Positions 1 through 64,000 of a DNA stretch of 64,000 bases are shown piece by piece (within the stretch, counting starts at the first letter, position 1; each line of letters starts with the position of its first letter). Position numbers and translations under genes: made by a program. Source of the DNA: Selaginella moellendorffii (taxonomy: Eukaryota; Plantae; Lycopodiophyta). The stretch is from contig NW_003314337.1 in assembly GCF_000143415.4 (NCBI RefSeq), positions 817,437-881,436 on the forward strand, given 5' to 3'. A model generated the notes under the pieces. That model did not search any database. It saw nothing but the letters and a program-made list of their open reading frames with translations, and was not told the origin of the DNA.

Positions 1-3000
1 AAGGTCTTACTTGGTCCTTGCGAAGCGGATCCTCAAAATACGGCTTGAGTAAGTTCACGTGGAACACGGGATGCATCTTCCCCATCTCTCGAGGAAGTCG
101 GAGACGGTAAGCCACTTTACCGATTCGAGCCTCAATCTCGTAAGGCCCCGCGAACCTGCTTAAGGAACTCAAGATCAATTCATTTACAGGAATACATGCA
201 TTTTTACCTTTGGGTCAACTTCCGGCTGATCCCACTTGGTAGCCTGAGGTTCTTGGTGTTCAGCAACACCTTCTCCCCAGCTTGGAACTCCACATCCCGA
301 CGCTTTTGGTTCGCGTACTTAGTTTGCCTTTGTTGAGCCCGTTCCAAGGAATCCCTCACTAGATTCCAAATGTTGAGTCTTTCCGCCGTGAATGCCTCCA
401 CTGCGGGTAACTCTCCATGATACTCGGCCACGCCGAGTTCCACAGGACCTTCAATAGCTCGCCCATTGATGACTTCCCATGGACTCACCCCGATGCTCGA
501 ATGTGGTGAGTTGTTATAACACATTTCCGCAAGTCCCAAATGACTTACCCAGTCGGTCTGGTCTCCCGAGACATAGCATCGCAAATAATCCTCCAGCTGC
601 CTATTCACCCTTTCCGTTTGTCCGTCTGTCAAGAAGTGTTAGTGCCATCAATCTTGACTCAATACCCATTACCTGTCTGTGGGTGATAGGCCGTACTGAA
701 TTTCAACTTGGTGCGATACTGTTCTAGGAGTGTCCTCCAGAACCTACTGGTGAAGATCTTATCTCGATCTGAGATAATCTCTTCCGGCCTTCCCCGCACT
801 CGAACCACTTGTTCGAAGAACAGCTTCGCCACACCTTCCGCATCCACATCCGTTGTGGTGGGTATGAAATGTGCCATCTTTGAAAATCGGTCCACCACCA
901 CGAATATCGCATCGAACCCCTCGCTTGGGGGTAGTCCCGTGATGAAGTCCATCGTGAGACATTTCCACGGACGATCTGGAATGGGGATGCTTTGCAACAA
1001 GCCCCCACTAGCCTTCGTCACGGCTTTGACCTGCTGACATGTTGGACATGTCTTTACATAGTCTTGGACGTCCTTAGCCATATCTGGCCAGTGATACTTC
1101 CTTTTGAGTAAGCCCATCGTCTTGGGCACTCCGCCGTGTCCCGCGAGAGGTCCGTCATGACACTCTTCCAAGGCTACCTTCCTTAGTTCCCCTTCTGGAA
1201 CATACACCCTCGTTTGCTTGTAATATATGAGTCCGTTGCGTTCCGCATAGCCCGTTTTCTCTTCCGTTGGCAGCTCATCTCTCTGGTGAGCTTCCCGCGC
1301 CTCCAGATTCCTCAGCAACACTTCTTGTGCTAGACCATCACTCTCGTATGCGGTCCGCACATCGTCCCAAAAGGTTGCTGTCGCGCTAGATATCGCCAAC
1401 TTCAAGCTCGCTTTTCGACTTAGCGCATCTGCCACGATGTTGCTCTTCCCAGGCTTGTACAGGATCTCGCAATCAAACTCGGCCAAAGCATTGGCCCACC
1501 GACCTTGTTTTCCCCTTAGGTCGGGCTGTGACAAGAAGTGTTTCGTTGCCACATTGTCCGTGTAAACCTTGAAGTGTCTCCCAAGGTAGTGTCGCCACTC
1601 CTTGAGCGCCTTGACCACCGCAAACAATTCCTTCTCGTGGGCAGGCCACTTCTGTTGAGCCTTGTCCAGCTTCTTCGAGAAGAACGCTACTGAATGGTTG
1701 TCTTGCTTCAAAACTGCGCCCAACGCAAAGTCCGAAGCATCCGTGTCTACCTCAAAGTCCTTACCAAAGTCTGGTAATGCCAACACCGGAGCCTTCCTCA
1801 ACTTCCCTTTGAGGTGGACGAATGCCGCCTCGCATTCCGCTGTCCATACCATCTTCCCTTTTCCTGTTTGGTCCGTTAAGGGCAGGGCTACTCTCGAATA
1901 GTGTCTGATAAACTTTCGATAGTAGTTGCATAGCCCCAGGAACGCCCTCAACTCATGTACATTCGATGGTCGTTCCCATTCCTGGATCGCTTGGACCTTC
2001 TCCGGGTCCACCTTGAGCCCATCCTGGCCCACCACATGCCCGAGAAACTTTACCTCTTGTTGAGCAAAGTCACATTTGCTCTCTTTAGCATACAGTTTGT
2101 GTTCCCTTAGTTTCTCAAACACCTTCGCCAAGTGTTCGGCATGCTCCTTCAGCGTCTCGCTATAGATTAGGATGTCGTCAATATAGACGACCACAAAGTG
2201 ATCCAGATAGGGTACAAAGACGTGGTTCATCAACGCCGAAAACGTTGCCGGCGCATTGCACAGCCCAAAGGGCATCACCAAAAACTCAAAGCTCCCATAC
2301 CTCGTTCGACAGGTTGTCTTCTCGACATCTTCCTCGGCTACCCTGATCTGGTAGTATCCTGACCTTAGGTCAATCCTCGAGAAGTATTTTGCCTTTCCCA
2401 ACCTATCGAACAGGTCCTCAATCCTTGGCAAAGGGTACTTGTTCTTCTTGGTATACTTGTTGAGCAACCGGTAATCTATGCACATGCGCATAGATCCATC
2501 TTTCTTTTTCACAAATAATACCGGCGCCCCATACAGCGACTTGCTCAACCTAACATACCCTTTGTCCACCAACTCCTCTAGTTGGCACTTGAGCTCCTTG
2601 AGTTCTTTTTCGTTCAAACGATAGGGTGGACGAACCACCGCCTCAGCGCCCTCGACCAGCTCAATCTTATGTTCTATCGGTCGTGCGGGGGGCAACCCCG
2701 CCAGTAGCTCCTCCGGCATGGTATCCTGGAATTGGTCCAACACTCGCTGGATCACTAAAGGCACTTCTTCCGTTCTTGTCTTTTTGTCACTCTTCACTGA
2801 GAGTAAGCACAAAAAGGCTGCCTTAGTTCCTTTAGTGAGTTGTCCTCTCGTGGACACTAGGTTTAAGCAGGATTCTTTGGCCTTGCTTTGCCCTACCTTT
2901 AGATCCTGGGCCTCCACCCTAGATCTTCTTCCTTGGGCATTCGCCAATACCACAAGGTTCCTACCTTGTCCATGTAAGGCTACCACGAACCGATTAAACC

Positions 3001-4546
3001 AATCCATTCCGAAGATCACGTCAAATCCCGCCATGTCCAAGACGGTGAAATCCATGTCCACTTTCCATGTCCCCACTTCGACTCTCGCTTGTCGAAGTAC
3101 CTCATCGGTGCTTTGGCTACCTTGAACAAACTCTATAGTCCTTGGTTCGCCTAGCCGCTGCACCGTTAGTCCGGCTTGCCGGACTATGTCTGCAGCCACA
3201 AAATTATCCGAAGCACCCGTGTCAATAAGGATCTTAACAAAGCTACCTCCGAGCTTCCCTCGGAGGGCTAGTAGATGTCGCGAACGACTCTCTACCAAAG
3301 TTGCTCGTGTAATGAGCAACTTTGAGTTAAGGACTGGATCACATACCTCAGTTTGGACTTCACCCGACTTGATGGCCATATTGGCTCTGGCCTTCTTCGG
3401 GTAGGGACATTCCCTCGAGAAGTGTCCCGCTTCACCGCAGTTGTAGCATACGTTGTTTCCCACGCTGCTATATGACTTGACCTTCTTATCCGTGGGTTTG
3501 TCTCTTTTCGCTTGACTCCCCCACGTACTTGCTCGCTGGCCACCGGATTTGCCTTTCCGGAACCCCGAGGACTCATTCTTAGAGAAACTCTTCTTGAATT
3601 TCCCCCTGCTATATGTTCCCCTTGGTTTGGCCCCTTTGCTAAACGTGGATACCGACCCCGTCGTGTTCCCCTTTCGCAGGTTATCGTTGAAATGCACCTT
3701 GATGGCCGCATCCAACGCTTCCTTGTAGTTGGTCGGGTTCCAGCGCATCACCTCACCGCGAGCCCAGGTTTGCAAACCTGATATGAAGGCATGGAACACA
3801 TCCATATCCCCCATGTCCGTGACAAGTATCCTCTTTGCCATGAACCCATTCACATATTCCTGGATGGTTCCAGTCTGCTTCAGCCTACTCAGTTCATCCC
3901 TCAGATGCAGAGTGGCATTCGGAGGAACGTATGTTGCGCGGATCCTCGCCTTCATCATGTCCCAAGTGACCACCGGTCCTTCGTTGGCCTCCGTTGTTCT
4001 CCACCAAGACTTGGCATTATCTGCCAAGTATGGTTTTGCACATGGGACCTTCTCCGAGCTTGGTAACCGCAACGCTCGGAAGTAGTCCTCCATATCGTAA
4101 AACCAATCCTCCACCACCTTATAGTCATTCACTCCCTTGAAGACCGGTGGGGGCTTTGGTTTGTACTTGGGAACTGCCTGAGGGACTGATTCCACTTCAG
4201 TCTGTTCGACCTTGTCTGGTTTTGCCTCAGTCCCCGCCGAAGGGTCCGCACCTTCTGCGCTGCCAGCATCCGCAGTCTTTTGCCTTTTCTTCCGCTTCTC
4301 GTCACGCTTTAGCTTGCGTACGAGAGTCTCCAGCAGGGCATTAGTCTGCGCCAATTGACCTTCTAGAACGTCCAATCGAGCCTTGGACGACCGAACCTCG
4401 CCACCGGACTCCTGTTTGGAAGTTTCCTCACTAGAGTCCTCCTCATGCAAGGATTCCTCATCCATAGCCTCTTGTTCGACCGGAGGCTCCAGCTCTGGCG
4501 GAGGTTCCGTCTCCGCCTGGGTTCGCTTACGCCCTGCCCTTGCCAT
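1..4546 (-). CDS. Gag-Pol polyprotein; spliced as join(4546..673, 625..208, 155..<1)
   Basis: Zn knuckle [14 protein letters not shown], protease LIDTGAS, RT YIDDI, RNase H TDASD, integrase HHCC and MDF/SDRD/ERVN. Removing two GT-AG introns restores AYHPQTDGQTER and [12 protein letters not shown]...[12 protein letters not shown] (GPY/F module). Confidence 0.92.
156..207 (-). other. 52-nt GT-AG intron in the integrase GPY/F region
   Basis: Minus strand CAAAG|GTAAAA...TAAGCAG|GTTCGC; splicing restores QRFAGPY in frame. Confidence 0.8.
626..672 (-). other. 47-nt GT-AG intron in the integrase catalytic core
   Basis: Minus strand GACAG|GTAATG...CACTAAC...TTGACAG|ACGGA; CTAAC branch point; splicing restores HPQTDGQTE. 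Confidence 0.85.
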
Positions 4547-4590
4547 CTCCCAGCAATCCGCCTCTATCCTTCGCTAGAACTGAGGAAAAG

Positions 4591-4602
4591 GCTCCGATAC
4601 CA
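4591..4602 (-). promoter_or_regulatory. Primer-binding site (tRNA-iMet type, TGGTATCGGAGC)
   Basis: 3 nt inside the LTR end ...CTTACA; one mismatch from the canonical plant TGGTATCAGAGC. Confidence 0.9.
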
Positions 4603-4605
4603 AAT

Positions 4606-5754
4606 TGTAAGCCACAAATTTTTCCTTTCCAATTTGCCAGCTTACCTCGTCTATCCGTCCAACACCGCCTTGGCCTTTGCTAAGTTCCCTCGCCAAGGTT
4701 CTCGCCTATGGTACCAGCTCCTACTTGGTCTCAGCTACTTACTGCACGAGCAATGGAGTGTTAGCCATCCATCTACGGATTCCCAAATCACTCCCAATCC
4801 CCCTCCCCGGGTTAGACTGGACTTAAGGTTCGGCTACACTCCCCGCAAGCACAAGCAGCCAAGCACACCAAGCTTCCAGGTTCCTAACTTCCCTTGGTAC
4901 CACAAGACTTGATCATGGGACCCTCTAAATCCCAAGTCTTGAGTGCAACACTTGCTTCGGGACGCCGGGGCGAAACACCGTGGCCTAGCGGCCCGGTATG
5001 GGTACCTCTCGCCCCCCACTTCCATCCCGAAGGAAGGCCCAAGCCCCTAGGAAGGGCGAGGACCAATGAGCCGCATGGTACTCAAGTGGGGCACCACTCC
5101 ATATGAGCCGGGAGCACCGCAATCGGTTTCCCTTTCGGGAGTGGGAGCTGCTCTTGAGCACTTCCTTGGATGGCCCCTCCGGCACCAGGCAAGTCCATGC
5201 TCACTCCCACCCAAGGCCCCTCGGTCCCAGTCCCAACCTCAAGTCAGTTTGGAAGCCCAACTGGAGAGTCCCTTCTAAACTGGTTCCTGGACCTCACTAT
5301 CCCTACTATACTTTTGGAACCCCCTGCAGCCCCCCCCCCCCTGGGAGACGCACGCTTTGGGCTTTCACCCCTTGACCCGTATTAGTATTTGGACTTAGTC
5401 TCTGGCTCGATCTCGGACCCGATTTCAGATCCGACTTCGGATTCGGGTTCGGACTCGATCACGGACTCGATCTCGGACCCGATCTCGGACCCGACCTCGG
5501 ACTCGACCTCGGACTCGGTCTCGGACCCGATTTCGGATCTCGGACTCCGTCTCGAACTCGGTCTCGAACTCGGACTCGAACTCGGTCCCCGAGTCGGTCT
5601 CGGACTCGATTCCGGACTCTATCTCGAACTCGGTCCTAGAGTCGGTCTTGGACTCGATCTTCGACTTGGTCCCATCCGATGAACTCTTTGTCATTTTGGT
5701 CATGCTTTCGGGGTTCCTTTAGCCTACGACACCTCGGTGAGTTGGTTCCTTACA
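4606..5754 (-). repeat. 5' LTR of LTR-A (~1.15 kb) with internal GAGTCC/GAGATC tandem repeats (~5400-5670)
   Basis: Inverted termini TGTAAG...CTTACA; adjacent PBS. Confidence 0.9.
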
Positions 5755-8700
5755 CTATCCTCCTAGTCTGGAGGAGAATAACCAAAAAAAAAAACATATG
5801 GGGCCAGAAGGCAAGTAGTATTGGGATGGAACTGAACGCTAGAAATCGAAGGGCATATCCAATGGTGGTTATGCAAGTTGGGAGTGGAAAATCAAGAGGG
5901 TGCTCAAGGATGTTGTTGCTAGCAACCGTGATGCCATGGGGAGTCTAAAATATGGAATTGTCCATGTTAGACTATATGGCAACTATAAAGCTTGCGAAAA
6001 GGGAGGCCTTAGAAAGCTAAGGGACAGAGTTCCTTCAAGGTTCCCAAAGACGATTCTAGGTAGCTTAATACCTAGAAAGGCCAAGTGTAAATGGTTCATG
6101 GAACACGCGAAATCAGAGTGGCGTAGCAAAAGCGTGGTCTTGAAGCTTGCCACGAGGCAAGGCTATCAAGGTTAGGGAAGTAGTTCCCGAGTGTTCAAAG
6201 AGAGGGCTTTGAACGAAAGTCGATGGTCAAGGACTTTCACGCTTATGCAGGAACCATGTTACAGTGGTTGGAGGACTTGCCAAGTGAGATTGGCAAGTCG
6301 GGGGAACAAATACTCTAGTTGAAGGTGATAACTTCAAAAAGGGTGGGCCATGGGGCCAAGCATGGAAGAGTCCATGCATGATCACCGACTTGTCAAGTGA
6401 GAGGACTTGGCAGTGTGGAGGAACTAGGTTCCTAAGCGGTGATCTGTAGCACGCTTTAAGTATAAGTTGGTGCACCGGCGTGGATAGTCATGCCAGGCAT
6501 CCTATGTGATGTCGTCCGTAGATGCATATACGGAGGTTGGGTTTGAGTCCCGACCCTCTAGTGCTTGGGTTCGAGTCCCAAATCACTAGGGCGTGGTGAT
6601 GGTTTAGAATATGAGGACACTCATATTTCGGTGGTCATGGACTCTCAGTGGGGAGACTGGTTTGGGCACACTGCCAAGCGAGGGATGCCTCGGAGTCGTG
6701 ATGCACGGTTAGATTGCTTAGTGTGAAAGCTCAACATATCTAACTTGAACGCTTTGGTGCAAGGGGGCACCAAGGACGAGGTGAATGAGATGGGGACACC
6801 CAGTCTCAGTTGTTATGCACCCTTGGCTGGAAGGACTGGCTTGGGCGCACCGCCAAGCGTGGGGGATGCCCCCGGGGTCATAGTCAACAACTTAAAGGTC
6901 GAGGAGACCTAGTACCTATTGGCAAATTTATTAAGGTGCCAAGGTTAGATCACTAGGTGATCTTATGGCTAAAAACAAGGACAAGGTCCTTGTGAGGTTA
7001 AGGAACAAGGTTCTTAGTTCAAAGTGTTAATTTGAACTATTGATAATGGTGTGGCTTGGTCAAGGTGACCAAGTGGGAAGAGGGAAATAAGATATGTCAA
7101 TGCAATGGCATAGTGAGTTCGAGGAAAGTAGTCTCTATAAGAGACCCAGGGGAGGGTCACACAATTGGGCCGTGGATAGAGCCCATAGCAAAAGATGCTA
7201 AAGAGACGTACTGGGGGTGAACACCCTCCGGACTTGACAAAGAAGAGTTTTTGCTACGGAACCGAAAGGATACCTCGAAAATAGAGGTAGCGATCCTATA
7301 TTGCTGAGTGCAACAATCAAGGATAGGAGCAAAAGACTAGTGGCTAAGAAAAGAGCCATGGGAATCAGGGGAAAGAATCCAAATGGCAAAATTAGCCAAG
7401 GAACACTAATGTGTTTGATGCTAACGGATTGCGGGAAAGGAAGTGGACTTCCAAGGATAGATTCCCAAGTGCTCCAATTTGGCAAAGTAAAAAGCTCCAA
7501 GTGAGGAGTGGCAAAGTAGCCAAAGGATAGGGCTGTGGACAGCCTTGGCACAAATGATGATAATTGGAACGTAATGCCAAGGGTGGCACAAAATAGAAAA
7601 GAGGATGATGGTGCCCTCAAGCAGAGAACTTCCTAGGATAGGGAAGTGGACTTGCACAATATGTGTAATGCAAGGTGTCGAAGACACTTAGGAAATTGAC
7701 TTCAAGAAGTCAAAAGTAAACGTTCCAAAGTGCAAAGGTTATGTCGATAGAATCTGAGACTACTTGAGAATGAGTAGTGGAATTGAGTTAGAGACGATGC
7801 CTCTAACAGGTTTAGCGAGAACTGAACCAATAAAAAGGGAGAAAACCACCCCAGGTGACCGAATGAGTCTCTATGTTGGAGAGACTATGCTCCTTAGAGG
7901 ATGGACAAGGCATGGTGAGCCTTTGGTGTCAAACCATAGACAAATATTGGCTAGGTGCCAAGGATGGAACTAGTAATACAGGCAGGTGTTACTTTATAAG
8001 AGGGTTTACCGTTCGATGAGGACTTCGAACTTTGTCTATGGGTGGTGGAGTTGTGAGACACAAAATCCCTAGGCCCCAAAGTGGAGCCGGAAGGGTGCCA
8101 TGTGGTGGTGGCCGAAGCAAAAACCAAACGAGCGTAACACGTTTGGACTAAAAGCTCCGACTTGAAAGGTTGAGAGCGGGAGTGGAACTCCCAACAAAGT
8201 GCTCGAGGAACGAGCACGAAGCGAGCAATAAGCGAGGCTCCAAAAAGGGACCCAAAAGGACCAACACATGACATGTGGAAGTGTCCGAGATGGACCCGAG
8301 TTGGAGTCCGAAGTGGAGTTCGAGAAGGACCCCGAGATGGAGTCCGAGGTGGAGTCTGAGATGGACCCGAGATGGAGTCCGAGATGGACCCGAGATGGAC
8401 ACGAGATGGGGTCCGAGATGGAGTCCAAGGTGGAGTCCGAGGTGGACCCGAGATGGACCCAAAATGGAGTCCGAGATGGAGTCTGAGATGGACCCGAGAT
8501 GGACCCAAAATGGAGTCCGAGATGGACCTGAGATGGAGTCTGAGATGGACCCGAGATGGAGTCCGAGATGGACCCGAGATGGAGTCCGAAGTCGAGACCA
8601 AGACCGAGACCGAGACCGGGACCGAGACCGAGACCGAGATCGGGACCGAGACCGAGACCAAGGCTGAGGCCGAGACCGAGCCCGAGTTCAAGTCCGAGTC

Positions 8701-9748
8701 AGAGTCCGAGTCCGAGTCCGAGTGCGAGTCCGAGTCCGAGTTCGAGTCTGAGAGGGTGAAAGCCCAAAGCGTTCGTCTCCCAGACCCTGGGGGGTTTGGT
8801 GAGCTCCAAAAGTATAGTAAAGGGGAGGACTGCAGTGGAGCCAGTTTGGCCAGGAAAGGCCAGTTTGGCCCAAGAAGGCTGGACCCAGTGTTGGGTGAGG
8901 AGCTGCCCACTGGAAAGTCCAAGACTAGAGTGAACACAAGCCGACAAGCAGGGTAGCTTGGTGAAGTGTTCAAGAGCCGGCTCTAGTTCCCCCAGGAGAT
9001 CGACTGGCCGATGCTCCCAGTCCAAGTGTGGGTGGCACTACCTACTTGGATACCTAGTGTGGCTCAACGGAACCTCGCTCTAAGCCCATGGCTAGAGCAC
9101 CCAAATGCAGAAGGCGAGGAGAGTACCCATGAGGCCTGCGTAGGGCCACGGTGTTCCGAAATGTTGTCCCAAAGTCCCAGACTGTGGAAAGGAAGAGGAG
9201 TAGCCCTCTAATGTGGTGACAAGGGACACAGTCACACAGTGAGGAAGTCCTAGAGGACAGTTGGACTTGGTGGTCGGGCCTGTAGGCCTTGATTCAGTGG
9301 TAGTGTTGGTGAACATGGCCATGAACAGGAAGGGACTTGGTGGGGACTGGAAAGGAGATATTGGGGAAGGCTATTCCCCATGTCTGCAGGCATCCTAAGG
9401 ATGCTAAGGAGTGGATCTAGGATGATCACTCATGGATGGATGGCCTAGTCTATGAGAGACGGGATTGCAATGTGGGTGGTGTTGGACCACCGGTGTGACC
9501 AAGGTGAATAGGTATGGCCTTAGCGTAACGGGCCGATATGTCGGTGATACCTTGGGGTGTTGATCATGGGATCGGACACAGGGAGCACTTGGACCAAGTG
9601 CTAAGGTTGAGTGGCATGGATGCCATTCTCGGAGCTAGCAAGCCCCAAGTCCTAAGTTGGACTTATGGAGGTTGTGAATGAGACTCCTCCAAGTGGTCGA
9701 AGGTGTGGTTAAGTGACTAAAGTAGAATGGAAAAATTAGTCGCTTACA
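5755..9748 (+). mobile_element. Non-autonomous LTR element family LTR-B, copy 1 (3' internal part plus 3' LTR 8052-9748)
   Basis: Homologous to ~28692-32808; polypurine-tract (PPT)-like GGGTGGTGGAG before TGTGAG at 8052; LTR ends CGCTTACA at 9748; no recognisable protein coding. Confidence 0.9.
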
Positions 9749-10904
9749 GGATTGAGGTGTTCCGTTTACATGAGTTTGCACTTGGGCTCGTGAGTGAGGC
9801 ACATTAGCAACTCAAGGTTACACTTTGAGTTGGCAGGATTAATGATAGCCTATTGGTGGTTCTATGAGTTGTTCCAGTGGTTCCATGAGTTGTTCCTTGT
9901 ACCGTGGTTGAAAGCAAACCTCCCTGGGTTTGCTAAGAGTGGCAAATAGGCTGGTCCGTAGCTGTTTAGCACGGCACTAGTGGATCCTTCTTAGGCATGA
10001 TTATAAGTGGATCAATCAAGACTATAGGGATTAGTCTATTGGTTCAAGTAGTTATTGCCGTGCTCTGTCATAATCTTTTCTTGAATTGGACTGAAGGCAG
10101 TGTGAAAGCAAGCTTGAGATTTAGTTAAAGATGAGACCGAAAAGAGAGTTGTCAGGGACGGAGGATTAAACATGTAAATCATTTTCTCTTCTTGGAGATA
10201 TGATTTGCATCAAGATGTTAACTCATTGCTCATGTTCACATCATGCAATCAAGAGTCCCTACCTTAATGCATTTGGAAATGATGGTATTACAAATGGTGA
10301 GTTGTGGGATGGATAGCAGTGAAGCGCTAAACCATTTTGTCTAAGTTTACTATTGGAAGATTTGAGTTACAATGCTCAATTCTTTTCCGGGGAACCTTGC
10401 TATTGCTCCTTGAGTAGCTTGGTGTTGGATTAGTTTTGAGTTTGGTCAGAAAAAGAGTGGCATGAGCTTGTCCATGTTTTGAACAAAAGTTAGTGATGTT
10501 GAGTGTTGTAAATCTATATCAGTGGAGTGTGGCATTTATGTTGCATTTTGTCGAATTGAGTTGACACTTGATACTCACATAAACCTTTGAAGTAATGACA
10601 TTGGCATTGCTCATGGTGTTGCTTGATTGATGATCAAGACATTGTGATTTCCATATCATATCCATATGATAATGAGCAATGTGTTTACGAAGTTGCTTAG
10701 TTAAACGATGATCAACCCCAAAGTGGTTGATGGAGAAGCTAGTCTACTTGCATGAAGTAGCATTGTAGTAGTTTTGACTGGATTCTCGATGGTGACCCGT
10801 TATGCTAAGCTTAAGTTGGTTCCTTGCTCCTTGAGGGTTTGCCCATTAGGTGTTGGAAAAAAATTATAGCGTTCACTTGCTATGGCTCGTCGGTTGATCC
10901 GTTA
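9749..10904 (+). mobile_element. Internal region of an older LTR-C family element (host); continues at 13938-13799 (inverted) and ~17200-18249
   Basis: 9755-10904 is a diverged direct repeat of ~12226-13353; 18172-18249 matches ~13386-13464. Confidence 0.75.
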
Positions 10905-12023
10905 TGTCGCAAATGTGACTTCGGGTATCGAAAGTTACCTGTCAACTAGTCCTTACGGACACTCTTACCTTACTGCCACGATGGCGGGAGGTCAGTATTG
11001 CTGGACCCTTTATTAGTCCCTCTTGTGCTAGTGGAGTTAACTGGGCATTTCGAGTGTACTTAGACCGGACGAGCATAAGGACGGAATTCCTAAGTGTTAT
11101 TAGCTAAGCATACTTAGCCCGGTAAGGAGTTCCCGTCTCGTTTTGTCTTGCACTTACTAGTGACAAGAACCCTCGCGTATTGAGATTAGTCCCTCAATAT
11201 TGCTACATGATAGCTTACCGTGTCTGCCAAACACCCTCGCTATCATGCCCTTTGTGTTAGTCTCATTTCGGTCCCAAATGCTATTTATGGAAAGTGTCCA
11301 GATTTGCTCATTTGGCATATCTACGGAATGTAGAGATCGGCCTGAACACAATGGTGTTCGTCCCGTGTCCAAATTCGCATTCTAGCGCCATTCCATATTT
11401 AGTAAGTTTCGAGCTTATCCCAAAGACTAACTCCTGATACTAAGGGAGGCTTGGGGTGAAAGCCCAAAGCGTGTGTTCCTCAAAGGGGGGGGCTATGGGG
11501 GGTTCCAAATGTATAGTAGGGATAGTGGGTAGGTTGGGCATGGCCGACCAACCTGAGGCATAGTTTAGCTCCCGCTTGCGTGCCTGTCCTTGTTCTGCGT
11601 CCGGCTTGGGTCTAAGCCCAAGTTCCATTCCATGCTAGCTGGTGGAGTACCCATGTCCTCACGTTAGGCCACCGGTATGCCGAAATAGCACCAGACTCCG
11701 TTTGGCTCCGTTTTGCGTGCTGGTCCTGGCATTGGGATGCTGGTTACTCTAGGACTGTTCCAAGTCGCTCCGGGCCCCTGTCCCTTCGCTCCTTGGGCTT
11801 TATGCTTAGGAGTTGCTCCGTAGTTCGGTTCCATCACTTCTTGGCTTCACGCTTGGGAGTTTGGCACCGTTCCTTCGTTTAGTGGTCCAAAGCCCTGAAC
11901 CTTGGGTTCCTATGGACACGTGGCATGGACACGTGGCATCTGTCACGTGGCACAAAGAGGGTTTAGGTTCCGCTTCGTGGTGTTATCCTAATAGGATAAA
12001 GGGTCAAAACCACGTGCGCTACA
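10905..12023 (+). repeat. LTR-C 5' LTR
   Basis: TG...CA termini; near-identical inverted copy at 13939-15064. Confidence 0.9.
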
Positions 12024-13938
12024 TTTGGTGTCAGAGAATGAGTCTCAGCGAGTACTATTCAATGAGATTGGGCAACTAGTCTCGTTGCATACGCAGAGAT
12101 GAAAACGATGATCCGAGTGGGTACATGTTTGGGTGCAAAGGCTTCGCAATCGTTCCTTGGGTATAGATTGGTTACTTTGTTGTACCATATAATGTGAGCT
12201 TGCTCTTGGGCTCATAAGAGACATTGAGTTGTTCCGTTCACACGAGTTTGAGCTTGGGCTCGTGAGCGAGGCGCATTAGCAACTCAAGGTTACACTTTGA
12301 GTTGGCAGGATTAATGTTAGCCTATCGGTGGTTCCATGAGTTGTTCCATGTACCATGGGAAAAAGTAAACCTTCCCTGGGTTTGCTATGAGTGGCAAATA
12401 GGCTGGTCCGTAGCTGTTTAGCACGGCACTAGTGGATCCTTCCTAGGCATGATTATGAGTGGATCAATTAAGACTATAGGGATTAGTCTATTGGTTTAAA
12501 TAGTCATTGCCGTGCTCTCTCATAAACTTTTCTTGGATTGGACTGAAGGCAGTGCGAAAGCAAGCTTGAGGTTTAATCAAAGATGAGACCGAAAAGAGAG
12601 TCATTAGGGACAAAGGATCAAATACGTAAATCATTTTCTCTTTTAGGAAAGATGATTTGCAACGAGGTGTGACTCATTGCTCGTGTTTACATTATGCAAT
12701 CAAGAGTCCCTACCTTGATACATGTTGGAAATGATGGTCTTACAAATGGCAAGTTGTGGGATGGATAACGGTGAAGCGTTATACCATTTTGTCTAGGCTT
12801 GCTATTGGGAGACTTGGGTTGCAATGCTCAATTCTTTTCTGGGGAACCTTGCTATTGCTCCTTGAGTAGCTTGGTGTTGGATTAGTTTTGAGTTTGGTCA
12901 GAAAGAGAGTGGCATGAGCTTGTCTGTGTTGTGAACAAAAGTTAGTGGTGTTAGGTGTTATAAATCTCTATCGATGGAGTGTGGCATTTATGTTGCATTT
13001 TGTCGAATCGAGTTGACACTTGATACTCACATAAACCTTTGAAGTAATGACATGGCATTGCTCATATTGTTGCTTGATTGATGATCAAGTCATTGTGATA
13101 CTTATATCATATCCATGTGATAATGAGCAATGTGTTTACAAAGTTGCTTGGTTAAACGATGATCAACCCCAAAGTGGTTGATGGTGAAGCTAGTCTACTT
13201 GCAAGTAGTAGCATTGTAGTAGCTTTGACTGGGTTCTCGATGGTGGTCTATTATGCTAAGCTTAAATTGATTCCTTAGTTCCTTGGGTTTGCCCATAAGA
13301 TGTTGGAAAAGGGTTGTAGCATTCATTTGCTATAACTCATCGGTTGGTCCGTTAACACTTGGAGTAGATTGTTGAATGGAGACGGTGTGTAGTTGAGGCA
13401 TTGACATCGCTAGCACTTGTGTTAGTGGAAGTGGCATTGTTACTTCGAGTGATGAGGAATTTTCCTTGGACCTTGATTTTCTATGTCATTTTTCTTGTTC
13501 ATGTTTTGGCTTCACATTGGATCCTGAAAGTGGTTGAAGAAGAGTGTTATTGCAATGTGGATATCTAGAGATGTTTTCTTCGTGATCAAACCTTGGATGT
13601 TCACTTTGCATTTTGCAGATGTTGGTGTTGGATGTCGGATATATGGGCAAAAAGATGTTCGATGCTTAAGCATGCTATTGGGTCTTGAGAATTTGTGTTG
13701 AGGTGAACTTATGTGAAGTTGTTAGTAGGAGGAAGTTGGCTGAGTCTTGAAAGTTTGTATTCCTGGACTGAGAGTCATTCTTTCTCTAGGATGGAAAATT
13801 TTCCACAAATTTTCTTAGGCTTTTCCAATCAATGCCATCAACATCATAACAAAGCTAAAAGAAAGCAAGAGTGAATCACCACTCAAAACTCTTTAGCAAC
13901 CACTTTCTCCATCCAATAATCTACTCCAAGTGCTAACG

Positions 13939-15064
13939 TGTAGCGCATGTGGTTTTGACCCTTTATCTGTGATTTACCATAGGATAACACCACGAAGCGG
14001 AACCTAAACCCTCTTTGTGCCACGTGACAGATGCCACGTGTCCATGCCACGTGTCAATAGGAACCCAAGGTTCAGGGCTTTGGGCCACTGAACGAAGGAA
14101 CGGTGCCAAACTCCCAAGCGTGAAGCGAAGAAGTGATGGAACCGAACTACGGAGCAACTCCTAAGCATAAAGCCCAAGGAGCGAAGGGACAGGGGCCCGG
14201 AGTCACTTGGAACAGTCCTAGAGTAACCAGCATCCCAATGCCAGGACCAGCACGCAAAACGGAGCCAAACGGAGTCTGGTGCTATTTCGGCATACCGGTG
14301 GCCTAACGTGAGGACATGGGTACTCCACCAGCTAGCATGGAATGGAACTTGGGCTTAGACCCAAGCCGGACGCAGAACAAGGACAGGCACGCAAGCGGGA
14401 GCTAAACTATGCCTCAGGTTGGTTGGCCATGCCCGACCTACCACTATCCCTACTATACATTTGGAACCCCCCATAGCCCCCCCCCTTGAGGAACACACGC
14501 TTTGGGCTTTCACCCCAAGCCTCCCTTAGTATCAGGAGTTAGTCTTTGGGACAAGCTCGAAACTTACTAAATATGGAATGGCTCTAGAATGCGAATTTGG
14601 ACACGGGACGAACACCATTGTGTTCAGGCCGATCTCTACATTCCGTAGATATGCCAAATGAGCAAATCTGGACACTTTCCATAAATAGCATTTGGGACCG
14701 AAATGAGACTAACACAAAGGGCATGATAGCGAGAGTGTTTGGCAGACACGGTAAGCTATCATGTAGCGATATTGAGGGACTAATCTCAATACGCGAGGGT
14801 TCTTGTCACTAGCAAGTGCAAGACAAAACGAGACGGAAACTCCTTACCGGGCTAAGTATGCTTAGCTAATAACACTTAGGAATTTCGTCCTTATGCTCGT
14901 CCGGTCTAAGTACACTCGAAATGCCCAGTTAACTCCACTAGCACAAGAGGGACTGATAAAGGGTCCAGCAATACCGACCTCCCGCCATCGTGGCAGTAAG
15001 GTAAGAGTGTCCGTAAGGACTAGTTGACAGGTAACTTTCGATACCCGAAGTCACATTTGCGACG
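13939..15064 (-). repeat. LTR-C 3' LTR (inverted)
   Basis: Reverse complement of 10905-12023; preceded by a PPT and followed by the TSD. Confidence 0.9.
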
Positions 15065-18000
15065 CTCTCCCCCCCTAGGGAAAATCGACGTCCTCGTCGA
15101 TGCATACTCGAGTCTAGAATACCGCCAAGGAAACAACTCCAGAAAAAGTTCACGGTACTCACACTATGTGAGAAATGCACCAACTTAAATGAGTTAGGGG
15201 GCAACCTCTTTGTTTAACGCGGATGCGCTACCAACTCAGACACCTTCCGGCCGTCGCCGACAAGGAAATGACCAACGGAGTTAGCCACCCTTGCTGCTCT
15301 GGGAGTCACCCAGCTTACAAAAGTGTGATATGCCCCTGCCCGCATGAACATAGAGAGAGAAGCCAGAGGCCCCAACCCTCCTGAGCAAAGAAACCAAACC
15401 CGTCGGTAAGGTTTAGATAGACTACTGTAAACAGGCAGTTAGAGTTGTTTACACGGTCACGCCCTTTCAAACGGAATAAGGAACACCGACAAAGAGGCGG
15501 GTTATGTGACCAGTCGACAGTAGCTACCCCATGACTAAAGATTTCACCATGCACACGAAGTGCCGAAGCCAGTCTGCCTATTACTGGCCCAAAGTCAAAG
15601 ATCAATAGATGGACAATATCAAAGTCATAGACAATGATATCTTAGAGACTTAATTATCAGTAAAGATATCTTAGATGAGAACACAAAAGTATTCCAAGCA
15701 AGTTATCATCTGATAAACTAGTAGTATAGTACAAGAACCACCAAGATCATCATTTTTGGAAACATAGGAATCACCATCCAACCAAATTCAATAGCTAGTG
15801 TATCACCAAGGAAACTCGATGATGAAACGTAACTACTGAAGATAGCAGACAGTAAACCAACAACTTACGAGAGATAACTCAAAGAACACAAAGTATCATT
15901 GACTGGCAAGCAAAATGCTCGCGAATGTATCACCTAAAGGAAATAACATCCATATCTTATCAAAACTAACTCGAGCAATAATCAACAAAACAGAATAAAT
16001 GCGGTAAGACCAACAAACACTCGTTAATGCCAACTATCGCACTAGTCAATCTGAACAGATCCCAGCCAACAACACCAAGGAACTCAAGTCGCCTAAGCAA
16101 GTGTCAACAACATCCTACCGATGTCTCAAACCCAAGAGACCAATCCAGAGCAAACCACAAAGAACATGTGGTATTGCGAAAAGCCAAAAGCCATCAAAGA
16201 GAACAACTAACCATCATGAAAGATCATCAATCATCCTATCAATAAAGAAATGCATAATCATCATCGAAGAAAGAATCTACCATCCCGAAGAACAGCAACT
16301 CATTTTATACCAACAATAATCAAGCAAAACCCTTGACAAGGATAATTAACTATCTTAGATGATAGTCAATCATCACCAATGATTGCTAGATGCAAATATT
16401 AACTTCAACGTCGAAGCTAACAAGCCAAAATGCCTTCCCCAACAACTCCTAACAAATGGAACAATGAACATAAAACTCAAAGAACCAAAAGCTCGAAGAA
16501 GCCTATAACCAAGTCTTGCCTAATAATGATCACAAGCTTTGCATGAACTAGTTTCAATGCCAAAGAAGAAATCATGGTGCAACCCACAATATCTTCCTCA
16601 ACACATCCATAAGCTAGACTTCATAATGCCAAAGCTAATGAAGAGCATATCTGCATCAATCCAAAAGCTAAGCATAACGAAGCTATGCTTAACAAGTGAT
16701 CACCAAACGATCCTCCATGAATCCATCTATAGCAAGACGTAACTCACTTCATAACAAGCACAAGAAGAATCATCAAGGATCAATATATCCCAACTCAAAT
16801 CCAATAAGGATTCAATCACTTCAATATCGATCACTAACTCTTCCACTTGCAGAGTTAGCATAGTCCACGACTGAATCACTTTTCAAGGAAAAGCCAAAGC
16901 TCAACCCTTACTAAATAATCTCGTCTAGAACACAACTAACTCAAACTTGCCACTCAGTTCATTTGAACGTCAACATAGTTGCTAACTAGCAAATGCACGA
17001 ATGATAATAACACAAAGCTATAACCAAATCATCAACACTATCTCTATCAAGACTAATGAAACTCAATATCAATCGAGAGAGAGACATCTTATTTCACTTG
17101 AATCTCAACATCAATATTGTCAACGACAAGGCATCACTTGGCTGATCTATTGATCATTTTGCTCGAAAACCATTCCATTTTCGTAAGTCAGTACAAATTA
17201 ATGAAGGGGTTGGAGTTAACTTCTGTTGGCTTAGACCTTGGTAAGTAGTTTGTATGATGCAACCCGAAAGGGATGCTGACTTTTGAAGCTAAAGCAATTG
17301 AGTTGGATAGAGTCTGGAGTTGGTATAGAAAAGTGGCCGTTACGCTTTTCTAAGAAGGGTGACCCTTGTGCCTTCCTTTTGTAGCATTATGCTTGGTGGC
17401 AGGTTGCACCTTGCATTTTGTTAAGACTCTATGGGAGTAGTGAGCTCTCACTGATCTTGACTTGGTCTTAGTGGTCTTGCGCCTTGGCTAAGGATGGTGA
17501 TGTCCAACTTAGTTGTTCGAGGTTGAGATGTTGGTACCCATACTATAGCTTTGTCTAAGTGGAGGTTGTGTACCGACATGAGTCCATCTCATGGTCTTCA
17601 CTTTAGTTTCAGCTAAGTGTTGGTCATGTATAGCTAGCCTCTTCAAGGCATACTCAGAGCTGTTGGCTAAATGCATTGGTGAGCTTATCGCGGTTGAGTT
17701 GGATTCGAGTGGTCATTTAGTTTGTGTTTGTTCATGAACCTTTATCTCATATCTGGGGTATTACGTTCATGTTGGACAAGTGTATAATAACTCAATGGCA
17801 TGAGTTAGTGTTTGGGTCTTGTGAAGGCAAGTTGAAGAGTGATTGTTGGTTGCCTTGCAACTAGTGATTGCTTGTAGACTTTGTCGAGGACTATTGACAT
17901 TTGCTTCACTCGATGATGATTTAGCAGTGGTGGGCTTGCTTTACCGGATGGTATAGCGGAGGATCATGTCGTTAGACTTGCATGGTTTTCCATGTTGGCA

Positions 18001-18246
18001 TATTGACTCTACCTTTGTTGATATTATTTGGTTGCATTTAGTTCATAGTGTTGGATTTCATTGAGTCTTGGATGTGGTGATTCACTCCTTGATGATGTGT
18101 TATCTGTAGCTGAGTTTTGTTGAAGGATTAGTCTCGGATACTAAGTAAAGTATCTTCGACTTTGGTTAGCTTGTATAGTTAAAGCATTAACATTGCTAGC
18201 ACTTGTGTTAGTGGAAGTGGCATTGTTTTTCAAGTGATGAGGAATT

Positions 18247-18708
18247 TTCAGGAGTTATGAGCTCCCAGAAAACTTGAAACCATGAGAAGCGAAAAAAGAA
18301 GAGGAGGAGAGGAGAGCGTCCAGCTGCTGCAGCCGTGGTGTTCCTGACTGCCCTCTCCACTCCTCCAAATCTCTAAGCCCCGAAAAACCCTAGCCGCCGC
18401 CGAAGAACCCTAAAAACAGCAGCGACCTAGGGCCAGCAAGATCTCCAGATCCGTGGCAGATCTCGCCGCGGCCTTCTAGGAGGATGAGAATCTACACTCC
18501 TAGAAGCCCCCCGTCGAAGGAATCGAGGTTTCTCCCAGCCGTTTGGGAGATACCGATAAAAACGACAGAGAGCGAGAGAGAAGAGGAGAAAGAGGAGGGA
18601 GACGAGCTCCGTGTGTTGCTGCCGCGGTCTGCGATGCTTGTGCCGCCCTGGACGCTCGCTCCCTCCCTCTTTCTCACACTCTCTCTCTAGCGCCTTCGAG
18701 CTCTCTCA
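18247..18708 (-). mobile_element. Non-autonomous non-LTR element B, copy 0 (5' part only)
   Basis: Matches 35763-36220 and 60846-61307; 3' part lost at a TTC microhomology junction. Confidence 0.85.
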
Positions 18709-18832
18709 AATCCGGCGAGATCGCTGAACGTGTATGTACATTCCCCATGTCCCAATGGGACTAATACAAAAAATGGGCGTGCCGCCCTCTCCATGAGCTA
18801 CTCTACGTGATCCTCATATGCCGCAGCTAGAC

Positions 18833-21800
18833 CTAGTCCTGGAGTAGAAGTGGACGTGGTCGTCTCGAGCGAATCATGTCGATGTCCAAGTCTCCCCCAC
18901 GAGCTGACCTTAGAACAGAGTCTGGGGGGCGCCATTGCCAGCGAATCTCGCCACCTCCCAATTTGCCGAAGCATGGGAGCCACCTAGATCTCCACTCCTC
19001 GAGCTGCCTCGGTTTCGCTCGCTCTTTCAGGATGGTGTAGTGAAGACGCACCGCTGCAAGAGTGAGTCTCCACCATGATGCCACCACTGCCGATATTCTC
19101 GCTTGTTGCCCATCAAAGCGACAGTGGTTCTGCGCCTCCCAAAGTGCCTGCAGTCCTGTTGCCCTCCAAATGGACCAGCGCTCTTGGCCCAACGCCTCCC
19201 AGATGGACATCCCAACTTCAGCCCCTGTCACGTCCCACCGGACTCGCATGTTCCATCGGTGCCGTCCGTAGCAGCGAATACGCCTCCAAGCTGGACCAAT
19301 GGCTGGGCCTCTGGCTCCCTCAAACCAGTGGAGGATATCCCCACTCCGAGCCTCAAACTCTGGAATGTCTCCGAGTTCCTGCGTCGCCTTGAAGATCTGT
19401 CGCCAAACTTCTCTCGCCACGTCGCATTCCCATAGGACATGTCGCGCTGTCTCCAACTCGCCTCACTACCGTCGGCATGCTTCTTCCTGGAACCGCTGTC
19501 CTACCGGCAGCCCGTTATTTGCCACCAACCAAGAGGTGGCCTTGACTTTCTCCTGTACCGGTAGTTTCCAGAACGCAAGCGTGTTGCCCACCACCTGATT
19601 TGCTTCAACTCCTTGCTCGATCCATTTCTTCCAGAGCTTGGGGATCTCCCCTCGGGCCTCCTCCCTGCTGGTCAAGAGACCATCCCTTGCTTCCTTGACG
19701 CCGAAGGAGAAGAAGCTCCTCGCTCCTCGTTTCCATGCTGCAGGGTCCCAGTCCAGATCCTCGATGAGCTGCTGTCGCCACCATCTAAGAATGCCTTCCC
19801 CCTCTAGTGCAGCCAACGATTGAACCACCACCGATTGCTTCGGAGCCTGTCGTATAACTCGAATCCTACCCTTGACCTCGTCATCCGTCACCATCGGCAT
19901 GACCTGTTCGTCCCCTGCTGGCAACAGCATGTCGCCTCTCAAGACTCGAAAAGGACACCCAACATTTTGGTCTGGAGACACAACGAACCATACCTCCACA
20001 TCCCTGTCCTCCCAAGCTGGTGTTGGGGCCGTGAACGCCCGTGTCCAGGCCCCCAAGCTACCTCATCCCCTGTCTGGCTCCACGTCCCGTTGCAGAGCCA
20101 CAAAGTCTCCAGATTTGAGACAACGCCTAGGCCAGAGCTGCCCCTGCTTCGCCTCACTCACTGCTCTGATAATGCGAAGAAGATCAAGGTGGACTTTCCT
20201 CCACCGTCCCGGGTTAAAGACCTGCATATGCCTCGTAGTCTTCCTCCTGTCCTTGTCCAGAACCCGCACCAGCTGCTTGAGAGTTCGGAAGCCTGCGCTA
20301 TGTAGCTTTCTCCAGATTGTGTAGTGGTCCTCCCTGCCCAGCGTCCTATCATCCAGTTTGAAGAGGTCGTTGAAGAACAGGGGCTGGTTCAGCCAGTCCT
20401 CCGCTCGCCCTGGCAATTCCCTGCTGACTGGAAATGCGCTCCATAACCGGAGAAACCCCTGGACTAGAGTGCCGCCCTTGACTACTTGTTTCGGCCCCTC
20501 GGCAAAGAGCCAACGTGGATCTTCTTCCCACGGTCTTGCAGTGTTGTGCTTGGGCCGGATTGCCAACAAGTTCTGCCTAAATATGAGTCTCCAAGGTTGA
20601 TTACCTGGTTGAAGGCCCATGAGGAGGATTTTGTACCGTAGCGCCTTCGCCATGTCACTCGGATCGATTACTCCAAGTCCTCCCAAGACTCGCGGACGTG
20701 CTGTAGATTGCCACGCGACCTTGGCCATGCTCCTCCCTGTGACCATCGTGCGTACCTTTCTAAGAGTGCGTTCTGGAACAGGCCAGATGGAGAGGTGGTA
20801 CCAGATGCCGGGCAGAATGATGCTCCTAGCGACTACCACTCTCGCTGGCAAGCCGAGTTTCCGGGGAGCCCACTTCTGGATTGACGTTCATACCCGTCGG
20901 AGCAAGGTGTCATCCTGAAGTGCTGCACTGAACCGAGTACCAACCTGGATCCCCAGGTACCTAGCGTCTTCTCCTGGTTTGAGCCACTGGAAGCCGATGT
21001 CCTGCCCCCAAGATTCGATGCCTGGTCGCCCCCAATTTATGCCCACTGATTTGTTCCAGTTAATTGCTGCACCAGCCGCGAGGTTGAACGTCTCCAACGC
21101 CTTCTTAGCTGCATCCATGTTCTCCTTAGTCACAAGTAGGAACAGGGCAGTGTCGTCCGCAAAAGCACCATCAAGGAGTTCCCGAGACACCCTTGTGGTT
21201 CCCGGAAGTTGCTGTCTCGCAGCCGGCAGTGTGAGTCCTTTAATGCGTCTGCCTTCCGCTAGAAACGTGCCCAGGGCCTCAGCCACAATCAGAAAAAGAT
21301 AGGGTGCTAGTGGACACCCTTGGCGTACTGAACGTCCCAACTGGAAACTCAGTCCCGTCTCGCCATTGATTGTGACTCTGCTTGCGGCTCCTCGGTACAG
21401 TAACGAGATCCTAGCGACCATCTCTCTCGGGATGCCAATCGTGTTCATGCACTCCTCTAGGAACCTCCAGTCCACCCGATCGTAGGCCTTCTCGAAGTCC
21501 AATAGCCATGCTGCAGTTTGTTGGTTAGAGATCTCTGCCCATCTCTGAGCCAACAGGTACGTCCAGATGTTCTCTGCGATTTGCCGCCCTGGAACAAACC
21601 CTGTTTGCTGCTCCCGGATGATCAGCGGCATGACAGCTTGGAGCTTGAGGGTCATTGCTTTGGCGTAGACCTTGTAGGACGTGTTGAGCATGGTGATTAG
21701 CCTCCAATTCTTCAGCTCCTGCAGGTCCCCCCTCTTTGGAATAAGCGCAATCTGGCCCTCAAGGATCTCACGAGGCAAGGTCCCATCACGTTGAGCATCC

Positions 21801-23317
21801 CACCATGCTTGTAGCAGCAGTGGGCCTATGGTCTCCCAGTGCTCCTCGAAGAAAATGGGCAAGAGGCCATCGATACCTGGCTGCTTGTCGTTGCTGAGCT
21901 TCCCGAGCGCTTCCCGAAGCTCCTCCAGTGTGAAGTCCGTCTTCAGTGAGTCGTGCCACTCATGGGGGACTCGCTGGGGAGGGGACGCAAGCACTTCCAC
22001 CGCCGCCCTTTCCCTCTCTGGAGTCCACTGCTGGGCCGTATATAGAAGTTGGTAAAACTCCTGGGCGAGCTGTTGCATCCCCTGTTGGTCCTCGACGACT
22101 CGCCCGTCACTGTGCTTCAGTCCTAGAATGGGAGGAGAGTCCGTCACTGGCCTGATTCCCCTAAAGAAAGCCTTGTTGAGAAGGCGTTCATTTAGGGCCC
22201 ATCCATCTTCCATGGCCCGGACGCCCTTGCTCCATACAGCGTACTCCATGTCACGTAGCTCGGCTTCACGTTCATCTAGTATTGTTTGCCAGTTGAACTC
22301 ATCTTGCGTGTTCAGCAACATCCTGTGTGCTGCTGCGACCTTCTTCCTGGCCAGTCTAAGGTCCTTCATCACCGCCCCTTTGAGATCCTTCTGGCGCGCC
22401 CGGAGCTTCTGTGAGCAAGACAAGAGCACAGGGATCAGCCCCAGCTTGTTCTGCGCAAGAGCGTTGTGTATAAGCCCAATCGCCACCGGGTCTCGCAGCG
22501 TGGCTCTAGTGATTGATCGCTGGACCGCTGTCCCTTTGTCCCTTTGGAGCTGGATCACGCATCTGAGGGGGTCGTGATCTGAGAAGGAGGCAAATCCCAG
22601 CCACGTTTTGAGGCTTCCCCCATCCTGCCGTATGCGAGATGAGGCGTAAATCCGGTCCAGTCTCGATTGGGAGGATACTGTTTGTCGCCTTGTAAAAGGG
22701 TGAGCGTGAGGTGCGAATCCCGCAGCATGCTGAAGGTCCATGAGCCCCAGTATGTCCATGAGCTGACTCCACTGCTTTTGTTCACGTGGCTGAATTGTTT
22801 CCTGCATACCCCTGCGATCACAGACGTCCTCGACCATGTTGAAATCTCCCAGGACCAGCCATTCATCTGCTTGCCCCTGGGCAGACTGTAACACACTCAG
22901 CCAGAATTCTGCACGTCTCCCTTTCTTGGTTGGTGCATAGACGTTGATTATCCCCACCCGTCCAAAGTGGAGGTGAAGGACAAGCAATTGAGCCTTTCCT
23001 GGGACGAGGACAAGGTGGTTTCGTACCTGAGCAGACCATTTGGTTGAGACTACCACTGCTGTGCCCCCTCCTGGTCTGGCCACTGCTTGCGTGGCCGGGT
23101 TCCACCAGAGCCGTCCCCTCATTCCAAAGGTGTAGTCTGGGGCCACAGTCATTTTGTGCTCTTGCAAGCATAGGATGTCGATATCTCCTTCTAAGCTGAT
23201 CTCCCGGATGTGGGACTTGAGCTGCGCCCTTTTGTTGAGTCGACTGCCGGACCAGCTGAGTCCCCGGCAGTTCCAGGTGACGAGCGTGAGAGTTGTCATG
23301 GAGCCACGTACTTCCAA
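18833..23317 (-). pseudogene. LINE A1 ORF2 (APE endonuclease - RT - C-terminal zinc finger), disabled
   Basis: Motifs TWNCRGL, CLQE, INVYAP, GDFN, RLDRIY, SDH; DFEKAYD, RQGCPL, FADD. Stops at 20888, 20063 and 19466; 30-bp deletion between GACCA repeats at ~20744 relative to A2. Confidence 0.92.
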
Positions 23318-25157
23318 GAGAGTGAGGAGTTACGGGGTCTCGCCCTCCATTCTGTGGAGATGGTCCACACCGCAGTCATCTTCCCCTTGTGCTTCGTCCA
23401 GGAGAAGCCTCGGACAGTGTACTTCGCAAAGCCCGTCCACTCAGTGATAGCACTCTCCATGCGTGTGTGGTAGTCTCCAATAGAGACGACCTCTGGGAAG
23501 GCTGTGTTCCCGCGGCACATCAGCCAGTCTCCCGCCTCTGTGGGACTTAATTCCCGCTTAGGGGGAATCCACCTGACCGCCATTCCTACTGTTCGAGGGA
23601 GGACCGGCTGGAAGCCATCTCCTTCGACATCCGTAATAGGTCCCTCGAACAGTTTGGGCTGTGAGGATGAGCCCAAGAGTGGTGGGGCGACCGGGAAGCG
23701 AATGTGGGGAGCTTGGTCCGGAGGGCGTGCCTTCAAGATCCGCTCCTGCTCTGCAGGTAACTCAAACGGCTTCTGGGATGCCAACCTGTTCCGCTTGACT
23801 GAGCAGGCCTCCCGGTGTCCAGCACGCTGACAAAAGTTGCATCTAGGTTCTGAGTTCTCCGTTTGGATCCTGATATACTGGCCCAGCACTGCGATCTCTG
23901 TCGGGATTTCAGCCGGGGCTGACACGAAAACTTTGAGGCGGATGGGACCTAGAACACCCTCTGCTTCTACAGTGTCGAGGCCGGCCGCTATCTGGCCGAT
24001 ACTTCCTTCAACCAGCTCCTGTATCACCAGTGTGATCCGCATTTCCATGGGAACGTCCCACAATGCAATGTTCACTGGAAAGCTCCCGCCCTTGAGACGA
24101 GCCTGGTCCTCTGCGGTGAACCTTGGGATCCATGGGTGGAATGACACCGCCCAATTCTCGTCAATGAGGCCATGCATGGCCTCCGCCTGAGACCGTGCCT
24201 CCTCTGTCTCAAAGACAACTGTGTAGCAGCCCTTTCCATGCGGCAGCATCATCTTCATGAGTATTCCCTGGCCTAGCGTTGCATTGATCCAATCGTTAGC
24301 CATGCGACCTGTTGGGAACTTCCCCCTGAAAACAGCGATCAGTGCCTTCTTGCGGAGTTCCTCTTCCTTCTCTGCTACTGCTCTTTGCAGAGTCTCGGCC
24401 AGCTTGACAGGGACCGCCTTTCCTCTTGTGTCGTCGTGGATCAAGTCACTTCCACCTTCCCCTGCTGCTGCCACCTTGTGCACTTCGGCCTGACCAGGTG
24501 TTCCCCCGTTCACGTTATGTGAGGTGTGCTCCTTGTTAACATCACTGTTCCCGTCCGAGGAGTGCGGCGCTTCCACCACCTTTCTGCAGCCCCGAGTCTT
24601 CCTCACTCTCGACTGGGCTTTTGCCACTCGCTCCGGGGTGTCAACCTCTTGGTTCTGGTGCACCCGAGACTCTGTCCTCTTGTCTGGCGGAGCGTGCTCC
24701 TCCTCAAGAAAGGCTTCAACTGTGTTTGTCCAGGCCGGGTCCTCCTTGGCAAGTCTCAGAGTTTTAAGCTTCCGCCGCGTTGCTCGCTTCACTTTCTTCT
24801 TCTCACGTTTGGTCTTCCTCTTGTTGAAGGCATCACGGTCCTGGAACTGAAGTGTGCCATCTGACTGTTCCTCCAGTGAGCGCTCCGTCTCTGGCTCCGT
24901 TTCTGGCTCTTCGAGTCCCTCTTCAACTGTTGGTGTTGGCATGGTATCCACCTTGCCACCTTGCTCTTGCGCCCATGCATCAAAGAGATCCGCTTGCTGT
25001 GTGGCCACTGCCTTCGTGATTAATTCTTGAGCTTGACGTAGTGCAGGTCCCAACACGAGGTCCTCTCCCAAAGGGTTCAGGTCCAGCTCTCTGATTGTGC
25101 ACATCAATGTTGACTGGAGTTCTTTGCGTACTGGAAGCGGAGAACTTTGGATCCTTT

Positions 25158-28100
25158 TGTGAGACACAAAATCCCTAGGCCCCAAAGTGGAGCCGGAAAG
25201 GGTGCCACGTGGTAGTGGCTGAAGCGAGAGCCAAACGAGTGTAACACGTTTGGACCAAAAGCTCCGACTTGAAAAGTCAAGAGCGGGAGTGGAACTCCCA
25301 ACGAAGTGCTCGAGGAACGAGCACGAAGCGAGCAAAAGGCGAGGCTCCAAAAAAGGGACCCAAAAAGGGCCAACACATGACACGTGGGAGTGTCCGAGAT
25401 GGACTCGAGTTGGAGTCCGAATTGGAGTCCGAGATGGACCCGAGTTGGAGTCCGAAGTGGAGTCCGAGATGGACCCGAGTTGGAGTCCGAAGTGGAGTCC
25501 GAGATGGACCCGAGTTGGAGTCCGAAGTGGAGTCCGAGATGGACCCGAGATGGAGTCCGAGATGGAGCCCGAGATGGAGTCCGAGATGGAGTCCGAGATG
25601 GACCCGAGATGGAGTCCAAGATGGAGTCCGAGGTGGACCCGAGGTGGACCCGAAATGGAGTCCGAGATGGACCCGAGATGGAGTCCGAGATGGAGTCCGA
25701 GATGGACCCGAGATGGACCCGAGATGGAGTCCGAGATGGAGTCCGAGATGGAGTCCGAGATGGAGTCCGAGATGGAGTCCGAAGTCGAGACCGAGACCGG
25801 GACCGAGCCCGAGACCGGGACCGAGACCGAGACCGAGGCCGAGGCCGAGACCAAGCCCGAGCCCGAGTCCGAGTCCGAGTCCGAGTCCGAGTCCGAGTCC
25901 GAGTCCGAGTCCGAGTCCGAGTCCGGAGCCTGAGAGGGTGAAAGCCCAAAGCGTTCGTCTCCCAGACCCTGGGGGGTTTGGTGAGCTCCAAAAGTATAGT
26001 AGGGGGAGGACTGCAGTGGAGCCAGTTTGGCCAGGAAAGGCCAGTTTGGCCCAGGAAGGCCGGACCCAGTGTTGGGTGATGAGCTGCCCACTGGGAAGTC
26101 CAAGACTAGAGTGAACACAGACCGACAAGCGGGGTAGCTTGGTGAAGTGTTCAAGAGCCGGCTCTAGTTCCCCCGGGAGATCGACTGGCCGATGCTCCCA
26201 GTCCAAGTGTGGGTGGCACTACCTACTTGGATACCTGGTGTGGCTCAACGGAACCCGCTCTAAGCCCATGGCTAGAGCACCTATGGGCAGAAGGCGAGGA
26301 GAGTACCCAGGTGGCTTGCGTAAGGCCACGGTGTTCCGAAATGTTGTCCCAAAGGCCCAGACTGTGGAAAGGAAGAGGAGCAGTCCTCTGGGGTGGTGAC
26401 CAAGGACACAGTCGGGTGGTGAGGAAGTCCCAGAGGACCGTGGGACTTAGTGGTCGGGCATGTGGGTCTCGATCCAGTGGCAGTGTTGGCAAACACGGCC
26501 AGGGGCAGAAAGGGACTTAGTGGGGATTGACAGAGGGATATTGGGGAAGGCTATTCCCCTTGTCGGTGGGCATCCTAAGGATGCTAAGGAGTGGATCTGA
26601 GATGACCACTCACGGATGGTTTGCCTAGTCTTGGAGAGCCAAGACTGGGATGCAAGTGGTATTGGACTACCAGTGTGGCAAAGGTGATTGGGCATGGCCT
26701 TAGCGTAACGGGCTGCTATGTCGGTGGTACCTTTGAGTGTCGGTCATGGGATCGGACACGTGGAGCACTTGGACCAAGTGCAAATGTTGAGTGGCATGGA
26801 TGCCATTCTTGGGGCTAGCAAGTCCCAAGTCCTGGATTGGACTTATGGAGGTTGTGAATGAGACTCCTCCAAGTGGTCGGAGGTGTGGTTAAGTGACTAA
26901 AGTAGAATGGAAAATTTAGTCGCTTACAATTTGGTATCGGAGCTGTTCCTTAGTCCGACTTTTATTGGTGCTCAAGTATATCACCACTAGTGTTGGCATC
27001 GGAAGGTCCGAGGAGTGGGCCTATCCTTGAGGAGTAGCAAGTCGGGAAGACATGGCTCTCCATTACAGTTCATGTGTGAACTTGTAGACGAGGTGGTGGA
27101 TAGAAAAGGGCCAATAATGGAACGACTTTGGGATCTTGGGAATAGTGCAAGGTTTTCCTCATTGAGTTGAGGATGTGATCCGGATGAGCATTTGTCTCAG
27201 CAAATTGGCTAAGGTTGTTGTGGTAAACAACTAAAGTTGGGATCACGGGAAAGATAGAGACTCCAAAACAATAAAGGAGTCACAAGATTATCCTCATATA
27301 GTTGAGGTTGGTGCTCATGAATGTGAGACCAGAGGTAATGACCGTGGGAGGTCAAATACGGAAGAGGACTCAAGTCCTTGAAATGGTAGCCGGGGCTACC
27401 TTTAATAAATGCTGGAACAACCCAAGGAGTTGGGGGGTGTACTTAGAGATGAGTGGTATTCTCATCACATGGACAAGTAGTCCTAAGGGGCAAAAGTTGC
27501 CTCTAGAGAACAAAAACAAGTGTCAGAGTAACACTTGTGAAAATAGTCCTTCTGAGTAGGGCAGGAATGCAGGAAGTGTATTCCAGTGAGCTAGTGCCTC
27601 ACAAGTGGGACCTTCCGGGTCTGTGGATGAACCAAGTCCAAAACTGCTGGATGACTCAAGTAGAGTCAAGGAAAGGTCCTAAAAGGACTGATTGAAGCAT
27701 TTGGACTGAGGTGTGTTGTACCCCATGAAGGATGGGGGGGGGATCATAGGATCCAAGGATGGGAACAGAGGGTATCTCATCGATGGCAAAATGTGCCATG
27801 CTAAAGTTATGGGAAAGGTGTTCCCAGAAGAAAACAACTTTGACACAAAGTTGTATGTGACCTCTATGGTGCAGTGCTAACGGATGGTTGGCATGAGAAA
27901 GAGCGGTGTTGGTCTTGGCAAAGACTTAAACACGAAGGGGAAGTGTCATAGAGGTAGGCTCGTGGAGCCGATGGTGTGGAGACACCAAATGTGCCAAGGT
28001 GTGATACCTTGAGGCTATGTTGGTGGGTTCATGAGAACCCCTTGCCAAAGGAATCCCAATGGAAATGGGAATGGCATAGCCTAAGCTGCAGAGCATGCAA

Positions 28101-31100
28101 TTGGAGTGTGGTGACCCAGATAATGATGGAGGTGTGAAAGCACCAAGCAATGAGTTGTAGGACTTGACAACTATGAGGCAACTAAGCAAGAGGTGCAAAA
28201 TAACTGGCTAAATGGGTAGAGGGTAGCTACCCAAGACTTCTAGCATAGGGAAGTCAGATATACCCTTACGGGGGATAAGTTGCTTATGTTGCGATATAGT
28301 AAGTCAATGTCATAAAAGGAAATACTCATTGTCAAGAAAGCCATCATTGGGACACCCGAACACTCTAGAACACCAGATGGTGGTGTTTAATGTCGCGAGG
28401 GCAATGGATAAAGCCCAAGGGACTAAGTCCTTAGCGAATGATGGATAGAAAGTGCTATCCAAATGTCCAAGGTTGCGGAGACAGGAGAGGACTGTCTACC
28501 CAAGTTGGACAAAGCCAAAAATGGAATTTTGGCAAGGCTAGTGATGGGCATGTAAAGGCCCATAAGCAACAATGTAATCCCAGTGTGTGGGATTATAAGA
28601 CGAGCATACCCGGATTGAGGAACCACTCCCTGGGCTATTGGGTAGGTTCATCCCTAAGAATACTTGCTAAGGCATGATAGAAAGTGCAAAGCTATCCTCC
28701 TGGTCTGGAGGAGAATGACCAAAGGAAAGGTGTGAAACCAAAAAGCAAGAAGTAAGGGGATAGAACCGAACCGTAGGAATCAAAGGGCATAACCAAGGTT
28801 GGTTATGCCAGCTGGGAGTGGAGAATCAAGTGGGGGCTCGAGGGTGTTGCCGCTAGCAATCGTGATGCCATGGAGAGTCTAAAATATGGAATTGTCCATG
28901 TTAGACTATGTGGCATTTGGAAGGCTTGCAAAAAGGGAGGCCTTAGCAAGCTGAGGGACAGAGTTCCTTCAAGGTTCCCAAAGACGATTCTAGGGAGCTT
29001 AGTACCTAGAAAGGCCAAGTGTAAATGGTTCATGGAACGCGCGAAATCAGAGTGGCGCAGCAGAAGCGTGGTCTTGAAGCTTGCCATGAGGCAAGGCTAT
29101 CAAGGTTAGGGAAGTAGTTCCCGAGTGTTCAAAGAGAGGGCTTTGAACGAAAGTCGATGGTCAAGGACTTTCACGCTTATGCAGGAACCATGTTACAGTG
29201 GTCGGAGGACTTGCCAAGCGAGATTGGCACGTCGGGGGAACAAATACCCTAGTTGAAGGTGATAACTTCAAAAAGGGTGGGCCATGGGGCCGAGCATGGA
29301 GGAGTCCATGCATGATCACAGACATGTCAAGTGAGAGGACTTGGCAGTGTGGAGGAACTAGGTTCCTAAGCTGTGATCTGTAGCGCGCTTTAAAAATAAG
29401 TTGGTGCACCGGCGTGGGGAGTCACGCCAGGCATCTTGTGTGATGCCGTCCGTAGATGCATATACGGAGGTTGGGTTCGAGTCCCGACCCTCTAGTGCTT
29501 GGGTTCGAGTCCCAAATCACTAGGGCGTGGTGATGGTTTGGAATATGAGGACACTCATATTTCGGTGGTCATGGACTCTCAGTGTGGAGACTGGTTTGGG
29601 CACACCGCCAAGCGAGGGATGCCTCGGAGTCGTGATGCACGGTTAGATTGCTTAAGTGTGAAAGCTCAGCATATCTAACTTGAACGCTTTGGTGCAAGTG
29701 GCACCAAGGTCGTGGTGAGTGAGATGGGGACACCTAATCTCAGTTGCTATGAACCCTTGGCCGTAAGGGCTGGCTTGGGTGCACCGCTAAGTGTGGGGGA
29801 TGCCCCCGGGGTTATAGTCAACAACTTGGAGGTCTAGAAGACCAAGTACCTCTTGGCAACTCTGTTAAGGTGCCAAGGTGAAATCACTAGGTGATCTTAT
29901 GGCCAGATAAGGACAAGGTCCTTGGTTGGCTAAGGAATGAAGTTCCTGGTTCAAAATGTTGAAATTGAACTGTTTAAGGTGGTGTGGCTTGGTCGTGATG
30001 ACCAAGTGGGAAGAGCACCTAAGGGAAATAAACTATGTCCGTGCGATGGCATAGTGAGTCCGAGGAAAGTAGTCTCTATAAAAGACCCATGGGAGGGTCA
30101 CGAAGTTGGGCCGTGGATAGAGCCCATAGCAGAAGATGCTAAAGGGACTTACTAAGGGTGAACATCCTCCGGACTTGGCAAAGAAGAGTCTTTGCTATGG
30201 AACCGAAACAATACCTCAAGGAGGGAGGTAGAGATTCGATGTTGCTTGGTGCAACAATCAACGGATAGGAGCAAAAGATGAGTGGCCAAGATAGGGCCGT
30301 GGAATCCCTTGGAAGGAATCCAAGTGACAAAGTTAGGCGAGGAACACTAATGTGTTGGACGCTAACAAGTTGCGGGAAAGGAAGTGTGTTTCCAAGGAGG
30401 GATTCCGAAATGCTCCGATTTGGCGAAAGTGGAAGCTCCAAGGGAGGGAGCGGTAAGGTAGCCAAATGATAGGGCCATGAACAGCCCTAGCACAAAGTAT
30501 GATAACTGGAACTTTGGCACGAAATAGAAGAGAGGATGATGGTGCCCTCGAGTAGAGAACTTCCTAGGATGGGAAGTGGAGTTGCACAAAAGGTGCAAGG
30601 CAAGGTGTCGGAGACACCTAGGAAATTGACTCCAAGAAGTCAAAATTCAAAGTTCCAAAGTGCAGAGGTTATATCGATGGAAATTGAGACTACTCGAGAA
30701 GGAGTAGTGGGATTGACTTAGAGAAGGGTCTCTAAGAGGTTTAGCGAGAACTAAACCAATAAAAGGAGAGAACCACTATATGTGGTCCAATCAGTCTTTG
30801 AGTTGGAGAGACTACCCTCCTTAGAGGATATGCAAAAGGCATGGTGAGCCTTCAATGTCCAACCATTGACGAATATGGAGAAGGCATGGTGAGCCTTCAA
30901 TGTCACACCATTGACAAATATTGGCTACGCGCCAAGGATGGAAATGGTAACACATGCGGGTGTTACTTTATAAAATGGTTCACCGTTCGATGAGGACATC
31001 GAACTTCGTCTATGGGTGGTGGAGTTGTGAGACACAAAATCCCTAGGCCCCAAAGTGGAGCCGGAAAGGGTGCCACGTGGTAGTGGCTGAAGCGAGAGCC

Positions 31101-32808
31101 AAACGAGTGTAACACGTTTGGACCAAAAGCTCCGACTTGAAAAGTCAAGAGCGGGAGTGGAACTCCCAACGAAGTGCTCGAGGAACGAGCACGAAGCGAG
31201 CAAAAGGCGAGGCTCCAAAAAAGGGACCCAAAAAGGGCCAACACATGACACGTGGGAGTGTCCGAGATGGACTCGAGTTGGAGTCCGAATTGGAGTCCGA
31301 GATGGACCCGAGTTGGAGTCCGAAGTGGAGTCCAAGATGGACCCGAGTTGGAGTCCGAAGTGGAGTCCGAGATGGACCCGAGTTGGAGTCCGAAGTGGAG
31401 TCCGAGATGGACCCGAGATGGAGTCCGAGATGGAGCCCGAGATGGAGTCCGAGATGGAGTCCGAGATGGACCCGAGATGGAGTCCGAGATGGAGTCCGAG
31501 GTGGACCCGAGGTGGACCCGAAATGGAGTCCGAGATGGAGTCCGAGATGGACCCGAGATGGAGTCCGAGATGGAGTCCGAGATGGACCCGAGATGGACCC
31601 GAGATGGAGTCCGAGATGGAGTCCGAGATGGAGTCCGAGATGGAGTCCGAGATGGAGTCCGAAGTCGAGACCGAGACCGGGACCGAGCCCGAGACCGGGA
31701 CCGAGACCGAGACCGAGGCCGAGGCCGAGACCAAGCCCGAGCCCGAGTCCGAGTCCGAGTCCGAGTCCGAGTCCGAGTCCGAGTCCGAGTCCGAGTCCGA
31801 GTCCGGAGCCTGAGAGGGTGAAAGCCCAAAGCGTTCGTCTCCCAGACCCTGGGGGGTTTGGTGAGCTCCAAAAGTATAGTAGGGGGAGGACTGCAGTGGA
31901 GCCAGTTTGGCCAGGAAAGGCCAGTTTGGCCCAGGAAGGCCGGACCCAGTGTTGGGTGATGAGCTGCCCACTGGGAAGTCCAAGACTAGAGTGAACACAG
32001 ACCGACAAGCGGGGTAGCTTGGTGAAGTGTTCAAGAGCCGGCTCTAGTTCCCCCGGGAGATCGACTGGCCGATGCTCCCAGTCCAAGTGTGGGTGGCACT
32101 ACCTACTTGGATACCTGGTGTGGCTCAACGGAACCCGCTCTAAGCCCATGGCTAGAGCACCTATGGGCAGAAGGCGAGGAGAGTACCCAGGTGGCTTGCG
32201 TAAGGCCACGGTGTTCCGAAATGTTGTCCCAAAGGCCCAGACTGTGGAAAGGAAGAGGAGCAGTCCTCTGGGGTGGTGACCAAGGACACAGTCGGGTGGT
32301 GAGGAAGTCCCAGAGGACCGTGGGACTTAGTGGTCGGGCATGTGGGTCTCGATCCAGTGGCAGTGTTGGCAAACACGGCCAGGGGCAGAAAGGGACTTAG
32401 TGGGGATTGACAGAGGGATATTGGGGAAGGCTATTCCCCTTGTCGGTGGGCATCCTAAGGATGCTAAGGAGTGGATCTGAGATGACCACTCACGGATGGT
32501 TTGCCTAGTCTTGGAGAGCCAAGACTGGGATGCAAGTGGTATTGGACTACCAGTGTGGCAAAGGTGATTGGGCATGGCCTTAGCGTAACGGGCTGCTATG
32601 TCGGTGGTACCTTTGAGTGTCGGTCATGGGATCGGACACGTGGAGCACTTGGACCAAGTGCAAATGTTGAGTGGCATGGATGCCATTCTTGGGGCTAGCA
32701 AGTCCCAAGTCCTGGATTGGACTTATGGAGGTTGTGAATGAGACTCCTCCAAGTGGTCGGAGGTGTGGTTAAGTGACTAAAGTAGAATGGAAAATTTAGT
32801 CGCTTACA
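25158..32808 (+). mobile_element. Complete non-autonomous LTR element (LARD-like) LTR-B copy 2, 7651 bp, recent insertion
   Basis: LTRs 25158-26928 and 31026-32808 nearly identical (one 12-bp repeat unit and a couple of SNPs); TSD CCTTT at 25153-25157 and 32809-32813; PBS TGGTATCGGAGC 26932-26943; ~4.1 kb internal region without gag/pol. Confidence 0.96.
25394..25925. repeat. Tandem GAGATGGAGTCC / GAGACC / GAGTCC repeats in the LTR-B LTR (also ~8283-8750 and ~31260-31805)
   Basis: Visible 6- and 12-bp periodicity. Confidence 0.95.
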
Positions 32809-34550
32809 CCTTTCCTCAAAGTGGCAAGGGTCCCAGACCAGCATCCCTGCCTTGTCGAGTCGTGGGAATGGAGAGGGAAGCGACTCCTTCTGCTCCTCAT
32901 GTGGTGTTGTGGGAGAGTCCGGATCTGATTTCCTCACTTGTTGCAAGTGCGCAGGGTCCACCTGGTGTGTTTCCTCCTGTACTCTTGCATGTACGGGATC
33001 AGGGATGAGCCCGGCCACGTCTGCAAGAGTTTCTGGGTGGGACGAGGGGTTCCCACCAGCTGGGCATGAACTTGACGCATTCCCATAAGCAGGGAGTGTG
33101 CCAGCTGCCCAGTCCTTCCGAGTCCTGAGGTTCTTTGTTAGAATTGTGAGAGCTGCACGACGTGCGTCCCACAGAGAGATGTTCCCCACGTCTACCCCAT
33201 CCTCTAGTTGGTGAGTTAGCTGCGAGACTTCTTGCTGGATTCGCTGTGCCGACTCTCGACACACCTGTTTCGTGAACTGCTCACTGTTCCAAAAGACTAT
33301 ACCACCGCTTGCAGGCTTCGGCAAGACCAAGTGTAGACAATCTGTGCTATCTCCACCCTGTCTCAAGTCCGTGCAGCGCCTTGTCACTGGGGGCTGTGGA
33401 CTGGATCGGGGCCTCACACTTGAGGAACGAGCTGGTGAAGCTGGGAGTGAAGCTCTGGGCTTGTTTGTCAGGTCCGACAAGCATCTGTGGGCAAACTTCA
33501 GTGTCCGAAGAGGCAGCTCCTTGTTCAGTCCTAGGACCACGGCTGAACGATCTGGCTCTCTGGAGATCTCTTGGCTTGGTTGTGCCTCTGAATGGGGGAT
33601 TGTGAACTCACCTTCTAGTGAGGCTTCCATGTTGAGCCTGCAGGAAAGAAGTGCATCGTCCTGTTCCCCTCTGTTTTTGGACGTTCTGGGTGGGGCAGAC
33701 TTGAGTTCTCCTATCCCACGTCCTGGCTTTGCTGCTGCTGCACGTGCTGCTGCTCTGGTGGTGACGCCTGCCCTGACCCTGGTGTGCCGCTCCTGTACTT
33801 CTGTGAGACATCCATCCCTGTGAATCCCCTCGACGGCGAAAGTGCTTGGGATAATTCCCCGCAAGCCTTCCTAACTTGTAACTGGCCCGAGACCCTCACG
33901 AGGCTCCTGAACTCCAGCCAATGACCAAGCAAGTGGGTGAGGGGAGGTAGCTTCGTCCTCTCCACCACTCTCAATGGGCACCTCATCTCTGGCTTGGCTT
34001 TTACTTCCAGCTTGTTCCAGGGCCTGGCCATCCCCCAGCCCTGAAACATCCACCACTTCTATCCCGTGGTTCTCATCTTGCTGGGTTGCTTCCTTGCGTG
34101 GCTCGCTTGCTGCCTTGCACAGCAATGTTCTCGCCGTTGATACAGAGGGCCCTTTCCTGTCCTGGCTTGCTGCTATACGTGTGCCAGAACCCCGACCTTG
34201 TAACAGGCCTCCTCGCGGGAGTCGAATGCTGAGGCCCCTACCTCGCCCTCCACGACCTTGAGAGCTCAGTTTGATGGGTGTGGATGCTGTGATTCCCCTG
34301 CGGCTGTTCTCCATGCTGCTGACAGGGGAGTGAGTACACAGCAGAAGCAAAAAAAGGGGAACAATACTTCCCTGAATCTCACGGCGGATGCCCCCGCCGA
34401 CGGTAGCAAGTGTGGGGAGATTGCACGCTCTCCCCTGAGCGCTCTACTACCTCTGGCTGCGCCTCCGATCACGGCAGCCATGGTACTGGGCGCCTTCCTC
34501 CACTTCCTCCCCAAAAAACGTCCAACATTAGGGTTTTTTGCGCGCAATGC

Positions 34551-36248
34551 AATCCGGCGAGATCGCTAAACATATATGTACATTACCCCAATCCCAAAGG
34601 GATCGAAACTACATTGAGAGCGCACTCTCGAAGAAACTAGTGAAACTATGAGCGCGAACGCCCGGCGCTGCTCTTGGGCCGTCCGCCTCCCAGGTGACTC
34701 CACCGCGGAGCTTGAAGCCACCTGCTTCGCCTCGCCACTCCTCCACTCGATCACAATGATGCCAAGCCAGACGAACACCATGTTGATCTAGCTCGACGTC
34801 GTCGCAGCCAAGCGGTCCAACTCGAGCACGATGACCCGGCGTCGCTCATGGGTCACTCGCCTCCAAGGTGACTCCACTGCACAAGCTGAAGCCACCTGTT
34901 ACGCCCCAAGACGTGATGCTGTGTCTTGGAGCGCCTACCTCCCCAGTGTACTTCCAGCACTAAGTCGGTGCCCATTGCGAACAAACTCCAAGGCGTAGAA
35001 CAAGCAAGGTGTGAGCCTCCTCCAGCTCTAGACTAGAGCGTGCTACCTTGCCTCCCACACTAGACAAGTGCGCTGGCCCCCTTCAATGATATACGAGCCC
35101 CCGTTGCCGGCATCGCGACAATCACAAGGCTTGCAAGCCTCCGCGAACCTCCTCAAAGGACTAGCCCTGAAGCAAGAACCATGTGGGATTCCCTCCGCGA
35201 GCAAACCAACTTGGCCATCCGCCACTGGCCCCCTTTGTGACAGCACTTCCCTGTCACTAGATCCAAAAATGCGCCCATAGTGTCTTCCACGTCCATCCAC
35301 CACGGACACTTCGCTATGTCGGGATGTCGTCCCGAACTGTCCTCCACCAGTCAACAAAGATCCCATGACTTGGTCGTGTTTCCACGACTCAAGTCGCCAA
35401 GAACTTCCGACACATGCAGCTTCACGCTCTCCGTACCTTAGTCGCCACCTTGCATGGCCTGACCTAAGGCGAGAAATCCCGCTCGAAGCTGCGAGACCAG
35501 CAACCGTGGCGTTTCCACCATGTTGCTGCCGTGCCAACCACATGCAACGAAGATCCCTGACACTTAGAGTGGCCGGATCGAAGATCCCGCCGCCACCCTA
35601 AGTCCTGCCCTAACCGCAGTTAGCCAAGAACCCTAACCCTAGCCACGAATTAGGGCAGGTGAGAACTGAGACCGTGAAGAATTTTTGCCTGCGCTTCTGG
35701 GAGGGTGTGAGCCTCCCTCCCAGCTATCCCCCTGTGAATTTTTGTGGAAAAATTCCAAGCCGTTCAGGAGTTATGAGCTCCCAAAAAACTTGAAACCATG
35801 AGAAGCGAAAAAAGAAGAGGAGGAGAGGAGAGCGTCCAGCTGCTGCAGCCGTGGTGGTCCTGACTGCCCTCTCCACTCCTCCAAATCTCTAAGCCCCGAA
35901 AAACCCTAGCCGCCGCCGAAGAACCCTAAAAACAGCAGCGACCTAGGGCCAGCGAGATCTCCAGATCCGTGGCAGATCTCGCCGCGGCCTTCTAGGAGGA
36001 TGAGAATCTACACTCCTAGAAGCCCCCCGTCGAATGAATCGAGGTTTCTCCCAGCCGTTTGGGAGATATCGATAAAAACGATAGAGAGCGAGAGAGAAGA
36101 GGAGAAAGAGGAGGGAGACGAGCTCCGTGTGTTGCTGCCACGGTCTGCGATGCTTGTGCCGCCCTGGACGCTGGCTCCCTCCCTCTTTCTCACACTCTCT
36201 CTCTAGCGCCTTCGAGCTCTCTCCTCAAACAACTTAGGGCAATGCCGC
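34551..36248 (-). mobile_element. Non-autonomous element B copy 1 (near full length)
   Basis: Starts at the shared 3' terminus; homologous to 56931-58636. Confidence 0.9.
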
Positions 36249-36372
36249 AATCCGGCGAGATCGCTGAACGTGTATGTACATTCCCCATGTCCCAATGGGA
36301 CTAATACAAAAAATGGGCGTGCCGCCCTCTCAATGAGCTACTCTACGTGATCCTCATATGCCGCAGCTAGAC

Positions 36373-39300
36373 CTAGTCCTGGAGTAGAAGTGGACGTGGT
36401 CGTCTCGAGTGAATCATGTCGATGTCCAAGTCTCCCCCACGAGCTGACCTTAGAACAGAGTCTAGGGGGCGCCATTGCCAGCGAATCTCGCCACCTCCCA
36501 ATTTGCCGAAGCATGGGAGCCACCTAGATCTCCACTCCTCGAGCTGCCTCGGTTTCGCCCTCTCTTTCAGGATGGTGTAGTGAAGACGCACCGCTGCAAG
36601 AGTGAGTCTCCACCATGATACCACCACTGCCGATATTCTCGCTTGTTGCCCATCAAAGCGACAATGGTTCCGCGCCTCCCAAAGTGCCTGCAGTCCTGTT
36701 GCCCTCCAAATGGACCAGCGCTCTTGGCCCAACGCCTCCCAGATGGACATCCCAACTTCAGCCCCTGTCACATCCCACCGGACTCGCATGTTCCATCGGT
36801 GCCGTCCGTAGCAGCGAATACGCCTCCAAGCTGGACCAATGGCTGGGCCTCTAGCTCCCTCAAACCAGTGGAGGATATCCCCACTCCGAGCCTCAAACTC
36901 TAGAATGTCTCCGAGTTCCTGCGTCGCCTTGAAGATCTGTCGCCAAACTTCTCTTGCCACGTCGCATTCCCATAGGACATGACGCGCTGTCTCCAGCTCG
37001 CCACACTCCTTGCACCGTCGGCATGCTTCTTCCTGGAACCGCTGTCCTACCGGCAGCCCGTTATTTGCCACCAACCAAGAGGTGGCCTTGACTTTCTCCT
37101 GTACCGGTAGTTTCCAGAACGCAAGCGTGTTGCCCACCACCTGATTTGCTTCAACTCCTTGCTCGATCCATTTCTTCCAGAGCTTGGGGATCTCCCCTCG
37201 GGCCTCCTCCCTGCTGGTCAAGAGACCATCCCTTGCTTCCTTGACGCCGAAGGAGAAGAAGCTCCTCGCTCCTCGTTTCCATGCTGCAGGGTCCCAGTCC
37301 AGATCCTCGATGAGCTGCTGTCGCCACCATCTAAGAATGCCTTCCCCCTCTAGTGCAGCCAACGATTGAACCACCACCGATTGCTTCGGAGCCTGTCGTA
37401 TAACTCGAATCCTACCCTTGACCTCGTCATCCGTCACCATCGGCATGACCTGTTCGTCCCCTGCTGGCAACAGCATGTCGCCTCTCAAGACTCGAAAAGG
37501 ACGCCCAACATTTTGGTCTGGAGACACAACGAACCATACCTCCACATCCCTGTCCTCCCAAGCTGGTGTTGGGGCCGTGAACGCCCGTGTCCAGGCCCCC
37601 AAGCTACCTCGTTCCCTGTCTGGCTCCACGTCCCGTTGCAGAGCCACAAAGTCTCCAGATTTGAGACAACGCCTAGGCCAGAGCTGCCCCTGCTTCGCCT
37701 CACTCACTGCTCTGATAATGCGAAGAAGATCAAGGTGGACTTTCCTCCACCGTCCCGGGTTAAAGACCTGCATATGCCTCGTAGTCTTCCTCCTGTCCTT
37801 GTCCAGAACCCGCACCAGCTGCTTGAGAGTTCGGAAGCCTGCGCTATGTAGCTTTCTCCAGATTGTGTAGTGGTCCTCCCTGCCCAGCGTCCTATCATCC
37901 AGTTTGAAGATGTCGTTGAAGAACAGGGGCTGGTTCAGCCAGTCCTCCGCTCGCCCTGGCAATTCCCTGCTGACTGGAAATGCGCTCCATAACCGGAGAA
38001 ACCCCTGGACTAGAGTGCCGCCCTTGACTACTTGTTTCGGCCCCTCGGCAAAGAGCCAACGTGGATCTTCTTCCCACGGTCTTGCAGTGTTGTGCTTGGG
38101 CCGGATTGCCAACAAGTTCTGCCTAAACATGAGTCTCCAAGGTTGATTACCTGGTTGAAGGCCCATGAGGAGGATTTTGTACCGTAGCGCCTTCGCCATG
38201 TCACTCGGATCGATTACTCCAAGTCCTCCCAAGACTCGCGGACGTGTTGTAGATTGCCACGCGACCTTGGCCATGCTCCTCCCTGTGACCAGAGCGCCCC
38301 GCCACAAATACTGACGGACCATCGTGCGTACCTTTCTAAGAGTGCGTTCTGGAACAGGCCAGATGGAGAGGTGGTACCAGATGCCGGGCAGAATGATGCT
38401 CCTAGCGACTACCACTCTCGCTGGCAAGCCGAGTTTCCGGGGAGCCCACTTCTGGATTGACGTTCGTACCCGTCGGAGCAAGGTGTCATCCTGAAGTGCT
38501 GCACTGAACCGAGTACCAACCTGGATCCCCAGGTACCTAGCGTCTTCTCCTGGTTTGAGCCACTGGAAGCCGATGTCCTGCCCCCAAGATTCGATGCCTG
38601 GTCGCCCCCAATTTATGCCCACTGATTTGTTCCAGTTAATTGCTGCACCAGCCGCGAGGTTGAACGTCTCCAACGCCTTCTTAGCTGCATCCATGTTCTC
38701 CTTAGTCGCAAGTAGGAACAGAGCAGTGTCGTCCGCAAAAGCACCATCAAGGAGTTCCCGAGACACCCTTGTGGTTCCCAGAAGTTGCTGTCTCGCAGCC
38801 GGCAGTGTGAGTCCTTTAATGCGTCTGCCTTCCGCTAGAAACGTGCCCAGGGCCTCAGCCACAATCAGAAAAAGATAGGGTGCTAGTGGACACCCTTGGC
38901 GTACTGAACGTCCCAGCTGGAAACTCGGTCCCGTCTCGCCATTGATTGTGACTCTGCTTGCGGCTCCTCGGTACAGTAACGAGATCCTAGCGACCATCTC
39001 TCTCGGGATGCCGATCGTGTTCATGCACTCCTCTAGGAACCTCCAGTCCACCCGATCGTAGGCCTTCTCGAAGTCTAATAGCCATGCTGCAGTTTGTTGG
39101 TTAGAGATCTCTGCCCATCTCTGAGCCAACAGGTACGTCCAGATGTTCTCTGCGATTTGCCGCCCTGGAACAAACCCTGTTTGCTGCTCCCGGATGATCA
39201 GCGGCATGACAGCTTGGAGCTTGAGGGTCATTGCTTTGGCGTAGACCTTGTAGGACGTGTTGAGCATGGTGATTAGCCTCCAATTCTTCAGCTCCTGCAG

Positions 39301-40895
39301 GTCCCCCCTCTTTGGAATAAGCGCAATCTGGCCCTCAAGGATCTCACGAGGCAAGGTCCCATCACGTTGAGCATCCCACCATGCTTGTAGCAGCAGCGGG
39401 CCTATGGTCTCCCAGTGCTCCTCGAAGAAAATGGGCAAGAGGCCATCGATACCTGGCTGCTTGTCGTTGCTGAGCTTCCCGAGCGCTTCCCGAAGCTCCT
39501 CCAGTGTGAAGTCCGTCTTCAGTGAGTCGTGCCACTCATGGGGGACTCGCTGGGGAAGGGACGCAAGCACTTCCACCGCCGCCCTTTCCCTCTCTGGAGT
39601 CCACTGCTGGGCCGTATATAGAAGTTGGTAAAACTCCTGGGCGAGCTGTTGCATCCCCTGTTGGTCCTCGACGACTCGCCCGTCACTGTGCTTCAGTCCT
39701 AGAATGGGAGGAGAGTCCGTCACTGGCCTGATTCCCCTAAAGAAAGCCTTGTTGAGAAGGCGTTCATTTAGGGCCCATCCATCTTCCATGGCCCGGACGC
39801 CCTTGCTCCATGCAGCGTACTCCATGTCACGTAGCTCGGCTTCACGTTCATCCAGTATTGTTTGCCACTTGAACTCATCTTGCGTGTTCAGCAACATCCT
39901 GTGTGCTGCTGCGACCTTCTTCCTGGCCAGTCTAAGGTCCTTCATCACCGCCCCTTTGAGATCCTTCTGGCGCGCCCGGAGCTTCTGTGAGCAAGACAAG
40001 AGCACAGGGATCAGCCCCAGCTTGTTCTGCGCAAGAGCGTCGTGTATAAGCGCCACCGGGTCTCGCAGCGTGGCTCTAGTGATTGATCGCTGGACCGCTG
40101 TCCCTTTGTCCCTTTGTCCCTTTGGAGCTGGATCACGCATCTGAGGGGGTCGTGATCTGAGAAGGAGGCAAATCCCAGCCACGTTTTGAGGCTTCCCCCA
40201 TCCTGCCGTATGCGAGATGAGGCGTAAATCCGGTCCAGTCTCGACTGGGAGGATACTGTCTGTCGCCTTGTAAAAGGGTGAGCGTGAGGTGCGAATCCCG
40301 CAGCATGCTGAAGGTCCATGAGCCCCAGTATGTCCATGAGCTGACTCCACTGCTTTTGTTCACATGGCTGAATTGTTTCCTGCATACCCCTGCGATCACA
40401 AACGTCCTCGACCATGTTGAAATCTCCCAGGACCAGCCATTCATCTGCTTGCCCCTGGGCAGACTGTAACACACTCAGCCAGAATTCTGCACGTCTCCCT
40501 TTCTTCGTTGGTGCATAGACGTTGATTATCCCCACCCGTCCAAAGTGGAGGTGAAGGACAAGCAATTGAGCCTTTCCTGGGACGAGGACAAGGTGGTTTC
40601 GTACCTGAGCAGACCATTTGGTTGAGACTACCACTGCTGTGCCCCCTCCTGGTCTGGCCACTGCTTGCGTGGCCGGGTTCCACCAGAGCCGTCCCCTCAT
40701 TCCAAAGGTGTAGTCTGAGGCCACAGTCATTTTGTGCTCTTGCAAGCATAGGATGTCGATATCTCCTTCTAAGCTGATCTCCCGGATGTGGGACTTGAGC
40801 TGCGCCCTTTTGTTGAGTCGACTGCCGGACCAGCTGAGTCCCCGGCAGTTCCAGGTGACGAGCGTGAGAGTTGTCATGGAGCCACGTACTTCCAA
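36373..40895 (-). pseudogene. LINE A2 ORF2, one frameshift
   Basis: Extra 8-bp TCCCTTTG unit at ~40101-40124 splits the APE part (40011-40895) from RT/zinc finger (36373-~40100); otherwise open, with CRRCKECGELETARHVLWEC. Confidence 0.92.
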
Positions 40896-41559
40896 GAGAG
40901 TGAGGAGTTACGGGGTCTCGCCCTCCATTCTGTGGAGATGGTCCACACCGCAGTCATCTTCCCCTTGTGCTTCGTCCAGGAGAAGCCTCGGACAGTGTAC
41001 TTCGCAAAGCCCGTCCACTCAGTGATAGCACTCTCCATGCGTGTGTGGTAGTCTCCAATAGAGACGACCTCTGGGAAGGCTGTGTTCCCGCGGCACATCA
41101 GCCAGTCTCCCGCCTTTGTGGGACTTAATTAAGCTCTATTTCGTTAAAGTGGGAATTGTCATTATCCCACTTGTAAAATAAGGTTTCCAAATCTTTATAT
41201 AGTATATAAATATAACAAAATTCAACTGCATTGAGGCACATGCCATTTTATTTTAAACAAGGAAATGTCTACTTAATCACTTCTCCTCCCCCTGCCACTG
41301 CTTCACCTCTCTCTTCTCCTTGTCATCGTCGTCCAATTTCTTTCCATCCTTTTAATATTGGCTCAGTTGCTCCGAGTCTAGGTGGAGCCCAAGTCCCCAT
41401 TCAATCTTTACTTTCCCCTTATTAATAAAACAACTTCGTAGACTTCCAATAACATGCTGTAAATGCAAATCCTCTCAAAGAATTGTCTTTTAATATTAAT
41501 ACAATGGCATGGAACCCCATGCCATAATAAGTTACATTTTTAAATAAATACATGCCATC

Positions 41560-42422
41560 TCAGACTGTTATTTTTTGCCTCCAACGCCTATACAATAACC
41601 TTGGAATTTCATCACTCTCCACACTATCAGGATTTAAACCCAATAGTAATGCCATCTCTTCTCTAATACGTCCACGCTCATGTTCAGTGGTCGAAGAACC
41701 CATCCGGTTGAGCAGATTATGGAGATGCGGATAGTGCTTGGCTAGACAATATACATGCCATAAATGATGACTGGTGTCTGTTCGATCAAATGGCTTCTGA
41801 TATACCGTTCCATCTGCCATTTGGTTGATTTCTGCAGCCACCTCCTGGACTGGCCGGTTCTCTATCACCATCGCTTCAAGCCGTTTTGCAAGGTCCCCCA
41901 GAACATACGGTTTCTTCTCCCTAGTTTCCATACTGCAAGAGATGGGGTGCACTGCATATGTGTGCGTGTTCGCTGCAGTTTTAATCGGCGAGTCATCGAT
42001 GATGAGGATTTCACTTGACCTAGCAGTCCGGTTCATCACTACAGCCTCTGCCTTGACGAAGATGGGCTTGCTACCCCTCACATGGACCATAGTCAAGCAA
42101 TCCTCCTGCGTTAGGAGAAAGTCAAATGGTAATATTACTCGCGTCTGATCGTGCATCATCTGTAGCAACGTTAATGCATTGTGGCGCATCATGGATGTCC
42201 AAACTCCCAATTGCAAATTGAACCCGGCCCTCTGTTTTAAGTGTCGCATGGTCATTATTAGATCCCGCAGTTTCTCCCGTGTGATTAATGTGAATCTGTC
42301 TCTTTTGACCAACTTGCGACCGCAGGCTTTGGAGGGTGCAGTGACATTCGAGGACGAGCCACGCTCATGGGAGAAAAGGACACCGTTCAGATCAAAAACG
42401 ATACAGTACTTTCACCGTGACT
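41560..42422 (-). CDS. Terminal exon encoding an FCP1/NIF-like HAD phosphatase-fold domain (premature TGA near 42413)
   Basis: KYCIVFDLNGVL upstream in frame with FDFLLTQEDC, KPIFVK, LIIDDSPIK..N...AVHP; preceded by a short GT-AG intron (~42423-42469). Confidence 0.65.
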
Positions 42423-42469
42423 CTGAAATGAAATGCGTTAGCATAAAAAATGGTACAAGTCAATTTTAC

Positions 42470-45400
42470 CATCTACAATATTAGCGAATGGTGCTCCCGA
42501 TGGTCGTTCAGAGGGTTTTGGTCGAGGAAACGTGAAGGGCGGAAATACTCTCCTCTGCAATGTGGGGTCAATCGCATCCGATGGCGTGTGGGCACATGCC
42601 ATTTCAGCTGTAGACTCTGGTACAACTGGCTCAACAGTGGCATGGGGTGGTTCCGATGGCGTGTGATCACACGCCATTTCAATTGGTGCCTCCGTTGGCA
42701 AAGTGGACATGACCGAACAGGCAGCAGGGGTGGTGTAGGGAGGTTCCAACGGCGCGTAGTCAGACGATTGGGCACACGTTGAGTCCGTTGGAAATGAGGA
42801 TACGACCGGCTCGGCGGCTGGGGCGGCCTCATGCGGGTCCAATGGCGCCTGGTCACCGTCAGTTGGATACGTGGACAAGATTGACTCAGTGGTATGGGCA
42901 GCATCAAGTGGAGCGTGGTCAGCTTGCTTGGCGTTGATATGGATAGTAGCCTCCACCAGCTCTGATGACTCTTGCAGGCAAGTAGAGTCCACTAGCGGAT
43001 CCATATGCATGTCCAAATATCTCCCTTTGATTGAGATGGTATCCTCCCGTGCTACTAAAAACAAACTCATTAGCACATTGAATCGACTATACTGTATTTA
43101 CCATCAACTGCTATTGAGGAACTAGGACCGATATCACTTGGGCGCACTGCTGATTCTGAAGGATTGGACATACGTTTCGACCCTTGCTTGGCACTATCCT
43201 TCCTCGACACTAAAGGCTAGAGTTTGTATCTTAATTCAACTGAATAATCTCTACTTACCATTTCTTCTGCGACCTACATGGACAATGTTAGAAATGGTAA
43301 AAGGTTAGGAATGGATGTACTATTATTTACCTGATGGTTTGTCTTGTATGACCTTCCTCCGCTGCTCTTTGGCCACCTCAGGCTGGCCATCGTTGTCATC
43401 ATCGTCATCGTCGTTATTGTGATCGTCACCATTGTGAGGACCATCCAAGTCCTCTTCGTCCTCCTCTTCTTCGTCCTCCTCTTCTTCGTCCTCCTCTTCT
43501 TCGTCCTCCTCTTCTTTGTCCTCCTCTTCGTCCTTCTGCTCTTCCTGCTCATTATCTTTCTCTGGCTCCTCATCCCCCTCCTGCATTTCTTCCATAGGCT
43601 GCTCAGGCTGGATGGCTTGTTTTTCCAGGACCATCTTGGGAAAATCATCTAGCCGAGTCTCCATCTCAAAATACAAGACATCCATAGCCTGTTTTAGTGC
43701 TTGACCTAGGACCGTATCCTCACGCGACTGTCTTAACATGGTTTCTGCACGTTCTTGCACCCTTCGAAGACGACGAGATGAGAAAAACGTGGCCCTGACT
43801 TGAAAAGCATCCCTCATCCATTGTACCTCTCCATTGAGATTGGCGAAGGGGAGTCCGCCATAGGAATCTGAGTCAAAAGGTGGTGACTGGCTCCTTTCAC
43901 TCAGCCCTTGATCTGCAATGAATGGCATGAGCACACACGCCATAACCGCGAGGCATTACCTATCATCTTTTCGTTGCCCTTCTTCCTTTTCGAATCTAAC
44001 GCCTCTGATCCCGACGACTGTCCAACGTGCTTTCGCTTTTTATGACCACTGTCAGTTTGAGCTTGGCTGGTGCTTGCCTGTTTTGCCTTTGAAGAAGTGT
44101 CTCCTGCAAGGAATGGCATGAGACCACACGCCATTGCAAATATAATTTGTACCTCCTTTTTTCCTATTGCTTGTCTGTTTGTCCTTCTTCGACGCGCCAC
44201 CAGTGCGCTTTTCAGTCCTCGTGTCTGAATATTCACAACGATCTATAATCAAAATGGCGTGAGGCCTCACGTGACCTTACCTTGTGCAGGTTGTGAGCTC
44301 GGCCTAACATCAGTAGCTGTTAACGCCGTTTCAGCATCTGGGGGTGGCCACGCTCCTGCATACAGAGCTTGTGAGATAACATTTAAACTTAAAGTGCGTA
44401 CTCACCAGGTTCGTAGAGAAGATATTGTTTTTCTTTGGCAACTGTAATTATATGCTCCATTGAAGTCACCTCTTCAATGGAGTTTGTCACCGCAACACAC
44501 GGGACACCCTTGAGTAGTGCGGCTCGAAAGAATAGTCCGCCGCAGTTGTACTCGACAACGCATTTGCCCTTGGAGTCACCCGCTATTGCGTTGAAGACCC
44601 AGCTGAGCATTTCCCATGCTGCACCTGGAGCTTTCTTTGGATTCGAAAGCTCCATAGCCGTCTTTAGTTCCTCAGGCACGGGTAAATTGACCTCCCTCAG
44701 ATCAATTCGATCGGCCTTGTCGAACGAAGCTGGGAAGTCACTCCAGTCCCACTCTGCTGCAGGACCAATAACAAGGGCGAGTGTGAAGATGCGGACATTC
44801 GTCGGTATCTTCTTCTTAGCCATTATACCATGGATCTCCTGCATCTCCTTGCCTTTCAACCGAGCCTTCACCTCGTTCAAGGCCTTCCAGAACTTGTGAT
44901 AGGATTCGGAGTCGTAGATCATATAGTGGACTGAAGATTCCACCTCCGCAAGTCCCACCATTAAGTCAATGATGGAGCTGACTTCGTCTGCATGAGTGAT
45001 CTCCTCGTTTGTGAAGTCCATCACACAAAAGATGTTCTTGACCTGCTCATCTCCGCGGGAAACGATGCTCCTCCACCTTTGATCCTCATCCAAATTCACG
45101 TATACCCGGTAAGGTTCTCGATAGGCCTCTGCTGCGGGGTCGAGCTGTTTCTGAAGCCGGCGGTCGACATCCCTCTTAATGAAATTTGGATACTGATCCA
45201 ACTTCTCAGCTTTACTTTTCGTGGCATCCCGCAGCAGATCGATGAACTTGGGGGCCCCCTTCATGTAGTCGTCGATGTCTTCATTTGACAACTCCAGCTC
45301 TTCCATCATCTCTTGCGTGGTGTCGATGCTCACCCTCTCCACGGCCACTTGCTCGAAGATCCAATCCTTCAATAGCGCACGAGCTCTCAGAGTCGTGCAC

Positions 45401-47327
45401 AAGTCCTCGTATGTCACAATATGGCTGGGAGTCATTTTGGTCTTGTTGAAGCCTACCTCACCACGTAGAAGGGCATTAGCCACTGTCAGAAGGTCGTCGT
45501 CGTCTAGAGACCGCGAGAAACGCAAGGCGTTGAGCTTCAAATCATTGGGCTTCCGGCCGTCCTCCACACCCATTGAGTTTAGCAACTCCCCGTCATGGTA
45601 CTTCCTCAGCACATCTACCCATTTGTCAAAAACAACTTTTGTCGCGAGTAGAATGTTATGGATGCTGAGTGTGTCATTGACCCCCAGTGTTTTCGAGAGA
45701 AGACTCGAGAATTCCTGCAATGGAAATGGCGTGAGGCCACATGCTATGCCACATGCAACGAGGCTTACCTGCCAGGCGCTAGTTGCTAGTGCACGTCCTT
45801 GTCCTGGTTTTTGTGGCTTCTTCAGTTGAACCCAGAGCTTCCGTGTTCGTGCCAATGTCTCGTGCAGACCCGATTTGTAGCACGTTTCTTGCTTGACATT
45901 CTGCGCGTGGGAGATGTATATGATAGATCGGAGGGGCGAGTTGCCTTTTATCAGGCGGACAACTCTTGTCTTGAAGACTTTCTTCACCTCCTCGCCCACC
46001 ATAATATCCACAACTATCTGTTGCATCGCCAAGCTAGAATGCTGCCCGGAGACGGCATAGAACCGGACGTTCTGATCGTCCAACACCTTCCTATTGATCA
46101 AGTCTGGAAACCTCGTCTCGCCCTTCATTGTTCGGTAGTAGGGGATCACGTCTGCGATGTCGGGTGTTACTGGACTTGCCAGCATCTTCTGCTTCAGTTT
46201 CTCCACCCACTCATCAGATACTAGCCTGTGGTTGTATTTGCTTTGGATCTCGATACGGCTCACGTCGATTGTATATACTTTGTTGGAATAGTAACAAGTA
46301 CTATTATCTGCGACGATTTTTGCTGCCTCTTCTTGCTCTTTCTGCTCTTTGCGGCTCTTCTTTTTGGTGGGTGTAGTGTTCGAACCCGAGGCAATGGCAT
46401 CACCGAGTAGCTTCTTTTTTGGAGCAGCAGAGTCGGACGTCGGCTTGAGCTTGACCACCCTTTTCTGCTTCGGGGTAGTTTCCAGATCGACCCCCTTCCC
46501 CTTCGCTTCGCAAACTGGAGGCACTCTCAACGGCTCAATGTTGGAATATAGTTTTTGAACATCGCCGTAGGTGAGGTCCGTGGATTCCATGTGATCTTCA
46601 TAGACCCGCAGCGTCTTTGAAATTGTGGGCCTCCTGGACAACCTCTCCCTAGCTCCCTCTAGGAATTCCTCATAGACGCTGCCCCCCTCCGGGAAGCCGC
46701 TAGGATGTGCAAGGTGGATCTTGAAGGCGGACGCTGTCTCTACCACAAGTGCCAGTCCATATTCTTGCATGGAACTGCATGGAGTGTCTGTCACTTGGAT
46801 GAGGATCCCCATGCATTCTTTTCTCCCACCATCTGTGTTGTACAGCATCAGATCCTCGCCTTCCATCCCGAAATTCCAACTGGTGAGCTCCTCCCCCTTC
46901 TCTGCATCCACATTGACAGTGGCTGGAAGAAGAACGCAATTCCTCGCCTGTTCAGAAATGCACAACAATTAGAGCTGACAGATGAAAAGCTAGCAGCTGG
47001 AAATAACGTGAGGCCACACGCCATTCACCACTGCATCAGATGTCTTGAGGCTGCATCCTAAGATGGCGTGAGGCTACACGCCATCTGTAACCGGACTGCA
47101 CTCGAGAGCCCAATCGGTGCATGCCAATGTTGCTACTGAATGGCATGTGGCCTCATGCCATTTTCTACTTGGCCTAAAAGACTTACCATTAGAAGCCGAA
47201 TGGAGGCCGTGACAATCGAGGCCGGACTCGCTGGCGAATGTGCACTGTGTGTGCAGCGGATCGTAGCAGCAAGGCTACTCTGCCACTTACAGTTGGAGAG
47301 TGGCGCTGAAATCTCCCGGGACGCCAA
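42470..47327 (-). CDS. Multi-exon cargo gene: ParB/Srx-like domain, degenerate N6/N4 DNA-methyltransferase-like region, acidic tract and Pro/Ala/Thr-rich exon; may continue into the FCP1-like exon
   Basis: Large exon 44406-46947. GT-AG introns at 46948-47186, 45715-45768 (in frame), 44356-44405, 44225-44280, 44104-44152, 43913-43959, 43274-43330, 43210-43258 and 43055-43101. Exon frames not all verified. Confidence 0.6.
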
Positions 47328-48792
47328 GTGGGCTGCGTGTGGGTGGCGGAGTGGGCGGCGGAGTTGGCGGCGAAGTTACAAAAGTGGACGCCGATGCACA
47401 CGAGCGCGATGCGAGCGCGAGTGTGATGCAAGCGCGAGTGGACGCCGATGCACACGAGAAACCTGTAGAGAAGGCGCGAATGTGAGCGTGATCGCGAATG
47501 TGAGCGTGATCGCGAGTGGGAGCGCGATGCGAGCGCGAGTGTGATGCGAGCGCGAGCGCGAGTGTGCGAGCGCGAGTATGAAGCAAAATGCAAAACCTAA
47601 CCTCACACGCGCGAAATGTCACAACGGTTGGTAATCCCGCCACGTCATCATTCCTCGGACTTGGGCGCCACCATTAATTTCTGGATTGCCGCGCGCATGC
47701 AAGCACGCAAAATCCAAAAGAAATCCGCAACGTCATCATTCCTCGGACTGCATGCACGCGAAATCCAAAAGAAAGATCATGATTGGGATATCATTTAATA
47801 CCCTCGCTATATTTATACCATGCATGATTGGATATTCCAAAGCATCTTGTATTTCCAAAAATGGCAGATGTTCAGCTAAATAAAGAAATTCTATCTGTTT
47901 CTATTTTTCTCTCAAATCAATATTATAGCGTGTGGGCTCATGCAATTTTGAACCAAAGAAACCCAAAAAACGTTGGACCCAAAATATTTTGAAAAAACCC
48001 AAAAAACCCTAAACATTTTAAACCCAAAAACCCAGGCGTCCTGTGGCGTTATTCCTTGAATGGCGTGTGGGCGCATGCCATTTTCAGGGCCAAATGCTGA
48101 ATGGAGAAAAATTCCCTTTCAGTGCAAATGCTGCAAGAGGCAGATGCCAAGCACAAAGGACTGTAACTACCTCACATGACACAGATAAACTTTTCTCTAT
48201 TTGGCAAAGATAAACTTTATAGCGTGTGGGCTCATGCAATTTTGAACCCAAAAAATGCACCAAAAAATTCTCGGCGTCATCTGGCGTTATCTCTTGAATG
48301 GTGTGGGGCCGCATGCCATTTTCAGGGGCACATAGGAGTATATTCCTAGAATATTCTGACACGCGCGAGATTTTTTTGAGTTTTCTGGAGATCCAACCGT
48401 TAGATCGCAACTAGATTTTACAGAATGGTATACAATGTCTTTCTTGATGACTCTGCAAAGAAGCATCTCGATCGGACACCACATGAGACCACACGAGCCT
48501 TACAATGTTTCAGGGGCATTTGCCATAGATCCGACCATTATTTTTCTCCAAGATTTTACAGTTTGGTGTGCATTGACCTTTTCATCGACACTGCAAAGGG
48601 ACATCACAATCAGATGCGGGATCACAAGAAACTAACTTCACTAACTCTGGTTTCACCAAGATCTACGTAAGGAGTTATGAAATGAAAGGACCCTCTCTAT
48701 TGAAATGTGTTTATGGTCCTAGGGGCATTGTGACATATCAAAGGATTTTGCATCAAGTTTTGTATTTGCATGTTTATCAAGCTACTGAATTG

Positions 48793-48826
48793 CTAAACCC
48801 TAAACCCTAAACCCTAAACCCTAAAC
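48793..48826. repeat. Interstitial plant telomere repeat, (CCCTAAA) x ~4.8
   Basis: ctaaaccctaaaccctaaaccctaaaccctaaac. Confidence 0.9.
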
Positions 48827-49982
48827 ATGTGGCAAATGCTGCGTGAAGAAAGATGCCCTTTCTGGGCAAATGCTGTAAGAGGCAGATGCCGAGCAGATGT
48901 ATCTCAGGCTAGCAAAGGGGACAAACGAAAGCTAGCTATAAACATGACGGGATGCAAATAGATTACTAGGCTGGTCCTACGAAAATCAAAAACCATAATT
49001 GAAAACATTGAAAATGCAAAAAGAAAGGTTTATAATATTTTTGAATTTTAAGCAACCAAAGGAATGTAAGTAGGGCATGTGTTTGTAAGTTTAAAAATGC
49101 CTCAACCACTTAAATTCCCAAGTAAATAAAGCTGTTTCTATTTTTGGTACAGGTAAACTTTATAGCGTGTGGGCTCATGCAATTTTGAACCCAGAAATGC
49201 ACCAAAAAATGCTCGACTAGCATTATTCTTTGAATGGCGTGTGGCCTTATGTCGAGCATTATTCTTTGAATGGCGTGTGGCCTTATATTGCCATAAATGG
49301 ACGTACACACACAGCATAATTATTCCTTTACACGTCGAATAATCTTGGCGCGGATCGCTGACATGGCATGGCAAAGTTCGAATCACTGATATGGCACAGC
49401 TGGATCGAGGCAAGGACATGATGTGACAAAGTTCAACCTCCGACAGCAAAGTCTAGAAGCTACTCAGTTTGAAATTTGTCAGAGGAATCATAAGATCTGG
49501 TTTGTCAGAGGATTTGATGTGACGTTCAAGCGTGTGTTATTTTTGAATTCTCGAACTCATTCCTAGGTCTATCATTTTTGTGCGCCGTGTTCTTGGTTCC
49601 GCTGAGCGCAGTGAGCGCTGCTTGTGTAAGCGGCGTTGTGGGCTGTGGTTTATGCGTCTACGAGCGGTTGCGGCATTGTGAGCGCCATTGCGAGCGGCAG
49701 TTTATGCGAGTGGCAGTTTGTGTGAGCGGCGCTACGAGCAGTTGCGGTGTTGCGAGCGGCGCTACGAGTAGTTGCGGTGTTGCGAGCGGCACTGTCTTTG
49801 GTGTGGCTACCGCTTCCTCTTGATATTCGGCACTTGTGCTTCCTGGTATGTTCACCATGGAATGGCTTAGGACCACATTTAGAAATGGCATGAGGCCACA
49901 TGCCATCTTGGGCCCTTGCAATTTCATGGCTAGCGTATTGTCATGTATGTTTTTACTTGCCTGCAGCTGTGTGTATATCAAG

Positions 49983-50174
49983 ATGGCATGAGGCCTCATG
50001 CCATCTTTAGCCCCTACTAGCCTATTGCCATATTCCTTTTGCCTTGCTGCAACTGTATATATTTTTGTATGGGTGACTAGTCACGCACACAAAAATATAT
50101 ACAGTTGCAGCAAGGCAAAAGGAATATAGCAACAGGCTAGCAGGGGCCAAAGATAGCGTGAGGCCTCATGCCAT
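49983..50174. repeat. 192-bp near-perfect inverted repeat (hairpin) upstream of the transposase
   Basis: Arms symmetric about GTGACTAGTCAC (50073-50084), each end bounded by a 22-bp palindrome. Confidence 0.9.
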
Positions 50175-50359
50175 TAGTGCCACTAATGGCATGAGGGCTC
50201 ATGCCAATTTTGTGAATGCGAAATTTCACGTGGGTGTCAATAGCATGTTTGAATAATGGCATGTGGCCTCATGCTATTGAGGTTGTTTGGTATGTTATGA
50301 TTTAGGCCATTCTCCAATCATTTTTTGTATGGTCTTAACTTCTTTTCTGCACTTTCAGA

Positions 50360-53300
50360 ATGGCTTTCAGGGTTGGGGAAAAGGTTTACATTTTGAATGG
50401 TGGGAAGAGAGTTGCAAAAGGGACCCTTGTGTCTATGGATCGGAACTTTGTTATACACTGTCAAAGGCTTGGGGAAGGCAATGCTGCTGTATCAGTAGAG
50501 ACTGTCTTCGATGGGAATGTGGTTGCTATTGAACGAGGAGAGATGGTCGTCGGGGTAAATGTTGTTGTTGCCTTGAAAAATCTTCAGAAGAAAGCAGATG
50601 TTGGGGACAGCGCAAGTGCGACGCATGTTCCCTCCGTGGATCTTAAGAACCGTGCTACATGGATTCAGGCAAAGGTGTTTCTAAACAACCCCGAGGGGGA
50701 GGTGGTAGCTGAGGGCTTAGCCACAGTTGTCGATCCAAGAGATGCGGTTGCTAATCAAGAATTGGGCTGGGATGATATTGGAGTTGCGATTTTAGAGGTT
50801 GTTGACACAGAAGAAAACAGTCTGACTATTGGAAGCATTGTGCGGTGGAAATTGAGGCACTTAGTGTTTGAGAATGTGAAGGATTCACAATCAAACACCA
50901 CTACAACTGATGACAGAACATCTCTTCATGGGAAAAGAAAGTACACCTTCCTAAAGCGCAGCCAAAGGGATCTGAGCAACGAACCGAAAAGGCAGAAAAT
51001 GGCGATGGAGGTTCGAATGGTCTCAACAGTTGCTTGTTGCAAGAGGAGGTGCTGTCAACATGCTGATTGGGATGCTATTGAAGAGGAGAGAGCAAGATAC
51101 AAGACATTGTCCTGGAAGGCAGCTCGCAATTTTGTGTATGAGGCATTACGGTCATCTGTTGATGCTTCAGAACATCAGGTGGGGGGCATGGTCTTCCAGA
51201 GGGGTTTGGTCTGCATGAAGGCATGGAGAATCATTTATGGAGTCCCTCGAAGCACATTCTACAGAATCAAAACTGAGTTCGAGGAACAAAGGGTTCAACA
51301 GGCAGTCCATGGGAACGACGGTACGCACAAAACCAGGGGTCATGTTGTATATGGAGAGGCAATCTTCAAGAGGTTTGTCGAGACATGTAGCGAGCAGCAA
51401 CCACATAAAACCCGCCTCTTGGAAGATGGAACACGAGACACCCAACGAGTTCTCCCTTCCATGTATACCAAGGGGGCCATATTGGAAGATGTGAATCGGG
51501 AACTCCAGAGTAATGGCTACAGGAAGCTGAGCCAATCTAGATTTAGTAGATTGTGGAGCAACAGGTTCAGGGATGTGAGTATAGGAAAGTACTCCAGCTT
51601 TTCAAAGTGTGACGAGTGCACTGCTATCAAAATGGCTTTGTCGAAGAATTCTTGCAGCGCTCAAGAGCGAGAGACGTTGGTTAGAAGGCGGCTCGACCAC
51701 AACATCGAGCAGAGAAGCTGCAGGACTGCATATTATCATAACAGGATTCTCTCCATGGAGAGACCTGACTCTTACCTCTGCATCATCCACGACAAAATGG
51801 ACCAGAAAAAGACGTGCTTACCTCGACTCAATCCTGCCCCCAAGGCAATCTCTTCATCCATGCAGCTGCCTGTGTCTCTGTTTGGCATAATCGCTCATGG
51901 GCATGGTGCCCAGAACTATGGGAACTTCTTTGTACCTCTATGGGGTGGCGGGGGTGCAAACATGATGATTGCGTCCCTAGCAAAACACTTAAGGTCTCTG
52001 CAAAGTGCGCAGACTGAGCTGAACGGCCAACCCTTGCATAAGGCCCTTGTCGATCGAACCCCATACAGGGTTCAGCTGGAGGAGGAGCAAAGGCTTGCAG
52101 TATCGCGTGGGGCCCCATGCCATCCCAGTGAATATGTTGGCCGTCAGATTGTAGGGTTATCACGTGAGGCCTCATGCCATTCCGACGAGGCTGGTCGCCC
52201 GGTGAATGCACAGCCTCATCCAAACGAAGCAGAATCTCAAGGAAGTTCTTGCGGCCGATGTGGCCTTCCACCCCATCTTCTGCTCCAAACAGACAATGCT
52301 GGCAGTGAGAACAAAAACATGTACGTCTTCGCGTACTTGGCGATGCTTGTTGCCAAAGGCATATTTGAAACGGTTACACTTGGCTTTCTCATGGTTGGGC
52401 ACACTCATGAAAACGTCGATGCCATGTTTAGTCACCTGGCAGAGTCCCTCCGGCGATCCAATGTCCTCACCCTCCCACAACTCTACGATGAATTCCAAAA
52501 TTGCATCAAAGGCACTGTTGAAGCTGCACTTCTGACAGAGGTTCCAGACTTTAAGGGGTTTGTAAGAGGCTACATCAGGGACGGATCCGAAATGCTAATT
52601 GGCCACTCCAAGCCTCTTCAGTTTCATTTCAGCATGCGTGACGGTGCTCCAGTGATGAGGTACAAGATGAGAGAATGGGACACAGTGTGGCTGCCAGTGG
52701 ACGGCATTGAACTCTTCAAGAGAGATCCCATAACTGGGGAACCTATGATTCCTCAGGGTTCCCCACGGCCGATGCACCCGGATGGACTCAAAGACCAGGA
52801 AAGTATAGTGGCCGGGATTAGACAGCATATTGCCTTCTGGAAGAGGGGGTTGGTGTTTGGTGGAGAATCCTATTTTTAGAGGTGCAAGCCTTTGCTCGAA
52901 TACTGGGAGAAGATTATATTTGCTATCCAAAATGGGCCGGTTGTATATGAAGAATTGGAAGAGTCCTTTTGGCCAGAACCCAGAGCACCAGATAGTAGCG
53001 GAACAATGTCCTTTGGAAATGCAGTGACAGATAACGATGTTGAGGATCATTATTGTGGGCCGAGGAACAAGAAGCCGGATTCAGCATTCAATCCAGTACA
53101 GGTCTGCAAAGGAATGGTCGTGCTTGTCAGACCCAGTAATAAAAAACAAATGATATGGGTGGGGCGCTGCATCACTGATGCAGAGGAGGACGCAGAAACT
53201 AACTCCTTCAATGTAACTGTGGAGTGGTTCAAGCCAAGTTCCGGATATACGAAGGATTGCCTAGAAAAGAGATGGGTGTTGAATCCAAGGGATCCCAGCA

Positions 53301-53428
53301 TGAGCATATTGGTGGATAATGTTGTGCATGGTTGGATGCGGAAGCAGAGTGCCACCATCACCTTGCCAGACCATGCAAGAGATGCAGCAAGAGCATTCAT
53401 AACCCGGGTTCAAGGTGAGATTCATTAA
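50360..53428 (+). CDS. DDE/D transposase (Sola-like); in-frame TAG at 52877 separates a 3' extension (52880-53428)
   Basis: CCKRRCC, VCMKAW, HGN, CDEC, HDKMDQ, LQTDNAGSENKN, FLMVGHTHENVDAMFS; splice acceptor TTTCAG just before the ATG; downstream ORF in the same frame. Confidence 0.85.
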
Positions 53429-55410
53429 TATTCCTTTACTAAGTTTCTAATGTATTTTATTTCAAGGTGAACAATCCGAATCTAAATCAGAGGAGGCGTG
53501 ATGGCATGTGGCCTTACGCCATTCCTAGGTGAGATGATACAAATAACAAGTATAAATTCTTAGTTGTTCTAGCAAATCTTACTTAAAGTTCAAGGTGAAC
53601 AAGCCAAATATGAATTCATCGGATTGTTATAACAAATTGCGAGGTGATGGCATGAGGCGATACGCCACTTGAGAGTGGTAGCCATTCTTATATGAGGTGA
53701 GTGAAATATTTATTAGAAATACCTCATTCAATTGTGCACTTCTAAGTCTTGGTCCACTCAGTACTGTTTGCATGTTTTTATTTTAATTCTTTATCTAAAA
53801 TGTTATTTAGCATGTGGCTTCATGCCATTGCTCTCCACAATCATGCATTGAATTTTTCTATCCTTGCATAATACTTCTCCATATATATAGCATGTGCGCA
53901 CATGTGATATGGTTCATTAGGCCTGATATAGTGTGTGAGGTAAAACAAAGATGATGTGATATATGCATTTACCAATCACACGTGCATAAATCTAATAATA
54001 TGGTGTGTGGCCAATATTAATGGCACATAAACCCATATTGTGGGCTTACGTGCTTTATGTACCATCATTCCCTCTCAGCGTGTGTGTTGGTTTCCTTTTA
54101 TAACACAACGAACTCCATATTTTAGGGTGAAGAGTGTTCTCATGGCAAGCACAAAATCTGTAAGTGAGGCAGTAGAATATATAAGTCTTCCAAACTCCCC
54201 GTACTATACTCCAGGTGATCATTTTTCTGAACAAACGGCAACATTAACAACTATCGAGAACGCCCCAGTAACGTCAGAGACAACAATCCAAAGCAAAACA
54301 ACTGACCCGGAGAAGGATGATAGTACCGCTGAGAGTACCAAAAAGGAGGTGTCCACTAGCGCTTAGGCTTATAATGGCGTGTGCCCTCATGCCATTTACT
54401 TGATCACCAAATACCTTTTTCCCTTTGCACTAGTATATCTTAATACCGGTCTGAGAAATAGAATGGCATGTGCCCTCAGGCCTTTTACTAAATCACCTTT
54501 GAAAGAAATGCAAGCCTCTATGTCGTAAAAAAAAGGTACTAGAGAAATTCCTTAATAATATGAATGTTATTTAGTTTCATGAAAATACACTAAGGGTCAA
54601 ATGAGTTAAACGACTTCTCCAGACTAGCAATGCCTCTTGCTACACCTTCACAATTAGATTCGTTAGAAAAAGATAACATTGAATAATATCTAAATGTTCT
54701 CACCATTAAGTTATATATCTAGCTAATAGGAATGACGTTCATCTTGGAAAGCTCACCACACGCTCAATGAACAAACAAATAATGTGTGCGTGCATGCCAT
54801 CGCTCTTCTTTAGCTTCAGATTCGGCTTGTTCACCTTGACAATGAGATTTATTATACAACCAGATGGACTCAGTCTGGACACAAAGTCACCGCGCTAGTC
54901 ACCATGCCCCAGATATGTCTAGCCCCTGGACAAAAAACATATAATTTCATGTCATTTTCAAATACTTGAAAATTTGTACCTAGTCCCATTTTACTGAATA
55001 AATCCCACTTTAACGAAATAGAGCTTAATTCCCGCTTAGGGGGAATCCACCTGACCGCCATTCCTACTGTTCGAGGGAGGACCGGCTGGAAGCCATCTCC
55101 TTCGACATCCGTAATAGGTCCCTCGAACAGTTTGGGCTGTGAGGATGAGCCCAAGAGTGGTGGGGCGACCGGGAAGCGAATGTGGGGAGCTTGGTCCGGA
55201 GGGCGTGCCTTCAAGATCCGCTCCTGCTCTGCAGGTAACTCAAACGGCTTCTGGGATGCCAACCTGTTCCGCTTGACTGAGCAGGCCTCCTCCCGGTGTC
55301 CAGCACGCTGACAAAAGTTGCATCTAGGTTCTGAGTTCTCCGTTTGGATCCTGATGTACTGGCCCAGCACTGCGATCTCTGTCGGGATTTCAGCCGGGGC
55401 TGACACGACC

Positions 55411-56930
55411 AATCCGGCGAGATCGCTGAACGTGTATGTACATTCCCCATGTCCCAATGGGACTAATACAAAAAATGGGCATGCCGCCCTCTCCATGAGC
55501 TACTCTACGTGATCCTCATATGCCGCAGCTAGACCTAGTCCTGGAGTAGAAGTGGACGTGGTCATCTGGAGCGAATCATGTCGATGTCCAAGTCTCCCCC
55601 ACGAGCTGACCTTAGAACAGAGTCTGGGGGGCGCCATTGCCAGCGAATCTCGCCACCTCCCAATTTGCCGAAGCATGGGAGCCACCTAGATCTCCACTCC
55701 TCGAGCTGCCTCGGTTTCGCCCGCTCTTTCAGGATGGTGTAGTGAAGACGCACCGCTGCAAGAGTGAGTCTCCACCATGATGCCACCACTGCCGATATTC
55801 TCGCTTGTTGCCCATCAAAGCGACAGTGGTTCCGCGCCTCCCAAAGTGCCTGCAGTCCTGTTGCCCTCCAAATGGACCAGCGCTCTTGGCCCAACACCTC
55901 CCAGATGGACATCCCAACTTCAGCCCCTGTCACGTCCCACCGGACTCGCATGTTCCATCGGTGCCGTCCGTAGCAGCGAATACGCCTCCAAGCTGGACCA
56001 ATGGCTGGGCCTCTAGCTCCCTCAAACCAGTGGAGGATATCCCCACTCCGAGCCTCAAACTCTGGAATGTCTCCGAGTTCCTGCGTCGCCTTGAAGATCT
56101 GTCGCCAAACTTCTCTCGCCACGTCGCATTCCCATAGGACATGTCGCGCTGTCTCCAGCTCGCCACACTCCTTGCACCGTCGGCATGCTTCTTCCTGGAA
56201 CCGCTGTCCTACCGGCAACCCGTTATTTGCCACCAACCAAGAGGTGGCCTTGACTTTCTCCTGTACCGGTAGTTTCCAGAACGCAAGCGTGTTGCCCACC
56301 ACCTGATTTGCTTCAACTCCTTGCTCGATCCATTTCTTCCAGAGCTTGGGGATCTCCCCTCGGGCCTCCTCCCTACTGGTCAAGAGACCATCCCTTGCTT
56401 CCTTGACGCCGAAGGAGAAAAAGCTCCTCGCTCCTCGTTTCCATGCTGCGGGGTCCCAATCCAGATCCTCGATGAGCTGCTGTCGCCACCATCTAAGAAT
56501 GCCTTCCCCCTCTAGTGCGGCCAACGATTGAACCACCACCGATTGTTTCGGAGCCTGTCGTATTACTCGAATCCTACCCTTGACCTCGTCATCCGTCACC
56601 ATCGGCATGACCTGTTCGTCCCCTGCTGGCAACAGCATGTCGCCTCTCAAGACTCGAAAAGGACGCCCAACATTTTGGTCTGGAGACACAACGAACCATA
56701 CCTCCACATCCCTGTCCTCCCAAGCTGGTGTTGGGGCCGTAAACGCCCGTGTCCAGGCCCCCAAGCTAACTCGTTCCCTGTCTGACTCCACGTCCCGTTG
56801 CAGAGCCACAAAGTCTCCAGATTTGAGACAACGCCTAGGCCAAAGCTGCCCCTGCTTCGCCTCACTCACTGCTCTGATAATGCGAAGAAGATCAAGGTGG
56901 ACTTTCCTCCACCGTACCGGGTTAAAGACA
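55411..56930 (-). mobile_element. LINE A copy 3, 5'-truncated (1.5 kb)
   Basis: 3' end of ORF2 (55562-56929) plus the shared terminus. Confidence 0.93.
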
Positions 56931-58636
56931 AATCCGGCGAGATCGCTAAACATATATGTACATTACCCCAATCCCAAAGGGATCAAAACTACATTGAGAG
57001 CGCACTCTCGAAGAAACTAGTGAAACTATGAGCGCGAACGCCCGGCGCTGCTCTTGGGCCGTCCGCCTCCCAGGTGACTCCACCGCGGAGCTTGAAGCCA
57101 CCTGCTTCGCCTCGCCACTCCTCCACTCGATCACAATGATGCCAAGCCAGACGAACACCATGTCGATCTAGCTCGACGTCGTCGCAGCCAAGCGGTCCAA
57201 CTCGAGCACGATGACCCAGCGTCGCTCATGGGTCACTCGCCTCCAAGGTGACTCCACTGCACAAGCTGAAGCCACCTGTTACGCCCCAAGACGTGATGCT
57301 GTGTCTTGGAGCGCCTACCTCCCCAGTGTACTTCCAGCACTAAGTCAGTGCCCATTGCGAGCAAACTCCAAGGCGTAGAACAAGCAAGGTGTGAGCCTCC
57401 TCCAGCTCTAGACTAGAGCGTGCTATCTTGCCTCCCACACTAGACAAGTGCGCTGGCCCCCTTCAATGATATACGAGCCCCCGTTGCCGGCATCGCGACA
57501 ATCACAAGACTTGCAAGCCTCCGCAAACCTCCTCAAAGGACTAGCCCTGAAGCAAGAACCATGTGGGATTCCCTCCGCGAGCAAACCAACTCGGCCATCC
57601 GCCACTGGCCCCCTTTGTGACAGCACTTCCCTGTCACTAGATCCAAAAATGCGCCCATAGTGTCTTCCACGTCCATCCACCACGGACACTTCGCTATGTC
57701 GAGATGTCGTCCCGAACTGTCCTCCACCAGTCAACAAAGATCCCATGACTTGGTCGTGTTTCCACGACTCAAGTCGCCAAGAACTTCCGACACATGCAGC
57801 TTCACGCTCTCCGTACCTTAGTCGCCACCTTGCATGGCCCGACCTAAGGCGAGAAATCCCGCTCGAAGCTGCGAGACCAGCAACCGTCGCGTTTCCACCA
57901 TGTTGCTGCCGTGCCAACCACATGCAACGAAGATCCCTGACACTTAGAGTGGCCGGATCGAAGATCCCGCCGCCACCCTAAGTCCTGCCCTAACCGCAGT
58001 TAGCCAAGAACCCTAACCCTAGCCACGAATTAGGACAGGTGAGAACTCTGAGACCGTGAAGAATTTTTGCCTGCGCTTCTGGGAGGGTGTGAGGCTCCCT
58101 CCCAGCTATGCCCCTGTGAATTTTTGTGCAAAAAATTCCAAGCCGTTCAGGAGTTATGAGCTCCCAAAAAACTTGAAACCATGAGAAGCGAAAAAAGAAG
58201 AGGAGGAGAGGAGAGCGTCCAGCTGCTGCAGCCGTGGTGTTCCTGACTGCCCTCTCCACTCCTCCAAATCTCTAAGCCCCGAAAAACCCTAGCCGCCGCC
58301 GAAGAACCCTAAAAACAGCAGCGACCTAGGGCCAGCGAGATCTCCAGATCCGTGGCAGATCTCGCCGCGGCCTTCTAGGAGGATGAGAATCTACACTCCT
58401 AGAAGCCCCCCGTCGAAGGAATCGAGGTTTCTCCCAGCCGTTTGGGAGATATCGATAAAAACGACAGAGAGCGAGAGAGAAGAGGAGAAAGAGGAGGGAG
58501 ACGAGCTCCGTGTGTTGCTGCCGCGGTCTGCGATGCTTGTGCCGCCCTGGACGCTCGCTCCCTCCCTCTTTCTCACACTCTCTCTCTAGCGCCTTCGAGC
58601 TCTCTCCTCAAACAACTTAGGGCTTTTGCGCGCGCA
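56931..58636 (-). mobile_element. Element B copy 2 (longest copy, probably full length, 1.7 kb)
   Basis: Ends TTAGGGCTTTTGCGCGCGC on the + strand, resembling the A1 5' end. Confidence 0.9.
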
Positions 58637-59631
58637 AATCCGGCGAGATCGCTAAACATATATGTACATTACCCCAATCCCAAAGGGATCAAAACTACAT
58701 TGAGAGCGCACTCTCGAAGAAACTAGTGAAACTATGGGCGCAAACGCCCGGCGCTGCTCTTGGGCCGTCCGCCTCCCAGGTGACTCCACCGCGGAGCTTG
58801 AAGCCACCTGCTTCGCCTCGCCACTCCTCCACTCGATCACAATGATGCCAAGCCAGACGAACACCATGTCGATCTAGCTCAACGTCGTCGCAGCCAAGCG
58901 GTCCAACTCGAGCACGATGACCCGGCGTCGCTCATGGGTCACTCGCCTCCAAGGTGACTCCACTGCACAAGCTGAAGCCACCTGTTACGCCCCAAGACGT
59001 GATGCTGTGTCTTGGAGCGCCTACCTCCCCAGTGTACTTCCAGCACTAAGTCAGTGCCCATTGCGAACAAACTCCAAGGCGTAGAACAAGCAAGGTGTGA
59101 GCCTCCTCCAGCTCTAGACTAGAGCGTGCTACCTTGCCTCCCACACTAGACAAGTGCGCTGGCCCCCTTCAATGATATACAAGCCCCCGTTGCCGGCATC
59201 GCGACAATCACAAGACTTGCAAGCCTCCGCAAACCTCCTCAAAGGACTAGCCCTGAAGCAAGAACCATGTGGGATTCCCTCCGCGAGCAAACCAACTCGG
59301 CCATCCGCCACTGGCCCCCTTTGTGACAGCACTTCCCTGTCACTAGATCCAAAAATGCGCCCATAGTGTCTTCCACGTCCATCCACCACGGACACTTCGC
59401 TATGTCGGGATGTCGTCCCGAACTGTCCTCCACCAGTCAACAAAGATCCCATGACTTGGTCGTGTTTCCACGACTCAAGTCGCCAAGAACTTCCGACACA
59501 TGCAGCTTCACGCTCTCCGTACCTTAGTCGCCACCTTGCATGGCCCGACCTAAGGCGAGAAATCCCGCTCGAAGCTGCAAGACCAGCAACCGTCGCGTTT
59601 CCACCATGTTGCTGCCGTGCCAACCACACAA
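58637..59631 (-). mobile_element. Element B copy 3, 5'-truncated
   Basis: Homology to B stops at CAACCACA. Confidence 0.9.
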
Positions 59632-61307
59632 AATCCGGCGAGATCGCTAAACATATATGTACATTACCCCAATCCCAAAGGGATCAAAACTACATTGAGA
59701 GCGCACTCTCGAAGAAACTAGTGAAACTATGAGCGCGAACGCCCGGCGCTGCTCTTGGGCCGTCCGCCTCCCAGGTGACTCCACCGCGGAGCTTGAAGCC
59801 ACCTGCTTCGCCTCGCCACTCCTCCACTCGATCACAATGATGCCAAGCCAGACGAACACCATGTCGATCTAGCTCGACGTCGTCGCAGCCAAGCGGTCCA
59901 ACTCGAGCACGATGACCCAGCGTCGCTCATGGGTCACTCGCCTCCAAGGTGACTCCACTGCACAAGCTGAAGCCACCTGTTACGCCCCAAGACGTGATGC
60001 TGTGTCTTGGAGCGCCTACCTCCCCAGTGTACTTCCAGCACTAAGTCAGTGCCCATTGCGAGCAAACTCCAAGGCGTAGAACAAGCAAGGTGTGAGCCTC
60101 CTCCAGCTCTAGACTAGAGCGTGCTACCTTGCCTCCCACACTAGACAAGTGCGCTGGCCCCCTTCAATGATATACGAGCCCCCGTTGCCGGCATCGCGAC
60201 AATCACAAGACTTGCAAGCCTCCGCAAACCTCCTCAAAGGACTAGCCCTGAAGCAAGAACCATGTGGGATTCCCTCCGCGAGCACACCAACTCGGCCATC
60301 CGCCACTGGCCCCCTTTGTGACAGCACTTCCCTGTCACTAGATCCAAAAATGCGCCCATAGTGTCTTCCACGTCCATCCACCACGGACACTTCGCTATGT
60401 CGAGATGTCGTCCCGAACTGTCCTCCACCAGTCAACAAAGATCCCATGACTTGGTCGTGTTTCCACGACTCAAGTCGCCAAGAACTTCCGACACATGCAG
60501 CTTCACGCTCTCCGTACCTTAGTCGCCACCTTGCATGGCCCGACCTAAGGCGAGAAATCCCGCTCGAAGCTGCGAGACCAGCAACCGTCGCGTTTCCACC
60601 ATGTTGCTGCCGTGCCAACCACATGCAACGAAGATCCCTGACACTTAGAGTGGCCGGATCGAAGATCCCGCCGCCACCCTAAGTCCTGCCCTAACCGCAG
60701 TTAGCCAAGAACCCTAACCCTAGCCACGAATTAGGACAGGTGAGAACTCTGAGACCGTGAAGAATTTTTGCCTGCGCTTCTGGGAGGGTGTGAGGCTCCC
60801 TCCCAGCTATCCCCCTGTGAATTTTTGTGGAAAAATTCCAAGCCGTTCAGGAGTTATGAGCTCCCAGAAAACTTGAAACCATGAGAAGCGAAAAAAGAAG
60901 AGGAGGAGAGGAGAGCGTCCAGCTGCTGCAGCCGTGGTGTTCCTGACTGCCCTCTCCACTCCTCCAAATCTCTAAGCCCCGAAAAACCCTAGCCGCCGCC
61001 GAAGAACCCTAAAAACAGCAGCGACCTAGGGCCAGCGAGATCTCCAGATCCGTGGCAGATCTCGCCGCGGCCTTCTAGGAGGATGAGAATCTACACTCCT
61101 AGAAGCCCCCCGTCGAAGGAATCGAGGTTTCTCCCAGCCGTTTGGGAGATACCGATAAAAACGACAGAGAGCGAGAGAGAAGAGGAGAAAGAGGAGGGAG
61201 ACGAGCTCCGTGTGTTGCTGCCGCGGTCTGCGATGCTTGTGCCGCCCTGGACGCTCGCTCCCTCCCTCTTTCTCACACTCTCTCTCTAGCGCCTTCGAGC
61301 TCTCTCA
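59632..61307 (-). mobile_element. Element B copy 4 (lacks the last ~30 nt of the 5' end)
   Basis: Same end point as B copy 0. Confidence 0.9.
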
Positions 61308-63084
61308 AATCCGGCGAGATCGCTGAACGTGTATGTACATTCCCCATGTCCCAATGGGACTAATACAAAAAATGGGCGTGCCGCCCTCTCCATGAGCTAC
61401 TCTACGTGATCCTCATATGCCGCAGCTAGACCTAGTCCTGGAGTAGAAGTGGACGTGGTCGTCTCGAGCGAATCATGTCGATGTCCAAGTCTCCCCCACG
61501 AGCTGACCTTAGAACAGAGTCTGGGGGGCGCCATTGCCAGCGAATCTCGCCACCTCCCAATTTGCCGAAGCATGGGAGCCACCTAGATCTCCACTCCTCG
61601 AGCTGCCTCGGTTTCGCCCGCTCTTTCAGGATGGTGTAGTGAAGACGCACCGCTGCAAGAGTGAGTCTCCACCATGATGCCACCACTGCCGATATTCTCG
61701 CTTGTTGCCCATCAAAGCGACAGTGGTTCCGCGCCTCCCAAAGTGCCTGCAGTCCTGTTGCCCTCCAAATGGACCAGCGCTCTTGGCCCAACGCCTCCCA
61801 GATGGACATCCCAACTTCAGCCCCTGTCACGTCCCACCGGACTCGCATGTTCCATCGGTGCCGTCCGTAGCAGCGAATACGCCTCCAAGCTGGACCAATG
61901 GCTGGGCCTCTGGCTCCCTCAAACCAGTGGAGGATATCCCCACTCCGAGCCTCAAACTCTGGAATGTCTCCGAGTTCCTGCGTCGCCTTGAAGATCTGTC
62001 GCCAAACTTCTCTCGCCACGTCGCATTCCCATAGGACATGTCGCGCTGTCTCCAACTCGCCACACTCCTTGCACCGTCGGCATGCTTCTTCCTGGAACCG
62101 CTGTCCTACCGGCAGCCCGTTATTTGCCACCAACCAAGAGGTGGCCTTGACTTTCTCCTGTACCGGTAGTTTCCAGAACGCAAGCGTGTTGCCCACCACC
62201 TGATTTGCTTCAACTCCTTGCTCGATCCATTTCTTCCAGAGCTTGGGGATCTCCCCTCGGGCCTCCTCCCTGCTGGTCAAGAGACCATCCCTTGCTTCCT
62301 TGACGCCGAAGGAGAAGAAGCTCCTCGCTCCTCGTTTCCATGCTGCGGGGTCCCAATCCAGATCCTCGATGAGCTGCTGTCGCCACCATCTAAGAATGCC
62401 TTCCCCTTCTAGTGCAGCCAACGATTGAACCACCACCGATTGTTTCGGAGCCTGTCGTATTACTCGAATCCTACCCTTGACCTCGTCATCCGTCACCATC
62501 GGCATGACCTGTTCGTCCCCTGCTGGCAACAGCATGTCGCCTCTCAAGACTCGAAAAGGACACCCAACATTTTGGTCTGGAGACACAACGAACCATACCT
62601 CCACATCCCTGTCCTCCCAAGCTGGTGTTGGGGCCGTAAACGCCCGTGTCCAGGCCCCCAAGCTAACTCGTTCCCTGTCTGACTCCACGTCCCGTTGCAG
62701 AGCCACAAAGTCTCCAGATTTGAGACAACGCCTAGGCCAGAGCTGCCCCTGCTTCGCCTCACTCACTGCTCTGATAATGCGAAGAAGATCAAGGTGGACT
62801 TTCCTCCACCGTCCCGGGTTAAAGACCTGCATATGTCTCGTAGTCTTCCTCCTGTCCTTGTCCAGGACCCGCACCAGCTGCTTGAGAGTTCGGAAGCCTG
62901 CGCTATGTAGCTTTCTCCAGATTGTGTAGTGGTCCTCCCTGCCCAGTGTCCTTTCATCCAGTTTGAAGAGGTCGTTGAAGAACAGGGGCTGGTTCAGCCA
63001 GTCCTCCGCTCGCCCTGGCAATTCCCTACTGACTGGAAACGCGCTCCATAACCGGAGAAGCCCCTGGACTAGAGTGCCGCCCTA
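61308..63084 (-). mobile_element. LINE A copy 4, 5'-truncated (1.8 kb), open ORF2 C-terminus
   Basis: ORF 61432-63021 is nearly identical to the A2 C-terminus. Confidence 0.93.
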
Positions 63085-63972
63085 AATCCGGCGAGATCGC
63101 TAAACATGTATGTACATTACCCCAATCCCAAAGGGATCAAAACAACATTGAGAGCGCACTCTCGAAGAGACTAGTGAAACTATGAGCGCGAACGCCCGGC
63201 GCTGCTCTTGGGCCGTCCGCCTCCCAGGTGACTCCACCGCGGAGCTTGAAGCCACTTGCTTCGCCTTGCCACTCCTCCACTCGGTCACAATGATGACAAG
63301 CCAGACGAACACCATGTCGATCTAGCTCGATGTCGTCGCAGCCAAGTGGTCCAACTCGACCACGATGACCCGGCGTTGCTCATGGGTCACTCGCCTCCAA
63401 GGTGACTCCACTGCACAAGCTGAAGCCACCTGTTACGCCCCAAGACGTGATGCTGTGTCTTGGAGCGCCTACCTCCCCAGTGTACTTCCAGCACTAAGTC
63501 GGTGCCCATTACGAACAAACTCCAAGGCGTAGAACAAGCGAGGTGTGAGCCTCCTCCAGCTCTAGACTAGAGCGTGCTACCTTGCCTCCCACACTAGACA
63601 AGTGCGCTGGCCCCCTTCAATGATATACGAGCCCCCGTTGCCGGCATCGCGACAATCACAAGACTTGCAAGCCTCCGCAAACCTCCTCAAAGGACTAGCC
63701 CTGAAGCAAGAACCATGTGGGATCCCCTCCGCGAGCAAACCAGCTCGGCCATCCGCCACTGGCCCCCTTTGTGACAGCACTTCCCTGTCACTAGATCCAA
63801 AAATGCGCCCATAGTGTCTTCCACGTCCATCCACCGCGGACACTTCGCTATGTCGGGATGTCGTCCCGAACTGTCCTCCACCAGTCAACAAAGTTCCCAT
63901 GACTTGGTCGTGTTTCCACGACTCAAGTCGCCAAGAACCTCCGACACATGCAGCTTCACGCTCTCCGTACTA
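63085..63972 (-). mobile_element. Element B copy 5, 5'-truncated
   Basis: Homology to B stops at CCGTAC. Confidence 0.9.
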
Positions 63973-64000
63973 AATCCGGCGAGATCGCTAAACATGTATG
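63973..64000 (-). mobile_element. 3' terminus of the next unit (B-type), running off the window
   Basis: AATCCGGCGAGATCGCTAAACATGTATG. Confidence 0.8.

What the first reader, a model, noticed from the sequence alone, without database searches (positions are those of the whole stretch)
18709..64000. Polarised head-to-tail array of a LINE and its non-autonomous partner: a HeT-A/TART-like system in a plant
Seen: ten junctions (18709, 34551, 36249, 55411, 56931, 58637, 59632, 61308, 63085, 63973) each begin AATCCGGCGAGATCGCT. At each, an intact 3' end abuts the variably truncated 5' end of its neighbour. All units are on one strand, with no spacer, no conventional TSD, no poly(A), and no A or B unit split by another A or B. 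Known: this is the architecture of Drosophila telomeric HeT-A/TART/TAHRE arrays; Zepp-like L1 clusters in green algae instead nest within each other. Inference, three models: (a) RT extends a free chromosome end, with the + strand as cDNA and the end lying toward higher coordinates; (b) the endonuclease targets the element's own terminal motif; (c) serial template jumping. I know of no described land-plant equivalent; it could be a retrotransposon-built telomere/subtelomere or centromere.
Basis: partly seen in the sequence, partly recalled or inferred. Interest (0 to 1): 0.92.

Follow-up and report, generated by a model that had tools for sequence, protein, structure and literature searches.

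The report
Self-stacking LINE array in a clubmoss
A jumping gene of the LINE type and a short helper-dependent partner have repeatedly landed exactly behind each other's tails in a Selaginella genome, building a one-directional stack that resembles the LINE clusters at green-algal centromeres more than it resembles fly telomeres.

Summary
The 17-mer occurs ten times, always on the + strand (0.01 expected). Each copy is the exact 3' end of a minus-strand unit and abuts the 5' end of the next unit. Unit A is an L1-type LINE (APE endonuclease, RT, zf-RVT; 8.2 kb). Unit B (1.7 kb) has no recognisable or constrained coding capacity. B shares only A's last 52 nt and a ~25-nt 5' leader. Eight of the nine complete junctions are distinct, with different truncation points and 1-3 nt fillers, so the array grew by repeated retrotransposition. 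One junction pair (U1|U0 and U8|U7) is a re-copied A-to-B composite. An LTR retrotransposon and a 13.9-kb DNA transposon, each flanked by a target-site duplication, sit inside units. The window is from Selaginella; its other repeats are 94-97% identical to S. moellendorffii.

The HeT-A/TART reading is only partly supported. No evidence places the array at a chromosome end. The endonuclease motifs are intact, unit divergence shows no gradient, and junctions carry no telomere repeats or oligo(A). The best explanation is target-primed insertion aimed at the family's own 3' terminus. I could fetch no other genomic copy, so chromosomal location and solitary-copy flanks remain untested.

The parts
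18247..18708 (-). U0: B unit, sense positions 26-486. The 5' end carries filler T. The 3' part is missing because of a junction with an internal point of an unrelated repeat at 18246/18247.
18709..34550 (-). U1: full-length A (8185 bp once the nested LTR element is discounted). It has a 5' leader, an ORF1 region with no recognisable domain, and ORF2 with APE, RT and zf-RVT. ORF2 carries three in-frame stops.
25158..32809 (+). LTR retrotransposon nested in U1. It has no long ORF. LTRs are about 1.78 kb and 99.2% identical. The target-site duplication is CCTTT.
34551..36248 (-). U2: full-length B (1698 bp). Its 5' leader has a small internal deletion.
36249..55410 (-). U3: A from sense position 2967 to the end, with filler GG. 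It contains a 1325-aa RT-to-C-terminus ORF (36373-40350) and a frameshift between APE and RT.
41131..55023 (.). 13.9-kb DNA transposon nested in U3. It has 21-bp terminal inverted repeats, a flanking duplication CTTAAT(T), and an 839-aa DUF7869 ORF at 50360-52879.
55411..56930 (-). U4: A from about sense position 6673 to the end, with filler T(G).
56931..58636 (-). U5: near-full-length B (from position 9), plus 13 nt of the A-like 5' leader.
58637..59631 (-). U6: B from position 707 to the end, with filler TTG.
59632..61307 (-). U7: B from position 26 to the end, with filler T. This is the downstream half of the composite U8-U7, which repeats the U1-U0 junction.
61308..63084 (-). U8: A from position 6416 to the end, with filler T. 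This is the upstream half of the composite U8-U7.
63085..63972 (-). U9: B from position 813 to the end, with filler TA. It belongs to a divergent B subfamily (20 private substitutions in 888 nt).
63973..64000 (-). U10: the last 28 nt of a B-type tail, of the same variant as U9. The array runs off the end of the window.

Best explanation
A is an L1-clade LINE without a poly(A) tail, and B is a non-coding passenger. B carries A's 5' leader and A's 3' recognition tail: a 5-bp stem-loop, a TGTACA-containing stretch, and the invariant terminal 17 nt. The A-encoded ORF2 protein binds this tail in the RNA. It then starts target-primed reverse transcription at a nick placed exactly at the end of a resident copy's tail. 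This means the endonuclease or RNP recognises the family's own terminal sequence in DNA. Each new copy therefore lands directly downstream of an intact tail. Its own 3' end is complete. Its 5' end is full-length or truncated and is sealed with a few, mostly T, filler nucleotides. Repetition at any tail in the cluster gives a one-strand, spacer-free stack in which no body is ever split. Occasional read-through transcripts (A into the next B) are copied as composites. What is shown: the anatomy, the independence of eight of the nine complete junctions, the shared tail, the intact EN motifs, and the re-copied composite. What is inferred: that the tail itself is the DNA target and that insertion is intercalary.
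For: Ten of ten tails are complete to the last base, while 5' ends vary, which is the signature of TPRT rather than DNA duplication. Eight of the nine complete junctions are distinct. The repeated one (U1|U0 = U8|U7) is bounded on both outer sides by element-type junctions, as expected for a retrotransposed read-through composite and not for a segmental duplication. A and B are 17/17 identical at the terminus. Their similarity is 85-87% over 52-53 nt and nil further in, apart from the ~25-nt 5' leader. The outer pair of the stem-loop changes G-C to A-U in a compensatory way. APE motifs N, E, Y, D/N, D and SDH are intact in both long A copies. No A or B body is interrupted by A or B, although A/B DNA makes up about 24 kb of the region. 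Young and old units interleave, as intercalary insertion predicts: private substitutions are 20, 1, 4, 8, 3, 11, 10, 18, 5, 1 for U9 to U0. As a precedent, Zepp L1 elements target existing copies and give tandem arrays of 3' ends (PMC8226300). Tail-to-internal tandems of non-LTR elements are attributed to repeated insertion at one site (10.1101/158386). Transposition of composite cassettes is reported for MoTeR arrays (10.1101/845669).
Against: No solitary copy, empty target site or second array could be retrieved. So it is not shown that the tail, rather than an external sequence or a DNA end, is the target. The array's own 3' flank is lost. The age argument is confounded by subfamily differences, since U9 and U10 share a tail variant, and by possible gene conversion. 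Both long A copies are defective, so no active master is in view. Invariance of the 17-mer across ten copies is not in itself significant at about 1% divergence.
Confidence: 0.5

Rival explanations
1. Free-end extension (HeT-A/TART-like). The array sits at a chromosome end that lies toward higher coordinates. Each unit was reverse-transcribed onto the eroding terminus, and erosion explains the 5' truncations.
For: The geometry is the same as Drosophila telomere arrays: single orientation and an intact 3' end joined to a truncated 5' end. The array runs off the high-coordinate end of the window. The full-length 5' leader contains a 9-nt telomere-repeat-like AAACCCTAA, which could seed telomerase on the complementary strand. 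The nested foreign transposons lie in the low-coordinate, presumed older, part.
Against: There are no telomere repeats in the array, and the only run belongs to a DNA transposon family. EN motifs are intact, although TART also keeps an APE domain. Divergence is not monotonic: the most divergent unit, U9, is at the supposed distal side. The sense strand is G-rich, so the strand running 5' to 3' toward the supposed end would be C-rich, opposite to telomere polarity, and there are no G4 motifs. Junctions have no oligo(A), and B encodes no Gag. The AAACCCTAA motif is also the common plant promoter telo-box (my own knowledge).
Confidence: 0.12
2. Fixed external target. The endonuclease recognises a host or repeat sequence that once flanked the array's 3' edge. 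Every insertion went into that same site, so the array grew only at its low-coordinate end, in the way R1 tandems form in rDNA.
For: Repeated insertion at one specific site is the documented route to R1 tandems (10.1101/158386). The two lowest-coordinate units (U0, U1) are among the least diverged. The flank that could disprove this is missing.
Against: Units U5, U7 and U8, which are far from that edge, are as young as or younger than U0 and U1, while U2-U4 between them are older. No target remnant or duplication separates the units, unlike the 33-nt rDNA duplications between R1 copies. The tail has no detectable origin in a host RNA gene.
Confidence: 0.15
3. Few insertion events, followed by concatenation. 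Serial template jumping by the RT from one RNA to the 3' end of another, read-through composites, and later DNA-level amplification or gene conversion produced most of the stack.
For: One composite (A tail, T, B position 26) is present twice. Non-templated filler nucleotides at junctions are what template-jumping RTs leave (the R2 biochemistry is from my own knowledge). U5 and U7 differ by only 0.2-0.4%. In the 5' region U5 groups with U2, while in the 3' region it groups with U7, which hints at mosaicism.
Against: Units that would have to belong to one event differ several-fold in private substitutions, for example U6 at 0.8% between U5 and U7 at about 0.2%. Template jumps normally start from template 5' ends, yet most junctions are at internal positions. 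Only one junction is repeated, so there is no higher-order repeat.
Confidence: 0.12
4. Assembly artefact: reads from dispersed copies were mis-joined.
For: The units are 97-99.6% identical and 1-1.7 kb long, which is a hard case for assemblers. The family is absent from the protein sets derived from the older S. moellendorffii assembly.
Against: Every junction falls at the exact element terminus with its own truncation point and filler. Units carry private substitutions. Two foreign transposons with clean target-site duplications are nested inside units. Mis-joins would not respect element ends.
Confidence: 0.03

Closest known systems
Zepp (Coccomyxa subellipsoidea C-169) and ZeppL (Chlamydomonas and relatives): self-targeting L1-clade LINEs forming centromeric clusters
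   Same: Both are L1-clade APE+RT LINEs. New copies target existing copies, and clusters consist mostly of 5'-truncated 3' ends in tandem (PMC8226300). Other TEs are mixed in. The clusters are local GC-rich islands (PMC3446292). Here GC is about 56%, against 40-47% in parts of the left flank.
   Different: Zepp clusters are described as nested. Here insertion is strictly at the terminal nucleotide, so no body is split. From memory of Higashiyama 1997, which I could not read, Zepp carries a poly(A) tail; this element has a unique 3' tail and no poly(A). No non-autonomous partner is described in the passages I read. The host here is a vascular plant. Phylogenetic affinity to Zepp was not tested, and neither was location (one cluster per chromosome, CENH3 binding).
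Drosophila HeT-A / TART / TAHRE telomere arrays
   Same: Both are polarised head-to-tail arrays of an autonomous element and a dependent one. Intact 3' ends are joined to variably truncated 5' ends. Tail-to-internal junctions arise from consecutive insertions.
   Different: The Drosophila elements are Jockey clade rather than L1, and their junctions carry oligo(A). HeT-A encodes Gag, whereas B encodes nothing recognisable. Terminal location and telomerase loss are defining there and unknown here. Divergence here shows no proximal-to-distal order.
MoTeR1 / MoTeR2 of Magnaporthe oryzae
   Same: An RT-encoding element and a 1.7-kb partner form mixed arrays with truncated copies, and transposition of composite cassettes is inferred (10.1101/845669).
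   Different: MoTeR junctions carry interstitial telomere repeats, and the arrays lie within telomeres. Here no telomere repeats occur at any junction. From my own knowledge, the MoTeR endonuclease is restriction-like, not APE.
R1 tandem arrays and other site-specific LINEs (R1, R2, Tx1 group, TRAS/SART)
   Same: These have a precise 3' junction, no requirement for poly(A), and repeated insertion at one sequence that yields tandems.
   Different: Their target is a host multicopy sequence, and remnants of it separate the copies. Here nothing but 1-3 filler nucleotides separates the units, and the only recurring sequence at the insertion point is the element's own tail.
Stringent-type LINE/SINE pairs that share a 3' tail (e.g. 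UnaL2/UnaSINE1; from my own knowledge)
   Same: The partner shares only the terminal ~50 nt, including a stem-loop, with the LINE. There is no poly(A).
   Different: B is 1.7 kb and has no tRNA, 5S or 7SL head. Instead it shares the LINE's own 5' leader. The copies are stacked, not dispersed.

Membership tests
L1-clade non-LTR retrotransposon (unit A) | N-terminal APE-type endonuclease with catalytic motifs | tested here: met
   Pfam Exo_endo_phos, E 4e-16 and 8e-15. N, E, Y, D/N, D and SDH motifs were read in both copies.
L1-clade non-LTR retrotransposon (unit A) | RT domain closest to L1 ORF2p, plus a C-terminal Cys-rich domain | tested here: met
   RVT_1 at E 1e-25 and zf-RVT at E 5e-8. The best PDB match is human L1 ORF2p at E 2.5e-42, against R2 at 6e-13.
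L1-clade non-LTR retrotransposon (unit A) | Poly(A) or A-rich 3' end, and target-site duplications | tested here: not met
   The tail ends ...CGCCGGATT in 10 of 10 copies with no A-run. No duplications flank units inside the array.
L1-clade non-LTR retrotransposon (unit A) | Recognisable ORF1 (RRM, zinc-knuckle or coiled-coil type) | tested here: inconclusive
   ORFs upstream of ORF2 (32695-34350 and the stretch up to 23296) have no Pfam hit at E<=0.01 and are broken.
Telomeric retrotransposon array of the HeT-A/TART kind | Head-to-tail, one orientation, intact 3' end on truncated 5' end | tested here: met
Telomeric retrotransposon array of the HeT-A/TART kind | Located at the chromosome terminus with 5' ends distal | not testable with these tools
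   The source chromosome is unknown, and no plant genome collection is searchable. There is no terminal repeat in the window.
Telomeric retrotransposon array of the HeT-A/TART kind | Age decreases toward the end (terminal addition only) | tested here: not met
   Private substitutions are non-monotonic from U0 to U9. Subfamily structure confounds this, so the result is weak.
Telomeric retrotransposon array of the HeT-A/TART kind | Non-RT partner encodes a targeting Gag | tested here: not met
   The B ORF (166 aa) has no Pfam hit. It shows 10 nonsynonymous and 7 synonymous variable codons, and the same variability inside and outside the ORF.
Zepp/ZeppL-type self-targeting L1 cluster | New copies insert into or at existing copies, giving tandem 3'-end-rich clusters | tested here: met
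   Eight distinct element-to-element junctions were found (of nine complete), and 7 of 11 units are 3' fragments. The definition comes from PMC8226300.
Zepp/ZeppL-type self-targeting L1 cluster | Phylogenetic grouping with Zepp within L1 | not tested
   No Zepp sequence was available by reference. The only close relative found is a Selaginella protein at 69-74% identity.
Zepp/ZeppL-type self-targeting L1 cluster | One cluster per chromosome, CENH3-bound | not testable with these tools
   This needs the whole assembly and ChIP data.
Telomere-repeat-targeting elements (TRAS/SART, MoTeR, Athena PLEs) | Telomere repeats at element junctions | tested here: not met
   There is no (TTTAGGG)n or (TTAGGG)n run of 2 or more units at any junction.
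Penelope-like elements (which also form partial tandems) | GIY-YIG endonuclease or EN-less telomerase-like RT; hammerhead ribozyme | tested here: not met
   The endonuclease is APE-type. No ribozyme reached Rfam thresholds.
LINE-dependent non-autonomous partner (unit B) | Shares the LINE's 3' recognition tail and lacks RT | tested here: met
   The last 52-53 nt are 85-87% identical, including 17/17 at the terminus, and there is no other similarity. No protein domain was found.

The most novel reading that the evidence does not exclude
A vascular plant carries a Zepp-like, self-stacking L1 system, complete with a dedicated non-coding passenger, that builds a specialised chromosomal domain: a LINE-based centromere as in Chlamydomonas and Coccomyxa, or a retrotransposon-built chromosome end. 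This would extend LINE-defined chromosome architecture from green algae into land plants. The self-recognition would rest on an endonuclease that cuts precisely at its own 17-nt terminus.
Probability: 0.2. Interest if true: 0.85.

Novelty: new variant of a known kind. Interest (0 to 1): 0.6.

Why it matters
LINE clusters that target themselves are known to mark the CENH3-bound centromeres of several green algae. Retrotransposon stacks replace telomerase repeats in flies. Reviews of plant transposon niches list no LINE equivalent in land plants (PMC12477314).

This array adds three things. It shows that an L1-type element with a strictly terminal self-insertion rule exists in a lycophyte. It offers a very clean natural substrate for working out how an APE-type endonuclease achieves single-nucleotide target precision: one 17-nt tail, no poly(A), and an autonomous and passenger pair. 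And it gives a direct handle (the 17-mer) for asking whether Selaginella centromeres or chromosome ends are built from it. If the family turns out to be just a local pile-up in heterochromatin, it is still a useful, but modest, addition to the catalogue of site-specific LINEs.

Tried and rejected
1. Finding other genomic copies led nowhere. Exact look-up of eight window ORFs returned nothing. The word-indexed search with the ORF2 C-terminal 300 aa returned nothing. The search with the 809-aa APE+RT ORF gave only distant hits. The exhaustive representative search gave only the sister-family protein P0001. A metagenome scan for the tail found 0 matches.

2. The sister LINE in S. moellendorffii scaffold GL377652.1 (L001) is cut by the same DNA transposon family before its 3' end. 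Its tail and flank could therefore not be read. It appears solitary, 5'-truncated and embedded in an LTR.

3. A host RNA gene origin for the tail or the 17-mer was rejected. There were no Rfam hits at gathering thresholds, no tRNAs, and only sub-threshold miRNA-like hits on a GA/TC hairpin.

4. A known ribozyme defining the unit ends was not found.

5. A Penelope-like element, which also forms partial tandems, was rejected because the endonuclease is APE-type.

6. Plain DNA tandem duplication or a higher-order repeat was rejected because only one junction recurs.

7. Microhomology at the 5' joins was not seen. Fillers are T-biased instead.

8. The thermodynamic significance of the tail fold is weak, with z-scores of -1.9 and -1.5.

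9. Higashiyama 1997 and Yamamoto 2003 (the primary Zepp papers) are not held in the library.

10. A phylogeny against Zepp was not done, because no Zepp sequence was available by reference.

Full report
**1. Observation**

The 17-mer AATCCGGCGAGATCGCT occurs exactly ten times, at the coordinates given. Every copy is on the + strand without mismatch, and relaxing to three mismatches adds none. Shuffles give 0.01-0.10 matches. A self-comparison of the window, and mapping of the two longest units onto the window, resolve the stretch 18247-64000 into eleven colinear units, U0 to U10. Each starts, on the + strand, with the 17-mer and ends at a variable point.

**2. What the units are**

The coding strand is the minus strand, so the 17-mer is the reverse complement of the element's 3' terminus (...AGCGATCTCGCCGGATT-3').

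Unit A:
- Its longest copy is U1 (18709-34550), which is 8185 bp once a nested LTR element is discounted.
- It encodes an APE-type endonuclease, a reverse transcriptase and a zf-RVT domain.
- Its best solved-structure relative is human L1 ORF2p at E 2.5e-42, far ahead of R2.
- All APE catalytic motifs are present in both long copies.
- Neither long copy is intact. U1 has three in-frame stops in ORF2. U3 has a frameshift between APE and RT.

Unit B:
- It is 1698 bp (U2, 34551-36248) and shares only the last 52-53 nt with A, at 85-87% identity with the terminal 17 nt identical.
- It also shares a ~25-nt 5' leader of the form GCATTGCGCGC-AAAA-CCCTAA.
- Within the shared tail, a 5-bp stem-loop is kept through one compensatory change (G-C in A, A-U in B), read directly. 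The fold is not thermodynamically exceptional.
- B's 166-aa ORF has no Pfam match. It shows 10 nonsynonymous against 7 synonymous variable codons. It varies as much as the rest of B: 8 of 500 sites inside the ORF, 17 of 1174 outside. I take B as non-coding.
- B has no tRNA, 5S or 7SL head.

**3. Junction anatomy**

In sense order the stack reads U10 B, U9 B[813-], U8 A[6416-], U7 B[26-], U6 B[707-], U5 B[9-], U4 A[~6673-], U3 A[2967-], U2 B full, U1 A full, U0 B[26-486].

- Every tail is complete to the last base.
- Truncated 5' ends carry short fillers: T, T, T(G), TA, TTG, GG.
- Five of the six independent fillers begin with T, which is unlikely for a base with a frequency of 19-24% (roughly 0.003 by my own binomial estimate). 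The two untruncated 5' ends, U1 and U2, start with G and show no such T. This fits non-templated addition at the end of a prematurely ended cDNA, or a 1-nt target duplication. I cannot tell which.
- I saw no microhomology.
- There is no poly(A), no telomere repeat and no recurring spacer.

**4. Independence of events**

Eight of the nine complete junctions are distinct. The exception is informative. U1|U0 and U8|U7 share the same internal junction (A tail, T, B position 26) and align across it at 98.8%. U0 and U7 differ at 1 of 462 sites, and U1 and U8 at 13 of 1514. The outer ends of U8-U7 are themselves normal element junctions: a 5' truncation at A 6416 with filler T, and an intact B tail. 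This is what a read-through A-to-B transcript would give if it were reverse-transcribed from the B tail. It is not what a segmental duplication would give. A comparable 'composite cassette' transposition is inferred for MoTeR arrays.

**5. The array is real genomic DNA that has aged in place**

An LTR retrotransposon (25158-32809) sits in U1. Its LTRs are 99.2% identical and its target duplication is CCTTT. A 13.9-kb inverted-repeat DNA transposon (41131-55023) sits in U3, flanked by CTTAAT(T). Units also carry private substitutions. An assembly artefact is very unlikely, but only long reads can exclude it.

**6. Organism**

The closest protein is an uncharacterised Selaginella moellendorffii protein, at 74% identity over the RT and zf-RVT region. 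It is also the only strong hit among 1.84 billion representatives for the ORF2 C-terminal half. The locus that encodes it (L001, scaffold GL377652.1) shares the window's other repeat families at 94-97% identity, but its LINE is a different family at about 72%. The window is therefore from S. moellendorffii or a close relative. The A/B family itself is absent from every protein collection I could query and from the metagenome collection. No second array, solitary copy or empty site could be examined.

**7. Testing the three models within the window**

(a) Free-end extension predicts age falling toward high coordinates, and it tolerates a dead endonuclease.
- Private substitutions per unit are: U0 1/462, U1 5/1514, U2 18/1674, U3 10/1514, U4 11/1514, U5 3/1674, U6 8/995, U7 4/1674, U8 1/1514, U9 20/888.
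- These are not monotonic in either direction. The caveat is that U9 and U10 share a tail variant and so represent a B subfamily, which means part of U9's count predates its insertion.
- The endonuclease motifs are intact.
- The sense strand is G-rich, with GC skew +0.09 in A and +0.16 in B. Under model (a) the strand running toward the end would then be C-rich, the reverse of telomere polarity. There are no G-quadruplex motifs.
- The only telomere-like run, (CCCTAAA)4 at 48798-48825, lies inside the DNA transposon and recurs in that family's copy in L001.
- The AAACCCTAA in the A leader is a telomere-repeat 9-mer, but it is also the ordinary plant telo-box promoter motif (my own knowledge).

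Model (a) is not excluded, because the window does not tell where it lies on the chromosome. Nothing positively supports it.

(b) Endonuclease targeting comes in two forms.
- A fixed external site at the array's 3' edge predicts age rising with coordinate. It fails on the same mosaic pattern. The flank that could settle it was lost, because U0 is joined at 18246/18247 to an internal point of an unrelated repeat that reads on in its other copy near 13462.
- Targeting of the family's own tail, at any resident copy, explains five things. It explains the perfect tails and the absence of split bodies across about 24 kb of A/B DNA. It also explains the interleaving of young and old units, the single orientation, and the perfect A-B identity of the terminal 17 nt next to a region that has drifted.

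(c) Template jumping can account for fillers and for some neighbours. It cannot account for neighbours of clearly different divergence, or for junctions at internal template positions.

I therefore favour self-targeted TPRT at about 0.5. The external-site, free-end and concatenation models have a combined probability of about 0.4.

**8. Comparison with known systems**

[quoted passage not shown] There is one cluster per chromosome in Coccomyxa (PMC3446292). CENH3 associates with ZeppL in Chlamydomonas (10.1101/2025.03.28.645958), and with L1-rich centromeres in Chlorella (PMC11005252). Zepp/ZeppL is the closest known behaviour, and it is also in the L1 clade.

This system differs from it in four ways:
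- Insertion is strictly at the terminal nucleotide.
- The element has a unique, non-poly(A) tail.
- It has a dedicated passenger element.
- Its host is a land plant.

HeT-A/TART shares the geometry only. MoTeR1/2 shares the idea of an autonomous element with a 1.7-kb partner, but its junctions carry telomere repeats. R1 tandems keep rDNA target remnants between copies. A 2025 review of plant transposon niches lists only Penelope-like elements (in S. moellendorffii) and Retand as telomere-associated plant elements. The passages I retrieved from it mention no LINE arrays (PMC12477314). My other searches found no description of such an array in Selaginella or other land plants. The library is incomplete, and Repbase could not be consulted.

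**9. Verdict**

The LINE-plus-partner reading is supported. The telomere analogy is an untested possibility with mild evidence against it. The closest known kind is the self-targeting Zepp-type L1 cluster.

I classify the finding as a new variant of a known kind and score interest at 0.6. It would rise sharply if genome-wide mapping showed one array per chromosome or terminal arrays. It would fall if the family proved to be mostly dispersed.

**10. Housekeeping**

For coordinate mapping only, I used a copy of U1 with the nested LTR element excised. 

Noticed in passing
window 41131-55023; L001 12775-22658: A 13.9-kb DNA transposon with 21-bp terminal inverted repeats (CTCTATTTCGTTAAAGTGGGA) and a flanking CTTAAT(T) duplication. 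It has an 839-aa ORF with Pfam DUF7869 (50360-52879), an 859-aa ORF with no domain, and a weak NIF-phosphatase-like ORF. A copy at 91-97.5% identity interrupts the sister LINE in S. moellendorffii scaffold GL377652.1. Its superfamily was not determined.
   Followed up: partly
window 48798-48825; L001 16001-16014: A (CCCTAAA)4 plant-telomere-type run lies inside the DNA transposon and is conserved in the family's other copy. It is therefore an internal feature of the transposon and not a chromosome end.
   Followed up: yes
window 25392-25935, 31260-31815, 8283-8753, 5406-5660: The LTRs of the nested LTR retrotransposon and of a related copy at 5755-9749 contain long 12-nt (GTCCGAGATGGA) and 35-nt tandem arrays of about 0.4-0.5 kb.
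   Followed up: no
window 659-4546 (minus strand): An uninterrupted 1295-aa Ty3/gypsy-type polyprotein ORF (gag, zinc knuckle, protease, RT, RNase H, integrase). This may be a young, intact element.
   Followed up: no
window 36084-36212 (B sense positions ~40-165), and the same region in U0, U5 and U7: The 5' region of B folds into a long GA/TC-rich hairpin (-64 kcal/mol, z-score -2.2). It gives sub-threshold Rfam hits to miRNA precursors (mir-3156 at 28 bits, MIR156 at 25 bits, well below the gathering scores). This is probably compositional, but it could be a source of small RNAs.
   Followed up: partly
window 18246/18247 and 13400-13462: The left end of the array is not an insertion boundary. 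An internal point of an AT-rich non-coding repeat, which reads on in its other copy near 13462, is fused to B position 486. This indicates a deletion or illegitimate recombination that removed the array's original 3' flank.
   Followed up: partly
window 9751-18246: This is a complex non-coding repeat nest. The segment 9751-10904 resembles 12223-13354 (88%). The segment 10906-12023 is an inverted copy of 13939-15063 (97.4%). The same families occur rearranged in L001 2824-8675.
   Followed up: no
window 34520-34550 (A 5' leader), 58613-58636 and 36225-36248 (B leaders): Full-length 5' ends begin with a GC-rich leader followed by AAACCCTAA (A) or AGCCCTAAG (B). This is a telo-box or telomere-repeat-like motif at the presumed transcription start. 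Leader length varies between copies: U2 has an internal deletion of about 10-12 nt plus 3 extra nt, and U5 lacks the first 4 nt.
   Followed up: partly
window 38292-38316: U3 carries an extra ~25 bp relative to U1 within ORF2, and the two alignment blocks overlap by 5 nt. This is a small duplication or insertion.
   Followed up: no
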